Part shown: piece after piece, positions 1 through 64,000 of the stretch
How positions within the stretch are numbered: position 1 is the stretch's first letter
Layout: each line of letters opens with the position of its first letter
Assembly (NCBI GenBank): GCA_965222155.1
Contig: CBDCTH010000004.1
Location: forward strand, 416,001-480,000
DNA from: Gammaproteobacteria bacterium
GTDB taxonomy: Bacteria; Pseudomonadota; Gammaproteobacteria; Eutrophobiales; Eutrophobiaceae
Length of the DNA stretch: 64,000 nucleotides
Direction of reading: 5' to 3'
Notes under the pieces: generated by a model
The model's database searches: none
What the model was told of the DNA's origin: nothing
Seen by the model: the letters and a program-made list of their open reading frames with translations, nothing else
Position numbers and translations under genes: made by a program

Positions 1-2
1 GG

Positions 3-1745
3 ATCCTTGGAGGAACTGGGGACGGCGTAACGATTAGTAACGTTGAGAACATTATCGGGTCTCAGGGCGACGACAACCTGACCGGTGATGATAGAAATAA
101 CGTCATTGAAGGTGGCGAGGGTGGTGATACTCTTATAGGTGGAGGAGGAGAGGACACCTTATCCTATGCCAGTTCGGATGACTGGGTCAGGGTATCGCTT
201 GCCACTGAAACTGCCTCCAGGGGGCACGCTTCAGGTGATGAGTTCCAAAACTTCGCAAATATTACCGGGTCTGGTCACGATGACGACCTGACCGGCAACG
301 ACGAAGACAATGTGCTTAAGGGCGGTGACGGTGATGATGATCTGGTTGGTAACGAGGGCGCTGATACGCTGGAAGGCGGTGCTGGAGCCGATGAGTTGGA
401 CGGCGGTATTCCTAATGCTACTAGTCAAGAAGGCGCTGGCGAGGAGGCAGATCTCGACGATACCTTGTCCTATGCAAGTTCGAACGCTGGCGTCACGGTA
501 CACCTGGCTGGTGCCAGGGTTTCCGGCGGTCATGCCACAGGTGATACTATTGCGACTGTTGAAACGGACCATGATAAGGACGCAAAGACAGACAAAATTG
601 ACGTCTCTACCTTCGAGAACGCTACCGGATCTATGTATAATGACACATTAACAGGCGATTATATGGACAACAAGCTCACCGGCAACGCCGGTGATGATAC
701 CCTCAAGGGCGGTGCCGGAGCGGATACGCTTAACGGCGGCCCCGGGGCGGACACGCTTGATGGTGGATCGTCGTTGGAGGAAGGTGGTGATACCCCTAAC
801 AACGCAACTGATGATAAGCAACACGTGGATATCGCATCCTACGCCGGAGCAACGGCAGGCGTTACAGTGGACTTGAGCACCGGCAGAGGGACGGCGGGCG
901 ACGCCAAAGGCGATACGCTTGACGATATTGAGAAAGTCATGGGATCTGCAAATGATGATACGTTCATTGCCAGTGCAGGGGCTGACGACATTGATGGCAG
1001 CGCCCACGATGGGGACGACGAGGGAGACGAAGGTGGTGACGGTGATACCGTATCCTATGAAGCATCAGGAGCAGGCGTTGCTGTGACTTTGATGGGTGAT
1101 AACAATGCCACTATCCCCTCCAAGATTGGTACTGGTGATGCTGCTGTCGAAAATGGCGCCGCTGGCGATGTGCTTTCCAATATCGAGAACCTTACCGGGT
1201 CTGCTCAAGGTGATTCTCTGACTGGAGACGGAAATGACAATACCCTCAAGGGCGGTGATGGCGGTGACACACTGATGGGCTTAGCTGGTAATGACATGCT
1301 GATGGGCGACGCCGGCGATGACACACTGAATGGCGGCGCCGGCGATGACACACTGAATGGCGGCGCCGGCGATGACACACTGAATGGCGGTGATGGCAAA
1401 AACACACTGAATGGCGGTGCCGGCGATGACGTACTGAATGGCAATGCCGGCGGCGTTGACACCTTCGTATTCAGCCCCGATGATGGGGATTGGGATGATG
1501 TCATTGTTGACTTCGATGAAGGAACCGATAAAATTGACCTGTCAGCTTTCAGAAACCTTAATGCTGATGCTCTGAAGGATCTCATAGAAGTACGAGGGAG
1601 CAGCGTCATAATCGATCTGACTGGTCTTGGCGGAGGGAAAATTGCAATACAAGATGATGGCGCTGGTAACGCTAGGGCTTTGGAGGGAGTTCTAGAAAGC
1701 ACCCTAACAGACGACAATTCGGCAAATGATGTTTTCATCCTCTGA
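3..1745 (+). CDS. RTX-type Ca2+-binding repeat surface protein (T1SS substrate), 5'-truncated by the window edge; paralog of 13690..16932
   Basis: The frame is open from position 3 (ILGGTGDGVTISNVENIIGSQGDD...) into ORF 312..1745. It has many GGxGxDxLxG nonapeptides and a C-terminal DTFVFSP...DKIDLSAF...DVFIL secretion-signal-like tail. Confidence 0.92.
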   Translation: MLGGTGDGVTISNVENIIGSQGDDNLTGDDRNNVIEGGEGGDTLIGGGGEDTLSYASSDDWVRVSLATETASRGHASGDEFQNFANITGSGHDDDLTGNDEDNVLKGGDGDDDLVGNEGADTLEGGAGADELDGGIPNATSQEGAGEEADLDDTLSYASSNAGVTVHLAGARVSGGHATGDTIATVETDHDKDAKTDKIDVSTFENATGSMYNDTLTGDYMDNKLTGNAGDDTLKGGAGADTLNGGPGADTLDGGSSLEEGGDTPNNATDDKQHVDIASYAGATAGVTVDLSTGRGTAGDAKGDTLDDIEKVMGSANDDTFIASAGADDIDGSAHDGDDEGDEGGDGDTVSYEASGAGVAVTLMGDNNATIPSKIGTGDAAVENGAAGDVLSNIENLTGSAQGDSLTGDGNDNTLKGGDGGDTLMGLAGNDMLMGDAGDDTLNGGAGDDTLNGGAGDDTLNGGDGKNTLNGGAGDDVLNGNAGGVDTFVFSPDDGDWDDVIVDFDEGTDKIDLSAFRNLNADALKDLIEVRGSSVIIDLTGLGGGKIAIQDDGAGNARALEGVLESTLTDDNSANDVFIL

Positions 1746-1796
1746 TCAACCTGAGCATCAAAACCAGCTTCCTGATTTCACGGAAGTAAACGATCA

Positions 1797-1842
1797 CAGG
1801 GGCGGTTTAGCCGGGTTTCCCGTTTAAATCAGCCCCTGTTTT
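1797..1842 (+). terminator. Probable intrinsic terminator of the first RTX gene
   Basis: Imperfect stem CAGGGGCGGTTTA...TAAATCAGCCCCTG followed by TTTT. A homologous hairpin follows the second RTX gene. Confidence 0.6.
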
Positions 1843-1917
1843 ATTAAAAGGGGTCGGTGACAAATGAGAACAAAGTGATCGGGGTCAGGTCGCACAATGC
1901 GCAGTGTTAAAACCCGA

Positions 1918-1946
1918 TTGACAACGAGCCTCAGCCAAGCTACACT
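1918..1946 (+). promoter_or_regulatory. sigma70-type promoter of the small MATKDD gene
   Basis: TTGACA-N17-TACACT, with RBS AAGGAGGT just upstream of the ATG at 1992. Repeated upstream of the copies starting at 13102 and 13439. Confidence 0.65.
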
Positions 1947-1991
1947 GCCTGAACGATTAACTGGAAGTTGTAAGAAAAGGAGGTACACCCG

Positions 1992-2252
1992 ATGATAAAT
2001 CAAGAAGCCCAACCGAATGGCAGCATGGAGGCCTTCGCCAGCGCCTTTTCCAACCTGGTAAAAGACGCCACCTCACACCTGGCCACCAAGGACGACCTCG
2101 CCAACATGGCCGCCAACATGGCCACCAAGGACGATATCAATAAACTTTCCGACAGGATAGACAAGGTAGAGCAAACGGTAGCGGAAGGCTACAAGCGCAT
2201 TTATAGCTGGAGAGACGAGATGTATAAGACGTTTGTCCGAAAAGCAGAGTAA
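1992..2252 (+). CDS. Small coiled-coil protein with ATKDD (beta-layer-type) motifs, 86 aa
   Basis: Strong RBS and promoter; LATKDDLANMAANMATKDDI motif; identical protein at 12842..13102. The stop codon TAA lies inside the downstream GAGTAATCCAGG repeat. Confidence 0.8.
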   Translation: MINQEAQPNGSMEAFASAFSNLVKDATSHLATKDDLANMAANMATKDDINKLSDRIDKVEQTVAEGYKRIYSWRDEMYKTFVRKAE

Positions 2253-2543
2253 TCCAGGACACCCATAAATCAGATAGACGTATCTGTAGCCTTCGAGAGT
2301 CTGGTAGTGTCAAATTTGTTTCGCACTTTTTTCTCTGGGGTCGAGTAATTCAGGACAACCACAAATTAGATAGCCATACCCTGTAGCCTTCCAGGGTCGG
2401 ACCCGTATGACCCCATTATAAGAATGGATGCCGGGTCAAGCCCGGTATGGCGACGAAGGAGTCGCCCCCCTGTCGCCGTTCCGGCGAACGATGAGAATCT
2501 GTGATGATTTGTGATAAAACCCACAACCTCGGGGAAAAATGTG

Positions 2544-2572
2544 TGGACAGGTTCGATGCATACAATTATATT
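2544..2572 (+). promoter_or_regulatory. Cassette sigma70-type promoter (copy 1)
   Basis: TGGACA-N17-TATATT. The same boxes occur at 7630-7658, 8276-8304, 9037-9065 and 10771-10799, and as ATGACA-N17-TATATT on the minus strand upstream of 10399. Confidence 0.6.
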
Positions 2573-2641
2573 AAAGATAACTCAGAACCGGTAGATAACA
2601 GGCTCGCACTGACCACATAAGGAGACTAAGGAAAATACACC

Positions 2642-2905
2642 ATGTCAATGGAATTAATTGCAATCATAGGCGTCGGCGTCACGCTGGCCGGGCTTATCCT
2701 GAATGGTCAACACAACCTGCGGAATGAGATAGGCGGCTTGCGGGAAGAAATTAATGGCCTGCGGGAAGAAATTAATGGCTTGCGGGAAGAAATTAATGGC
2801 TTGCGGGAACGCATGGCACATCTGGAAGGATTGCTTGAGGGCCTGCGTGAGGCTATTACCGGTCGACGTGTGGCCGAAGACTCCGGACAATACGACCCAC
2901 GCTGA
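2642..2905 (+). CDS. Membrane-anchored coiled-coil protein, cassette paralog 1 (87 aa; 21-bp GLREEIN heptad repeats)
   Basis: N-terminal hydrophobic segment, heptad repeats, conserved RMAHLEGLLEGLREAITGRR C-terminus; leader AAGGAGACTAAGGAAAATACACC. Confidence 0.82.
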   Translation: MSMELIAIIGVGVTLAGLILNGQHNLRNEIGGLREEINGLREEINGLREEINGLRERMAHLEGLLEGLREAITGRRVAEDSGQYDPR

Positions 2906-3273
2906 CCTGTCCCTTCCTGCTTCCGCAGGAATTACGAGTACGGGTTTCTGCATTATTATCGGGTAAATGGAGTAATTCAGGGAGCAAATCCAGGACACCC
3001 ACAAATCTAGCTTCCTGATTTCACGGAAGTAAACGATCACAGGGGCAGAGTAATCCAGGACACCCATAAATCAGATAGATGGATCAGAGTCAGAACCTGT
3101 TTCCCAGGACAGTAATCCAGGACACCCATAAATCACACTGCCTTCAAAAGGTAGTTGCCCACACTTCCTTAAACCAGAACACCCATAAATCCTGTCCATC
3201 CTGTTAATCCATGTGAGAGTAATCCAGGACACCCATAAATCACGCTGCCTTCAAAAGGTAGTACTCTTTCAAT

Positions 3274-4398
3274 TTAATTCTGACCGGTTAAATTGTCGTA
3301 TGCCCTGTGCAGTTTGGTCCGAGCCTTATCGACATCAAACAGCCAGTTGATGCTTGCTTTCTCCTGGTTGCGTTGGGTCTCCCAGGCCGCCAGTTCCGAT
3401 TGCAACAAGCCCATGCTGTCTATGCGACGGTCCAAACATTGCTGGTTCATGTTGCCAATCTCAATCTCCACCCTGTTCAACCAACTGGCGTGCTTGGGCG
3501 TATAATGAAACGCCAGCTTGCGCAATAACCGCCGCGCCGCTGGCGCCGGGAATGCCCGGTACAAGGCGGCCGGCTGGTGGGTGCTGTAGTTATCCAGCAC
3601 CACCCGTATGCGCTCGGCCTCCGGGTAATGCTCATCCACCAGTTCACGCATCAACTCGGCAAAGTCGCCCGCTTTCTTGGTCTTAGTCGCCTTGGCATGG
3701 CGCCAGCCACGATGCTGGTCAAAACACACAAAGATAGTCGCCACCCCCTTGCGCTCGTATTCATAATCTATCTTATTCACTTGGCCGGGCGCCATCGGCC
3801 TGCCCGCCTGCACCTCCCCCACCAATTGTTTCGTTGCCTCGTCCACGTTCACCAGCGGCCTCTCAGGACAGGACGGCTCAGCATACACATCCAGAATGTG
3901 CTCCATCTGCGCACTAGACGCCGCATCCATCTGCCCCAAACACCACATCTTCTGTTGCCAGGGTTTTAACTGATTCGCCTTCAAACGCTGCCGGATGCTC
4001 TCCAGGGATACCGCCTCCATATCCGTCAGCGCCACCCAGCGCGCCGCCAACAACGATAACGTCCACCGGCACCGGCCCGGTGGCGGGGCGCTGCACGCAA
4101 TCGATACCAGCAATGCATCCTCATGCGCCCCCGTCTTGCGCGGCCGACCGGGGCGTGCCCCTTCCGACAGCGCCGCCTCCAATCCATACTCCACAAACTC
4201 CCGCTTCACCCGATACACCGTCGAGCTGCTCACCCCCAACGCCTCGACGATCTCCTCCTCACGCCGTACACCACCGTCCGCCAACAACAATATCTGCGCC
4301 CGCTTCAACGCCCGTACCCGTTGCCTCCCTTGGGATGTAAATGCCTCCAAATACCCCCGCTCCTCAGCCGTCAGTTCCACCCTGTACCGAATATGCAT
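3274..4398 (-). CDS. IS630-family DDE transposase
   Basis: N-terminal HTH (YRVELTAEER...RWTL); catalytic residues in VDEA, VLDNYSTH and WLNRVE. Likely start is MHIRY at 4398. Confidence 0.9.
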   Translation of the reverse strand: MHIRYRVELTAEERGYLEAFTSQGRQRVRALKRAQILLLADGGVRREEEIVEALGVSSSTVYRVKREFVEYGLEAALSEGARPGRPRKTGAHEDALLVSIACSAPPPGRCRWTLSLLAARWVALTDMEAVSLESIRQRLKANQLKPWQQKMWCLGQMDAASSAQMEHILDVYAEPSCPERPLVNVDEATKQLVGEVQAGRPMAPGQVNKIDYEYERKGVATIFVCFDQHRGWRHAKATKTKKAGDFAELMRELVDEHYPEAERIRVVLDNYSTHQPAALYRAFPAPAARRLLRKLAFHYTPKHASWLNRVEIEIGNMNQQCLDRRIDSMGLLQSELAAWETQRNQEKASINWLFDVDKARTKLHRAYDNLTGQN

Positions 4399-4449
4399 GA
4401 CCTTGACCCTCATAGGATAAAAGCGATAATAGATCATAAAATATCCGAT

Positions 4450-4713
4450 ATGTCGATCCCTGACGCTCCAATACCGCAACCCGGCTACACCTATCTGCAA
4501 GGCCAGTACCTCGCCTTTATTTACTACTACACCAAAATCAACGGCAGAGCGCCCGCACACGCCGATTTACAACGCTACTTCCAGGTCTCGCCTCCTTCCG
4601 TCCATCGCATGTTGACCCATTTGCAGGAGCAAGGATTCATTGACAAACAACCGGGGATGACTCGTAGCCTGGCACTGGCTATACCCGTTGAACAACTGCC
4701 ACGGCTTGATTAA
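4450..4713 (+). CDS. Small winged-HTH protein (LexA-N/MarR-like), passenger of the IS630
   Basis: YTYLQGQYLAFIYYYTKINGRAPAHADLQRYFQVSPPSVHRML...GFI resembles the LexA DNA-binding domain. It lies inside the IRs, divergent from the transposase. Confidence 0.7.
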   Translation: MSIPDAPIPQPGYTYLQGQYLAFIYYYTKINGRAPAHADLQRYFQVSPPSVHRMLTHLQEQGFIDKQPGMTRSLALAIPVEQLPRLD

Positions 4714-4837
4714 TGTTGACCCGTCAACTGATCAAAATTAAATGGAAAGAGTACTAGTTGCCCACACTTCCTTAAACCAGGACACCCATAAATCCTGTCC
4801 ATCCTGTTAATCCATGTGAATTCAACGTAAACAGCAC

Positions 4838-4890
4838 AAAAGGGGTCGGTGACAAATGTAAATAATTCTCATTTGTCACCGACCCCTTTT
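4838..4890. repeat. GGGGTCGGTGACAAATG palindromic REP-like element
   Basis: AAAAGGGGTCGGTGACAAATG...CATTTGTCACCGACCCCTTTT; half copies at ~1846 and ~13568. Confidence 0.7.
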
Positions 4891-5101
4891 ATTGCTTTTA
4901 TTCTGTACCTTTGTATTACACCATTCCAGAACCTGCCCCGGAGACGTTGTTGTTCCAGGGGCGTGCTTCAGCGACACGAAATCAGACTGGGTTCCGGCTT
5001 AAGCCGGGCATGACACCCCACGTCGTACCGGACAGTGCAAATAGAAGACAGACCGCATTTTCTCTCCTCTGTGACAACCCGTCCCTTCTACCAGCCGGAT
5101 A

Positions 5102-5307
5102 CAGGGCAACCGCATACTTTTGGATTCTGTTGCAGAAGACAGGAAACCAACCGGAAAACACCGCCCGTCATGCTGGCGAATGCCAGCATCCAGTCAAACA
5201 ACAGCGCATGCTCAGGGTAATGAAGGGTTATTCACTGGATTCTGGCCTGCGCCAGAATGACGGAATCGGGCAAAAACATCTGAATTCAAAAGTATGCGTT
5301 TGCCCTG
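5102..5307. mobile_element. 206-bp MITE (ISAs1-like ends), copy 1
   Basis: IRs CAGGGCAACCGCATACTTTTG / CAAAAGTATGCGTTTGCCCTG; 10-bp target duplication CAGCCGGATA at 5092-5101 and 5308-5317; near-identical inverted copy at 60127..60332. Confidence 0.88.
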
Positions 5308-5409
5308 CAGCCGGATATTGGTTTTACCGGAATCGGGTTTGATCTATATAATAATCGTGCTATTGTGCATCAATAGTATGATTTTCTACTTTATCTGCTG
5401 CAGACTGAC

Positions 5410-5667
5410 ATGACGACCATTCGAAAGACGATTACCTTGACGGAAAATCAGGACGAGTGGGTCAAAGCGCAGACTGCCAATGGCGAATTCACCGATGACA
5501 GTGAATACATCCAGGCTCTTGTGCATCGTGACCAGAAGCAAAACATCAAGTTTCGAGCACTTAAAGTGGCTATTCAGGAGGGTTTGGATAGTGGTGTGAG
5601 TGACAAGACAGTGAATGAGATCATGGAGGAAGTCGATGGCCGGCATGGAGCCGATGGCAGCTTATAG
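5410..5667 (+). CDS. parD: Type II antitoxin, ParD (ribbon-helix-helix) family
   Basis: TITLT...WVKAQ..NGEF...SEYIQALVHRD...LKVAIQEGLDSG; overlaps the toxin gene. Confidence 0.85.
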   Translation: MTTIRKTITLTENQDEWVKAQTANGEFTDDSEYIQALVHRDQKQNIKFRALKVAIQEGLDSGVSDKTVNEIMEEVDGRHGADGSL

Positions 5668-5956
5668 CTTATCGTTAAAAGCAGCTGCTGATCTTGATGG
5701 AATTTATGAATACACGCTCCTGAATTTCGGGCAGACACAGGCACGAAAGTACCTGATGGGCCTTCATGAATGCTTTGAGAGGCTTGCCGATAACCCGTAC
5801 TATGGCCGCAGTGTGGTAGAGCTTGCATCAAACTTAAGGCGCTTGGAGTATCAATCACACGTAGTGTTCTACAGACCGAGAGAACAAGGAGTGCTGATCG
5901 TGCGTGTGCTGCATGAGAGCATGAATACAGCAACACATTTCCAGGAAAAAATCTAA
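5654..5956 (+). CDS. parE: Type II toxin, RelE/ParE family
   Basis: YSLSLKAAADLDGIYEYT...FG..QA..Y...NPYYGR...HVVFYR...VLIVRVLH; start MAAYS at 5654. Confidence 0.88.
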   Translation: MAAYSLSLKAAADLDGIYEYTLLNFGQTQARKYLMGLHECFERLADNPYYGRSVVELASNLRRLEYQSHVVFYRPREQGVLIVRVLHESMNTATHFQEKI

Positions 5957-6230
5957 TTCGTGAAAAAGGGAGACAGGCCAGCCCGGTCTCAGCATAGGAC
6001 TGGAAAGTAATCCAGGACACCCACAAATCACACTACCTTCAAAAAGTAGTTTCCAACACTTCCTTAAACCAGGACACCCATAAATCCTGTCCATCCTGTT
6101 AATCCATGTGAATTCAAAGCAGTAATCTAGGACACCCACAAATCATGCTGGGTAATGTCAATATTTACTTTATCAATGGATAACCTGCGGTGATTTGTGA
6201 TAAAACCCACAAGCGCCGGGAAAAAATGTG

Positions 6231-7613
6231 TGTTGTCAACAAATAGATTTGTCCGCTTCTGTAACAAATGAATTGTCCGCTTTTGTCTTCACACTGACAT
6301 CCTCCAGAAAGACAGAGTCCGACAAGGATCGTCCAGTGCCGACTGTGCGGCGGACATTACGCAGCAGTCGGTAGTTCATCGGCTATGAGCTGTCCTTGCG
6401 CATCGTATCGTGCCAAGCGCCGGGGGCCATGAAATACACTCACCGTCCCATCCCTATGACGAGCGACCTTCACCTTGGCCTTGATGTAGTGATACCGATG
6501 CCGGTCGGCCGGAAGCTGTAATACCAGGCCGTCTACACGCACGCAGTTGTCCTTGCTCACGGTTCGCGCAACATGCTCACACAGGCTGTCATCCAGTACC
6601 ACTGACTGTGGGCAGGGCACGAAGGCCGAGCCGTCCTCCCGCGCCGGGTGGGTAAACTCGGCATTAAACGCCGGCAGGTAGACGTCCCGCAGATACGCAT
6701 TGGCGGCGTCCATCGTGGTAATACCGGCCGCGGCCAATTCCTGCGGCAAACGTCCCTGGTGCGTGCCAAACGCCCGCTCCGAGCGCCCCCGGGCCGCCGG
6801 GGAATACGCCGGTATCATCTCAATACCCAACTGCGTCATGGCTCGTCCGAACTGTGTCAGATTGCCCTTGTCTACCTTGCCCCCGGCCTCCGGCGTCGTC
6901 CAGTAATGACTGCCCCGGTCGGTGTATAACGAGCAAAACAAGCCCCTCGCCTCAATCACGTCTTTCACGCCCTGAAAACTGCTCTGTGTGCCTTCCTCCG
7001 CACAAAAGAACATCGAGTAATGCTCATTCGTGGCATCATCCATCGTCACAATCAAATCCCAGTGCTGCGCCGGTACCCACTCGTGCGTGCTGCCATCCTG
7101 GTGCAGCAGCATCCCCGGCCAGGCCGCCGGCTCGCGCCGTTTCCGATGCGCCCCGCGTTTGGCCGCTTTCTTCACCACCCCGCCAGCCTGCAACGTATTC
7201 TTCACCCAACTGTAACTGCGCCCACCCCCGTCCCGCCGATACCACGAATAGTAATGCGTCACGTTCCAACCGTCGTGTCGCCGTCGATACCGGTCTACCA
7301 ACCGCATGACCTCGTCCACCGGCGCCCGCCGGTGTGATACCTGACTCAGGCGCTTGTCCAGTAACCCGTCCAACCCGGCGTCTTCATACCGGTCGATGTA
7401 ACGTCGGAAGGTCCGGGCACACACGCCCAGTAACTGTGCCGCGTCCTCCTGGGTTAATCGCCGCGCTGTCCAACCCCTATAGGCTTCTTCAAATCTCATC
7501 AGTTTTGTCTCCTGTAACCAGTTTGTCCGCGTCATCATGCCTCCCAAAAGCTAACATGATAAAACCGGACAGATTATGTGTTACAGATGCGGACAGTTTA
7601 TTTGTTCTCAACA
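6231..7613 (-). mobile_element. IS1202-like (ISNCY) insertion sequence
   Basis: TGT...ACA ends with internal repeated TGTCCG motifs; imperfect 16-bp flanking direct repeat GCCGGGAAAAAATGTG / TCCAGGAAAAAATGTG; inserted in a cassette leader. Confidence 0.82.
6357..7547 (-). CDS. ISNCY/IS1202-family DDE transposase
   Basis: N-terminal HTH; LLHQDGSTHEW, TMDDAT, LYTDRGS and GRSERAFGTHQGRL integrase-core motifs. Confidence 0.9.
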   Translation of the reverse strand: MGGMMTRTNWLQETKLMRFEEAYRGWTARRLTQEDAAQLLGVCARTFRRYIDRYEDAGLDGLLDKRLSQVSHRRAPVDEVMRLVDRYRRRHDGWNVTHYYSWYRRDGGGRSYSWVKNTLQAGGVVKKAAKRGAHRKRREPAAWPGMLLHQDGSTHEWVPAQHWDLIVTMDDATNEHYSMFFCAEEGTQSSFQGVKDVIEARGLFCSLYTDRGSHYWTTPEAGGKVDKGNLTQFGRAMTQLGIEMIPAYSPAARGRSERAFGTHQGRLPQELAAAGITTMDAANAYLRDVYLPAFNAEFTHPAREDGSAFVPCPQSVVLDDSLCEHVARTVSKDNCVRVDGLVLQLPADRHRYHYIKAKVKVARHRDGTVSVFHGPRRLARYDAQGQLIADELPTAA

Positions 7614-7727
7614 TCCAGGAAAAAATGTGTGGACAGGTTCAACGCATAGAATTATATTAAAGATAACTCAGAACCGGTAGATAACGGGCACGCGCTGACT
7701 ACACAAGGAGACTAAGGAAAATACATC

Positions 7728-8024
7728 ATGTCAATGGAATTAATTGCCTTAATCGGTATCGGCGTGACGGTAATCAGTATCGGCGTTGCGCTGGCCGCTC
7801 TTATCCTGAATACTCAACGTAACCTGCGGTCTGATATGCAGGCTCAGCGGGAGGAGACGCGGGCAGAATTCAAGGCCGTGAGGGTGGAGATGCAGGCCCA
7901 GCGGGAAGTAATAATCAGTTTACTGGAACGCATGGCACACCTGGAAGGATTGCTTGAGGGTCTGCGAGAAGCGATCACAGGCCGACGCGTGGCTGAGGAT
8001 GCGGGGAAATACGATCCGCGCTGA
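7728..8024 (+). CDS. Membrane-anchored coiled-coil protein, cassette paralog 2 (98 aa)
   Basis: MSMELIALIGIGVTVISIGVALAALIL hydrophobic segment, QREETRAEFKAV stalk and conserved C-terminus. Confidence 0.85.
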   Translation: MSMELIALIGIGVTVISIGVALAALILNTQRNLRSDMQAQREETRAEFKAVRVEMQAQREVIISLLERMAHLEGLLEGLREAITGRRVAEDAGKYDPR

Positions 8025-8373
8025 ACACCGGCGCCAACCTCTCGCACATTGTCCAGAGTAATCCGGGACACCCATAAATCACACTGCCTTCAAAAGGTAG
8101 TTGCCCAAGAGTAATCCAGGACACCCATGAATCCTGTCCATCCTGTTAATCCATGTGAATTCAAGAGTAATCCAGGACACCCACAAATCATGATGGGTAG
8201 TGTCAATATTTTCGTTATAAATGGATAACCTGCGGCGATTTGTGATAAAACCCACAAGCGCCGGGGAAAAATGTGTGGACAGGTTCAAAGCGCACAATTA
8301 TATTAAAGATAACTCAGAACCGGTAGATAACGGGCTCGCGCTGACTACATAAGGAGGCTAGGGAAAATACATC

Positions 8374-8649
8374 ATGTCAATGGAATTAATTGCCTTAATC
8401 GGTATCGGCGTGACGGTAATCAGTATCGGCGTTGCGCTGGCCACTCTTATTCTGAATACTCAACGTAACCTGCGGGCTGATGTGCGAGCCCAGCGGGAGG
8501 AGACGCGGGCAGAATTCAAGACCCAGCGGGAAGCAATAATCAGTTTACTGGAACGCATGGCACACCTGGAAGGATTGCTTGAGGGTCTGCGAGAAGCGAT
8601 CACAGGCCGACGCGTGGCTGAAGATGCGGGGAAATACGATCCGCGCTGA
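8374..8649 (+). CDS. Membrane-anchored coiled-coil protein, cassette paralog 3 (91 aa)
   Basis: Same family with a shorter stalk. Confidence 0.85.
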   Translation: MSMELIALIGIGVTVISIGVALATLILNTQRNLRADVRAQREETRAEFKTQREAIISLLERMAHLEGLLEGLREAITGRRVAEDAGKYDPR

Positions 8650-9134
8650 ACACCGGCACCAACCTCTCGCACATTATCCAGAGTAATCCAGGACACCCAT
8701 AAATTATGCTACCTTCAAAAGGTAGTTTCCAACACTTCCTTAAACCAGGACACCCATAAATCCTGTTAATCCATGTGAATTCAACGTAAACAGGAGACAG
8801 CCCCCTTTTCTTTGAGTTGTATCAGAGTCTTGTGTGCTTTCCCACAGTAATCCAGGAAGTAATCCAGGACACCCATAAATCAGATAGATGGATCAGAGTC
8901 AGAACCTGTTTCCCAGGACGATTTGACACTACCCAGCGCCTGCATGCCGTTGAACAGGAGATGAAATTATTTACGTTTTCAATGGATAACCTGCGGCGAT
9001 TTGTGATAAAACCCACAAGCGCCGGGGAAAAATATGTGGACAGGTTCAACGCATACAATTATATTAAAGATAACTCAGAACCGGTAGATAACGGGCTCGT
9101 GATGACTACACAAGGAGACTAAGGAAAATATATC

Positions 9135-9464
9135 ATGTCAATGGAATTAATTGCCTTAATCGGTATCGGCGTGACGGTAATCAGTATCGGCGTTGCGCTG
9201 GCCGCTCTTATCCTGAATACTCAACGCAACCTGCGGGCGGAGATGCAGGCTCAGCGGGAAGAAACGAAGACAGAATTCAAGGCCCAGCGGGACGAGACGC
9301 GGGCAGAATTCAAGGCCGTGAGGGTGGAGATGCAGGCCCAGCGGGAAGTAATAATCAGTTTACTGGAACGCATGGCACACCTGGAAGGATTGCTTGAGGG
9401 TCTGCGAGAAGCGATCACAGGCCGACGCGTGGCTGAAGATGCGGGGAAATACGATCCGCGCTGA
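9135..9464 (+). CDS. Membrane-anchored coiled-coil protein, cassette paralog 4 (109 aa)
   Basis: Same family with one extra 11-residue module relative to paralog 2. Confidence 0.85.
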   Translation: MSMELIALIGIGVTVISIGVALAALILNTQRNLRAEMQAQREETKTEFKAQRDETRAEFKAVRVEMQAQREVIISLLERMAHLEGLLEGLREAITGRRVAEDAGKYDPR

Positions 9465-9523
9465 ACACCGGCGCCAGCCTCTCGCACATTGTCCAGAGTA
9501 ATCCAGGACACCCATAAATCAGA

Positions 9524-9615
9524 GAATATTTGGGGTCAGAGTAAAAATACTCAACAATAAACCAGCGCCACCTGCCAGCCTGATTGTATTTTTACTCTGG
9601 CCCCATACATGTGTG
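9524..9615. repeat. GGGGTCAGAGTAAAAATAC...GTATTTTTACTCTGACCCC palindromic element
   Basis: Near-identical copy at ~11443..11534; related copies at ~36726..36811 and ~58183..58218. Confidence 0.75.
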
Positions 9616-9862
9616 AATCTGTTCGCAGCGACAATCTGGCGTGAGGGGCGCTCCACTCCTGCACGATGCAGGGGATCGTGATTTAAGAAAAAATTCTGTT
9701 CGCTATTGCAAGGACAAATGGATAAAGGGAAAACACAGCGAATTTCAAAACTTTTAATTCGGCTTGCATGTCAACATGGTTTTCCTGGTGGAAAAAGCCG
9801 CTTTTTACATGGATGGACAGGATAAGAGTATATTTTCCAAATAGCGCTCTTTTACTGTCAGG

Positions 9863-10399
9863 TCAACGCTGCTCATACTGACCCGGGGCTTCAGCTACGG
9901 CCTCTGCTACAACGCGCCGGCCGGTGATGGCTTCACGTAGGCCTTCAAACAAGCCTTGCAGGTGCGCTATGCCTACTTGTACATTTTTTATTTCTTCCCG
10001 TACGTCCTTGAATTCTGCCTGCATCTCTGTTCGTTGGGCCTGCATCTCTTCCCGCACGGCCTTGAACTCTTCTCGCACGGCTTTGAATTCTGCCTGGGTC
10101 TCTGTTCGTTGAGCCTGCATCTCTTCCCGCACTGCCTTGAACTCTTCCCGCACTGCCTTGAATTCTGCCTGGGTCTCCGTTCGTTGAGCCTACATCTCTT
10201 CCCGCACGGCCTTGAATTCTTCCCGCACGGCCTTGAATTCTGCCTGGGTCTCTGTTCGTTGGGACTGCATTTCTTCCCGTACGGCCTGTATTTCTTTCCG
10301 CTGGATACCCTGACCATTCAGGATGAGGGTGGCCAATCCTACGCTGACGCCGATAATTGTTATGCCGACGCTGATAATCGCTATTAATTCCATTGACAT
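9863..10399 (-). pseudogene. Inverted, divergent coiled-coil cassette paralog 5 (178 codons) with an in-frame TAG
   Basis: ORFs 10190..10399 and 9863..10153 share one frame. The TAG at 10190-92 replaces the CAG found in the neighbouring 75-bp (MQAQRTETQAEFKAVREEFKAVREE) repeats. Confidence 0.8.
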
Positions 10400-10872
10400 G
10401 TCGTGTTTCCCTCAGTCATCGTGTGTTGTCATCAGGTGTCCATTATGTCCCGGTTTTGAGCCATTTTCAATATAAAAGTACGTACTGATATTGTCATGTA
10501 GAAAATAAACCTGCCTGTTTTTCTAAGGAACTTAAAGAAAATAGGTATCCCGGATTACTTCCTGCTACACCATGTATGGGGCCAACACTTCCTTAAACCA
10601 GGACACCCATAAATCCTGTCCATCCTGTTAATCCATGTGAATTCAAGAGTAATCCAGCAAAGTAATCCAGGACACCCACAAATCATGATGGGTAGTGTCA
10701 ATATTTTCGTTATAAATGGATAACCTGCGGCGATTTGTGATAAAACCCACAAGCTCCTGGGAAAAATGTGTGGACAGGTTCAACGCATAGAATTATATTA
10801 AAGATAACTCAGAACCGGTAGATAACGGGCACGCGCTGACTACACACACAAGGAGACTAAGGAAAATACATC

Positions 10873-11256
10873 ATGTCAATGGAATTAATTGCCTTAATCG
10901 GTATCGGCGTGACGGTAATCAGTATCGGCGTTGCGCTGGCCACTCTTATTCTGAATACTCTACGCAACCTGCGGGCTGATATGCGAGCCCAGCGGGAGGA
11001 GACGCGGGCAGAATTCAAGGCCGGGCGGGTGGAGATGCGAGCCCAGCGGGAGGAGACGCAGGCAGAATTCAAGGCCATGCGGGAGGAGATTCAGGCCCAG
11101 CGGGAAGAAACGAAGACAGAATTCAAGACCCAGCGGGAAGCAATAATCAGTTTACTGGAACGCATGGCACACCTGGAAGGATTGCTTGAGGGTCTGCGAG
11201 AAGCGATCACAGGCCGACGCGTGGCTGAAGATGCAGGGAAATACGATCCGCGCTGA
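10873..11256 (+). CDS. Membrane-anchored coiled-coil protein, cassette paralog 6 (127 aa)
   Basis: Same family with three 18-residue-type stalk modules. Confidence 0.85.
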   Translation: MSMELIALIGIGVTVISIGVALATLILNTLRNLRADMRAQREETRAEFKAGRVEMRAQREETQAEFKAMREEIQAQREETKTEFKTQREAIISLLERMAHLEGLLEGLREAITGRRVAEDAGKYDPR

Positions 11257-11550
11257 ACACCGGCGCCAACCTCTCGCACATTGTCCAGAGTAATCCAGGA
11301 CACCCATAAATTATGTTGCCTTCAAAAGGTAGTTTCCCACATACTGTCAACCCAAGATAGAAATATCCCCATGTTGAGTAAGTCAGGGAGTGGTAGCGGT
11401 GGCGGAAGCAGGTGAGTGTTGCCGCCAGGGATAGTCAGATAAGAATATTTGGGGTCAGAGTAAAAATACTCAACCCTAAACCAGCGCCACCTGCCAGCCT
11501 GATTGTATTTTTACTCTGACCCCATACATGTGTGGGTCAAGCAACAGGGG

Positions 11551-11660
11551 TGTTAGGAACAAATAAACTGTCCGGTCCCGTATCGGTGTACGGGACAAGC
11601 TTTATCATGTTAGATTCCAGGAGGAATGATGACGCTGACAAGGTGGTTACAGGGGACGAG
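11551..11660 (+). mobile_element. Remnant left end of a second IS1202-like element
   Basis: TGTTAGGAACAAATAAACTGTCCG...TTTATCATGTTAG...GGAGGAATGATGACG aligns with the reverse complement of ~7510-7613. It encodes only MMTLTRWLQ. Confidence 0.65.
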
Positions 11661-11679
11661 TCACACGTTGACCTTCAGG

Positions 11680-12120
11680 TGAAGGTCCTGGACTATGAAG
11701 CACAGCGTCCGTCGGGCAAGGTGCAGCAGTTTACCTGGGTGACCGATAATTCCCTGCATAGCGACACCCTGATGCGGCGGCTGCGCGGGGCGCGGGCGCG
11801 TGGGAAGAGTGAGAACGAGACAGTTACACCCCTGAAGCACCCAGGCGACCACGTTGAGCATACCCTCCAACACGGCTATCAGCACCTGTCCACGGTGCTG
11901 GCGTACCTGATGAGGCTGGCGTGTCTGATTGACCCGGTGCAGCAGCACTGCTGCGGGCTGTTTCAACAGGGGGTGGCGAAGCAGGGCTGCAAGCGTGACT
12001 TCTAGGAGAAACTGCGCAGCGTCTTCTCCATCTGGTTGTTGCCGGACTGGGAGACGTTGTATCGGGGTGCTGGCCTATGGCGCCGCCCCGACCGTGGTGG
12101 TGCCGTATGATACCGCTTGA
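11680..12120 (+). pseudogene. Degenerate DDE transposase fragment
   Basis: FTWVTD...GARARGKSENETVTPLKHPGDHVEH...HGYQHLSTVLAYLM resembles the GRARWKIENETFNTLK motif of DDE transposases; stops and frameshifts present. Confidence 0.65.
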
Positions 12121-12841
12121 GGGCGGGCCGGGGTCGAGCAGTTCAGGGTTCTAACCCGCATATCTCCACCGGTTGCCTACCATGACCTGAATTCGAGTAT
12201 TTTTCAATGATTTTATCCAGTGTGTAGGTGCTCCCGCTAAATCGCGAACACAGGGGGGACGGATTTAAATCTGTCCCCCAAGTTCCGCTGACCATAAAGT
12301 GGCATGTTTCCCTGGTAGGGAGGGCGTCTCGCCCTCCACGAGGGGAAGATGCCCTCGATCCCGGGAGTTAGCGGGAACTGTTGTTCAGTGTGTAGACGCA
12401 TAGTCGTAATGTCCCCTTTTTGTTTGAGAGAGGAGAAGGACGTTGACCAAATAGAGGGTCATGAGCATGGCAGAAATAGAACGGTTATAGGTGATCTGCG
12501 AGGTAGAGCAGAAGCGTCTTCGACAACGTCCCCTTCTTTGCACATGGATTAACAGGATGGACAGGATTTATGGGTGTTCTGGTTTAAGGAAGTGTTGGAA
12601 ACTACCTTTTGAAGGCAGCGTGATTTATGGGTGTCCTGGATTACTGCTTACTTGTGCGGGAATGGTCAGTAGGCGGTACATTTTACCCCCAAAATGACCC
12701 TTTTAAGCTCATTTATAGTCCCGTTTTAGTATTTATCCATAATATAATCAATGTGTTATCCAGAGTCATAAGGGTCCGACCCTAGAAGTCCAGACTCTCG
12801 AAGGCTACAGATACGTCTATCTGATTTATGGGTGTCCTGGA

Positions 12842-13102
12842 TTACTCTGCTTTTCGGACAAACGTCTTATACATCTCGTCTCTCCAGCTATAAATGCGCT
12901 TGTAGCCTTCCGCTACCGTTTGCTCTACCTTGTCTATCCTGTCGGAAAGTTTATTGATATCGTCCTTGGTGGCCATGTTGGCGGCCATGTTGGCGAGGTC
13001 GTCCTTGGTGGCCAGGTGTGAGGTGGCGTCTTTTACCAGGTTGGAAAAGGCGCTGGCGAAGGCCTCCATGCTGCCATTCGGTTGGGCTTCTTGATTTATC
13101 AT
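12842..13102 (-). CDS. Small MATKDD coiled-coil protein, identical copy of 1992..2252
   Basis: Identical 86-aa translation inside the inverted duplication. Confidence 0.8.
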   Translation of the reverse strand: MINQEAQPNGSMEAFASAFSNLVKDATSHLATKDDLANMAANMATKDDINKLSDRIDKVEQTVAEGYKRIYSWRDEMYKTFVRKAE

Positions 13103-13555
13103 CGGGTGTACCTCCTTTTCTTACAACTTCCAGTTAATCGTTCAGGCAGTGTAGCTTGGCTGAGGCTCGTTGTCAATCGGGTTTTAACACTGCGCATTGT
13201 GCGACCTGACCCCGATCACTCCAGCTATAAATGCGCTTGTAGCCTTCCGCTACCGTTTGCTCTACCTTGTCTATCCTGTCGGAAAGTTTATTGATATCGT
13301 CCTTGGTGGCCATGTTGGCGGCCATGTTGGCGAGGTCGTCCTTGGTGGCCAGGTGTGAGGTGGCGTCTTTTACCAGGTTGGAAAAGGCGCTGGCGAAGGC
13401 CTCCATGCTGCCATTCGGTTGGGCTTCTTGATTTATCATCGGGTGTACCTCCTTTTCTTACAACTTCCAGTTAATCGTTCAGGCAGTGTAGCTTGGCTGA
13501 GGCTCGTTGTCAATCGGGTTTTAACACTGCGCATTGTGCGACCTGACCCCGATCA
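12882..13555. repeat. 337-bp tandem duplication of promoter plus MATKDD gene
   Basis: 12882..13218 matches 13219..13555. Confidence 0.85.
13173..13439 (-). CDS. MATKDD protein copy with a new C-terminus created by the duplication junction
   Basis: Identical to the other copies up to ...KRIYSW, then reads into the GGGGTCAGGTCGCAC repeat. Confidence 0.6.
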   Translation of the reverse strand: MINQEAQPNGSMEAFASAFSNLVKDATSHLATKDDLANMAANMATKDDINKLSDRIDKVEQTVAEGYKRIYSWSDRGQVAQCAVLKPD

Positions 13556-13590
13556 CTCGATCACTCCATTTGTCACCGACCCCTTTTAAT

Positions 13591-13638
13591 AAAACAGAGG
13601 CCGATTTAACCGGGTTGTGCCCGGTTAAACCGCCCCTG
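13591..13638 (-). terminator. Probable intrinsic terminator of the second RTX gene
   Basis: CAGGGGCGGTTTAACCGGG-CACAA-CCCGGTTAAATCGGCCTCTGTTTT on the minus strand. Confidence 0.6.
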
Positions 13639-13689
13639 TGATCGTTTACTTCCGTGAATTCAGGAAGATGGCTTCAATGCTCAGGTTGA

Positions 13690-16600
13690 TCAGAGGATGA
13701 AAACATCATCTGTCAGATTGTCATCTGCTAGGCTGACTATACTACCTTCTAGATATATCTCCAACTCTTTAGCGTCCTCAACGCTATTATCTTGTATTCC
13801 AATTTTCCCTCCGCCAAAATCAGTCAGATCGATTACGACGCTTTTCCCTCGTACTTCTATGATATCCTTCAGAGCATCAGCATTAAGGTTTCTGAAAGCT
13901 GACAGGTCAATGCGATCGGCGATATCACGATCGAACTCCAAGATGAGATCATCCCCATGTCCATCATCGGGGCTGAATACGAAAGTGTCATTGCCATCGC
14001 CGCCATCCAGTATGTCATCGCCAGCGCCGCCATTCAGTGTGTCATCGCCATCACCGCCATCCAGTGTGTCTTTGCCGGCACCGCCGTACAGCATGTCATT
14101 ATCGCTGCCGCCTCCCAGTTTGTCATCACCGGCGTCGCCCATCAGTGTGTCATCGCCATCACCACCCTCCAGCGTGTCACCGCCATCACCGCCCTTGAGG
14201 GTATTGGCATTTCTGTCTCCAGTCAGAAAATCAACTTGAGCAGACCCGGTAAGGTTCTCGATATTGGAAAGCACATCGCCAGCGGCGCCATTTTCGGCAG
14301 CAGCATCACCAGTACCAATTTCGTCTCCAATGATGTCTTTGCCCAAAGTCACAGCAACGCCTGCTCCTGATGCTTCATAGGATACGGTATCACCGTCTTC
14401 CTTATCACCGTCCTTTGGATTATCCATATTGTGGCCACCGCCATTAATCACGTCGACCCCTTCACTGGCAATAAACGTATCATCATTTGCAGACCCCTCG
14501 ACTTTCTCAATATTGACAAGCGTATCGCCATCGGCATCGCCTGCGGTACCTCTGCCGGTAGCCAGGTTCACCGTCACTCCCGCCTCTGCGTCGGTGTAAG
14601 ATGCGATATCCATAGAAGCATCGTTTTCCCCTGGATCTTCTCCACCATCAAGCCTGTCGGCGCCAGGGCCGCCGTTAAGCGTATCCGCTCCGGCACCGCC
14701 CTTGAGGGTATCATCACCGGCGTTGCCGGTGATGATGTTGTCCCTGTAGTCACCGGCCAATGTGTCATTATGCATAGAGCCGGTAGCGTTCTCGAAGGTG
14801 GAGACGTCAATTTCGTCTGTCGGATTGTTGTCGTCTTTGTCCCCATCATGGTCCGTTTCAACAGTCGCAATAGTATCGCCGTTGGCATGACCGCCGGAAA
14901 CCCTGGCGCTAGCCAGGTTTACCGTGACGCCAGCGTTCGAACTCGCATAGGACAAGGTATCTTTGAGATCCGAGACTTGATTATCTGCCTTAGACTCACC
15001 ACCGTCCAACTCGTCGGCTCCGGCACCGCCTTCCAGTGTATCAGCGCCCAAGCCACCGACCAGCTCATCATCACCATCACCGCCCTTGAGCACGTTGTCT
15101 CCGCCGTTGCCGGTCAGGTCGTCATCGTGAGTAGACCCAGCGATATTTTTGAAGCCAGTGGCTTCATCGCCTGAAGCGTGACCCCTGGAGGCAATTGCAG
15201 CCTCATCGTCGCCATCACGCAGCGTTACCCTGACCCAGTCATCCGAGCTGGCATAGGACAAGGTGTCCTCTCCTCCTCCACCTTTAAGAGTATCACCACC
15301 CTCGCCGCCTTCAATGATGTTATCTTCTGTATCACCGGTCAGCGTGTCGTCGCCCTGAGACCCGATAATGTTCTCAACGTTCTCAATCTTTACGTTACTC
15401 GCAGATTCTGTATCTCCAAGGATCCTGATAACTCCTTCCTCTAACTTCGCATAAGATACGGTGTCGTTTTTACCATTATCAGTTGTGTCGTCTTGATCAT
15501 CACCATCAATCGCCTTGTCATCCTTATCTGCGTGAATGGTATCATCACCAGCGCCGCCCTCGTAGGTGTCTTCACCCGGGCCGCCCCAGAGCACGTCATT
15601 GCCGTCGCCGCCTTCCAGCGTGTCTTCGCCGGCACCGCCGAACAACATGTCATCGCCAGCATCACCATGCAGCGTGTCCTTGTTAGTGTCGTCACCTTCG
15701 CCATCACCACCACCCGGGCCACCGTACAGCTTATCGTTGCCAGCGCCACCCTTGATTACGTTATCCCTGAAGTCGCCCGCCAGTATATCGTCGTGAGCAG
15801 AACCCTTAAGATTAATTATATCGGGGAGGTCTTCATCTTGATCATCGCCATCTTCATCCGTATACTTCGCAGTTACCATCCCGCCAAAGGTATCGCCTTC
15901 GGCGTCGCCGCCCATGGCCTTGGAAGCATGAAGACGTACCGTCACGGCCATCTCCGAACTGGCGTAGGACGCGGTATTGTCACCCTTGCCGCCGGTCAGT
16001 TCGTCCGCGCCGGCGCCGCCTTCCAGCGTGTCATTGTCATCTCCACCGTCCAGAGCATCGTCACCGGGGCCGCCAGACAGGGTGTCATCGCCGGCGCCAC
16101 CGTTCAGTTCATCATTGCCACCCAAGCCCCAGAGTTTGTTGCCCACATCATTACCGGTGAGCCGGTCATCATACATGGAACCCTGAACGTTCTCGATCTG
16201 ATCACCCTTCTCGTCAACAATCTCATCTCCATCGGCGTCGCCACCCTTGGCCGTGCCGGTGAGCAGGTTTATGGTGACGCCCTTTATTGATTTCTCGTAA
16301 GATATCGTGTCATCGCCGCCGCCGCCACTGAGCGTATCGGCGCCCGAACCGCCTACGAGCAGGTCATCACCGTCGCCGCCTTTCAAATCGTCGTTACCGC
16401 TTCCGCCCTTCAATTCGTCGTTACCTTTACCCCCATCAATCTTCTCTCCTGCGTCGGTGCCGTCGAGTTTGTCTGCCAAATCAGTACCGGTAATATCCGC
16501 AGGACCTACGGCCTTCTCTGTCACCGTAACCGTGTAAGCGCCCTTATTGTCCACTAGCGGGTTACCCGTATAGGCGCTGACGCTGATGTAGTATTTGGCG

Positions 16601-16932
16601 TCCTCTTCCGGGGTGAACATCACTTGCGAGTTGAGCATCCCCTTGGCGCCGTCAACGTCGTCATTATCTTCAACAATGCCACCCTTTGAATCGAGGAGTT
16701 TCAGGATGGTGTCATTCACTCCACCCGTATCATCGCCTTTCACGCCGATTGTGTACTCTTTCCCCGCTCGCAAATCAATTACGATCCAGTCTACATCGGA
16801 CGAGTCGTTAAGTGTGCCCGTAAACGTGTTATTTTTCTCATCGAATGAACCATCAGAATGCGGTGCGAAGCCGAACTCGGTGTCGAGAGCTGCAGGCGCA
16901 TCTTGCGGTGATTTCTCAATTGAAATTGGCAT
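13690..16932 (-). CDS. RTX Ca2+-binding surface protein with an N-terminal PPC-like domain (1080 aa), T1SS substrate
   Basis: PPC-like DVDWIVIDL..G..YTI...DTILKLLD...YYISVSAY...GAYTVTV; many GGxGxD nonapeptides; no signal peptide; T1SS genes 2 kb away. Confidence 0.92.
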   Translation of the reverse strand: MPISIEKSPQDAPAALDTEFGFAPHSDGSFDEKNNTFTGTLNDSSDVDWIVIDLRAGKEYTIGVKGDDTGGVNDTILKLLDSKGGIVEDNDDVDGAKGMLNSQVMFTPEEDAKYYISVSAYTGNPLVDNKGAYTVTVTEKAVGPADITGTDLADKLDGTDAGEKIDGGKGNDELKGGSGNDDLKGGDGDDLLVGGSGADTLSGGGGDDTISYEKSIKGVTINLLTGTAKGGDADGDEIVDEKGDQIENVQGSMYDDRLTGNDVGNKLWGLGGNDELNGGAGDDTLSGGPGDDALDGGDDNDTLEGGAGADELTGGKGDNTASYASSEMAVTVRLHASKAMGGDAEGDTFGGMVTAKYTDEDGDDQDEDLPDIINLKGSAHDDILAGDFRDNVIKGGAGNDKLYGGPGGGDGEGDDTNKDTLHGDAGDDMLFGGAGEDTLEGGDGNDVLWGGPGEDTYEGGAGDDTIHADKDDKAIDGDDQDDTTDNGKNDTVSYAKLEEGVIRILGDTESASNVKIENVENIIGSQGDDTLTGDTEDNIIEGGEGGDTLKGGGGEDTLSYASSDDWVRVTLRDGDDEAAIASRGHASGDEATGFKNIAGSTHDDDLTGNGGDNVLKGGDGDDELVGGLGADTLEGGAGADELDGGESKADNQVSDLKDTLSYASSNAGVTVNLASARVSGGHANGDTIATVETDHDGDKDDNNPTDEIDVSTFENATGSMHNDTLAGDYRDNIITGNAGDDTLKGGAGADTLNGGPGADRLDGGEDPGENDASMDIASYTDAEAGVTVNLATGRGTAGDADGDTLVNIEKVEGSANDDTFIASEGVDVINGGGHNMDNPKDGDKEDGDTVSYEASGAGVAVTLGKDIIGDEIGTGDAAAENGAAGDVLSNIENLTGSAQVDFLTGDRNANTLKGGDGGDTLEGGDGDDTLMGDAGDDKLGGGSDNDMLYGGAGKDTLDGGDGDDTLNGGAGDDILDGGDGNDTFVFSPDDGHGDDLILEFDRDIADRIDLSAFRNLNADALKDIIEVRGKSVVIDLTDFGGGKIGIQDNSVEDAKELEIYLEGSIVSLADDNLTDDVFIL

Positions 16933-17104
16933 AACTTTTTTCTCCTGTGCTATCAGATAGAAGTAAACGAATTCTTTTGGTTTATCGCATTACCAAGCAA
17001 TAAAAGCGCCGTGATTGACAGTTATGACCTCTTATATTGATATACTCCACAATTTTCTTGCAGTGAAGCGTCAATAAAATGAACCAACTTTGAGGATGTT
17101 AATC

Positions 17105-18073
17105 ATGATGAAACCAATCGAAAGCGAGAACAGTTTTTATGAGGACGTGCTTTTTTCAGCATTAGCGAACAATACCCGTATTGCCTACAACAAGGGCTGG
17201 TCCTGTTTTCAAGACTACTGCGTGGAGACAGACGTCAATCCATTATCTGCGACGCCCGCTCAGGTAGCTGAATTTTTTATTGACCTTGGGTCACGCGCCA
17301 ATACATCCAGCGGGAAAAAGTTATCAGTTGGCACACTTATTCTGTATAGGAGCGCGATAAACAGGCAGTATGTGGAAGCATACAAACCTTCACCCACCAA
17401 CCATCCAAAGGTGAATGCCGTCCTGAAAGGATTGGCGCGGATGCGCGGAACTGCGCCGCGCCGGGTGCAGGCTTTGCGGGAGTATCATATCTTGTGTATG
17501 TTGGAGCAGTGTGGAAACAGCCTGATCGGGCTGCGCAACGCGGCGATTATTTCGCTTGGTTTCTCGGGTGCCTTACGCAGGTCTGAAATATGCGCTCTCA
17601 CTATCGACGATATTCAAATCATTCCGCCACTCAATGGAGACGATGCCCGTAAAATGTTTGTTCATATCCGAAAATCGAAAACAGATCAGGAAGGGAGGGG
17701 ACAACGCATCGCTATTCCGGAGGGTCAACGGATAAAACCGATAAAACGATTGGATGATTGGCTTCAGGCGTCAGGCATCACGCAGGGGTACGTGTTCCAG
17801 ACGATGAGACGTGGGGGTCATTTGCGTGGACGTCCTTTGCATCATTCGGATATTCCTCGACTGCTGAAGCACTACGCCAAAGCTATTGGTCTGAACCCCG
17901 GTGAGATCGCCGGCCACTCACTACGGGCAGGCTTTGTGACCAGTGCGGCTGTTCACCATGCGCGTCTGGACAAAATCATGGAAATTACGCGACACAGCAA
18001 CCCGGAAACGGTCATGAGATACATTCGGGACGTGGAGTTATTCAGAGATCACGCCGGAAAGGATTTTTTGTAA
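17105..18073 (+). CDS. Tyrosine recombinase/integrase
   Basis: N-terminal NTRIAY...W..F core-binding region; catalytic R (LRRSEI), K (SKTDQ), H-x-x-R (GHSLRAG), H (TRHS) and Y (MRYIR). Confidence 0.92.
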   Translation: MMKPIESENSFYEDVLFSALANNTRIAYNKGWSCFQDYCVETDVNPLSATPAQVAEFFIDLGSRANTSSGKKLSVGTLILYRSAINRQYVEAYKPSPTNHPKVNAVLKGLARMRGTAPRRVQALREYHILCMLEQCGNSLIGLRNAAIISLGFSGALRRSEICALTIDDIQIIPPLNGDDARKMFVHIRKSKTDQEGRGQRIAIPEGQRIKPIKRLDDWLQASGITQGYVFQTMRRGGHLRGRPLHHSDIPRLLKHYAKAIGLNPGEIAGHSLRAGFVTSAAVHHARLDKIMEITRHSNPETVMRYIRDVELFRDHAGKDFL

Positions 18074-18201
18074 GACATAAGTGCCCTCCTTCAGGCTCAT
18101 TTCATATTGGAAAATACTCATATTGAAAATATCCCAAATTCGGGAGATAATAGACACCACGATGTCTAAGTGAAACGCAACATGTTAACGGAGGATAACC
18201 A

Positions 18202-18630
18202 ATGACGGATCAACAAGACAAACTTAACGGCAGCGCGCAAACATTTATCCGCGCGTTTTCCGACCTGATAAAGGATGCCACGTCTCACTTGGCCACCAAG
18301 GATGACATAGCCAACATGGCCACCAAGGATGACATAGCCAACATGGCCACCAAGGACGACATAGCCAACATGGCCACCAAGGACGACATAGCCAACATGG
18401 CCACCAAGGACGATATAGCCAACATGGCCACCAAGGACGATATAGCCAACATGGCCACCAAGGACGATATAAATCAACTTTCAGACAGGATAGACAGGGT
18501 GGAGACCCACCTCAACCGGCAAATAGTCACGACCAATAAAAACATGCAGGCGCAGTTTGCCCAACAGGAGAAGAAAATCGCCGAGATTAATAGAAAGCTG
18601 GACGAAGCCGGCTATATGAACACGCGCTGA
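18202..18630 (+). CDS. Coiled-coil protein with IANMATKDD nonad repeats (142 aa), paralog of 1992..2252
   Basis: RBS GGAGG; shares the FSDLIKDATSHLATKDD head; ATKDDIANM x6 followed by ATKDDINQL. Confidence 0.85.
   Translation: MTDQQDKLNGSAQTFIRAFSDLIKDATSHLATKDDIANMATKDDIANMATKDDIANMATKDDIANMATKDDIANMATKDDIANMATKDDINQLSDRIDRVETHLNRQIVTTNKNMQAQFAQQEKKIAEINRKLDEAGYMNTR
18290..18471 (+). repeat. 27-bp coding tandem repeat, about 6.7 units
   Basis: TGGCCACCAAGGAYGAYATAGCCAACA units. Confidence 0.92.
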
Positions 18631-18898
18631 CTTCACAACGAAACATGTCATACGAAAAAATATACAAGGAGAGAGGGCCATGAGTATAATGATTGCAGAA
18701 ATTTATGCAGCCCTGGTAGAAGCCGGAGCGTCCGATTTGCCATCGCCTACTGAAATTTTTCTTAACGCCGGCATCTCGCGCATCATCCCGGACAGATTTT
18801 ATCCTTTTCATAAGGATAAAAATGCCGTATATTAGTCTGCCGACATCCGAATTTAGCTATACTCTCCCGTATCAGGTGATACCCCGGTAATTTCAGCT

Positions 18899-20641
18899 AT
18901 GCAGCAGCTTCCAGGTCCATCCGGCCCGTCCCAGGAGACACAGTTGCAGGCAGCGTTGCGCCGTTGCCGCGGCGGTTTCGTGGGGGTGACGGTATTCAGC
19001 GCGGTGGCCAACATACTGATGCTGGTGGCGCCGGTGTACATGTTGCAGATGTACGACCGGGTGCTGACCAGCGCCAGTTTCGAGACCTTGATCGTGCTGA
19101 CCATGATCGCGGTCTTCCTGCTGGCCTGCTTCGGCTTGCTGGACTGGGTACGGCAACGCCTGATGGCGCGCATCGCCCTGACTTTGAACCATGATGTGCA
19201 GGATGAAGTACTGGCCGGCGTATTCCGCGGCAGTTTGCAGCGCTTCCGGCAAAGCGTCGACCAACCGGTGCGCGACCTGGATACGGTGCGCCAGTTTATT
19301 TCCAGTCCCCCTGCGCTGGCCTTCTTTGATGCGCCCTGGGCGCCGGTGTTCATCGCCGTCATCTTCCTGATCCATCCCTGGCTGGGGTTCTTCGCGATAT
19401 TTGCTGCGTTGTTCATCCTGTTCCTGGCCCTGCTGACGGAGTGGACGTCACGGGGACCGCTCCGGAATGCCTCGGAGCACACGGCGGAGTCCAATCGATT
19501 TGTGGAGAGCAGCCTGCGCCATGCGGACGTACTGGAGGCGATGGGCATGTTCGAGGGCTTTCGCCGCCGCTGGCGCGACAAGCACGACCGTAGCGTGGCC
19601 TTCCAGGCCCGGGGCGGTTCCCGGATCAGCGCGTTGCTGGCCACCTCAAAGTCGGGCCGCCAGATCGTGCAGGTGGGCATCCTGGGCATGGGCGCTTGGC
19701 TGGTGCTCAAACAGGATATCTCGCCGGGCATGATGATCGCCGCCTCCATTATCCTGGGGCGTGCGCTGGCGCCTATCGAACAAGGCATATCGGCGTGGCG
19801 CGGCTTTGTCTCCGCCCGCCAGGCCTGGCGCCGGCTCAATAACCTGCTCAAGAGCGCGCCGCCGGCGCGGGGCGGCGGCGCGTCGAGCCTGCCCCGGCCC
19901 ACGGGCAAGCTGGATGTGGAGGGGGTATCTGCTGCGCCGCCCGGGACGACGACACTGGCCTTGAAGCGTGTGCATTTCACCCTGGAAGCGGGTTCCAGTA
20001 CCGGACTCATCGGTCCCAGCGGCAGTGGCAAAAGCACCCTGGCCCGCCTGATGGTGGGCGTCTGGACACCCCAGGGCGGGGTGGTGCGCCTGGACGGAGC
20101 GGCCATAGGAGACTGGCCGAGCGAGAGCCGCTTCCGCCACGTGGGTTACCTGCCCCAGGAGGTAGAACTGTTCGAGGGCACCGTGGCCGAGAACATTGCC
20201 CGCCTGTCTGAGCCGGACAACGACGCGGTGCTCGCCGCGGCGCAGCAGGCGAACTGCCATGACATGGTCATGCGCCTGCCGGAGAACTACAATACGCCCA
20301 TTGCGGCCGGCGGTTCCAACCTGTCAGCCGGACAACGCCAGCGCGTGGCCCTGGCGCGGGCTTTGTACGGCGACCCGGCGCTGATTATACTGGACGAGCC
20401 GGACGCAAACCTGGATACGGACGGCGAGATGGCGCTCAGAAACGCCTTGCGCACCCTGTCCCAGCGCGGCGTGACAACCCTGATGGTGACCCACAATTTC
20501 CGCCTGTTGCAGATGGTCGAATTTGTACTGGTATTGAAGGAAGGCGTCCTGCTGGAGAGCGGCCCCCGCGAAGAAGTCCTGAAACGCTTCATGCGCCCCG
20601 CCCCGGCTGCCGGCGAGAAGAAGGCGCAGGCTGGTAGTTGA
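18899..20641 (+). CDS. Type I secretion ABC transporter (PrtD/AprD-type)
   Basis: YMLQMYDRVL transmembrane domain, Walker A GPSGSGKST, signature LSAGQRQR, Walker B IILDEP. Confidence 0.95.
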   Translation: MQQLPGPSGPSQETQLQAALRRCRGGFVGVTVFSAVANILMLVAPVYMLQMYDRVLTSASFETLIVLTMIAVFLLACFGLLDWVRQRLMARIALTLNHDVQDEVLAGVFRGSLQRFRQSVDQPVRDLDTVRQFISSPPALAFFDAPWAPVFIAVIFLIHPWLGFFAIFAALFILFLALLTEWTSRGPLRNASEHTAESNRFVESSLRHADVLEAMGMFEGFRRRWRDKHDRSVAFQARGGSRISALLATSKSGRQIVQVGILGMGAWLVLKQDISPGMMIAASIILGRALAPIEQGISAWRGFVSARQAWRRLNNLLKSAPPARGGGASSLPRPTGKLDVEGVSAAPPGTTTLALKRVHFTLEAGSSTGLIGPSGSGKSTLARLMVGVWTPQGGVVRLDGAAIGDWPSESRFRHVGYLPQEVELFEGTVAENIARLSEPDNDAVLAAAQQANCHDMVMRLPENYNTPIAAGGSNLSAGQRQRVALARALYGDPALIILDEPDANLDTDGEMALRNALRTLSQRGVTTLMVTHNFRLLQMVEFVLVLKEGVLLESGPREEVLKRFMRPAPAAGEKKAQAGS

Positions 20642-20809
20642 CGGAACACCCATCCCCCTATTACCACTCCTGCGAAAGCAGGAGTCTCACGCGCTAGATT
20701 CCTGCTCCCGCTGCAAGTGAGCAGGAATCCAGTGAAATACTGAGTCTGGGGACGGCACAATGAGAGATGAGGAGCATCGCCAGGTATTTTATGTAAGTTG
20801 CGCTTTTGT

Positions 20810-21049
20810 CGTCATGCCGGGCTTGACCCGGTATCCAGTCTGATAATGTGTCGCCCCTGGCGACTCCTTGTCTCACTGGATTCCGGCATTCGCCGGAATG
20901 ACGACAGGGGGGCCTCGCCGGAATGACGACAGGGGCCTCGCGGAATGACGACAGGGGGCTTCGCCGGAATGACGACAGGGAGCCTCGTCGGAATGACGAC
21001 AGGGGGATTCGTCGAAATCATACTGGATGCCGGGTCAAGCCCGGCATGG
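20810..21049. repeat. Composite REP-like cluster with about 5 stuttered ~24-bp CGGAATGACGACAGGGG units
   Basis: Bounded by inverted GTCATGCCGGGCTTGACCCGG..TCCAG palindromes. Confidence 0.8.
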
Positions 21050-21098
21050 TAGAATCGCCGTGATGACAATCGAATGTAGAAGCAGTACGAGTTAAATT

Positions 21099-22547
21099 AT
21101 GGTCGCAGAAGCTGAACAATCCACATTGGCCCTGGCGGGCAAAGTCACGAGCGGCTGGCTGCAACGCCTGTCCGGTTACATCGTCTCCCTTATCCGCGGA
21201 CCCAAGGAGGAGGACGTCGGGCTGTCCCAGGACGCTGCGGATGAAAAGAAAGAATTGCAGGCACTGTTGTCCCGCGATGTGGTCATGCGCCGGGGGATCA
21301 TCGTGATCGTCATCGCCCTGGGCGGATTCCTGGCCTGGGCGACGCTTGCGCCCCTGACAGAAGGCGTGGTTGCGATGGGTACGGTGGTGGTGGATACGGA
21401 GCACAAGACCATCCAGCACCTGGAGGGCGGTATTGTCGAGACCCTGTACGTGCATGAGGGCAGCGAGGTCAAGGCCGGGGACGTGCTTATTGAATTAAGT
21501 GAGACCCAGAACCGCGCCCAGTTGGAGCTCCTGGAAAGCCGTTATTACGGGCGCTTGGCGGAGATCAACCGCTTGAATGCCGAGCGCCTGTTGCAGGAGG
21601 AGATTGCCTTTTCCGACGAACTGGTCGCCCTGCGCGACGATCCGGTGATCGCCGATATCCTGTCGGTGCAGGAAAACCTGTTCCAGGTGCGGCGGCGCCA
21701 GTACCACGGCCAGATCGAGGTCCTGCGCCATCGCATCAGCCAGCTTGAGGAGCAGATCCACGGCCTGGATGCAAGCCGAGGGGCCTTGTTGCGCGAGCAG
21801 GGCTTGATCGAGAAGGACCTGGAAAGCCTGGTTGCCCTGCGCGATCAGCAATTGATTGATGAGGGCGTGCTGATCAACCGGCAGCGCGAATACGAACAGA
21901 GCATCGGCCGACTCGGCAGCCTCGTCGCGGACATCGCCTCGACCCGGGTAAAAATCGGTGAAACCCGCCAGGAGATCCTCCAGATCGAACACGGCTGGGG
22001 CACGGAGGTATCCGACCAGATCAACACGGCGCAACAGCAATGGTTCGAGACCCGCGAGCGTATCGCCTCGGTGCAGGACGTGTTGCAGCGTACCACCATC
22101 GTGGCGCCCCAGGACGGCAAGGTCATCGGACTCAGCGTCCACACCCTGGGCGGGGTGATCCCGCCCGGCAGTTCCATTATGAACATTGTCCCGACTGAAG
22201 AACGGCTCATGGTGGAAGGCCAGGTGCGGCCCACCGACGTGGACAACGTCTACCTCGGCCAGACGGCCAGGTTGCGGTTTTCGGCCTTCAGTTGGCGCAC
22301 CACGCCCCAGGTTAAAGGCACGGTCGAGCGCGTCTCGCCCGATGCCTTCCGCGACGACGAGGCCGGCACCGCCTACTATATCGCCCGCATACTGGTCCCC
22401 GAGGATGAAATGGCGAAGCTGGGCGACGTCACCGTCGGCCCCGGCATGCCGGTGGACATCATGTTCACCGGCAGCGACCGCACCGCCATGTCGTACCTGA
22501 CCAAGCCCCTGACCGACATCATGGGCAAGGCGATGGTCGAAGAATGA
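21099..22547 (+). CDS. HlyD-family T1SS membrane-fusion protein
   Basis: Single TM segment, KTIQHLEGGIV, long coiled coil, IVAPQDG, GPGMPV, YLTKPL. Confidence 0.95.
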   Translation: MVAEAEQSTLALAGKVTSGWLQRLSGYIVSLIRGPKEEDVGLSQDAADEKKELQALLSRDVVMRRGIIVIVIALGGFLAWATLAPLTEGVVAMGTVVVDTEHKTIQHLEGGIVETLYVHEGSEVKAGDVLIELSETQNRAQLELLESRYYGRLAEINRLNAERLLQEEIAFSDELVALRDDPVIADILSVQENLFQVRRRQYHGQIEVLRHRISQLEEQIHGLDASRGALLREQGLIEKDLESLVALRDQQLIDEGVLINRQREYEQSIGRLGSLVADIASTRVKIGETRQEILQIEHGWGTEVSDQINTAQQQWFETRERIASVQDVLQRTTIVAPQDGKVIGLSVHTLGGVIPPGSSIMNIVPTEERLMVEGQVRPTDVDNVYLGQTARLRFSAFSWRTTPQVKGTVERVSPDAFRDDEAGTAYYIARILVPEDEMAKLGDVTVGPGMPVDIMFTGSDRTAMSYLTKPLTDIMGKAMVEE

Positions 22548-23923
22548 TTGGGGTCAGAGTAAACACGACGAATTACCATTCCTGCGGAAGCAGGAATCCA
22601 CTAAGCCTATCAATGGATTCCTGCTTTCGCAGGAATGGCGCTGGGGGCGCACGAATAGGGTTCGCCATACTCATGTTATCACTCTGCCTGGGACAGACCG
22701 CCATGGCCGGCGAGTCGGCCGGTTCCTACACCTTGTCGCAGGCGTTTCTGGATGCGCAGGCGCGGGATGCCCGGATGCAGGCGGCCGATAATCGCGTGGC
22801 GGAAGCGCGCGAGAGGCTGGTGGAAGTCAACACCAGTCGCCGCCCCTCGCTCACCATATCCGGCAACACCGGGTACAGCCATAACCGCAGCGAGGCTCGC
22901 GTGAAGCAGACCTATGAGGGGCACTCGTACCGGGGCAGGCTGCAGCTTAACCAGAACCTGTATACCTTCGGCCGTCTGGAGGGCCGCCAGCGCCGGGCCG
23001 AGGCCGAGATCGCCGAGGCGGAATACGCTTTTGAGGAAGTGCGCCAGGAAGTCCTGGCGGAGGTCGCCCGCGCCTTTTCCGAGCAGTTGTTCCGGAAACG
23101 CATCTACGACAGCCGGCGCGACTTCGAGATGCTGCTGGTCGATCTTGAAGACATTGCGCGCCGGCGTATCGAACAGGGTAGCCTGGACCGCACCGAGTTG
23201 TTTGAAGTCCTGCGCCGCCTGCACCAGGCGCGGGCGCAGCGTATTGAGGCCGATTCCTATTACCGGGTGGCGCGGGCGCAGTTAGTGCGGCTGACGGGAA
23301 CCGAGCATGACGACCTGGCGCCCACTTCCCTGGCCGGCCTGGAACTGGCGACTCCGGCCAGTCTCGAAGATGCGCTGATCCGGGCCGAGAACCGGTCCCC
23401 CTCCCTGGCGCGGGCGCGCATGCGCCTGGAAGCCGCAGAAGGAGAGCTGGCGTTCCGCAAGGCTGAGCTCTGGCCGACCCTGAGCCTGGAGGTCAACGCC
23501 AGCGCCGGCCACGTTGGGCCGATCGACACCCGCGATATTGTCGGCGGAGTCAACCTTTCGGTGCCGATGTATGAAGGCGGCCTCAAGCGCTCACAGTTGC
23601 GCGGCGCCAGGCTGGCGATGGAAACCGCGCGCCGGGACTTGTCCGCGGAACGGGACCAGGTCGAGATAGACGTACGCTCGAACTGGGACCTGCTTGAGGG
23701 ATTGATCCATTCCCTGCGGGAGTTCGAGGCCGCAATCGCAGATATGGAAGAGGTGGTGGAACTGACCGGCAGCAAGCTGGACGTCGGCCGCGCTACCTTC
23801 GTGCAGCACATCGAAGCCCGCCAATCCGCCCTGGACGTCGAATTCGACACCCTGGACAGCCGCCTGCGCCTGGAAGAAACCCGCATCGCCCTGCTCCGCC
23901 TCCTGGCGGAACTGAATCCCTGA
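22544..23923 (+). CDS. TolC-family outer-membrane efflux protein
   Basis: Signal-like ILMLSLCLGQTAMA and duplicated OEP motifs (LNQNLYTFG, LWPTLSL, VPMYEGG); ATGA overlap with the HlyD gene. The start is uncertain. Confidence 0.88.
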   Translation: MIGVRVNTTNYHSCGSRNPLSLSMDSCFRRNGAGGARIGFAILMLSLCLGQTAMAGESAGSYTLSQAFLDAQARDARMQAADNRVAEARERLVEVNTSRRPSLTISGNTGYSHNRSEARVKQTYEGHSYRGRLQLNQNLYTFGRLEGRQRRAEAEIAEAEYAFEEVRQEVLAEVARAFSEQLFRKRIYDSRRDFEMLLVDLEDIARRRIEQGSLDRTELFEVLRRLHQARAQRIEADSYYRVARAQLVRLTGTEHDDLAPTSLAGLELATPASLEDALIRAENRSPSLARARMRLEAAEGELAFRKAELWPTLSLEVNASAGHVGPIDTRDIVGGVNLSVPMYEGGLKRSQLRGARLAMETARRDLSAERDQVEIDVRSNWDLLEGLIHSLREFEAAIADMEEVVELTGSKLDVGRATFVQHIEARQSALDVEFDTLDSRLRLEETRIALLRLLAELNP

Positions 23924-23932
23924 GAAATCCAC

Positions 23933-24368
23933 CAGTCGTCATACCGGCGCATGCCCCCGGTCGTCATACCGGCGCATGCCCCCAGTCGTCATACCGGCGT
24001 ATGCCCCCAGTCGTCATACCGGCGTATGCCCCCAGTCGTCATACCGGCGTATGCCCCCGGTCGTCATACCGGCGCATGCCCCTGGTCGTCATACCGGCGG
24101 CATGCCCCCGGTCGTCATACCGGCGTCATGCCCCCGGTCGTCATACCGGCGGCATGCCCCCGGTCGTCATACCGGCGCATGCCCCCGGTCGTCATACCGG
24201 CGCATGCCCCCGGTCGTCATACCGGCACATGCCCCCAGTCGTCATACCGGCGTATGCCCCCGGTCGTCATACCGGCGCATGCCCCCAGTCGTCATACCGG
24301 CGCATGCCCCCGGTCGTCATTCCGGTGCATGCCCCCGGTCGTCATACCGGGCTTGACCCGGTATCCAG
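23933..24368. repeat. 25/26-bp tandem repeat, about 17 units, ending in a full REP palindrome
   Basis: CCCCCRGTCGTCATACCGGCGYATG units; terminal GTCATACCGGGCTTGACCCGGTATCCAG. Confidence 0.92.
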
Positions 24369-24402
24369 TCCAATAACGTGTCGCCCTTAGCGACTCTTTG
24401 TT

Positions 24403-25617
24403 TCACTGGATTCTGGAAAAAACCAGGGTGGCGTTTGTGCCGCCGAAGCCGAAGCTGTTCGACATTACCGTGTTGAGGCTGGCGTTATCGATGCGTTCCA
24501 GGGCGATGGGCAGGCCTTCTGCTGCTTCGTCCAGTGTTTCTATGTTAGCGGATTCGCAGACGAAGTCCTGTTTGAGCATCAGCAGGGTGAAGATTGCTTC
24601 ACTCACGCCCGCGGCGCCGAGGCCGTGACCTGTCAGGGCTTTGGTTGAGCTGATCCTGGGTAGCTTGTCCTTGAATGCCGTTCTTATTGCGCTGAGTTCT
24701 CCCGTGTCGCCGGCCGGTGTGCTGGTTGCATGGGCGTTGATATAGTCGACCGGGTCGGTGACGTTTGCAAGTGACATCTGCATGCAGCGCACTGCGCCTT
24801 CGCCGGAGGGCTTTACCATGTCGTAGCCGTCGGAGGTGGCGCCGTATCCGACAATCTCGGCGTGTATGTTTGCATTCCTTTTCACGGCATGGTCATACTC
24901 TTCCAAGACGATTATCCCGCCGCCGCCGGAGATGACAAACCCGTCCCTGTTCGCGTCAAAAGGACGGGATGCGGTTGCCGGGCTGTCATTGTAGCGCGAC
25001 GAAAGGGCGCCCATGCTGTCGAATAACAAGGTGCCGGTCCAGTGAACCTCGTCGCCGCCGCCGGCGAAGATGATGTCCTGTTTGCCGGACTGGATAAGCT
25101 CGTAGGCATTGCCTATGCAATGGGCGCTGGTGGCGCAGGCTGAGCCGATTGAATAATTGATTCCCTTGATCCTGTAAGCAACTGCCAGGCAGGCGCTGGC
25201 TGTGCTCGACATGACCCGGGGCACGATGGTCGGCCCCACTTTCCGGGCGCCTCTGCTGCGTAATATGTCCGCCGCGGCGACCATATTCTCGGTGGAGGTG
25301 CCGCCGGTGCCGACTATCAAACCGGTGCGATGGTGGGATACCTGCTCTTCATCCAGGTTGGCATCGGTTATTGCATCCCGCATTGCCAGGTAGGCGTAGG
25401 CGGCGGCATCGCCCATGAAACGCTTCTGTTTCCTGTCGATTAGCTCATCCAGGTCAAGATGGATGGGGGCGCGAAGGTGGGATCGGAATCCCAGGTCCGC
25501 ATATTCCTGTGAATGTTCTACGCCGGTTATTGCCGATTTCAGTGCATTAAGCACTTCCGGCTGGCTGTTTCCTATACTGGATTTTATGCCCAGGCCGGTA
25601 ATGACTACTCGGTTCAA
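24403..25617 (-). CDS. fabB: 3-oxoacyl-ACP synthase I
   Basis: [16 protein letters not shown] (catalytic Cys), [28 protein letters not shown]; adjacent to fabA. Confidence 0.95.
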
Positions 25618-25661
25618 ATTATATCCCTCTGAAAAGATTTACTGGCTTGCGTTGTTACCTG

Positions 25662-26180
25662 TCAAAATTTTCCCAACTGCTGGAATAGGCCTACCCTGAG
25701 GTCTTTTGCCGAATAGGTTTCCTTGCCATCGACATACATGCAGCCATCGGCGACCCCCATCACCAGGTTTCGGGAGAATATTTTTTTCATATCAATTACG
25801 TATTCTACCACCTTGCAGTCCGGAGTGACCTGCCCGGAGAATTTGATTCTACCCGCCCCCAGCGCCCGGCCGCGACCGGGTGCACCGGTCCAGCCCAGGT
25901 AAAATCCCACTAATTGCCACATCGCGTCAAGCCCCAGACAGCCGGGCATAACCGGGTCGCCTTGAAAGTGACAATTAAAAAACCACAAGTCTGGATGAAT
26001 ATCCAATTGCGCCACAACGTACCCCTTGTCCTTCAGGCCCCCGCTGTCACTGATATCCGTTATCCGGTCAACCATCAACATATTGTCCAACGGCAACTGG
26101 GCATTTCCATCACCGAACAGCTCGCCCCGACCACAAGCTAACAATTCTTCTTTGGAATACTGACTTTTTCCCCTGCGCAT
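25662..26180 (-). CDS. fabA: 3-hydroxydecanoyl-ACP dehydratase/isomerase
   Basis: [28 protein letters not shown]. Confidence 0.96.
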
Positions 26181-26230
26181 AGAGCAGGAAGTATCGCATG
26201 TTTCACAGCGTTTTTCTATCCAAAATCACT

Positions 26231-26449
26231 AATCCAGGACACCCATAAATTAAAATTTGGGATAAAATTTGGGACACCCATAAATTGATCGATAACCGAA
26301 ATTTTATGGGTGTCCCAAATTGAGTCCCATCAATTCATGGGTGTCCCAAATTTGCTTTCATCCCAAATTGAGTCCCATCAATTCATGGGTGTCCCAAATT
26401 TGCTTTCATCCCAAATTGAGTCCCATCAATTCATGGGTGTCCCAAATTT
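26231..26449. repeat. Palindromic cluster of GGACACCCATAAAT repeats with a 48-bp tandem triplication
   Basis: Forward copies on the left, reverse ATGGGTGTCCCAAAT copies on the right. Confidence 0.85.
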
Positions 26450-26501
26450 GCTATTCTGAGTATGTGCTTGACTATTACCGTGTTGTATTTAGACTTGCGG
26501 T

Positions 26502-27728
26502 ATGACAAATCAGCAGGGTCTTTCGGAGAGGCGGCGCAGTGTTGCGGTTAGAATTGGTCCGGTCGAAGTGGGCGGGGGCGTGCCGGTGGTCGTCCAGTCC
26601 ATGACGAATACTGATACTGCTGACGTCATTGCTACGGTGAAACAGGTGCAGCAGTTGGCTGCAGCCGGGTCGGAGCTGGTGCGCATCACTGTGAATAACG
26701 AAGATGCGGCGCGCCAAGTCATGCGTATTCGGGAAAGGCTGGACGTGCTGGGTTGCAACGTGCCTTTGATCGGTGATTTTCACTATAACGGCCACCAGTT
26801 GTTGACTAAATTCCCTGATTGCGCCGAGGCGCTGGCCAAATACCGGATAAATCCGGGGAACGTGGGGTTTGGCAGGAAGCGGGACAGCCAGTTTGCGATC
26901 CTGATAGAAAAGGCTATCGAGTATGATAAGCCGATTCGGATTGGCGTGAACTGGGGCAGCCTGGACCAGGAGCTGGCTACCCACATGATGGATGAGAATG
27001 CCAGGTTGGCAGAACCCCTGGACGCCGACCACGTCATGCAGGAAGCTTTGATCGTTTCTGCCTTGAACAGTGCAACCAAGGCGGAAGAGATTGGCTTACC
27101 CAGAGACAGGATCATTCTGTCATGCAAGGTAAGTGGAGTACAAAGGCTGGTTTCGGTTTACCGGGACCTGGCCAGTCGCTGCGAGTATGCCTTGCACCTC
27201 GGCCTGACGGAAGCCGGAATGGGGTCAAAGGGGATTGTTGCGTCTACCGCGGCCCTCGGTATTCTGTTACAGGAGGGGATAGGAGATACAATCCGCATTT
27301 CCCTCACTCCCGAACCGGGAGGTGACCGGACTACCGAGGTGATTGTAGCCCAGGAGATCCTGCAAACAATGGGTTTCCGTTCATTTACTCCGCTGGTTAC
27401 CGCCTGTCCCGGCTGTGGCCGTACCACGAGTACCGTATTCCAGGAACTTGCGGATAACATCCAGGCCTACATCAGGACTCAGATGCCGATCTGGCGCGAG
27501 AAATACAAGGGAGTTGAGGAGTTGAACCTGGCGGTGATGGGTTGCGTGGTGAACGGTCCCGGCGAAAGCAAGCATGCGGACATCGGTATCAGCCTGCCCG
27601 GAACGGGCGAGTCGCCGTCCGCGCCGGTTTTTGTTGACGGCAAGAAAGTGGTCACCCTGCGCGGCGATAATATCGCCGGAGAGTTCCAGCGCATAGTGGA
27701 TGACTACATTGAAAACCGCTTTGGGTGA
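26502..27728 (+). CDS. ispG: (E)-4-hydroxy-3-methylbut-2-enyl-diphosphate synthase
   Basis: [50 protein letters not shown]. Confidence 0.97.
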
Positions 27729-27862
27729 GCCGGAAAAATTCCCGGCGCTAATTCAAAAGCCCCACCCACCCCCTGGGCAGGTGAGGCAATTGATTTAAGC
27801 AGACTAAATGCAGAATTAACCGGAGTCTTCTATCTGCTATAGATAATCCGGTTGGCCTGATA

Positions 27863-28189
27863 TCAGCCCTTCAATCGATTTACAGTCCTCGCTACGAGAA
27901 TGCTGATAACACCAGCATTAAGTGCGTTGCTGACCTGATCGACGATAGCATCAAGATATCCCCCCAGCATGGGAATTGCGTTTAGAACTCCTTCGCTCAT
28001 TGTCGCAGCGCCTACAGCGATAGCGACTGCCAGGTAAGCGACAGGATCTTCAGCATCGACCGCCGTCCAGCCATAGACCAGACCAAGGATCACGATAGCT
28101 AGTGGAAGCAGGTCTGAAGGAACTGCGCCCGGGGCCAGCCCCTCAACAAGCGCTGCTAGGGTGATCAATCCAACGATGATTCTAGTCAT
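27863..28189 (-). CDS. Small integral membrane protein of unknown function
   Basis: 108 aa with about 4 hydrophobic segments; RBS GGAGGGAG. Confidence 0.65.
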   Translation of the reverse strand: MTRIIVGLITLAALVEGLAPGAVPSDLLPLAIVILGLVYGWTAVDAEDPVAYLAVAIAVGAATMSEGVLNAIPMLGGYLDAIVDQVSNALNAGVISILVARTVNRLKG

Positions 28190-28455
28190 TTTTTCTCCCT
28201 CCTACGGTTATTATGACGTAAAAGGCTCACCGGTGAGTGGCCACGCTGGTTCTTAACATGGATTCTTACGGTCAGCCACATAGGAAACTATAGCACATAA
28301 AAGTCGTCTTGGATCAAAACAATCGGGCAAACGGAGCTATTTTTTTGTTACCGTCATTCTCCGGAATGATGATAGTTTTAACTCATAAGGTGAGTGTTTG
28401 CCCTATAATGTACAATCCGCACGATACCAATAAGAATAGTTGAAGAGGAAATAGC

Positions 28456-30393
28456 ATGTCTGAAGTACATATTTATCCTGCACCCCTGACGCTTGCATCA
28501 GCCGCCCATATCAGTGCGGAACGATACTCTGCGATGTATGAGCGTTCAATCAACGAGCCGGAGGCTTTCTGGGCCGAGCAGGCCGAACAGTTCGTCAGTT
28601 GGTTTAAAAAATGGGATAAAGTCCAGGATTGGGACTATGAGAGCGTGAACATCAAATGGTTCACCGGGGCGAAACTGAACGTATCGTATAATTGCCTGGA
28701 CCGGCACCTGGAGACCCGCGGCGATGACGTTGCCATCATCTGGGAAGGCGATGATCCCGATATTGACAAGAAAATCACCTACCGGGAGCTGCACCGGGAA
28801 GTCTGCCGCTTCGCCAACGTCCTGAAAGCAAGGGGCGTGGGCAAGGGCGATCGCATCTCCATCTATATGCCCATGATCCCCGAGGCGACGGTCGCCATGC
28901 TGGCCTGTACCCGCATCGGCGCGGTCCACTCGGTGGTATTCGGCGGGTTCTCGCCGGAGGCACTGAAGGATCGCATACTGGACTCTGATTGCCGGGTGGT
29001 CATTACCGCGGATGAAACCGTGCGCGGTGGCCGCAACACACCGCTGAAGGCGAATACCGACAAGGCCCTGGAACAGTGCCCGGACGTGCATAGCGTGATC
29101 GTGGTAAAACGTTCCGGCGCGGACGTGGGCTGGAATGCGGCGCGCGATGTGTGGTATCACGAACAGATGGCGAATGCCGCGGCGGAATGCCCGCCGGAGG
29201 AAATGGATGCGGAAGATCCGTTGTTTATCCTGTACACCTCAGGCTCCACCGGCAAGCCCAAGGGCGTATTGCATACGATGGGCGGCTACCTGCTGTACAC
29301 CGCGCTGACCCATAAGTATGTGTTTGATTACCAGGATGGGGAGGTTTACTGGTGTACCGCGGACGTCGGCTGGGTGACGGGGCATTCCTATATTGTCTAC
29401 GGCCCCCTGTGCAACGGCGCCACCACCCTGATGTTTGAAGGTGTCCCGACCTACCCTGACGCGGGCCGGTTCTGGCAGGTGGTGGATAAACACCAGGTCA
29501 ATATTTTCTATACTGCGCCCACTGCATTGCGCGCCCTGATGGGGCAGGGCGATAAGTTCGTGAAACAGCATGATCGCAGCAGCCTGCGCGTGCTCGGCAG
29601 TGTCGGCGAACCCATCAACCCGGAAGCCTGGGAGTGGTATTACCACGTCGTCGGTGACGGGCGCTGTCCGATTGCGGATACCTGGTGGCAGACGGAGACC
29701 GGCGGCGTACTGATTGCGCCGTACCCGGGCGCGACCGCCCTGAAACCCGGCTCCGCAACCCGGCCCTGCTTCGGCGTGGAGCCCTGCCTGGTGGACGACA
29801 AGGGCAACGAGTTGCACGGAGCGACCTCGGGGTCGCTGTGCCTGAAGCGCTCCTGGCCCGGTCAGATGCGTACCGTGTACGGCGATCACCAGCGCTTCAT
29901 AGATACCTATTTCAAGACCTTTCCCGGCAAGTATTTCACCGGTGACGGCGCCCGTCGGGATGAGGACGGTTATTACTGGATCACCGGGCGGGTTGACGAT
30001 GTGATCAACGTCTCCGGTCACCGTATGGGGACGGCTGAAGTGGAAAGCGCCCTGGTGCTGCATGACGCGGTCGCCGAAGCGGCCGTGGTGGGGTTTCCCC
30101 ATGATATCAAGGGCCAGGGGATCTATGCTTACGTGACCTTGATGCAGGATGCCGACCCTTCCCCTGAACTTAACAAGGAACTGGTGCAGCACGTACGCCG
30201 GGAGATCGGCCCCATCGCCAGCCCGGACGTGATCCAGTGGGCGCCCGGCCTGCCCAAGACCCGTTCCGGCAAGATCATGCGCCGCATCCTGCGCAAGATA
30301 GCAGCCAATGAACTGGACAACCTGGGCGACATCAGCACCCTTGCCGACCCCGCCGTGGTGGACGACCTGGTCGATAACCGGGCGGTCAGGTGA
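28456..30393 (+). CDS. acs: Acetyl-CoA synthetase
   Basis: [45 protein letters not shown]. Confidence 0.97.
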
Positions 30394-30411
30394 TGGAGTC
30401 GACCACCCGTT

Positions 30412-30545
30412 CCATTCCTGCGAAAGCAGGAATCTTCCGACTGCCATTCCTGCGAAAGCAGGAATCCACCCTCGTACCATTCCTGCGAAAGCAGGAATCC
30501 AGTATGTGGTGGTACCGCCATGGATTCCTGCTTACACAGGAATGG
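30412..30545. repeat. REP-like cluster CATTCCTGCGAAAGCAGGAATC x3 plus an inverted copy
   Basis: ATTCC-N-GGAAT palindromes between acs and phaC. Confidence 0.8.
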
Positions 30546-30559
30546 TAACACAGCATTCA

Positions 30560-31783
30560 ATGACTCAGAAAACCGCCGGCGGGCAGCCTGGAACTGCGCT
30601 TTCACCGGACGCGATCGCAGCCCTGAAAGAGTATTTCAACCTGTGGCTGGAATGCGGGGAGCAGGCGTATGCGGAAATGGCATTTACCGAGGAATACTCG
30701 CGCAACTTTGCCGGCCTGGTGAATGCGTTTTTGGCCATGCGGCGCGGGCTTGCCGATGAGGCGGCCGGGTTCGACCTGCCGTTGCCTCCGGGTTTTGCAA
30801 AGCCGTCCGGCGCCGCCCCTGTTGACGTCGGTCCTTCGCTCAGGGACGAGGTGTACTACGAGGACAAGGTCAGGCTGTACCACTACAAACCGCTTGTTGC
30901 CGAACCCCATGGCGTCCCCGTCCTGATCGTCTACGCCCTGGTCAACAGGCCGTACATCATGGACCTGCAGGACGGGCGTTCGTTAATCCAGGGGTTGCTC
31001 AAGGCCGGCCTGGACGTTTACCTGCTTGACTGGGGCTATCCGGATAAGGACGACGTGGCCCTGACCCTGGACGATTACATCAACCGCTACCTGGACAACT
31101 CGGTGAATTTCATCAGGCAGCGGGGTGGTGCAGACCGGATTAACCTGCTGGGGGTGTGCCAGGGGGGGACGTTCTGTCTCTGTTATACGGCCCTGCGCCA
31201 GCACAAAGTCGCCAACCTGGTGACCAGCGTCACGCCTGTGGACTTTCATACCCACCGGGACCTGCTTAGCCACCTGGTCCGGCACCTGGACATCGACCTG
31301 GGCGTGGACACCCTGGGCAATATACCCGGCGAGTTCCTGAACTGGCTGTTCCTGCTCTTGAGGCCGTATCGGCTGACCGGGAAAAAATACCTGGACGCGC
31401 TGGATATCCTGGATGACAAGGACAAGCTCGCCATGTTCATGCGCATGGAAAAGTGGATTTTTGACAGCCCCGACCAGGCCGGAGAGGCGTGCCGCCAGTT
31501 CGCCGGGGATTTTTACCAGGGTAATAAACTGGTGAAGGGAGAGGTACGCATCGGCGGGCAACAGGTTGACCTGGAACAGATATCGATCCCGATCCTCAAT
31601 ATCTACGCAAGTGATGACCACCTGGTCCCGACCGATGCATCCAAGGCCCTGGCGGGTTGCATCAGCAGCGAGGATTACACCGAACTGGACCTACCGGGCG
31701 GCCACATCGGCATCTACGTCGGCGCCGACTCCCAGTCAACCCTCCCCGGCGCCATCAACGACTGGCTCAGAGCACGCCCCTGA
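30560..31783 (+). CDS. phaC: Class III PHA synthase PhaC with an N-terminal PhaE-like fragment
   Basis: PVLIVYALVNRPY, lipase box GVCQGG, SDDHLVP, GGHIG; start uncertain (30542 or 30560). Confidence 0.9.
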   Translation: MTQKTAGGQPGTALSPDAIAALKEYFNLWLECGEQAYAEMAFTEEYSRNFAGLVNAFLAMRRGLADEAAGFDLPLPPGFAKPSGAAPVDVGPSLRDEVYYEDKVRLYHYKPLVAEPHGVPVLIVYALVNRPYIMDLQDGRSLIQGLLKAGLDVYLLDWGYPDKDDVALTLDDYINRYLDNSVNFIRQRGGADRINLLGVCQGGTFCLCYTALRQHKVANLVTSVTPVDFHTHRDLLSHLVRHLDIDLGVDTLGNIPGEFLNWLFLLLRPYRLTGKKYLDALDILDDKDKLAMFMRMEKWIFDSPDQAGEACRQFAGDFYQGNKLVKGEVRIGGQQVDLEQISIPILNIYASDDHLVPTDASKALAGCISSEDYTELDLPGGHIGIYVGADSQSTLPGAINDWLRARP

Positions 31784-31817
31784 CGCAACACCATTCCTGC
31801 GAAATCAGCGAATCTTT

Positions 31818-32013
31818 TTAATTTGGGACACCCATTAATTTGGGAAGTCGAATCTTTAATTTGGGACACCCATTAATTTGGGAAGTAAATTTGGAATTTA
31901 TGGGTGTCCTGAATTGACCTCCTACATTGACCCGAATTTATGGGTGTCCTAAATTGACCCCTGAATTTATGGGTGTCCTGAATTGCCCCCCTAATTTATG
32001 GGTGTCCTAAATT
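31818..32013. repeat. Palindromic cluster of GGACACCCAT repeats
   Basis: 2 forward and 4 reverse copies between convergent phaC and hpnA. Confidence 0.85.
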
Positions 32014-32022
32014 GATCTCTGG

Positions 32023-33009
32023 TTAGCAGTACTTGTTGTCCCGGAACCAGTCTATTGCGTCTTCTATGGCCTTGCGGGCGGGGCGGGGGTGGTAGTCGAG
32101 GGTTTGTTTTGCCAGGGTGGAGGAGAAATACATGTGTTTTTTTGCCATGTTTACGCTGTCCACCGTTGTAAACGGTTCTTTTTTGCTGATCAGCGCCCAT
32201 TTTTCGGCCAGCCAGGCGATGGGGTAGACGGCGTTGTGGGGTAGTCTCACTTTTGGGGGTGGCAGGTTTGCGTAGTCGCAGATGATACCCAGGATGGTTT
32301 TCAGTGACATGTCTTCCCCGCCCAGGATGTAGCGGTTGCCCGGTTCGCCCCGGTCAAACGCCTGCAGGTGGCCTTTTGCCACGTCGTCTACGTGCGCTAT
32401 GTTCAATCCTGTGTCCACGTAGGCCGGGATTTTCCTTTTCAACGTATCGACGATGATCCGGCCGGTGGGTGTCGGCTTGATGTCGCGCGGACCGATCGGT
32501 GTGGACGGGTTGACGATGACGATGGGCAGCCCTTGTTCTTCGACCAGTTCCCGGACTGCCTGCTCGGCCAGGTATTTGGAGCGCTTGTAGTGGCCGACCA
32601 TGTCTTCCAGGGTGACGGGCGTAGTTTCATCCGCGGGGCTGCGGTCCCGGTTGATGCCCAGAGTTGCCACGCTGCTGGTGTAGACCATTCTGCTGACGCC
32701 TGCATCCGCGGCCTGCCGGAACAGGTCCCGGGTGCCGTCAACGTTGGTCCGGTACATGCTTGCCGGGTCGGGTATCCACAGGCGGTAGTCGGCGGCGACG
32801 TGGAACAGGTAGTTGCATCCGCTGACGGCCCGTTGCAGCGAGGAGGTGTTGGTCAGGTCGCCTTCAACCAGGGTGACTGCCAGTTGTTCCAGGTTGCGCC
32901 GGTCGCTGCCGGGCCTGACCAGGGCCTTCACCTCGTGGCCTTGTTGCAGCAGTTCCCGTACCAGCGCCGACCCGACGAAGCCGTTGGCGCCGGTAATCAG
33001 CGTGGTCAT
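32023..33009 (-). CDS. hpnA: Hopanoid-associated NAD-dependent epimerase/dehydratase
   Basis: TGANGFVG, HVAADYRLW, YKRSK, NPSTPIGPRDIKPTPTG; hopanoid gene context. Confidence 0.88.
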   Translation of the reverse strand: MTTLITGANGFVGSALVRELLQQGHEVKALVRPGSDRRNLEQLAVTLVEGDLTNTSSLQRAVSGCNYLFHVAADYRLWIPDPASMYRTNVDGTRDLFRQAADAGVSRMVYTSSVATLGINRDRSPADETTPVTLEDMVGHYKRSKYLAEQAVRELVEEQGLPIVIVNPSTPIGPRDIKPTPTGRIIVDTLKRKIPAYVDTGLNIAHVDDVAKGHLQAFDRGEPGNRYILGGEDMSLKTILGIICDYANLPPPKVRLPHNAVYPIAWLAEKWALISKKEPFTTVDSVNMAKKHMYFSSTLAKQTLDYHPRPARKAIEDAIDWFRDNKYC

Positions 33010-33605
33010 TTACGGTTAAGCCTGAGGTAGTCGCGCAGGGTCCACAATGCAAACGCGGGCGCGCCGATTGCGGCCACGATGAGGAACGGTTGCAGCACAT
33101 CAAAAAACGTGATCAGCGGCAGCAGGTAGAAGACGTCTTCGATCTCGAACAGCCCGATATTGGGTTGATCGATTTGCTCTTTGCCCGCCATGTTGCTGAT
33201 CATCAGGCGCAACTGGAAAATGGCGGCCACCGACACGCCGGCGAATATCCCCATGGGTAGCGCCCAGGCGCCCAGGGGGCCGTGCATCAGGCAGATGCCT
33301 ATGCCTATGAAGAGCAGGATATCGACGACGGCGTCGCTGGCGAGGTCGTAGTAATGTCCGAACTTGCTCGTCTTGCCGGTGATCCTGGCCAGTTCTCCGT
33401 CGGTGTGGTCGAGGAAGTTGGAAAGGGCAAAGCACAGCGCGCCGGCGTTGACCAGGTTCGTCTCACCAGTGCTGATCAGTACGCAGGCGATTACGCCAGC
33501 AAGCAGTCGCGCCGTCGTAAGGTGGTTGGGCGTAATCGCAGAATCCCGCAAAGGATTAACAAGTCTGGCAGCCAGTCTGGCGTCAAGCGGTTTATTTTCC
33601 GGCAT
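33006..33605 (-). CDS. CDP-alcohol phosphatidyltransferase family protein
   Basis: ITPNHLT and DHTDGELARITGKTSKFGHYYDLASD motif. Confidence 0.9.
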   Translation of the reverse strand: MPENKPLDARLAARLVNPLRDSAITPNHLTTARLLAGVIACVLISTGETNLVNAGALCFALSNFLDHTDGELARITGKTSKFGHYYDLASDAVVDILLFIGIGICLMHGPLGAWALPMGIFAGVSVAAIFQLRLMISNMAGKEQIDQPNIGLFEIEDVFYLLPLITFFDVLQPFLIVAAIGAPAFALWTLRDYLRLNRK

Positions 33606-33686
33606 GGGGTTAATTCAGGGCTGCTTCCATAACCGTGCAAATTATATCGGCAAAATATACCTGTGCCACCCTTTTATTCTTCATAG

Positions 33687-33950
33687 GTTAATTCAGGAAG
33701 GTTAATTCAGGACACCCATAAATTAGCAGGAGGTTAATCCAGGACACCCATCCATTAAGGACATTAATCTAGAAAAATTTGGGACACCAGAAAAATTTGG
33801 GACACCCATAAATTGATCGATAACCGAATTTTTATGGGTGTCCCAAATTGAGTCCAGAACATCAACCAATTTATGGGTGTCCCAAATTGAGTCCCATCAA
33901 TTCATGGGTGTCCCAAATTTACTTCCCAAATTTATGGGTGTCCTGAATTA
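33687..33950. repeat. Palindromic cluster of GGACACCCATAAAT repeats
   Basis: Central ~63 bp nearly identical to 26264..26326. Confidence 0.85.
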
Positions 33951-34027
33951 AGAAGGTCGATTCAGGGGAGGTCAATTCAGAAATCAGACTGGATACCAGG
34001 TCAAGCCCGGCGTGACGGCAAAGACTG

Positions 34028-36700
34028 TCAGCGCGATCTGGCGACTACTGTGAGCAGGGCGGGCAGGACCAGCAGCATACATGCCAGGGTAACGCCGATG
34101 CCCAGGGTCAGCAACATTCCCATGCTGGCGGTGCCTGCGTGTGGAGACAGCGCGAGGTTACCGACGCCGCCCATGGTGGTCAGGGAGCTGACAACCACTG
34201 CACGAGCCGAACTGGTGGCCAGGATGCTTTTCCCGTCGGGCAGGTCGGTCCGGAACCGGTGGATGATATGGATGCCGCTGTCCACGCCTATCCCCAGCAA
34301 TAACGGCAGGGCGATCACGTTGGCGAAGTTGAGCGGGAGCCCGGCCAGCACGCTGATCCCGCCGGTTATCGCGGCTGCCATGAGCAGCGGGATCAACACC
34401 AGGAACACGTCTCTCTTACGGGTCAGGAGCACGTACAACATGAGCGTGATGGCGATAAACGCATACAGGAATGCCTGTTTGAATGCGGCAGCCACCGCGT
34501 CGCTGGCCTCCAGGTTATTGACCGGCGAACCGGTGACCTGGGGAGTGATGGACTGGATTTCACGGACGAACTGCCTTAATGCTGCGTTGTCCTGCATGTC
34601 CTGTTTCGGGTAGATCTCGATACGCTGCTGGCCGTCGGCGCTGAGCCAGAGTTGTTTCAGTTCGGCTGGCAGGTTTTCCAGGGAAATGTAATCGGCATTC
34701 AGGGACGCATTCAATGCTTCCAGGCGCCCGGGCAGGGAAGCCAGCAGAGACTGTTCCAGTTGCGCCAGTTTCTCCGCACCATTCCCGTCATCCCCGTCAT
34801 TCCCGCGATAGCGGGGATCCTCCCTGTCCCGCAGGGACGGGTCCAGTTCCGCAAGCAACCCGGCAAGGTTCACGCGCAACCTGGCCATGACCGGGTCGTC
34901 CGTCCCGTCTGCCTGCAATTTCTCTTGGAAAGCGCGCAGTGCGGCCAAGCGCGCGGCGGGACTTTGGGTCTCCGGATCCGGCTGAGCCGCGACCGATAAA
35001 TCGCCCAGCAGCAGGCTCATCTCATCGATGATATACAGTTTTTCATCCTGGTCCCCGGGTATGAAATCCGCTATCGAGACGACTTTATCGACCAGCTCCG
35101 AGCGGGCAAACTGGTCCCGGTAGCTGTCTGCCTGTGCCGCGTCGCCGGCGATCATGATCCCGGTCCAGGGGGTCAGGTCGTTATCCGCGAGCAATTGCCG
35201 GAAGGTCGTCAGCGCCGCGCCGTCCTGGTCGTGCAGGTTAAGCGTGTTGTGGTCGAAGCGGATGCCGCTGAGCAGCACGGCAGAGGCCAGCGCGAGCAAG
35301 GACGCACCGCCCAGGATCTTGCCGGGGTGGAGGTCAATCAGCCGGCATCCCCCGGCCGGTCGCTCCGGTCCGGGTTTGACCGGCAGCAGGGTCAGCAGCG
35401 CCGGTATCACCGTGAGGGTGACCGCAAAACTGATGAACATGCCGAAACCGGAAATCCAGCCGAGTTCCGCCACGCCCGTGTAGTCGGTGGGGATAAAGGC
35501 AAAAAAGCCGATGGCGGTGCTGGCCGCGCACAGGAATAACGAGCCGCCGACGTTGACCGAGGTCTGCTCCAGTGCGCGGCGCCGGTCTGCGCCGTCGATG
35601 AGATGTTCCCGGTAGCGCAGGCAGTAGTGGATCGCGAAATCGACTCCCAGGCCGATGTACAACACGGCGAATGCCACTGAAATCAGGTTCAGCTCGCCGA
35701 CCGTGAGGGTGGCGAAGGCTGCGGTGAACAGCAGGCCCGTGACCAGGCTGATCACGCTGACCAGGGCCAGCCTGGCGGAGCCCAGGCCGATCAGCATGAT
35801 GACCGTGACCAGGGCCAGGGCGAGGACGATGGCCGTTTTGGTGCCTTTCATTACGCTCAGCATTTCTTCGTGCGCCAGCACAGTGGCGCCGGTCAGCCGG
35901 ATCTGCGCGCCCGGGGATGTGGCAATGTTCAGGTCTTCATATACCTGGTGGATTTTGTCGATGGCGGGGGTCGCCGGAAAAAAACCGGCGTAATCCAGCT
36001 TCGGCTGCATCAGGATAAACTCGCGATAGGTGGACTTCTCCGCGCCGGCGCCGGGCAGGCCGGCGTCACCTGGGTTGTCGCCGGACATCAGTTCCTGCCA
36101 TGACATGCGCAATGGCCGGTTGTCTTGCAGCGCCTCTATAGCGGCGTTGATGCGGGTCAGGATGGGGTTGAGTTCTACATCTTCTCCATCTTCCCGGGCA
36201 TCGAGCGCTTCGGTCAGTACGCCAAACAACCCGTGCAGGGAGGGGTCGCGCGCCAGTTTTGCCAGGAATGGCTGGACCTCGGCGAGGTTGTCGGAAAGGT
36301 CCTGGAGTTCCTTCGTATCGAGATAGAGCAGGCCGGATTCCCGGAACACCGACAGGGCATTCGGGTAATACACGAACTCGAATAATGCCTGTTCCGGCTT
36401 CAGGCGCTCGTTGAGTAATGCGGCGGCGTCCCCGGCCTGGTCCGGCGTCGCGGCCTCTACGACGATGAGTATATTATTATCGTATTGCGGGAAGCGTTTT
36501 TCATACTCCTGATCCAGTTTGCGCCAGACAAGCTCCTCGGACAGCATGTCCTCGGTGTCGGTATTCATGCTGAGATTGTCCACGGTATAACGCATGGCAA
36601 AGAAGGCGAGGGCGAATACCACCACCAGAACCGCAACAGCGGTGCTACGGACGAAGCTGACCCATTTGAGCAGTAACAAGGAGGAGAACTGCTTTATCAT
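34028..36700 (-). CDS. hpnN: Hopanoid transporter, MMPL/RND family
   Basis: Two TM halves with GLGVDFAIH and GIGVDSGIH motifs; hopanoid gene context. Confidence 0.88.
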   Translation of the reverse strand: MIKQFSSLLLLKWVSFVRSTAVAVLVVVFALAFFAMRYTVDNLSMNTDTEDMLSEELVWRKLDQEYEKRFPQYDNNILIVVEAATPDQAGDAAALLNERLKPEQALFEFVYYPNALSVFRESGLLYLDTKELQDLSDNLAEVQPFLAKLARDPSLHGLFGVLTEALDAREDGEDVELNPILTRINAAIEALQDNRPLRMSWQELMSGDNPGDAGLPGAGAEKSTYREFILMQPKLDYAGFFPATPAIDKIHQVYEDLNIATSPGAQIRLTGATVLAHEEMLSVMKGTKTAIVLALALVTVIMLIGLGSARLALVSVISLVTGLLFTAAFATLTVGELNLISVAFAVLYIGLGVDFAIHYCLRYREHLIDGADRRRALEQTSVNVGGSLFLCAASTAIGFFAFIPTDYTGVAELGWISGFGMFISFAVTLTVIPALLTLLPVKPGPERPAGGCRLIDLHPGKILGGASLLALASAVLLSGIRFDHNTLNLHDQDGAALTTFRQLLADNDLTPWTGIMIAGDAAQADSYRDQFARSELVDKVVSIADFIPGDQDEKLYIIDEMSLLLGDLSVAAQPDPETQSPAARLAALRAFQEKLQADGTDDPVMARLRVNLAGLLAELDPSLRDREDPRYRGNDGDDGNGAEKLAQLEQSLLASLPGRLEALNASLNADYISLENLPAELKQLWLSADGQQRIEIYPKQDMQDNAALRQFVREIQSITPQVTGSPVNNLEASDAVAAAFKQAFLYAFIAITLMLYVLLTRKRDVFLVLIPLLMAAAITGGISVLAGLPLNFANVIALPLLLGIGVDSGIHIIHRFRTDLPDGKSILATSSARAVVVSSLTTMGGVGNLALSPHAGTASMGMLLTLGIGVTLACMLLVLPALLTVVARSR

Positions 36701-36875
36701 CTTACAAAAACGCTGTCATCCCGTGATATTTGGGGTCAGAGTAAAAATACTCAGCAATAAACCATCGCAACTTACCGTGTTCTCCGTATTTTTACTCTGA
36801 CCCCAAATATCGCCGGGTCAAGCCCGGCATAACGACCAGGGCTCCTGCCGGCATGACGGTGGTGACAAGGATTCT

Positions 36876-37616
36876 TCAGACCCGGAATACGTATTCCTTA
36901 CCGGGTTCTCTCTCACAATCCGGTGGAAAGCTTTTACGTTTGTCGATGTAATACTGCCGTCTGTGGTCGCCTTCAGACAGTCTGTTATAGGTAACGTAAA
37001 GCACTCTCCTGGGATTATCGGTCAGGTTCTCTCTGGAGCGGTGCGGTGCGAAGGAATCGAAGAAGATCGTGTCGCCGGGTTCCGTGGGGATGGGGGCATA
37101 GTCCAGGGCGTCTTCTTCCAGGGGCGTCCACTTCTCGCCTATCAATCCCTGGGTATGCTGGCCCGGGGCCATTTCCATACAGCCGTTCTCTATATTGCAG
37201 GTATCGATGCTGACCAGGGCCGTGATATGCAGCCCGGCATAGGTATCCCACCCGGCCTGGACGTCCTGGTGAGCCTTGAAACCGGCGCCCCCCGGCAATT
37301 TGAAATTGATTTTGTCCTTGTATAACACGGACTCAGTACCGAACAGGCGCGTGCAGACGCCTTTTAATTTCCCACCGTTGAAGACACGGCTGAACTGGCC
37401 GTGGTACGGTTCGATGTCTTCTACGCGGCTCAGTATCCGTTCGCCGGTGAGGCAACTTTCCTCGAAGTATTTCATATATTTTCCAAGCTGTTCAGGATAC
37501 GCCATGACTTCGTCGGTCCAGCGGGTTAAGTCCGCTATTTCATGGGCGTCAAACAGCCCCCGGTAAACCAGGTACCCGTCGCGCTGAAATTCTTCAACCT
37601 GTTGTTCTGTGAGCAT
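36876..37616 (-). CDS. Fe(II)/2-oxoglutarate dioxygenase, PhyH family
   Basis: F.RDGYL, KDKINFKLPGGAGFKAHQD, PGDTIFFD...PHRS..N...RR. Confidence 0.88.
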   Translation of the reverse strand: MLTEQQVEEFQRDGYLVYRGLFDAHEIADLTRWTDEVMAYPEQLGKYMKYFEESCLTGERILSRVEDIEPYHGQFSRVFNGGKLKGVCTRLFGTESVLYKDKINFKLPGGAGFKAHQDVQAGWDTYAGLHITALVSIDTCNIENGCMEMAPGQHTQGLIGEKWTPLEEDALDYAPIPTEPGDTIFFDSFAPHRSRENLTDNPRRVLYVTYNRLSEGDHRRQYYIDKRKSFPPDCEREPGKEYVFRV

Positions 37617-37863
37617 TATGTCGAGGTTTTTGCACTTAAAAATTTATACTTATAAACTAGTTCGACCATTTTGACAAGCCTGGGAAGGAGATCTGGGTGT
37701 CCTAAATTCACCCCTTTAATTAATGGGTGTCCCAAATTGTCAATTTATGGGTGTCCTAAATTCTTCCGTCCTAAATTCTTCCGTCGTCAAATCGGTGCAG
37801 GCTTACCCCTTGGGAAAGAGGACAGGTTTGAAATCTGTCTCCTGGTTTTAATCCTTTGTTTCT

Positions 37864-38604
37864 TCAACCGTTGTCAAGCAGTTCCCGTGCGACCAGTTTC
37901 ATGGTTTTCCCGGCCTGCCGGGAGGCGCTTGCCAGGCGCAATACGGCCGGGATTTGTCCGGGGGACGTGACCAGCCTGGCGCCCAGGGCCAGGCCGTCAA
38001 TCCGGCCGAATTCATCGACTTCGCGCAGGACGATTTCCGGCAGCGCCAGGTCCGCAGGATCCACAATGACCCGTGCGGCGTATCCCTGCAAGCCGCTTTC
38101 CTGTGCCGCCTCGAGTACCCCGGCGCTTTCCATATCCACCGCGATTGCCCCCGTCTGTCCAAACAGGCGCTGTTTGCGGGCGCTGCTTGTGACCGGCTCG
38201 TCCGCGCACGCCAGCGGGCCTGTATGGATGGGGATGTTTTGCCGGGATAGCCGTTGTATTGCCGGTGCGGGCAGTCCGGAGTTGACGACATGGCTGTCGG
38301 CCTGGTCCGGACCCGGTTGCGCCTGTGAGTCGGCCGTATTTGCCGCTACGATCGTTTGCGGCAATAGCAGGTCACCCGGCCTGAGCGCCGGAGACAGTGC
38401 GCCGGCGGTCCCGAAACTGACCAGGCAGTCCACGTTTTCTCCGATCAATTTGTGCGCCGCCTGTTTCGCCCTGTCCCGGCCCATGCCGGACACGATCAGG
38501 GATGTGCTCTCGTTGAGCCTGACGGGTTGTTGGGCAGGCAGTTTCCCCGGCATGAAGCTGGATGCTTCAAAATAGAGCGCGCAGACTATTCCGATACGGT
38601 TCAT
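37864..38604 (-). CDS. Hopanoid-associated phosphorylase (HpnG-like)
   Basis: SGMG, SFGTAGALSPALRPGD and AVDMES of the PNP/UDP phosphorylase fold. Confidence 0.82.
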   Translation of the reverse strand: MNRIGIVCALYFEASSFMPGKLPAQQPVRLNESTSLIVSGMGRDRAKQAAHKLIGENVDCLVSFGTAGALSPALRPGDLLLPQTIVAANTADSQAQPGPDQADSHVVNSGLPAPAIQRLSRQNIPIHTGPLACADEPVTSSARKQRLFGQTGAIAVDMESAGVLEAAQESGLQGYAARVIVDPADLALPEIVLREVDEFGRIDGLALGARLVTSPGQIPAVLRLASASRQAGKTMKLVARELLDNG

Positions 38605-38739
38605 TAATTAACAGTGTAACAAAGGGTCGCCTCCGGCGACACGTTATCAGACTGGATGCCGGGACAAGTCCGGCATGACGACGGGTGTCGCGGTCGCCGT
38701 TCCGGCATGACGACGGGGGTGGGGCGGATCTGTTGATTG

Positions 38740-39762
38740 TCAGGCAGTGGGCAGGCCGGCGGCGAGTCTATTGAACAGCCATCGCAGCAGGAAATCCTGT
38801 CTGGTGAGCAGGTTCGTGGAGATAATTGTTGCCTTGACGGAGCGGCGGGTGATTTTGACTTCTTCGCCGGAGGTATAAGTGCGATGGCTGTTGATTTTGC
38901 GCAGTGTGAGTATCGCCATGCCCAGCGCCCATAAGCAGAAACGCCTGATCCCGACTTCGTGTCCAGGCAGCAACAGCGTGTAGGTTAATGCATTGTCCAG
39001 GTGTTTACGGGTGACACCGATCAGGTGACCCAGCGCCTGCTGGAATTCCTTTTCGTTTTGCAATGGCGATTCGCTGTTCAGATGTACTCCGTAGTTCTCC
39101 AGAACCGATTGCGGCAGCCAGCACATGTTGCGTTTTTGATCATCCCAGATATCCTTGAGAATATTCGTCATCTGCAGGCCCTGGCCGAAGGAGATCGCCA
39201 GTTGCATCAACTCATCGTAGTTCCGGTTGATGGCGCTGGAGTAATCGCAGAACAGCTCGGTCAGCATTTCGCCCACCACGCCTGCTACGTAATAACAGTA
39301 GCCGTCCATGTCCTGCTGGTCTTTCAAGCCGTTTGCCACGTTCACCTCCTGGTACCGGGTCATGCCGTCGGCCATGATGCTGATGCAGCGGTGCAATGCC
39401 GCCTGCTGGCGCTGGTTAAAGCTGTGGCTGATCCTGATGACCGCCGGGGTGTTCCGTATCAGGTCGCGTTCGCCGGCGGTTGCGGTGGGTGACAGGCGGG
39501 GATACAGGTCACTGGAAAACTGTTGCGCGTCCTCTGTACCGGCTACTACCTGGATAAACCGTTTCGAGAACTGCTGTTTATCTACGAGCGGAAGGTGTTT
39601 GTCGTCTTCTATGGTATCGGCAGTGCGGCATAGCAGGTAGGCGTTGCCGACCACCCGTTCCAGCGGCGCCGGCAGTTGCGGAATGGTCAAGGCAAATGTG
39701 CGGGAAACATCCTGGAGGATCCGGTCCTGGTAGACCAGGTCTGCTGTTGCCGGTGGCTTCAT
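38740..39762 (-). CDS. Squalene/phytoene synthase family protein (single-enzyme squalene synthase type)
   Basis: VSRTFALTI, YLLCRTADTIEDD, YCYYVAGVVG, GLQMTNILKDIWDD. Confidence 0.9.
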   Translation of the reverse strand: MKPPATADLVYQDRILQDVSRTFALTIPQLPAPLERVVGNAYLLCRTADTIEDDKHLPLVDKQQFSKRFIQVVAGTEDAQQFSSDLYPRLSPTATAGERDLIRNTPAVIRISHSFNQRQQAALHRCISIMADGMTRYQEVNVANGLKDQQDMDGYCYYVAGVVGEMLTELFCDYSSAINRNYDELMQLAISFGQGLQMTNILKDIWDDQKRNMCWLPQSVLENYGVHLNSESPLQNEKEFQQALGHLIGVTRKHLDNALTYTLLLPGHEVGIRRFCLWALGMAILTLRKINSHRTYTSGEEVKITRRSVKATIISTNLLTRQDFLLRWLFNRLAAGLPTA

Positions 39763-39816
39763 TACGGCGTCAATATGCCAAGTATTGGGTTTGATGGCAA
39801 GCGTTTTGCCTTGTCC

Positions 39817-40012
39817 AATTCATGGGTGTCCTAAATTTTGCCTCCTGGATTTTCCTGGGGGGAGGTAATTTGGGAGGAGGTAATTTGGGACACCCATGAA
39901 TTTCGCGGGGAATATTGGGACATACATAACATTAATCTATGGGTGTCCCAAATTTGTCCTTAATCTATGGGTGTCCTGGATTTTCCTGCCAATCTATGGG
40001 TGTCCTGGAATT
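39817..40012. repeat. Cluster of GGACACCCAT/ATGGGTGTCC repeats (smaller clusters at ~37694-37762, ~41227-41316 and ~42748-42770)
   Basis: Multiple direct and inverted copies. Confidence 0.8.
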
Positions 40013-40022
40013 TTGTACCTGG

Positions 40023-41003
40023 TTAGCTGGTGGACTGGCGGTTGAAATAGCGGTGGCTTTCTACCTGTTGTAGTATGACGAGGCCGGCTGGGTCGAATAT
40101 CAGGTCGCGTATGCGCAGGGCGAGGGACAGGGCCAGTGAAAATTCGGGGCTGAAACCGACTAATGCGCCGATGATGATGAACGCGCCTTCCTGCACGCCG
40201 TAGGCGTTGGGGATCATGAACGCGAGATCGCTCAGGGCTGCCGTCAGGCTGCGCAGCAAAAACGCTTCGAATACGCTTATGGGTTGTCCCAGCAGGTAAC
40301 AGGCCAGCCATAGTTCGATTGTGTGTAGCGCCAGTGAGGCCAGCCGGTACAGCGCTGCGTTCAGGATGTTGAGTTTATTTCCGTATAATTCCCGTATCAC
40401 CTGGTCCACTTCGGTGGCGGAGAAGGTGACGTTTTCCCAGGTTTCATGTTTCACTAGTTTGCCGACGAGTTTTGCCATGCCGCCCAGTAAACCGAGACGC
40501 TGGACAATGACCATGCCAATGGCGCTGGCTACCAGGAAGACGATGCAGCCGACCGCGTACGGGACGATGCCGCTGTCACCGGGCAGGAACAATAACAGCA
40601 GCGCGCCGGTGAACGCCCAGCAAGCCAGCGCCATGGCCTGTACCGCCTTGTCCACCGTCACGGAAGCGGCCGCATCTACCCCGCTTGTGCCCCATATCGT
40701 AAGCAGTCGTGCCTTGGCGACTTCCCCGCCTATGGATGCGACCGGTAGCAGGTTATTTACTGCGCGTCCCATCCACAGCGCCAGCAGGCCGTGGCCGAAA
40801 GAGGGCTTGCAGCCGGGTTTGAACAACTGGCGCCAGCCCTGTGTTGCCGGCAGTAAAACCGGAAACCACACCAGGGGCAGCAACAGCAGATACCAGCCCG
40901 AGGCAAGTAAAAGCTGGAAAACGTCACGGAAACCCTGCCAGGCCAGCAGGCCGAGCAATAAAAATAACCCGGAAACAAATCCGATTTGTGTCAGAAGACG
41001 CAT
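40023..41003 (-). CDS. Lysylphosphatidylglycerol-synthase TM/flippase-like membrane protein (HpnL-like)
   Basis: AVNNLLPVASIGGE and IPNAYGVQEG motifs; multiple TM segments. Confidence 0.8.
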   Translation of the reverse strand: MRLLTQIGFVSGLFLLLGLLAWQGFRDVFQLLLASGWYLLLLPLVWFPVLLPATQGWRQLFKPGCKPSFGHGLLALWMGRAVNNLLPVASIGGEVAKARLLTIWGTSGVDAAASVTVDKAVQAMALACWAFTGALLLLFLPGDSGIVPYAVGCIVFLVASAIGMVIVQRLGLLGGMAKLVGKLVKHETWENVTFSATEVDQVIRELYGNKLNILNAALYRLASLALHTIELWLACYLLGQPISVFEAFLLRSLTAALSDLAFMIPNAYGVQEGAFIIIGALVGFSPEFSLALSLALRIRDLIFDPAGLVILQQVESHRYFNRQSTS

Positions 41004-41379
41004 GGGAAAATGGTACTCAATTCAGAAAGCTTTAGATATACCGGCCTGCTTGAATATTCCATTGGCAGGATGGCTGGTTTGCGTAATATATGCCTGCCAC
41101 CGGCATATATCAAGCAAATCAATAGGGTCAGACTCGATTGATTTAGCTCATTAGATACCTGCTTTCGCAGAAATGGCGGAAAATCAATCGAGTCTGACCT
41201 CATTGATTGACCCCATGGATTCTATCCAATTCATGGGTGTCCTAAATTATGATCCAATTCATGGTTGTCCCAAATTTGCCCTTGATCCCCTATCTAATTC
41301 ATGGGTGTCCCAAATTTGGCCTTCCCAAATTTGGCCTCCCAAATTTGGCCAGGAAATCAATCAAGACTGAACTCATTGA

Positions 41380-42663
41380 TTACATTGATTTACAACAGAC
41401 GATCTTTCCGTTTTGGATCACCAGTTCGGGATAGACCAGGTTCTTGATGTCTTTCAGAGGGTCGGCGTTGAGCAGGATGAGGTCGGCGCGCTTGCCGGCG
41501 GTGATGCTTCCCAGTTGGTCGTCGAGGCCCATGGCTTGTGCTGCGCGCAGGGTTGCTGCCTGGATGATTTCCGGGTTGGACATGCCTGCCGTCCGCAGGG
41601 CCTGCAATTCCTGCAGGTAGAGCAGGTCGATGGTTTCGAGGTCTTTTACGTTGGAGTCCGTCCCGACGGCGAAGCGCACCCCGGCTTCTCTCATCTCGCG
41701 GAACTGGGCCATCATCGTCTCATAAGTATGTCCCAGATTTTCGGATAACCACTCGGCGCTCTGCTTCTCCGCATTGGCGGCGTATTCGCCCTTCAGCTCC
41801 CGGAGATGAAAACCCAGGGTGGGAATGACGTAGACTCCTTTTTCCGCCATGGCGTTGATCACGTCGGTACCGCCATAGGGATACATGTGTTCGGTGCTGT
41901 CCACGCCGGACTCGACCGCAATGCGGCCGAACTGTTTGTCAAGGTCGTGGGTCCCGCCGATGTGGGCGGTGACCCGCAGGTGGTAGATATGGGCCTCCTC
42001 GACCACTGCGACCATTTCTTCCCTGGTCAGGAATGGGGAGACTTTTATCAGGTCCGCTTCCAGTTTGAGCGCTTCCCTCACCCGTTCCCGCATCCCCCAG
42101 GGGCCGCTGCCTTCCACCGCCCAGAGGGGAGGATGCAAGGGTTGAAATTCCGTGCCATGACCGCCGGTGACGGTAATGATGGGGCCGGATGTATAGTAGC
42201 GCGCGCCACCCATCAGGCCTGCGCGCTGGGTGCGTTTCAATGAATACCCGATCCGGTCCCGGGCGCCGACATCGCGCACCGTTGTGACGCCAATCTCCTG
42301 GTATCGTTCAAGGAACCTCTCCGAACGGATCGCGTTGACGATATCGTCATCCAGGCGCCTGGGGCCGGGCAGGATAAAGGTAACGTGAACGTGCAGGTCG
42401 AACAGTCCCGGCAGGATCCATTTCCCCTCAGCGGAGATACGCTCTACGTCATCCCCAGCGTTTGCCGCCGCGCCGATGCTATGTATCCGCTCTCCTTCAA
42501 TCAGGATCCCCGGATTTTCCCCGGGCTGCGCGCCGGTCCCGTCAACCAGCGTACCCCCCTCGATAAACAACCGCGCAGGACTTGCGGCCACTTCCGCCCT
42601 TGCCGCGAAAACGTTGCATACCGTCAGCAGGCACAATACTGTAATAACGGTAATTTCTCTCAT
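41380..42663 (-). CDS. Secreted metal-dependent amidohydrolase
   Basis: Signal peptide; LPGLFDLHVH, LIKV, TAH, TEH, VGTD, GSITAGKRADL. Confidence 0.88.
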   Translation of the reverse strand: MREITVITVLCLLTVCNVFAARAEVAASPARLFIEGGTLVDGTGAQPGENPGILIEGERIHSIGAAANAGDDVERISAEGKWILPGLFDLHVHVTFILPGPRRLDDDIVNAIRSERFLERYQEIGVTTVRDVGARDRIGYSLKRTQRAGLMGGARYYTSGPIITVTGGHGTEFQPLHPPLWAVEGSGPWGMRERVREALKLEADLIKVSPFLTREEMVAVVEEAHIYHLRVTAHIGGTHDLDKQFGRIAVESGVDSTEHMYPYGGTDVINAMAEKGVYVIPTLGFHLRELKGEYAANAEKQSAEWLSENLGHTYETMMAQFREMREAGVRFAVGTDSNVKDLETIDLLYLQELQALRTAGMSNPEIIQAATLRAAQAMGLDDQLGSITAGKRADLILLNADPLKDIKNLVYPELVIQNGKIVCCKSM

Positions 42664-42997
42664 ATATCAGTCACCCGGCAGTTCATCAATATTATTCTGG
42701 TGGTCAAGTTATTTGAATCAATCGAGTCTGACCCCATGGATACTATCCAATTCATGGGTGTCCCAAATTTGGCTCGCCAAACCGGGCTTGACCCGGCATC
42801 CAGTCAGATAACCTGTCGCTGAAGATTGTGTCTTGTTTTACCGGATAGCTCATGATCAATGCAGGAGTGCTGTACTCCTGGCCTGTAAGTATTATGTCAG
42901 ATGTTGTTCCGGAACATTGCGAAGAATTTGTTTCCGGCATTCGGGTTTCAGATCGTTTCGGTACAACCCCACCCCGCCTCCGGCCCCGGCTGATTAA

Positions 42998-43103
42998 TGG
43001 GGTCAGACTCGATTGATTTAGCTCATTAGATACCTGCCCCTGCTCAACAGCATACAGGGGTAAACTTGCGCAAATGGCGGAAAATCAATCGAGTCTGACC
43101 CCG
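42998..43103. repeat. GGGGTCAGACTCGATTGATTT...AAATCAATCGAGTCTGACCCC palindromic element
   Basis: Related copy at ~41124..41200; half copies at ~42716 and in every unit of the 52.3-54.0 kb array. Confidence 0.75.
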
Positions 43104-43120
43104 TTGATTTCAGCAGGCGC

Positions 43121-45292
43121 TTACTTGAAGTTCAGCCGGATTGTTCCCCCAAACCAGCGGGGTGGATTGTACACGCCCTGTCGGAAGCGAAAACCGGGAA
43201 ACGGGTCCGCTTTGATCAGGTTTGTTTCATCCGTGAAGTTCTGTGCGAAGAAACTTGCCTCCCACTTGCCGTTGTCAGGACGGTATGTCACACGTGCATT
43301 GGTCACGAAATGCTCGCCGAGCCTGGAGGAAGGATCATTGAAGTTAGTCCGGTAGCTGTCGTCCTGCCAGAGAAAGTCCCACAGCAGGGTCACGGTGCCG
43401 TCGAAAGCCGGTTGTGTATAACGCGCTGCCCCGTTGAACGCGACCTTGGGCGAGAACCCCAGGTCTACATCCCTGGTGATTACCCCGTTGTTTATGTCCT
43501 TGAGCTTAGTCTCAAGCAGGGAGATGCCCAATGAAAGCTCGAGAGGGTCTGAGGGGTAAACCTTTATCTCGATCTCGGCGCCGTAGTTCTCCGCGTCGGC
43601 GTTTCTCACCGAGCCGCTCAACCCTACCCAGTTGAATGCCTGAAAATCGCTGTAATCGTAATAGAAGGCGGATGTGTTCACCCGCGCCCGCCGGTCGAAG
43701 ATATCGATCTTGAAACCCGCCTCATAAGACCACAGGGTTTCGTCCTCGAACTGGACGTCGGCAGGTGTCGGAACATCGTAAAAGCCGTTATTGAAGCCGC
43801 CGGCTTTCGTTCCTCTGGAAACCTTTGCGTATATCAGCCAATTCTCGACGGGTTTATAGTGGAGTTCAAGGTTTGCCGATATCAGATCATCGTTCCGGTT
43901 GACCAGATCGCCGACGTTTTCTTCGACAAAATTGCCTGCCGCGTTGCGAAACGCGTAGGCGAATGTATTGATCGCTTCATATCTCTTGTCGTCGTTGGTA
44001 TACCTGACCCCGGCCAGGACTGCCATTTGCGGCGTGATGTCGTATTCGATGTGGCCGAAGATAGACCACGACTCCAGGTCCAGTTGCCACGGGGCATCCA
44101 GAAATCCCGGCAGGCCGAAAAATCCGGCGGTGGGATGCGCCTCCGCATCCTGGTTCAGGTAAAAGAAACCCGCGGTCCAGCGCATATTCCCGGTCTCCTG
44201 GTAGAGCCTGCCTTCCTGGGTCCAGATCTCATGATCCACGGGAAACCCGGCCGTGCACAGGTTATTGGGCGAACCGTCGCAGTCCTCCAGGTTATCGCGG
44301 GTTACCCAGGCATAGCCGGTGAGTGAGGTCAGGGTGATGTTATTGGGCATGTCCCAGTCCACCCTGATCAACCAGTTCAATACCTCGGATTCCACCTCCT
44401 GGGGATTGTCGGTCCATACGGTGCGCGGCGCTTCCGCGCCCACATCGCGTTCGTTGAACCCGAACGTATCGACCCCGTCCAGGTCCAGGTGTTGCAGCCC
44501 GGTTGCCGGATCGAGGAAGGCAATTTCATGGTCGGTATACAAGGGGATAACGTTGATGTCGCCGTACTGGACCTTGGCCAGTATCTCCAGGTCATCGTTC
44601 GGCGTATACAGGAATTGGACCCGCCCTGTCTTGGTGCCGTAATCCGTGCCGTCCTTGAATTCGGGGTTAAGATTCTTCACGTAGCCGTCGCCTTCGTGGA
44701 ACAGGAGTGAGGCGCGTACTGCCAGGTTTTCGGTGGCAGGTGCGTTGATCATTCCTTCAATCCGCACTTCGTCGTAGGATGCATAGGTGGCGTCAATGTA
44801 GCCCTCGGCTTCCCGCGTCGGTTTCTTGGTGATGAAATGGATGAGTCCGCCGGTGGTATTTCTTCCGAACAGGGTCCCCTGCGGCCCGCGCAGCACTTCC
44901 ACCCGCTCCAGGTCGTACAGTGCGAAATCCAGCCCGGCCGGCGGTAGCATGTAGAACTCGTCGATATACCCGGTGACCGGGGATTCATGGGCGTCGCCGA
45001 AATCGCTCAGGCCGATACCCCTGATATAAGTATAAGAGTTGGCGCCCCGGCCCTGTGTCGAGAAGTTATACACGCTTGGAACCTGTGCGACCACGTCCGT
45101 GCTGGAGACGAAGCGGAAATCCCTGATTTGCCCGCTGTCCAGCGCGGTGATAGAGATGCCGACATCCTGCAGGCTCTGCTCTCTTTTTTGTGCTGTGACG
45201 ACGACTTCTTCCAGTACCGTAGCGGCAAATACAGGAACAAGAGTTGCTATAAAGCTGATAAGAATAGACAGCCGGATGAGTGACCTTTTCAT
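43121..45292 (-). CDS. TonB-dependent receptor
   Basis: Signal peptide, TonB box LEEVVVTAQKRE, plug motif ERVEVLRGPQGTLFGRN, C-terminal PRWFGGTIRLNFK. Confidence 0.93.
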   Translation of the reverse strand: MKRSLIRLSILISFIATLVPVFAATVLEEVVVTAQKREQSLQDVGISITALDSGQIRDFRFVSSTDVVAQVPSVYNFSTQGRGANSYTYIRGIGLSDFGDAHESPVTGYIDEFYMLPPAGLDFALYDLERVEVLRGPQGTLFGRNTTGGLIHFITKKPTREAEGYIDATYASYDEVRIEGMINAPATENLAVRASLLFHEGDGYVKNLNPEFKDGTDYGTKTGRVQFLYTPNDDLEILAKVQYGDINVIPLYTDHEIAFLDPATGLQHLDLDGVDTFGFNERDVGAEAPRTVWTDNPQEVESEVLNWLIRVDWDMPNNITLTSLTGYAWVTRDNLEDCDGSPNNLCTAGFPVDHEIWTQEGRLYQETGNMRWTAGFFYLNQDAEAHPTAGFFGLPGFLDAPWQLDLESWSIFGHIEYDITPQMAVLAGVRYTNDDKRYEAINTFAYAFRNAAGNFVEENVGDLVNRNDDLISANLELHYKPVENWLIYAKVSRGTKAGGFNNGFYDVPTPADVQFEDETLWSYEAGFKIDIFDRRARVNTSAFYYDYSDFQAFNWVGLSGSVRNADAENYGAEIEIKVYPSDPLELSLGISLLETKLKDINNGVITRDVDLGFSPKVAFNGAARYTQPAFDGTVTLLWDFLWQDDSYRTNFNDPSSRLGEHFVTNARVTYRPDNGKWEASFFAQNFTDETNLIKADPFPGFRFRQGVYNPPRWFGGTIRLNFK

Positions 45293-45469
45293 GCGCTTAC
45301 CCCCAATTTTCCCATAATTAGTATAGAGAGAACGCGGGTCAAATAGTAATCAGAATAATGAATAGAGGAATATAATCCGAGCTTATCTACAACGCCCGGG
45401 TATCCAAACATAACGCTATCTTTGTATAATGAGAAAGCGTTCACCGGGCGCTGCTTTATGGGTAAGACT

Positions 45470-45688
45470 ATGGCTGATAAATACAAAACCTTTGCTGAGG
45501 AGTTTTATCTTGAGGAAGCCGGTTTTTTCCAGCGGCTGAAACGTGACATTCGTCTCTTAATCTCTCTCTGCATTACCATCGTTATGTGGGTCAAGGCCGG
45601 GAAGTTCAGGTCTGAATTTCGACGTTACCGGGCAGCAGGCAAGCGCTATTACGTCGACAAGTTTACGCCCCCCGAGGCAAGGAAATGA
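45470..45688 (+). CDS. Small hypothetical protein with one hydrophobic segment, coupled to the next gene
   Basis: 72 aa from MADKYK; ATGA overlap with 45685. Confidence 0.55.
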   Translation: MADKYKTFAEEFYLEEAGFFQRLKRDIRLLISLCITIVMWVKAGKFRSEFRRYRAAGKRYYVDKFTPPEARK

Positions 45689-46974
45689 AACTGCATGACA
45701 CGCCCACGGCGGAAAACCTGCCGGCATATCAGAAGCAGCCGATTTCCGGTAACAAGATTAACGGGCAGGGCGTGAAGGAAAAGGCGCGCCCCACGCGGGT
45801 ATTCCATGCCGTATGGAACAGGGAGTTGCCCTGGACCGGCATGAATGATTTTTTCCTGATGAACAATTCCTGGGCCATATTGATACAGGCCCTTAACCCG
45901 CATTTCTCACCAGTTCGCTTGTCGTCATCGGATAGTTGTTTGCTGTCAATACGTTATGACGATCTTCTCACTATATCGACATAACAGACTGCGCTTGATG
46001 TGCCCTCGCTTGTCTTTTTCCCGCCAGCGGGCACGTGTTCATTGCGCCCATCCCTGGGCGCAACCCTGCGGGCGGCTGTCGCCGTGCAAATTGTCTGTCC
46101 TGACAATTTGTCCCTCAACCAGAGCTACGGTTATGCTTTCGGTCGCAGGCACCCGCCGGCGGGAAAAATCCTGCGCGATCATCGCATCAACTGGTGAGAA
46201 ATACGGGTTAAGAATCGGTGGTTATTGAGGCGTTGCGCAGGACCTGTCGCAACGCGCCGGGTCGAAGTCAGCGATCCGGATGATATGGCCCGGCAGTTAA
46301 AACAGAAGGCGCAGGAACTGGGCGCGGGAATTGTCGGGATTACCGAAATTGAGCCCAATGATCTCTATGATGATATGGAACCGAAGTACCGGTATGCCAT
46401 CTGTATCGGCATCCCCATGCACCGGGAGGAGATGCAGCATGTCCCGCACGCCCGCGCCGGACTGGAGGTTCAGCGCGTCTACGGGGAGGTGGCCAGGGTA
46501 TCGATCGAACTGGCCGAATACATACGCGCCATGGGCTGGCCTGCCCACGCCTATGGCGACCCGCGCAGCACGGAAGCATTACAGATACCCATGGCAATCC
46601 GCGCCGGCCTCGGCCAGTTGGGCAAGCATGGTTCGATGATCTCCAAAGAGTATGGTTCCAACTTTCGTTTATCCGCGGTCGGCACGGACATCCCTCTCAG
46701 CCTGGACAGTCCCGTGGATATCGGGGTGGATGACCTGTGCCTCGGGTGCAGGCGCTGTACGATCGATTGCCCGCCCGATGCGATTAACGATGAGAAGCAG
46801 TGGGTGCGTGGAGAATACCGCTGGTATGTGGATTTCGATAAATGCGTGCCTTATTTCACTACGACTTTTGGCTGCGCGATCTGTATTGAAGTCTGCCCCT
46901 GGTCGGAGCCGGGCCGCGGGCCGAAACTGTCGCAGATGCTGTTAGCCAAGCGCAATACGAAAAGAACAAAATAG
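45685..46974 (+). pseudogene. Reductive-dehalogenase/QueG-like 2x[4Fe-4S] protein interrupted by a MITE
   Basis: Removing 45896..46208 plus one TA restores ...IQALKNRWLLRRCAG... (324 aa). Motifs: AGLGQLGKHG...GSNFRL, CLGCRRCTIDCP, C..GCAICIEVCPW. Confidence 0.8.
45896..46208. mobile_element. TA-targeting MITE with nested inserts
   Basis: IRs ACCCGCATTTCTCACCAGTT / AACTGGTGAGAAATACGGGT flanked by TA; core homologous to 51072..51231. Confidence 0.82.
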
Positions 46975-47181
46975 CAGTAGCCCGGTTTCCTGATGAGAAA
47001 AGTCGTTCGTGCCAGCTCCTCGCGGTTCTTCAAGTCGCTGAACGACAATCCAAATATTCCGACTCTCCGGGGACGGATTTCAATCCGTCCCCTTATGCAA
47101 CAGACAGGCCGTGTATGATGCGCCGCGCTGGTTTGGCGGTTCGGTGCGCAGAAACTGGAATTAATTCAGGGATTCTCTGAA

Positions 47182-48969
47182 TCAGATCGCTCCAGCGTCC
47201 CGCAACGTGGCTGTCTGGGCCGTATCGACGGCGCCGGATTCATCAACCGCTACCCGGTATGTCTCCCGCGCACGCTGTGGCGATACCCAGCCGCGCTGCA
47301 CGTCGCGCGCAACCCGGCCCGGGTCACGCGTCCAGGGCGCGCCGTAACCGCCGCCGCCGCTGCAAATTGAAACAACGCGTTCGCCGGGTTTGACGGTGAC
47401 CTGTTCATAGGTCCCGAGTGGCCCGGACAGTTCCCCGTTGTTGTCACGGACGTACTGGCGCGCCAGTGAGCCGTTTTCTCCGCCGCGGACGCCGATGCCC
47501 GGATAGGTGGTGCCTTCGCTGAGCCACACGGCAGTCAGGTCGCAGTCCAGCGAGCCGAACTCGACCTGGGCGCTGGGCGCGCCGCAATGGCGTCCGGCGC
47601 CCTCGCTGTCGCGGACGATGAATTCGGAATGAATCAGTACCGGGTATTTCATTTCCAGTATTTCGATGCTGTCCCGGCGCAGGAACCCGGCGGCGCCGAT
47701 ACCGATGATCGTCAGCCAGCCGTCGGCAACGGGGCCGGCGGCGCCGCCTGTGAAGCCGAGCCATAGCTGGTTCACGAAAGGCCCGCGTCCGGGGCGTTTG
47801 TCTATGCCCGATATCACCGCCGTGGCTGCCGGCGAGGCCTTCCCGGTCGCCGCCATGCCGTAGCCCTCTCCCAGTTCGGCGATTGCGCGCACCACGGAAT
47901 TGGCAACCAGTTCGGACAGGTTGGTCGTCGCGACCGAGCAACTGTACGGGTGTACCGGGATGCCGACCACACAGTTTTCGCGCAGGTGCACGCGCAGGCG
48001 GCGAAAACTGCCGGCATTCGGCGGGACCACGGACCCGAGTCCGGTGAACACGCCCATCATTGCCGCCGTGCGCGCGGTAGATTCGGTCAGGTTCAGACCG
48101 CAGGGCTGGCAATCGGGGTTATCGGTCAGGTCCACCTCGATACGCGCCGCGTCACGGTCAACCTTGACGCGGGCATTCACCTCCAGCCCGTCGGGCAATG
48201 CGCCGGGGATGGGATCGTGCCAGGCGGAAGTCCTGGCTTCTCCTGACGGCAGACGCCGGATGGCGTCAAGCATCATTCGTTCGCTGTAATCGAACCATTC
48301 GCGGGGATAGGCGGCAAATTCTTCGCCGTCCATCTCCTGCAACAGGTCGAGCAGTTTCCGCTCACCGATCCTGGCCGCGCCCAGCAGGGCAAGGAAGTCG
48401 CCATGCCACAACTCGGGTACCCGGATCCGGACCTGCGCAATGCGCAGGACGTCTTCACGGTCCCGGTAATCTTCCTGTACCTTTACGCACGGGAAGATCA
48501 ACGCGCCTTCCTCGTAGACGTCCCTGGCGGCCGCGGAATAGGTCGTGGGGACCGCATTCCCGCAGTCGGCCAGGTGGGCCTTGGCGATGACCGTAAACCG
48601 ATGCCGGCCGGAATCATCCATGACAGGCACCAGTATAGTCCAGTCTGCGGCATGTGAATTTCCGTGGTAAGGCGAGTTGTGCAGGAAAGCATCGCCGCGC
48701 TTCAGTTCCGGGTTGAAGCGCGTCATCCATTGCGCCATCAGGTCCGGACCGCTCATGACATGGATCGGCAGGCTCTCGGCCATGGCCAGCATCTCGTGGT
48801 CGGCAGTCAGGATACAACAGGAGAAATCCCGCGCGGTATTCAGGATGGCGGACCGGGCGGTGCGTAACAGTGTATTGGTCATCGCCCGCACGATGCCGTC
48901 GAAACGGTTATTCAACAGGGCGAGCTTGTGTCCGTCCAGGGTATGTCCGGTGGCGCTCAATGTATTCAT
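47182..48969 (-). CDS. Hydantoinase B/oxoprolinase family subunit
   Basis: RTARSAILNTARDFSC, NSPYHGNSHAAD, KAHLAD, SGGGGYG. Confidence 0.92.
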   Translation of the reverse strand: MNTLSATGHTLDGHKLALLNNRFDGIVRAMTNTLLRTARSAILNTARDFSCCILTADHEMLAMAESLPIHVMSGPDLMAQWMTRFNPELKRGDAFLHNSPYHGNSHAADWTILVPVMDDSGRHRFTVIAKAHLADCGNAVPTTYSAAARDVYEEGALIFPCVKVQEDYRDREDVLRIAQVRIRVPELWHGDFLALLGAARIGERKLLDLLQEMDGEEFAAYPREWFDYSERMMLDAIRRLPSGEARTSAWHDPIPGALPDGLEVNARVKVDRDAARIEVDLTDNPDCQPCGLNLTESTARTAAMMGVFTGLGSVVPPNAGSFRRLRVHLRENCVVGIPVHPYSCSVATTNLSELVANSVVRAIAELGEGYGMAATGKASPAATAVISGIDKRPGRGPFVNQLWLGFTGGAAGPVADGWLTIIGIGAAGFLRRDSIEILEMKYPVLIHSEFIVRDSEGAGRHCGAPSAQVEFGSLDCDLTAVWLSEGTTYPGIGVRGGENGSLARQYVRDNNGELSGPLGTYEQVTVKPGERVVSICSGGGGYGAPWTRDPGRVARDVQRGWVSPQRARETYRVAVDESGAVDTAQTATLRDAGAI

Positions 48970-48982
48970 CAGCAAAACCTCG

Positions 48983-51070
48983 TTACTTCAATGGGTGGAT
49001 CAGCAGAGATTCGTTGGCAGTCAGCGAGACCTCCGATCCGGCGTCAACAACCAGTGTGGTTACCGGTGACTCCACTAGCAGCGGGCCGGCATAGCACCGC
49101 CCGGTTTCAAGGTCACGCACCTGGTAAACCGGGGTATCGACTGTTCCCAGGTCCGGGAAGTATGCCTTGCGCGTGCCGCTTACGCCGCTCCGGCCCGGCG
49201 CGGTAGGTGACTTTATCGCGTCCGGATCCTGCAGTGAGCAACTGACTCGCGCTACCCAGGTCAGTACTTCCACGTCCGAGGCCGTGTCGCGCACCGCGAA
49301 CAGCGCGTCATGGGTGTCGTGGAAGCTTTCGACCAGGGCAGTGACATCTTCAGCGGAGCTGAATTCCGGGCGCGCCAGCGGCACCTCGATCTCCCATACT
49401 TGTTCCTGATAGCGCGCTTCAACGGAGAAATTGATCTCGGAGCGTATCGAACCGGCGCCAGGGCCGTTACAGAATTCCCGGCACTGGGCGTTGAGTCCGT
49501 CCAGCACGGCATTGGCACGTTCACGGTCAAATACCCTGGCGGACATGAGTTCGGTCGCGGTAAAAGTGGCGCGCAGGTCCGACAACAGCGCCCCGGTCGC
49601 GCTGAGCGCGGCGGACGCACTGGGGATCAGCACCGGCCAGCAACCGAGTCGGCGGGCGATACCGGTGCAGTACAGACCGCCCCCGCCGCCGCCGCCGATG
49701 AGCAGGCCCTGGCGCGGGTCTATACCCTTGTTGAGGGTAATTTCCTCGATCGCGGTGACCATTCGTTCCGTTGCAAGGGTCAGGATTGCGGAGGCAGCTT
49801 CGTTCAGGTCAAGCCCCAGCGGCTCGGCAACCTGGCGCCGGATGGCGTTGACAGCCGGTTCGACGGTGACCTCGATTTCACCGCCCAGGAAGTATTGCGG
49901 GTCCAGGTAACCGAGTACCAGACACGCGTCGGTCACCGTCGGTTGTTCGCCGCCATGGGCGTAACATGCCGGTCCGGGGTGCGCGCCCGCACTCATGGGT
50001 CCGACGTGCAGCATGCCGCCTGAGTCGACCCAGGCGATGCTGCCCCCGCCGGCGCCGACGCTGCGCACGTCCACTGACGGGAAACCGGTCATGTAACCGG
50101 CCGTTTGATCGCCTACCATGGTCTCACGGGTGGTCGGGATCTCGCCGTCACGCAGCAGGCTGACGTCGAAGGTCGTGCCGCCGGCGTCGGTGACGATGGC
50201 GGTCATGCCGCCGCCGTCGAGCGCGGCAAAGTGTCGGCCTGCCACCGGCGCGCCTGCCGGGCCTGAGCCGATCGAATGGATAGGGGTTTCCGCAACGTGT
50301 TCGGCGTCCAGTACGCCGCCGGACGAAGTCATGATCAGCAATCGCCCCTGGAAGCCGTTTATCCTGAGTTCCTCTTCCAGGTGGCGGAAGAAACGGCTCA
50401 TCAACGGTTTCAGTGAGGCGTCAATGGCAGTCGATGAGGCGCGCCGGTACTCGCGTACCGACGGGTTGAGCCGGCTGGACAGGGTATAGGGTATGCCGGG
50501 CAGTTCCTGTTCCAGCAGTTCGCCGATACGGGTCTCATGCTCGTTGTTGATCATCGACCACAACAGGCATACGGCAACCGCTTCAACCCCTGTCTCGCGC
50601 AGGCGGGCCATCACTTCCAGCACCTGCTGCTCATCCAGTGCGGTGAGCGCCACGCCGCCGCCGGACAGACGTTCACGGATATCGAATGTCAGCGCCCGCG
50701 GGATATACGGCTCCGGATACTCCTGGCTGTAGTCGAACAGGGTGCGCCGTCCACCGCCTTCGCGCAACAGCAGGATGTCCGGGTGGCCCTCGGTGACCAG
50801 CAGTGCGGTGCGTGCGGTGCTGCTGGTGACGATCGCGTTGGTTGCCAGGGTCGTGCCGAACACGAACAGGTCGGTGCGCTCAAGCAGATCTGTTACGGAG
50901 CTGTTGAGGTCGGCTGCTGCTGCGCCCAGCGTGTCGAACAGACCGACTACCGGGTCGGACGGTGTAGTGGGACGTTTATACAAGCGCGCCGCGCCGCCGG
51001 CGCTGTTGACAACCAGGTCCGTAAAGGTGCCGCCGGTGTCGGCTGCTAACGTCAGGCGTGGCTCGTTCAT
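48983..51070 (-). CDS. Hydantoinase A/oxoprolinase family subunit (ATP-binding)
   Basis: DTGGTFTD, GTTLATNA, SGPAG, DAGGTTFD, GAGGGSIA, GPACY. Confidence 0.92.
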   Translation of the reverse strand: MNEPRLTLAADTGGTFTDLVVNSAGGAARLYKRPTTPSDPVVGLFDTLGAAAADLNSSVTDLLERTDLFVFGTTLATNAIVTSSTARTALLVTEGHPDILLLREGGGRRTLFDYSQEYPEPYIPRALTFDIRERLSGGGVALTALDEQQVLEVMARLRETGVEAVAVCLLWSMINNEHETRIGELLEQELPGIPYTLSSRLNPSVREYRRASSTAIDASLKPLMSRFFRHLEEELRINGFQGRLLIMTSSGGVLDAEHVAETPIHSIGSGPAGAPVAGRHFAALDGGGMTAIVTDAGGTTFDVSLLRDGEIPTTRETMVGDQTAGYMTGFPSVDVRSVGAGGGSIAWVDSGGMLHVGPMSAGAHPGPACYAHGGEQPTVTDACLVLGYLDPQYFLGGEIEVTVEPAVNAIRRQVAEPLGLDLNEAASAILTLATERMVTAIEEITLNKGIDPRQGLLIGGGGGGGLYCTGIARRLGCWPVLIPSASAALSATGALLSDLRATFTATELMSARVFDRERANAVLDGLNAQCREFCNGPGAGSIRSEINFSVEARYQEQVWEIEVPLARPEFSSAEDVTALVESFHDTHDALFAVRDTASDVEVLTWVARVSCSLQDPDAIKSPTAPGRSGVSGTRKAYFPDLGTVDTPVYQVRDLETGRCYAGPLLVESPVTTLVVDAGSEVSLTANESLLIHPLK

Positions 51071-51071
51071 A

Positions 51072-51231
51072 TCCCGCATATCTTACCAATGGGTGCGAGG
51101 ATCGCGCCGGATTTTTGCCGCCGGCGGGTGCCTGCGAGCGAAAGCATAGTCGTCTCTCTGGTTGAGTGAGCACGTGCCCGCCGGCGGTAAAAAGACCAGC
51201 GAGGACGTACCCATTGGTGAGATATGCGGGA
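51072..51231. mobile_element. 160-bp TA-targeting MITE
   Basis: IRs TCCCGCATATCTTACCAATGGG / CCCATTGGTGAGATATGCGGGA flanked by TA; same family as 45896..46208. Confidence 0.78.
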
Positions 51232-51236
51232 TACCA

Positions 51237-51965
51237 TCACAACTCAGCCTGGTGATGCAGGTGGAATTCGGGGATGACGGTGGCGGGGTCCTGGCGCAGG
51301 CAGAAGGCGACGGCGCGGGCGACTGCGTCGGGGTCCAGCCAGCCCCGCTCGGGGTCCCATTGCTCCGACTCCCGCGCCATGGGCGTTTCGGCGCGGCCCG
51401 GCGTGATCGCGGTAACCCGTATCGATGTTTCCTTGAGGTCCTGCGCCACGGAATGGGCGAGGCCGAGGATGCCCCATTTGCCGGCGCTGTAGGCGCAACT
51501 GTGCCGTGCGCCGCGCCGGCCGGCTATGGAAGAGATGAATATCAGTCGGCCGTCATCATGCTCCAGCATGCTCTGGCGCAACACTTCCCGGGTACACAGG
51601 AATTCCCCGCGCAGGTTGACGGCCATGAGACTGTCCCAGGTTTCTGTATCCGTCTCCCATACCGGCGCCACCAGCCGGATACCGGCGTTGTTCACCAGGG
51701 CATGAATTTGACCGAAAGTTTCGACCGTTTGCCCGACTGCGTTAATCACGTCATTCTCTGAGGTGACGCTCGCATGCAGCGGCAGGGTGGTTACGGCGTA
51801 GCGGTTTTGCAAATCTTCAAGCGCTGTTTCCAGCTCTCCTGCGCGAGTGTCCAGACCCGCGATCATCATGCCGGCGCGGGCAAGTTCCGAAGCGATGTGC
51901 AGGCCAAGACCGCGTGCGGCCCCGGTAACCAGCGCGACGCGCCCTGTGAGATCGATGTCATTCAT
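51237..51965 (-). CDS. Short-chain dehydrogenase/reductase
   Basis: TGAARGLG, NNAG, YSAGK. Confidence 0.92.
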   Translation of the reverse strand: MNDIDLTGRVALVTGAARGLGLHIASELARAGMMIAGLDTRAGELETALEDLQNRYAVTTLPLHASVTSENDVINAVGQTVETFGQIHALVNNAGIRLVAPVWETDTETWDSLMAVNLRGEFLCTREVLRQSMLEHDDGRLIFISSIAGRRGARHSCAYSAGKWGILGLAHSVAQDLKETSIRVTAITPGRAETPMARESEQWDPERGWLDPDAVARAVAFCLRQDPATVIPEFHLHHQAEL

Positions 51966-52300
51966 CAGGGTAGCCCCAGGTCTGATAAGGGACGCCCCAT
52001 GCGCACATCGACCTTGATATATTTAAACAGCGGCCGCTCACCGCAGCGCAGTTGATCGACCACCTCGATCATGATTTCATGGCTGGGCGCATCACACATC
52101 ACGTAAAACGTCCACGGGTAACCGAATGTCGGCCCGATCTGGATTTGGTCATCATCGAGTGACGAGAGTACTTCAATTCCGTAACGTTCTTTCCAGCCAC
52201 CGAACACTTCCCGGCATTTGTCGAACACGTACCTGCGCTCGTCGGCCGAACCTTCAAAGAATGCCGGCTGCACCCCGGCGCAAACCAGAACTCGTACCAT
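51965..52300 (-). CDS. IacB-like small protein
   Basis: RVLVCAG...FF...VLSSLDDDQIQIGPTFGYPWTFY..D.P...KYIKVDVRMGR matches my recollection of IacB (indole-3-acetate catabolism); RBS AGGAGGAG. Confidence 0.65.
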   Translation of the reverse strand: MVRVLVCAGVQPAFFEGSADERRYVFDKCREVFGGWKERYGIEVLSSLDDDQIQIGPTFGYPWTFYVMCDAPSHEIMIEVVDQLRCGERPLFKYIKVDVRMGRPLSDLGLP

Positions 52301-54043
52301 AATTTAACTCCTCCTGCCGTCATTCCGGCGAATGCCGGAATCCAGTAAAATTTACTTTCATTCTGCCGTCATTCCGGCGAATGCCGGAATCCAGTAAAAT
52401 TTACCTTTATTATAAGGAATAGTTCCTGACTGGATTCCGGCATTCGCCGGAATGACGACTGATTAGTATTCGGTAAATATTTCATCTACATGGATCGTTC
52501 ATAAATCAATCGAGTCTGACCCCATTGATTCTTCTGATTCTTCCAAGCTATTAATACCTGTAGCTGAAATTTAACTCCTCCTGCCGTCATTCCGGCGAAT
52601 GCCGGAATCCAGTGAAATTTACCTTTATTATAAGGAATAGTTCCCGACTGGATTCCGGCATTCGCCGGAATGACGACTGATTAGTATTCGGTAAATGTTT
52701 CATCTACATAGATCGTTCATAAATCAATCGAGTCTGACCCCATTGATTCTTCTGATTCTTCCAAGCTATGAATACCTGTAGCTGAAATAACTCCTCCTGC
52801 CGTCATTCCGGCGAATGCCGGAATCCAGTGAAATTTACCTTTATTATAAGGAATAGATCCCGACTGGATTCCGGCATTCGCCGGAATGACGACTGATTAG
52901 TATTCGGTAAATGTTTCATCTACATGGATCGTTCGCAAATCAATCGAGTCTGACCCCATTGATTCTTCTGATTCTTCCAAGCTATGAATACCTGTAGCTG
53001 AAATTTAACTCCTCCTGCCATCATTCCGGCGAATGCCGGAATCCAGTAAAATTTACCTTTATTATAAGGAATAGTTCCTGACTGGATTCCGGCATTCGCC
53101 GGAATGACGACTGATTAGTATTCGGTAAATATTTCATCTACATGGATCGTTCATAAATCAATCGAGTCTGACCCCATTGATTCTTCTGATTCTTCCAAGC
53201 TATTAATACCTGTAGCTGAAATTTAACTCCTCCTGCCGTCATTCCGGCGAATGCCGGAATCCAGTGAAATTTACCTTCATTATAAGGAATAGTTCCCGAC
53301 TGGATTCCGGCATTCGCCGGAATGACGACTGATTAGTATTCGGTAAATGTTTCATCTACATGGATCGTTCATAAATCAATCGAGTCTGACCCCATTGATT
53401 CTTCTGATTCTTCCAAGCTATGAATACCTGTGGCTGAAATTTAACTCCTCCTGCCGTCATTCCGGCGAATGCCGGAATCCAGTAAAATTTACCTTTATTA
53501 TAAGGAATAGTTCCTGACTGGATTCCGGCATTCGCCGGAATGACGACTGATTAGTATTCGGTAAATGTTTCATCTACATGGATCGTTCATAAATCAATCG
53601 AGTCTGACCCCATTGATTCTTCTGATTCTTCCAAGCTATGAATACCTGTAGCTGAAATTTAACTCCTCCTGCCATCATTCCGGCGAATGCCGGAATCCAG
53701 TAAAATTTACCTTTATTATAAGGAATAGTTCCTGACTGGATTCCGGCATTCGCCGGAATGACGACTGATTAGTATTCGGTAAATGTTTCATCTACATGGA
53801 TCGTTCATAAATCAATCGAGTCTGACCCCATTGATTCTTCTGATTCTTCCAAGCTATTAATACCTGTAGCTGAAATTTAACTCCTCCTGCCGTCATTCCG
53901 GCGAATGCCGGATCCGGCATTCGCCGGAATGACGACTGATTAGTATTCGGTAAATGTTTCATCTACATGGATCGTTCATAAATCAATCGAGTCTGACCCC
54001 ATTGATTCTTCTGATTCTTCCAAGCTATTAATACCTGTAGCTG
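52301..54043. repeat. Tandem array of 8 units of about 218 bp (amplified intergenic region containing a REP doublet)
   Basis: Unit starts at 52301, 52567, 52785, 53001, 53219, 53437, 53655 and 53873. Each unit has inverted GTCATTCCGGCGAATGCCGGAATCCAG palindromes and AAATCAATCGAGTCTGACCCC. Confidence 0.95.
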
Positions 54044-54309
54044 ATGATCAGTGCGATTAAGGTCACACTGATAATGGCGCTCAGTGTCATGCAGATCAAC
54101 AGGACGGTGCTGCGTTTGAAGTAGCCTTCCACCGCAAAAGCCGCCTGCACAGCCGCGTAAATGATGAACATCTGGATTGCCAGGCCCTCGGTCACCTGGG
54201 TTTGTATCAGTTTGACCAGTTGCGGCAGCATCGCACACACGTTGATTATGCCCATACTCCAGATGATATACGGCCAACGTATTGATTTTGCAAATTCTTC
54301 GCGGGTCAT
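54028..54309 (-). CDS. PQ-loop/SemiSWEET-like small transporter
   Basis: 93 aa with 3 hydrophobic segments and AMLPQLVKLIQT..TEGL motif; RBS GAGGG. Confidence 0.7.
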   Translation of the reverse strand: MTREEFAKSIRWPYIIWSMGIINVCAMLPQLVKLIQTQVTEGLAIQMFIIYAAVQAAFAVEGYFKRSTVLLICMTLSAIISVTLIALIISYRY

Positions 54310-54311
54310 GG

Positions 54312-55910
54312 TTATGCCCTCCTATTTATGTCTGATTCATCACGATCCCAGGTTTCCGGGCTGACTCCCCATTCCTTAAGCATATACTTTTTTACTTTCC
54401 CGTTCTCGGTTAACGGCAGTTCGTCCACGAATTCCAGGTAGCGCGGTACCGCGAACCGGGCGATACGGTGGTCGAGAAACCGGATCACCGCGCTCGGCTC
54501 CGGGATGTTACCGTCGCGCGGGACGACAAATGCCATGACGTCATCTTCGCCTACGTCTGCCGGGACACCGACAACAGCGGCATTCTTTATGTCCGGGTGG
54601 GACAATAACGCCTGTTCAACCTCCCAGGTGGAGATATTCTCGCCGCGCCGCCTGATGGAATCCTTGATACGGTCGAGAAAGTGGTAGATTCCCTGCTCAT
54701 CCCGGACCACGCGGTCGCCGGTATGGAACCACAGGTTGCGCCAGGCGGCTGCGGTAGCCTCGGGGTTGCCGAAATAGCCGTTGCCGACGCTGAACGGTTC
54801 GGAATGGCGGATCACCAGTTCCCCGGAGGCGCCGGCGGGGACCTCGCAGTCACTCTCATCGACTATGCGTACCTCAAAGCCGGGAACGACGCGCCCCATC
54901 GTCCCGGGCGCATAGCCGCCGATCACGTTCGACATGACCAGGTTGGTTTCCGTGGAACCATAACCTTCGATAAGTCGAATACCGAAGCGTTGATAAAACT
55001 GCTCCACGAGTTCCGGCGATGTTGCCGGTGACAGGCTGACGCGGATGCTGTGTGCGCGGTCTGCCGCTCCCGGTGGGGACTTGAGCAGAATATACACCAT
55101 TGCGCCCAGCAGGTAAGTTACCGTTGCGTCGGCCTGACGCGCCTGAGTCCAGAACTGCGAAGCGGAGAAACGTTCGCCGAAAGAAAATGTGGCGCCGGCA
55201 AGCAAGGCCTGCCAGATGGTATTCAAGGCATTGGTGTGGAAGAACGGTAGCACGGTGAACAGCACGTCGTCTGAATTAATATCCAGGGCGTCGCCGGTCA
55301 GCAGTCCCCACCAGAAGAACTGGGCATGGGGACAAATCACGCCCTTGGAAGGACCGCTCGTGCCGGAGGTGTACAGGATTGCTGCCGGGTCGCCCGGTTG
55401 TGCCGCATGCGCGGCAAGCGGTTCTCCGAGTGGCGGCAATGAGGTTACCGGCAGGTCGTTATCCGGATTCGCACTAATGTCGTTGTCCGTGACCCAGACA
55501 AGGATGCCGGACTGCAGCCCGATGTCCGGTTCACGGAGATGTGCAAGCAGGCCGCGCTCGGTGACGACAAGCACTGGGTGCGCCAGCGTCAGGGCGTGGC
55601 GTAACTGTGCGCCGCGAAACCCTGTATTGATGGGCGCCAGCACTGCGCCCAGCCAGGCCGCGCCGAACCACAGTTCGATCAGGTCCGTGCTGTTGGACAG
55701 GAACGCGATGACCCGGTCTCCGGCCTTTACCCCGGCGGCTGCAAGCCGGCCTGCGCAGCGCGCGGCAATATCCGGCGCTTCTGCATAAGTGATTGAACGG
55801 GACGATGATACGATCAACGGCTTGTCGTTGTAGCGCGCCGCGTGCAGGGCGAGTATCCGGGGTAGGGTCCGACCGGCGTAGGGTATTGATCGAGCTTGAT
55901 TAGCGCTCAC
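54312..55910 (-). CDS. ATP-dependent acyl-CoA ligase (CaiC-like)
   Basis: YTSGTSGPSKG, LPFFHTNA, EGYGSTE, WFHTGD, RRRGENIS, LPLTENGKVKK. Confidence 0.92.
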   Translation of the reverse strand: MSANQARSIPYAGRTLPRILALHAARYNDKPLIVSSSRSITYAEAPDIAARCAGRLAAAGVKAGDRVIAFLSNSTDLIELWFGAAWLGAVLAPINTGFRGAQLRHALTLAHPVLVVTERGLLAHLREPDIGLQSGILVWVTDNDISANPDNDLPVTSLPPLGEPLAAHAAQPGDPAAILYTSGTSGPSKGVICPHAQFFWWGLLTGDALDINSDDVLFTVLPFFHTNALNTIWQALLAGATFSFGERFSASQFWTQARQADATVTYLLGAMVYILLKSPPGAADRAHSIRVSLSPATSPELVEQFYQRFGIRLIEGYGSTETNLVMSNVIGGYAPGTMGRVVPGFEVRIVDESDCEVPAGASGELVIRHSEPFSVGNGYFGNPEATAAAWRNLWFHTGDRVVRDEQGIYHFLDRIKDSIRRRGENISTWEVEQALLSHPDIKNAAVVGVPADVGEDDVMAFVVPRDGNIPEPSAVIRFLDHRIARFAVPRYLEFVDELPLTENGKVKKYMLKEWGVSPETWDRDESDINRRA

Positions 55911-55971
55911 AACCGACTCCGTATCAAGTAAATTATCTTATGAAGCTAGCAATCCTCAGGTGGACATTCTA

Positions 55972-55986
55972 ATCACAATTCGTGAT
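55972..55986. promoter_or_regulatory. Putative LysR-type operator
   Basis: ATCAC-N5-GTGAT palindrome (T-N11-A) about 60 bp upstream of the CoA-ligase start, next to a LysR gene. Confidence 0.5.
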
Positions 55987-56039
55987 ATTGAATCATCATA
56001 AAAAACTATCCGGTGGACGGATATTTGGGATATTTGGGG

Positions 56040-56939
56040 TCAGACGCTGCGCGCCAGTCGCTGGAGGAGGCCGCGCAACCAGGCATGTCCGGCATCGTCG
56101 TCCAGGTGCTTGTGCCACATCTGGTAAACGGGGACGGGGTGCGTGAATACCGGGTTGGGACAGATCGCAAGATTCATTTGTCTGGCATAGAATTTTGCCA
56201 GCCGTTCCGGCAGGCAGGCTACCAGGTTGGTGTTGGCCACTATGCCGGGCATCGCCAGCAGGTGTGATACCTCGGCGACCACCTTGCGCTGCAATCCCTG
56301 TTTCTCGAGTTCACGTTCGATCATGGGGATGTGTGTACGCGTAGGTCGCAAGGCAACGTGTTCCGATTCGAGAAAATCATCCAATGACAAGCCTGCAATG
56401 ACTTGCGCGTGATCTTTGCAGGCAACACAGTAACTCCGGTCTTCGAAGACCAGTTCCACGTGGTAGTGGGGGTCGTCGATCCTGACCCAGTCCCAGACAA
56501 CGTCAACTGTCCCGGACCTCATTTCAGGCGTTAAGGTCGCGCCGGGTTCGGGCAGGCAAATGACCTCCACACCCGGGGCGCTGTCGTTCAGTTCGCGAAT
56601 GAGGTAGGGCAGGAAGTGCAGTTCGCCGTAGTCCGTCAACGCGACGGTAAACTGGCGGTGCAGGGACTCCGGTTGAAACTCAAGGTGACTTTCCAGTGTC
56701 CCGTCTACCAGGTTCAGTGATTCCCGTATGGGACCGGCAATCTCCAGGGCCTTTGCCGTTGGCGCTACGCCTTTGGGCGTGCGTATGAACAACTCGTCGC
56801 CATATAGCGCGCGCAGACTGCTGAGTGCATTACTGATTGCCGGCTGCGATACACACAGCCTCGCCGCCGCGCGGGTGATGTTACGCTCGTCCATCACCGC
56901 GTCAAACACCTTCAGCAGATTAAGGTTTACGTTGCGCAT
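56040..56939 (-). CDS. LysR-family transcriptional regulator
   Basis: NLNLLKVFDAVMDERNITRAAARLCVSQPAISNALSSLR HTH; start uncertain (56939-57020). Confidence 0.93.
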   Translation of the reverse strand: MRNVNLNLLKVFDAVMDERNITRAAARLCVSQPAISNALSSLRALYGDELFIRTPKGVAPTAKALEIAGPIRESLNLVDGTLESHLEFQPESLHRQFTVALTDYGELHFLPYLIRELNDSAPGVEVICLPEPGATLTPEMRSGTVDVVWDWVRIDDPHYHVELVFEDRSYCVACKDHAQVIAGLSLDDFLESEHVALRPTRTHIPMIERELEKQGLQRKVVAEVSHLLAMPGIVANTNLVACLPERLAKFYARQMNLAICPNPVFTHPVPVYQMWHKHLDDDAGHAWLRGLLQRLARSV

Positions 56940-57016
56940 TGCGACTGTCATAAGTTGTTGACCCGAAAGCTTCATTCGGCGCCGGTGACTGATTGTGGTC
57001 GTATTTTCAGTTATTT

Positions 57017-57628
57017 TCAACTTGTCTGACCCGTGAGAAAATTAATTAACTGAATGTAATCACCCGCATCCGCTCTTCGAAGTGCATTGATATAAACTTC
57101 CCGATGTTCCGGATTGCCTGCTGATATTTCACTGTTCCACTGAAGCGCTCTTTCCTGTAAACATTTTTCCAGCAGAGCATCTGTCATTATTCTTGAGTGG
57201 CGGCCATTCCAATTAGGAAATAGATGAATTTGAACCTGGCGATGATGGAAGCGTGCTGCAAACTCTATCGGGGGATAGGTACGATGGTCTATCCAATAAC
57301 GAGCATCTTCCAATAGCTTATATAGTTCAACACTAATATTTATTGGGTCAATGCCAATGTTCTTTTCTGTCGTCCTGAAACTACCGGCCCACTTCCAGAC
57401 TAATCCAAACAGGCGTTTGTGTAGTTCCCTGGTAAATTCTGTAGTTAACAGGTCCTTATACTTGCGTTGCCTTGCCAGCCATTTCAAACCTTCCTGGATA
57501 TTTTGTTGCTCTAACTGGTTGAGTTGACTGCGGGTTTGAATATGTGGAAACTTCAATCCTTCCAGTTCATTCGGGTCTAACGGTGTAGCGCCATCCGGGT
57601 AATCCATTTTTTTATTTAATCCTCCCAT
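57017..57628 (-). CDS. Fic-domain protein (mobile mystery protein B type)
   Basis: GATPLDP...WKWAGSFR...IHLFPNWNGRHSR; paired with an HTH gene. Confidence 0.85.
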   Translation of the reverse strand: MGGLNKKMDYPDGATPLDPNELEGLKFPHIQTRSQLNQLEQQNIQEGLKWLARQRKYKDLLTTEFTRELHKRLFGLVWKWAGSFRTTEKNIGIDPINISVELYKLLEDARYWIDHRTYPPIEFAARFHHRQVQIHLFPNWNGRHSRIMTDALLEKCLQERALQWNSEISAGNPEHREVYINALRRADAGDYIQLINFLTGQTS

Positions 57629-58077
57629 AAATCTCGCGGCATGGTTTCAAGTAAACGTTGTGTTTCATGGTTGATTTCCTCAACCAGAGCTGTCTTGTTT
57701 AATTGCTGAGCTTCGAGAGCCATCTGAACGTCTGCCTTTGTCACCAGCGTGGTGGCTTTTTCCCTGGCTCTTTCCATTACAGTTTCTTCGATTGGTTGCC
57801 TGGGTACAAGAGCATAAACCAGATCACACTCGAGCGTCTCCGCGACGCGCCGTAATTGTTTGAGTGAGATGCGGTCTTCTGTTTCCATTCGCTCCATTTG
57901 GGAAACCTGCGCTTTTTTTAAGCCGAGTCTACGGCCAAGCTGTGGTCCACTCATGCCCAGCGCCTTTCGGGCGGTACGAATCCACCCCTCTTTCGGGCGG
58001 GAGACCTTCGTCAATGCACAAAGTTGATTGGCCGTATCTTGATACTGTTTAAGAACAGTTCGTCTCATATTAATCAT
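57616..58077 (-). CDS. XRE-HTH protein (mobile mystery protein A type)
   Basis: PKEGWIRTARKALGMS...LECDLVYALVP...MALEAQ...LWED. Confidence 0.85.
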   Translation of the reverse strand: MINMRRTVLKQYQDTANQLCALTKVSRPKEGWIRTARKALGMSGPQLGRRLGLKKAQVSQMERMETEDRISLKQLRRVAETLECDLVYALVPRQPIEETVMERAREKATTLVTKADVQMALEAQQLNKTALVEEINHETQRLLETMPRDLWED

Positions 58078-58092
58078 GATCGTTCTCTATAG

Positions 58093-58174
58093 TCTATAAA
58101 TATAAAGCCTGATAAACATTAATTGGCTATATAAATATAGCATAATTAGAACAACATAGCTATAAATTTATAGC
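58093..58174. promoter_or_regulatory. Three operator-like GCTATA-N4-TATAGC palindromes
   Basis: At 58093 (degenerate), 58126 and 58159, spaced exactly 33 bp apart, upstream of the HTH-Fic pair. Confidence 0.6.
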
Positions 58175-58281
58175 CTGTATGTTTGGAGTCAGAGTGTTTT
58201 TACTCTGACCCCAAATATCCTCTTTGTTATACTCCTCGCCTTGGGGCAATATACGGAGTTTATGTGATAAAGGATGATTAA

Positions 58282-60123
58282 ATGGGTTTTATCGGATCGA
58301 TCAAATACATATTGAATAAAGCTGTTGCGGACTGTTTCATGGGTTCAGATACGGCTTTCGAGTGCCAGGTGACGCCGTGCCAGGATAAACAATTCGGTGA
58401 TTACCAGTCCAACCTGGCGTTCCTGCTGGCAAAGCGGGAGAGAACCAGTCCGCGCAGGATTGCCAATGCCGTTGCCGGGGCGGTGCATGCGGAATTGGCG
58501 TTGCCTGTGGAACAGGACGCCGTTGGAGATAGCGCCTCCGGCCCGCTAAGCGCAGGCGCCTTGATAGAGACCATCGAGGTTGCCGGGCCGGGGTTCATCA
58601 ATATCCGTATCAGGAATTCGGCGCTGGTTGCGGAGCTTGAACGTACTCTTACTGACCCGCGCTGCGGCGTCGAGCGGACCGAGCGTCCGCAACGGATTGT
58701 GGTGGACTACTCCAGTCCCAACCTGGCCAAGGACCTGCACGTGGGTACCATGCGCTCGACGGTGATCGGCGACTCGATTGCCAGGGTGCTGGAATTCCTG
58801 GGCCATGAGGTGTTGCGTCAGAACCATTTTGGCGATTGGGGGGGCAATTTCGGTGTGCTGGTTGCGATGATCAAACAGGAATACGGCGCCGCCGGCCTGG
58901 ATGAGTTGCGAGCAGCCCCCCTGGAGGCGGTGGAAGAGTTGTACGCACGAGGCAGCAAATTGAAGACGGACAGTGATGATTTTGCGGCCCGGGCCGCCAC
59001 GGAAGTGAATAACCTGCAATCCGGCAATGCGGAGTCCCTGGCAATCTGGGAGGTCCTGATGGAGAAGACCTTGCGTCTGTGCCACGGGTTGTACAAAACG
59101 TTTAACGTCAGTCTGGACGAGTCCCATGATTGTCCGGAGAGTTTCTACCGGGATGATTTGTCCCGGGTCGTCAGGGAGTTGTCTGAAAAAAACCTGCTGG
59201 TTGATGACAATAATGCCAGGTGCGCCTACCTGGACGGGTTCTATAATGTTGACGGCGATCCGCTCCCCATGATCGTGCAGAAAAGTGATGGGGGGTATAA
59301 CTATTCGACTACTGACCTGGCCGGGATCCGGCACCGGGTCAACAAGCTGAAGGCGCAGCAGATCATCGTTGTCACCGACCGCGGCCAGGAGCTGCATTTC
59401 CGCATGCTCCGGGCATTGGCGCAGAAGGCCGGCTGGTTGCCTGACGGGGTGCAGTTAAGACATCTCGGTTATGGTGTGATACTGCAGGAGATTACGGCGG
59501 GCGGGCAAAGCAAAAAAGTCAGGTTCAAGACCCGGCGCGGCGACACCGTCAAGATGAAGGACCTGCTGGCCGAGGGACGCCGGCGTAGCGAGCGGCTGAC
59601 CCTGGAAAGAAACCCGGATATAGGCGCAGATGAATTGAATGAGATTGCCGGGAAGCTGACGGTCGCGGCGCTCAAGTACGCAGACCTGAAACAGCGCCCG
59701 GAATCGGACTACACCTTCAACTGGGAGCAGATGCTCGCCAGCCAGGGCAACACGGGCATCTACCTGTTGTATTGTTACGTCCGCATCGCCAGTCTGTTCA
59801 ATAAATCCGGCCTGGATAGCGGCGCGCTGGCGCAAAACCCCGGTCCGATTGCCCTTTCCCATGAGCTGGAGAGGGAACTCCTGGTGCAGGTTATTTCCTT
59901 CCCCGAGCTTTTTTCCGGCTATGAGGAGGAACTGACTTCCCATGGCATCGGTCATTACCTGTATGAATTAGCGGGTTGTTACAGCCGCTTCTGGAAAGAC
60001 TGCCCCATCCTGACGGCCACCGGGGATGTCAAACGTACCCGCTTGATTTTAAGCCTGGCCGTGGCTGAACGCCTGAAACTGGGTCTGTCGCTGCTGGGAA
60101 TAGAAGTGGTGGAGAGGATGTGA
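58282..60123 (+). CDS. argS: Arginine--tRNA ligase
   Basis: FGDYQSN, AGPGFIN, DYSSPNLAKDLHVG, NHFGDWG, KSDGG..Y..TD, FKTRRG, GNT..YLLY. Confidence 0.95.
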   Translation: MGFIGSIKYILNKAVADCFMGSDTAFECQVTPCQDKQFGDYQSNLAFLLAKRERTSPRRIANAVAGAVHAELALPVEQDAVGDSASGPLSAGALIETIEVAGPGFINIRIRNSALVAELERTLTDPRCGVERTERPQRIVVDYSSPNLAKDLHVGTMRSTVIGDSIARVLEFLGHEVLRQNHFGDWGGNFGVLVAMIKQEYGAAGLDELRAAPLEAVEELYARGSKLKTDSDDFAARAATEVNNLQSGNAESLAIWEVLMEKTLRLCHGLYKTFNVSLDESHDCPESFYRDDLSRVVRELSEKNLLVDDNNARCAYLDGFYNVDGDPLPMIVQKSDGGYNYSTTDLAGIRHRVNKLKAQQIIVVTDRGQELHFRMLRALAQKAGWLPDGVQLRHLGYGVILQEITAGGQSKKVRFKTRRGDTVKMKDLLAEGRRRSERLTLERNPDIGADELNEIAGKLTVAALKYADLKQRPESDYTFNWEQMLASQGNTGIYLLYCYVRIASLFNKSGLDSGALAQNPGPIALSHELERELLVQVISFPELFSGYEEELTSHGIGHYLYELAGCYSRFWKDCPILTATGDVKRTRLILSLAVAERLKLGLSLLGIEVVERM

Positions 60124-60126
60124 GGC

Positions 60127-60332
60127 CAGGGCAAACGCATACTTTTGAATTCAGATGTTTTTGCCCGATTCCGTCATTCTGGCGCAGGCCGGAATCCAGT
60201 GAATAACCCTTCATTACCCTGAGCATGCGCTGTTGTTTGACTGGATGCTGGCATTCGCCAGCATGACGGGCGGTGTTTTCCGGTTGGTTTCCTGTCTTCT
60301 GCAACAGAATCCAAAAGTATGCGGTTGCCCTG
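60127..60332. mobile_element. 206-bp MITE (ISAs1-like ends), copy 2
   Basis: Reverse complement of 5102..5307. The 10-bp TSD GATGTGAGGC (60117-26 and 60333-42) includes the argS stop codon. Confidence 0.88.
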
Positions 60333-60481
60333 GATGTGAGGCAAAGGACGGATATAAAATCTGTCCCCCGGTTGTTTGTTATTGTATATTTATATATGGT
60401 TGTCGTATAATTTTCACCGGATACCTTCGCGCAAAGGAGGTACAGGATAAATATAGCGTTGGAAAAAAGGAGAGTGGAACT

Positions 60482-60865
60482 ATGAATATACCTGCATTCG
60501 ATACTCAAAAAGCTGTCAAGGAATTTAAGGAAGGCGGCTTTAACGACAAACAGGCTGAAGCGGTGGTCACTACGATGAACGATGTCATGAGCCAGAATTT
60601 TGCAACCAAGGCAGATATGCTTGTGTTAAAGGGTGATCTGGATAAAACAAGGGCTGATTTGGAACAAACTATCGAAAAAGTAAGGAGCGGCCTGGAACAA
60701 ACTATCGAAAAAGTAAGGAGCGACCTGGAAAAATCTATCAGTAGTCTGGAAAAAAGCATAGCTAATAAATTTGAGGTGTTGTACCGGCATCTCTGGGTGA
60801 TGGGCACAGGTATTGTTGTAGCCAACGTGACACTGGTAGCGGCTGTGGTGACGCTGTTAAGTTAG
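60482..60865 (+). CDS. DUF1640/CCDC90-like head-neck-coiled-coil membrane protein
   Basis: FDTQKAVKEFKEGGFNDKQAEA head, ATKAD neck, duplicated 11-aa LEQTIEKVRS(G/D) module, C-terminal TM segment; RBS AGGAGAG. Confidence 0.82.
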   Translation: MNIPAFDTQKAVKEFKEGGFNDKQAEAVVTTMNDVMSQNFATKADMLVLKGDLDKTRADLEQTIEKVRSGLEQTIEKVRSDLEKSISSLEKSIANKFEVLYRHLWVMGTGIVVANVTLVAAVVTLLS

Positions 60866-60954
60866 GAAGTCAGACTGGATACCGGCTTTTGCCGGTATGG
60901 TCTGGTTCCGGTATGGTCTGGTTCCGGTATGGTCTGTCCGGTATGGGGGAAATG

Positions 60955-61812
60955 TTATTCGTCGCTTGACAGGCTCTTGGCCTCCTCGCTATAGGTAATC
61001 TCATACCTGCTTTTAAGTTCCTCCAGCAGGCCTTTTATTGCCTGTTCGTTTTTGTCCCTTTGCCGGTCCTGCAATACCCGGGTTTTGCTTTCGATAAACG
61101 GGATCGGTCTGGCGTCTCGCACGTCAAACAGGTAGACCAGGTGGTAACCGTAACCGGACGGGACCGGTCCTTGCCAGCTTCCTTCCTCAAGGGTGAACAG
61201 CGCTGTTGCAAAGTCCTCGCCGAACAACCTGCCCAGTTGGGAGCGGCTGACGTCGGTGAATTCGTGCGGCAACATGAATGCATCGCCAAGCCCCGGTTGA
61301 CCGGCGGTTTCATCGAATCCCGCCAGGCGGGACAAAAGCGCTGACGCGTCCTCCCCTGCGTTGTCGTTGCGCCGATCATGGCTGAAATAGATATGCTTGA
61401 ATCCCAGCCTGGGTTCCGTGCGGTACAGGTCAGGATACGCCTCGTACCATTCCATGAGTTCCGCCTCGGTGGGCTGGGCCTGTTGCGCCGCGGTTTCGGT
61501 CAGCAAGGTCATTTTCTGCACCAGGCGGCGGCGGATAATCGGATCGTCCTGCTCCAGTCCCAGTGACCTGGCTTCACGATAGAACAACTCTTCAAACAGG
61601 TAGTCTGCGAGCAACCCGTCCAGTTCGTCCGGGCTCGGCTCACGGTTTGTCCGGCCTTGCCAGGTCGCCTTGAGGCGTTCTATCACGGCATTGTCCACTA
61701 CGATTTCATTGTCGGGCGCGTTATCCGGTGCGATCAGGGAATACAGGAAGAAAATAAGGCCGCCTGCCAGGAAAAAATGCACCAGAGGTTCATGCAGGAA
61801 TGTTTTGCTCAT
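60955..61812 (-). CDS. PpiC/rotamase-like peptidyl-prolyl isomerase domain protein
   Basis: EPLVHFF TM segment, REARSLGLEQDDPIIRRRLVQKM, WQGPVPSGYGYHLV. Confidence 0.85.
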   Translation of the reverse strand: MSKTFLHEPLVHFFLAGGLIFFLYSLIAPDNAPDNEIVVDNAVIERLKATWQGRTNREPSPDELDGLLADYLFEELFYREARSLGLEQDDPIIRRRLVQKMTLLTETAAQQAQPTEAELMEWYEAYPDLYRTEPRLGFKHIYFSHDRRNDNAGEDASALLSRLAGFDETAGQPGLGDAFMLPHEFTDVSRSQLGRLFGEDFATALFTLEEGSWQGPVPSGYGYHLVYLFDVRDARPIPFIESKTRVLQDRQRDKNEQAIKGLLEELKSRYEITYSEEAKSLSSDE

Positions 61813-62129
61813 GAATGTTGTATAAACGCACAGTCAAACGGAATAATTGATATATTATCCGTTATCTGCCACGGAGAACACAGAGATCACAGAGATAAGG
61901 GTTTAATGCTTTCGTGCAGTCTGGTTACATCAGGTGATTAACAGGCTCCGTTTTAGTCCAGTCGTTTTAAATAACCGGGGACAGATTTAAATCTGTCCCT
62001 GATTACTGTTGAATAGCGGGTAAGAAGACGATAAACGTGCAGGTTACCCAAGCATTAAATGGATCCTCGATCCACTCTGTGATCTCTGTGGCTGAACAAT
62101 ATATAACCTTGTAGATAGGAAATACCCTG

Positions 62130-64000
62130 ATGAATGAACGAATTGAATTACACGGATTGTCAGTTGCAAAAGAACTGTATGACCTGGTCTGTGATGAGAT
62201 CATACCGGGGACCGGTGTCGACCCGGACCGGTTCTGGATGGAGTTATCCCGTATCGTGGCCGATCTTGGACCGAAAAACCGCGCATTATTGAATAAGCGT
62301 GACGAACTCCAGGCGAAAATCGATGAATGGCATCAGGCCAACCTGGATTATCAGCTGAAGGACTATAAAGGTTTCCTGAAAAAGATTGGTTATCTTGCGC
62401 CGGAAGGCGAGCCCTTCAAGGTCAGCGTCGCCAACGCCGACGCCGAGATCACCCGGATCGCGGGGCCGCAACTGGTGGTGCCGGTGGATAATTCCCGCTA
62501 CGCCCTGAACGCCGCAAACGCCCGCTGGGGCAGCCTGTATGATGCCCTGTACAGCACTGACGTGATCCCCGAGATCGAAGGTTGCAAACGCGCCGGACGA
62601 TACAATCCCGTGCGTGGTCGCAAGGTCATAGACTATGCGCGCCGGTTCCTGGACCGGGCCACGCCCATGGCCGTGGGCAGCCACGACTACGTGGTGAAGT
62701 ACAAGGTGAAATCTGGCCAGTTGGTTGGCGTCATGGGCGACGGCAGCGAGCATGGCCTGGGCAAGCGTGAGCGTTTCGCCGGTTATACCGGTAACCCGGA
62801 CGCTCCGGACAGTATCCTGCTGCGCCATAACGCCCTGCATATCGAACTCCGGCTCGGGGAAGGCTATTACATCGGCCGTAATGACCTGGCCGGTGTCTAT
62901 GACATTCAGTTGGAAGCGGCCGTCAGCGCAATCATGGACTGCGAGGATTCGGTATCCGCGGTGGATGCGCAGGACAAAGTGTCGGTTTACCGGAACTGGC
63001 TGGGTCTAATGAAGGGCGATCTGACCCGCAAGGTGGTGAAAGGCGACGAGGTTATCGAGCGCAGCCTGAACGCTGACCGAAAGTACAAGGCGCCGAACGG
63101 TAGAAGCATGACGCTGCCGGGGCGGGCCTTGATGCTGCTGCGCAACGTCGGCCTGCACATGTATACTGATGCCGTCACGACAGCCGCCGGCCAACAGGTG
63201 CCGGAGGGTTTTCTCGATGCCATGGTGACGACACTGGCCGCCAAGCATGATTTACTGGGCAATGGCAGGTTCAGGAACAGCCGTACCGGCTCCATTTACA
63301 TCGTCAAACCGAAACTGCACGGCCCGGAAGAGGTGGCCGCCACCGTCGAACTGTTTGAACGGGTGGAAGATGCCCTGAGCCTGGAGCGGTTGACCATCAA
63401 GATCGGGATTATGGATGAGGAACGCAGGACCACGGTCAACCTGAAAGAGTGTATCCGCGCCGCGCAGGACCGGGTGATCTTCATCAATACGGGTTTTCTC
63501 GATCGCACCGCAGATGAAATTCATACCAGCATGGAAGCCGGCCCGATGCTGCCCAAAAGCAGGTTGAAAACGGCGTCGTGGTTGCTGGCCTATGAAGACT
63601 GGAACGTGGATACCGGCATGGTCACCGGTCTGCCCAGGCACGCGCAGATCGGCAAGGGAATGTGGCCCGAACCGGACAATATGGCGGCCATGATGGACGT
63701 CAAGGTCAACCATCCCCGCGCCGGGGCCACCAGCGCCTGGGTCCCGTCGCCCAGCGCGGCCACATTGCACGCCATGCATTACCACCAGATCAACGTCGGC
63801 ACGCGCCAGCGCGAGCTGATCCGGCTGAGCCGGGTCAATCCGGATGACCTGCTTGCTATCCCTGTTCTTGACAGGCATACGCTCAATGATTTTGAGATAA
63901 GAAAGGAGCTGGAAAATAACGCCCAGGGCATACTGGGCTACGTGGTGCGCTGGATTGAGCAGGGAATAGGGTGCTCCAAGGTGCCTGACGTCAATGACGT
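62130..64000 (+). CDS. glcB: Malate synthase G, 3'-truncated by the window edge
   Basis: Hand translation: [16 protein letters not shown]...[31 protein letters not shown]...IMDCEDS...KPKLHGPEE...[13 protein letters not shown]...[10 protein letters not shown]. Confidence 0.95.

Follow-up and report, generated by a model that had tools for sequence, protein, structure and literature searches.

The question raised by this locus is whether a tyrosine recombinase encoded beside a pair of inverted RTX genes and a type I secretion system rearranges its surroundings and, if so, which sequences it moves. The window analysed (the whole 64,000-nt stretch, part of contig C4 of genome G000) had been read, in an original prediction made from the sequence alone, as RTX1, MATKDD, a small-gene array, two further MATKDD genes, RTX2, the recombinase, another MATKDD gene and type I secretion genes. 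ORF calls and searches against Pfam and NCBIfam confirmed this order (Table 1), along with the parDE pair and the IS; of the six paralogous transmembrane/coiled-coil (TMCC) genes claimed, five proved to be intact on the forward strand and one, on the reverse strand, was split by a frameshift. An ABC exporter, a membrane fusion protein and a TolC-type protein, with an RTX substrate nearby, make up a type I secretion system. Rfam and tRNA searches of the window returned no matches. Both IS elements and the parDE pair entered the RTX locus at a later stage. The anatomy first described was thus real, and its interpretation was right in part. The reading we prefer, at a probability of roughly 0.45, is that of a genus-conserved locus for a secreted RTX surface protein, built like a programmed-inversion locus, in which the recombinase would drive switching.

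Table 1. Features of the first 24 kb of the window, with positions counted from its first nucleotide.
Feature	Position	Strand	Evidence
RTX1, 3′ 580 codons (runs off the window at its 5′ end)	3..1745	+	PF00353 119 bits; tblastn against RTX2 77–90%
RTX 3′ element, terminator-like: two hairpins and a T run	1755..1850	+	fold z −3.89; 0/200 shuffles equally stable
MATKDD module copy 1	1874..2304; gene 1992–2252	+	
Repeat GTAATCCAGGACACCC(AyAAATCA), 22 copies; heads three or four kinds of 50–110 nt intergenic modules	2249..12845	20 +, 2 −	
TMCC gene 1	2642–2905	+	
RTX 3′ element, partial copy	3002–3046		
IS630-type transposase, inserted into a repeat module	3274–4560	−	DDE_3 83 bits; flanks
parD, antitoxin/toxin-pair gene	5410–5667	+	PF03693 25 bits
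parE, antitoxin/toxin-pair gene	5615–5956	+	PF05016 72.5 bits
ISNCY-family transposase	6357–7547	−	NF033594 331.9 bits, cutoff 250
TMCC genes in tandem units	7728–8024, 8374–8649, 9135–9464, 10873–11256	+	
TMCC copy split by a frameshift	9863..10399	−	
MATKDD module copy 2	12790–13220; gene 12842–13102	−	
MATKDD module copy 3, truncated	13216–13557; gene 13173–13439	−	
RTX 3′ element, mirror copy	~13590–13690	−	
RTX2, intact, 1080 aa	13690–16932	−	PF00353 245.9 bits
Conserved RTX leader and outer end of the right inverted-repeat arm	16933..16992	−	22-nt element at 16953–16974
Cre-like tyrosine recombinase, predicted invertase	17090–18073	+	PF00589 58.6 bits, cutoff 27.1
MATKDD protein gene, 7 repeats of KDDIANMAT	18202–18630	+	
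PrtD-type ABC exporter, T1SS	18899–20641	+	TIGR01842 676.1 bits, cutoff 510.15
HlyD adaptor, T1SS	21099–22547	+	TIGR01843 371.6 bits, cutoff 208.65
TolC-like outer membrane protein, T1SS	22544–23923	+	TIGR01844 162 bits, below cutoff 225.15; Pfam OEP 150.9 bits

The inverted duplication noticed earlier is real, and alignment showed it to be larger than the arms first drawn, since it includes both entire RTX genes. The full arms lie at C4:414420-418304 and C4:428790-432992, extending past the window (RTX1 starts at C4:414480, 1521 nt ahead of it), and are 87% identical over 3853 aligned nt. Both begin sharply 60 nt 5′ of the RTX ATGs. Arm identity peaks at this outer 5′ end (100, 97, 95 and 96% per successive 100 nt), drops to 70–85% within the gene body, and reaches 100% over the inner MATKDD module, where copies 1 and 2 are fully complementary over 431 nt. 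RTX2 encodes an N-terminal PPC-like domain (PPC 21.2 bits, below the cutoff) followed by RTX repeats; in RTX1, an alignment revealed a 1-nt deletion near codon 151 that splits the gene. Promoter-like sites, scored as consensus matches only, are clustered ahead of the distal RTX copy, with 8 found in G000 (2.2 expected) and 7 in G033 (1.7 expected), and this promoter-rich region is homologous between the two species; a consensus scan found no such sites between RTX2 and the recombinase gene. Unless it reflects an assembly error, the frameshifted RTX1 is the copy behind the promoter region. Within the RTX 3′ element lies GGAAGTAAACGA, which is complementary to the core of the RTX leader, and this 11-nt complementarity between leader and 3′ element is seen across the genus. 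The leader and the 3′ core GAAGTAAACGA were considered as proof of a recombinase site and rejected: both occur once per RTX gene in genomes lacking the recombinase, and are therefore gene features. A scan of JGI metagenomes with the 22-nt leader element gave no matches.

The recombinase belongs to the Cre/Xer type. A phmmer alignment to Cre showed the catalytic R, K, H-x-x-R, H and Y all to be present, its motifs LRR, SKT, GHSLRAG, RHS and MRYIR facing what we take to be the Cre catalytic positions R173, K201, H289/R292, W315 and Y324. The gene was found in 14 of 23 genomes of the genus; since these genomes are related, this and the other genus counts are not independent. Twelve of the 16 full-length copies in the genus lie back-to-back with the 5′ end of a PPC-RTX gene, and an orthologous T1SS ABC gene (86–92% identity) lies no more than 20 kb away in 10 of the 11 loci examined. 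The linkage of the recombinase to inverted RTX paralogs and a type I system, as claimed for this window, therefore holds across related genomes. Five of those 11 loci have a convergent RTX pair with an arm ending 97–312 nt from the recombinase start, and in each of the five the arm stops 17–18 nt past the same 22-nt leader element. In a sixth, that of G034, all inverted RTX copies are diverged (69% identity), and 1.5 kb separates the recombinase and the RTX gene.

Outside the genus, homologues 50–74% identical to the recombinase were found in sponge-symbiont MAGs of many phyla. At 11 of 29 such loci the order was Type IIG gene (+), inverted TaqI_C cassette (−) and recombinase (+); the 11 come from Thermodesulfobacteriota, Latescibacterota, Poribacteria, Chloroflexota and Binatia, and all have inverted repeats with one arm just 5′ of the recombinase. 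The topology of these spare-specificity-cassette loci is the same as that of the RTX locus, and the recombinase thus belongs to a family that elsewhere sits at loci of the cassette-inverting type. Inspection by eye revealed nothing convincing as a motif common to the Type IIG and RTX arms or as a lox-like core, and no recombinase core site was identified in the arms compared.

Milman et al. 2023 (PMC9881135) describe programmed inversions that affect Type II R-M and PglX genes lying next to recombinases, validated with long reads in other bacteria, with a size asymmetry between a long expressed gene and a short silent cassette; PMC7672463 deals with Type I hsdS ‘epigenetic invertons’ having tyrosine invertases such as PsrA/CreX. 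As these inversions are presented there, the RTX locus resembles those of Type II/IIG R-M, BREX pglX and hsdS genes in that the recombinase gene adjoins an inverted-repeat arm inside paralogous coding sequence, the arrangement by which programmed inversions are recognized, and in the order of convergent gene, inverted copy and recombinase; homologues of its own recombinase reside at Type IIG loci of this sort. Compared with the R-M and pglX inversions as set out in these texts, it differs in three ways. Both RTX copies are full length, one with a single frameshift, so that the gene/pseudogene asymmetry of PMC9881135 (a gene and a short promoterless cassette) was not found. Leader and start codon both belong to the arm, and the exchange behind the promoter would therefore involve whole genes, not a 3′ domain. 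Finally, 10.5 kb of other genes separates the copies. The term ‘RTX’ does not occur in the main text of PMC9881135, and the literature surveyed contained no paper tying RTX/type I secretion loci, or sponge symbionts, to recombinase-driven inversion.

The topology shared with the Type IIG cassette-inversion loci, together with the linkage of recombinase and RTX genes, predicts an inversion that swaps RTX paralogs. The convergent, full-length RTX genes form an inverted repeat whose outer ends are the 60-nt leader and the 5′ coding region; one end abuts the conserved promoter-rich region and the other (the right arm) lies 98 nt from the ATG of the intact recombinase gene. The recombinase would invert the ~18.6 kb between the RTX 5′ ends, and RecA may contribute gene conversion. 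This would exchange the RTX paralog, with its trailing small genes, that is driven from the promoter region, and so vary the secreted surface protein exported by the adjoining type I system. The idea of surface variation put forward in the original prediction stands in linking the recombinase to inverted RTX paralogs; it is not supported in taking the short repeat as the site, nor in placing the variation at the RTX 3′ ends, as the geometry favours exchange at the 5′ ends, with whole RTX genes swapped. Against the switch, RecA by itself could act on arms of this length, and RTX1, the gene next to the promoter region, carries the frameshift, barring an assembly error; the loci with a single RTX gene by the recombinase, the diverged copies of G034 and the comparison of G013 with G033 (below) also count against it.

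Surface-protein switches of other bacteria offer partial parallels. At the Campylobacter fetus sap locus (S-layer antigenic variation), several type-I-exported surface paralogs with conserved 5′ regions lie in opposite orientations and one expression region is served by inversion, which is mainly RecA-dependent and is not known to have a recombinase of its own; the invertible segment bears both the promoter and the secretion genes, and the copies point away from it. The RTX locus likewise has opposed, type-I-exported surface-protein paralogs with conserved 5′ regions and a single expression region, but its copies converge, neither its promoter region nor its secretion genes fall between them, and it comes with a tyrosine recombinase. 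In the Mycoplasma vsa, vsp and vpma switches, a tyrosine recombinase is also encoded beside a family of surface (lipo)protein paralogs, and site-specific inversion places silent genes at a single expression site; proteins and export differ from those considered here, and the recombination sites are short defined sequences at the 5′ ends.

The alternative that survives best, which we nevertheless think rather unlikely, is that of a passive paralog locus: the RTX and small genes were duplicated, the mirror was shaped by IS, REP-like repeats and RecA recombination or gene conversion, and the recombinase, a horizontally acquired gene kept by linkage or having another target, does not rearrange the locus. 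Kilobase arms at 87% identity, with tracts of 100%, would be ample for RecA. At five of the 11 loci a single RTX gene lies by the recombinase with no inverted partner within ~20 kb, the recombinase paralog of G000 (on contig C12) sits among IS elements, and the IS630, ISNCY and parDE insertions look like ordinary decay. (An inverted repeat near this paralog, considered as its target, was found to belong to IS21.) Further, a comparison of G013 with G033 revealed no swap of RTX bodies, positional orthology being kept and only the 5′ 1.1 kb being mosaic; the bodies of G000 and G014 are too diverged for such a comparison. The passive reading, however, does not account well for the back-to-back pairing kept in the 12 copies, with recombinase proteins 71–83% identical at paired loci while RTX proteins fell to ~45–60%, or for the spacing between arm end and recombinase start, constant at 97–100 nt in three species. 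The same geometry at the Type IIG cassette loci of the recombinase family also argues against it, and recombinase presence tracks multiple leader-bearing RTX copies: at least two leaders were found in 7 of 14 recombinase-positive genomes, and at most one in all nine recombinase-negative genomes.

With up to two mismatches allowed, the window contains 28 copies of the short repeat GTAATCCAGGACACCC, where 0.02 would be expected. The many copies reported between the arms were found; their division into forward copies on the left and reverse copies on the right was not, both reverse copies lying within larger inverted duplications. Nor is the repeat private to the array: six copies lie at 26229–39969, and it is dispersed genome-wide. 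Its core, GGACACCCAT, has 224 genome copies (~9 expected for a 10-mer), 154 of them on contig C4, mostly at 360–460 kb, and also builds 17-, 18- and 27-nt tandem arrays and hairpin pairs. Genomes G014 and G016 hold ~190 copies each (96 + and 95 −; 93 + and 95 −), in pairs ~29 nt apart. The repeat is thus short, numerous, dispersed, present on both strands and found in close inverted pairs, as REP/REPIN elements are. The genome has three matches to PF01797 (Y1/RAYT). Neisseria intergenic mosaic elements (NIMEs) are short modules, each flanked by a 20-nt repeat. The present repeat resembles REP/REPINs and NIMEs in being short, intergenic, dispersed, strand-balanced in relatives and often in close inverted pairs, and in heading mosaic modules of 50–110 nt; it differs in its unrelated sequence, the concentration of G000 copies in a 100-kb region, and its long tandem arrays. 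Sitting in the 3′ flanks of small genes, the 16–24 nt repeat is REP-like and dispersed, and was multiplied here mostly through tandem duplication of 625–815 nt units.

The original prediction had instead made this repeat the recombination site, with the recombinase excising, inserting, reordering or inverting cassettes in the manner of an integron or shufflon; we regard this as very doubtful. That small-gene units bounded by the repeat exist, as it had claimed, was confirmed: on C12, a lone repeat-TMCC-repeat unit is flanked by housekeeping genes; each of three or four mutually unrelated kinds of module begins with the repeat; an ~800-nt block with a TMCC gene, between repeat copies, is present in the left arm and missing from the right; and the same repeat follows three TMCC genes in G014. 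The stop codon of MATKDD copy 1 falls inside the repeat, and copies 2 and 3, a tandem duplication of 337 nt, match copy 1 at 100% identity. The unitig depth of this module is ~3 times that of its neighbours (315 against 82–152 in run X1; 527 against 162–203 in X3), which fits three copies. Four public runs, with no RNA run listed among them, contain the stretch as k-mer (Logan) unitigs, which break at the long inverted repeat, no piece spanning an arm; most unitig joints had sides of 20–26 nt and were disregarded, the only one kept being a junction in run X2 (side of 232 nt) that links position 5512 to 1873, where the MATKDD module has its defined left end. The recombinase is, moreover, the sole tyrosine recombinase within ~90 kb. 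Against the repeat as the site stand the genome-wide spread of the core and the tandem duplication of whole units, which explains most copies. No empty site of the C12 unit was found in five relatives, the flanks not mapping together. Relatives of the recombinase occupy loci without this repeat, and G005 and G010 retain the recombinase and TMCC arrays with 0–1 repeat copies; the repeat is therefore probably not its site.

There is no integron at the locus, in keeping with the first report of no attC or IntI signature. Four repeat-bearing modules showed no attC-like fold (z −0.85 to +0.49 against shuffles), the best integron-integrase match in NCBIfam (NF040815) scored 49.9 bits against a cutoff of 220, and none of the six PF00589 matches in the genome is IntI-like by score. 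The locus resembles integrons and the R64 shufflon in having a tyrosine recombinase beside small genes, a toxin-antitoxin pair among them, punctuated by short repeats. Besides lacking the integrase and the fold, it differs in that the cassettes have their own upstream regions and in that almost every repeat points the same way and copies occur beyond the locus too; the repeats are intergenic rather than within RTX coding sequence, unlike those of an Rci-type shufflon.

The TMCC proteins have an N-terminal single TM helix, a repeat coiled coil and a conserved C-terminal LEGLLEGLREAITGRRV; the tandem units are spaced 625–815 nt apart (7728..11256) and the paralogs vary mainly in the number of coiled-coil repeats. 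A search returned 806 members at E ≤ 0.001, and no family for TMCC or MATKDD was found in the protein atlas, Pfam, NCBIfam or PADLOC. TMCC is a genus-restricted, unnamed family trailing RTX genes: its arrays lie directly downstream of, and co-oriented with, PPC-RTX genes in 6 of 10 clusters in G005 and 3 of 4 in G010. TMCC and MATKDD are accessory small proteins travelling with RTX genes; our guess is that they are membrane-anchored partners or protectors of the RTX protein. That the RTX proteins are instead secreted bacteriocin-like toxins, and that the TMCC arrays, orphan copies included, encode membrane immunity proteins after the fashion of polymorphic toxin loci, is highly improbable: the co-oriented downstream arrays, variable copy number and single TM helix would suit it, but Pfam and NCBIfam detected no toxin or pore-forming domain in the RTX proteins (a PPC-like domain and RTX repeats only; the HlyA-type cytolysin model NF033943 scored 180.9 bits against a cutoff of 1000, in the repeat region only), no acyltransferase ORF was present among the genes called in 1–24000, the paralogs differ by coiled-coil repeat number and not by a specificity region, and TMCC matches no known family.

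A broader picture, which we consider doubtful, is that a horizontally spread Cre-like invertase, present in at least eight phylum-level sponge-symbiont lineages and flipping Type IIG cassettes, may have been re-used for whole RTX genes at one promoter-rich site by the exporter, with small membrane-protein genes acting as mobile cassettes bounded by REP-like repeats; the surface would then vary in two layers. To our knowledge, sponge symbionts cannot be grown, and how they escape phages and phagocytosis by the host has largely been deduced from the genes they carry. If the recombinase-driven switch of RTX genes is real, a recombinase family common to symbiont phyla would provide a concrete, testable means by which populations in these communities vary, acting on restriction specificity in some symbionts and on secreted RTX surface proteins in others, and RTX/type I substrates would join the gene families targeted by programmed inversion.

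The gene order given in the original prediction was borne out by ORF calls and family scans (see the table below). An array of small genes lies between RTX1 and RTX2 (secreted calcium-binding protein paralogs in mirror image), followed by a tyrosine recombinase and type I secretion genes. The small genes include the TMCC family (small proteins with a TM helix and a coiled coil) and the MATKDD family (named after its motif). The G+C content is 60–65% in the secretion genes (18899-24000) and 47–55% in the RTX/cassette region (1-18800). The source genome assembly is rated at 100% completeness and 7.28% contamination. Its contig C4, which holds the window (C4:416001-480000), probably belongs to the chromosome and not to a plasmid, because both Xer-like recombinases are found on it (C4:140595 and C4:617974).

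Features of the locus, in window coordinates
Feature	Position	Strand	Basis
RTX1	3..1745	+	ORF calls, family scans
MATKDD gene	1992-2252	+	ORF calls
TMCC, five intact genes	2642-2905, 7728-8024, 8374-8649, 9135-9464, 10873-11256	+	N-terminal TM helix and repeat coiled coil
IS630-type transposase, within array	3274-4560	-	family scans
parDE, within array	5410-5956		family scans
ISNCY transposase, within array	6357-7547	-	family scans
TMCC copy split by frameshift	9863..10399	-	ORF calls
MATKDD, two copies	12842-13102, 13173-13439	-	ORF calls
RTX2	13690-16932	-	ORF calls, family scans
Tyrosine recombinase	17090-18073	+	ORF calls, family scans
MATKDD protein, seven KDDIANMAT repeats	18202-18630		ORF calls
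PrtD-type ABC exporter, HlyD adaptor, TolC-like protein	18899-23923		family scans

The inverted arms noted earlier were recovered as segments 1874-2304 and 12790-13220, complementary at 100% over 431 nt. In a whole-genome comparison, the full arms ran over C4:414420-418304 and C4:428790-432992 (87% identity, 3853 aligned nt); both complete RTX genes lie inside them, and the duplication exceeds what the window shows. The homology starts sharply 60 nt 5′ of each RTX start codon, the outer flanks being unrelated. At the outer (5′) end, identity in 100-nt steps is 100, 97, 95 and 96%; it is 70–85% over the RTX gene body and back to 100% in the inner MATKDD module. The unitig depth of the MATKDD module was ∼3 times that of the neighbouring sequence in two runs, which fits three copies. 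RTX1 is frameshifted by the loss of 1 nt near codon 151 (C4:414935, beside an A run and ∼1065 nt left of the window), leaving frames of 174 and ∼900 aa; either the defect is real and RTX1 a pseudogene, or the assembly is wrong at this point.

In the source genome, 98 nt separate the end of the right arm from the recombinase ATG, against 97 nt in the related genome G014 and 100 nt in locus a of G033, the arms of which are 99.6% identical over 546 nt. The distance is 311–312 nt in locus b of G033 and in G013. This arrangement of an arm beside the recombinase was found at five of 11 loci in the genus, and at each of the five the arm stops 17–18 nt past a 22-nt leader element (GAATTCGTTTACTTCTATCTGA). 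At least two leader copies were present in seven of the 14 genomes with the recombinase, and at most one in all nine genomes without it; since the genomes are related, this is given as a pattern with no statistic. Eight clustered consensus promoters were detected 5′ of the distal RTX copy in the source genome (promoter-rich region C4:413900-414420; 2.2 ± 1.3 expected), and seven in the homologous region of G033 (1.7 ± 1.2 expected). The result for G014 (two against 0.5 expected) was less clear. The same scan found no consensus promoter in the spacer between RTX2 and the recombinase.

The recombinase is present in 14 of 23 genomes of the genus (71–83% identity). The proposed comparison of the locus across relatives revealed a conserved linkage: 12 of 16 full-length recombinases stand back to back with a PPC-RTX gene, at its 5′ end. 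The other four lie at a contig start, on a contig without a listed RTX gene, next to an ABC gene and, as a paralog surrounded by IS elements, on contig C12 of the source genome. An orthologous ABC gene (86–92% identity) lies at most 20 kb from the recombinase in 10 of the 11 loci examined. The recombinase-RTX block takes either orientation with respect to the exporter genes, depending on the species, which at such distances shows past rearrangement only.

Alignment to Cre showed every catalytic residue of the recombinase to be present. A scan for homologues, with one genome per species, returned 39 loci, 29 of them outside the genus (50–74% identity). By record title, these hosts are MAGs of Thermodesulfobacteriota, Latescibacterota, Poribacteria, Caldilineaceae, Dehalococcoidia, Binatia, Dadabacteria, Paracoccaceae, Poriferihabitaceae and others, many of them evidently sponge-associated. 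At 11 of the 29 loci (L041, L052, L053, L056-L059, L062, L065, L066 and L068) a PLD/SNF2 helicase is followed by a Type IIG gene (+), an orphan TaqI_C cassette (-) and the recombinase (+). The Type IIG restriction-methylase corresponds to PADLOC PDLC03596 (up to 1130 bits) and ends in a C-terminal TaqI_C specificity domain. All 11 loci have inverted repeats (44–272 nt, 66–100% identity), with one arm within the restriction gene and the other directly 5′ of the recombinase; three additional loci have the inverted cassette beside the recombinase and nothing else of that order. The recombinases at the Type IIG loci, from sponge-symbiont MAGs of several phyla, are 57–68% identical to that of the window, which suggests horizontal spread. 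In a Binatia MAG (L070, 6816-14531), a homologue lies between two divergent DUF1302 outer-membrane-protein paralogs, which may be a further family on which these recombinases act. The recombinase family is associated with cassette invertons. In other bacteria, long-read data have confirmed that Type II R-M and PglX genes next to recombinases undergo programmed inversion (PMC9881135), and the tyrosine invertases of hsdS loci are well studied (PMC7672463).

These comparisons establish the anatomy of the locus, its conserved linkage and the intact active site of the recombinase. The reading we tentatively favour, at a probability of about 45%, is that the recombinase drives an inversion that swaps the expressed RTX paralog, the product being exported by the type I system. 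The recombinase would invert the DNA that lies between the 5′ ends of the two RTX genes; this would exchange the RTX paralog and trailing small genes read from the promoter-rich region, and the neighbouring secretion genes would export the RTX product. Gene conversion via RecA probably keeps the arms alike. The main rival, somewhat unlikely in our judgement, is a passive paralog locus in which the recombinase is idle or otherwise engaged. It would account for the five of 11 loci that have no inverted RTX copy within ∼20 kb, for G034, where the RTX copies share only 69% identity and the recombinase lies at a distance of 1.5 kb, and for the comparison of G013 with G033, which showed no swap of the RTX body. 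Also in its favour are the lack of a defined recombinase site and the frameshift of the promoter-side RTX copy.

A third possibility is a cassette system in which the short repeat (GTAATCCAGGACACCC) is the recombination site. With up to two mismatches, 28 copies occur in the window (0.02 expected). The predicted array stood, with 22 copies in 2249-12845: 20 lie on the + strand and two on the - strand, both of the latter belonging to larger inverted duplications (I1 and I17). Six further copies lie at 26229-39969. At the same threshold the source genome holds 124 copies: 95 on C4 (all in 360-460 kb, a region enriched throughout), 26 on C12 and three on C10; a 10-nt core (GGACACCCAT) occurs 224 times. 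Copies also form close inverted pairs and are arrayed in tandem at periods of 27, 17 and 18 nt. The head-to-tail core arrays (∼19 copies at 27 nt, ∼36 at 17 nt in two blocks, ∼10 at 18 nt) all lie outside the window, at C4:379933-380419, C4:403299-403902, C4:411782-411892 and C12:1075585-1075772. Among relatives, the core GGACACCCATAAAT, with at most one mismatch, was found on the + and - strands 96 and 95 times in G014, 93 and 95 times in G016, 26 and 21 times in G007, 0 and 1 times in G005, and on neither strand in G010. G005 and G010 have the recombinase and TMCC arrays despite these counts. Given this and the genome-wide copies, we do not read the repeat as a conserved recombinase target, and the cassette system is improbable. 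We read it as a dispersed REP-like element, resembling the intergenic mosaic elements of Neisseria. The source genome has three Y1-transposase genes. Modules with the repeat folded no better than shuffled sequences (z -0.85 to +0.49). Another element, 93 nt long and bounded by inverted terminal repeats (GGGGTCAGAGTAAAAATAC), has two copies in the window that are 97% identical (9523-9615 and 11442-11534) and is from a different family of >100 copies in the genome; the palindrome GGGGACAGATTTAAATCTGTCCCC occurs 284 times genome-wide.

Three or four module types in the array begin with the repeat and are placed between TMCC genes, and these modules have multiplied together with the TMCC genes as tandem units of 625–815 nt (D2, D4, D6 and D7). 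Certain observations nevertheless suggest that stretches bounded by the repeat move as units. On C12, a single repeat-TMCC-repeat unit has an aldo/keto reductase gene on one side and unrelated sequence on the other; its solitary TMCC gene (L018 6883-7497, C12:466883-467497) is 83% identical to 7728-8024. Between repeat copies, the left arm has a block of ∼800 nt that includes a TMCC gene; the right arm lacks this block. The left end of the MATKDD module is fixed and joined to three different sequences; one left-end junction, which joins 5512 to 1873 with a side of 232 nt, was unique to run X2, which comes from another study.

The TMCC family comprises 806 database proteins (E ≤ 0.001), nearly all unnamed. 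Among relatives drawn for comparison, 17 of 18 genomes of the genus had it and none of 12 from other families. TMCC clusters lie directly 3′ of PPC-RTX genes, in the same orientation, in six of 10 cases in G005 and three of four in G010. That RTX and TMCC proteins form a toxin-immunity set has a low probability; this proposal is about function and can coexist with the other readings.

The sequence TCGTTTACTTC was found in the leader of every RTX gene of the family, and its exact complement (GAAGTAAACGA) in a terminator-like 3′ element with a strong fold (z -3.89). The complementary core of 11 nt (leader, 16953-16974 (-); 3′ copies, 1777-1793 (+), 3021-3036 (+) and 13642-13657 (-)) is kept across the genus, although the proteins share only ∼45–60% identity. 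In G005 and G010 the 3′ element is found behind TMCC genes as well, and 18 of 23 genomes of the genus have it, including some that lack the recombinase. This complementarity may reflect an RNA 5′-3′ interaction or a shared protein-binding site. The core was rejected as evidence for a recombinase target, since it also occurs without the recombinase.

Type I secretion loci, RTX proteins, REP-like repeats and recombinase-driven invertons are known kinds. Literature searches listed no paper that connects RTX/type I secretion loci or sponge symbionts with recombinase-driven inversion; for PMC9881135 this applies to the main text, and its supplements could list RTX-like targets. The pairing of an invertase family with whole RTX genes appears to be new, as do the spread of this family over sponge-symbiont phyla and the TMCC and MATKDD cassette family.
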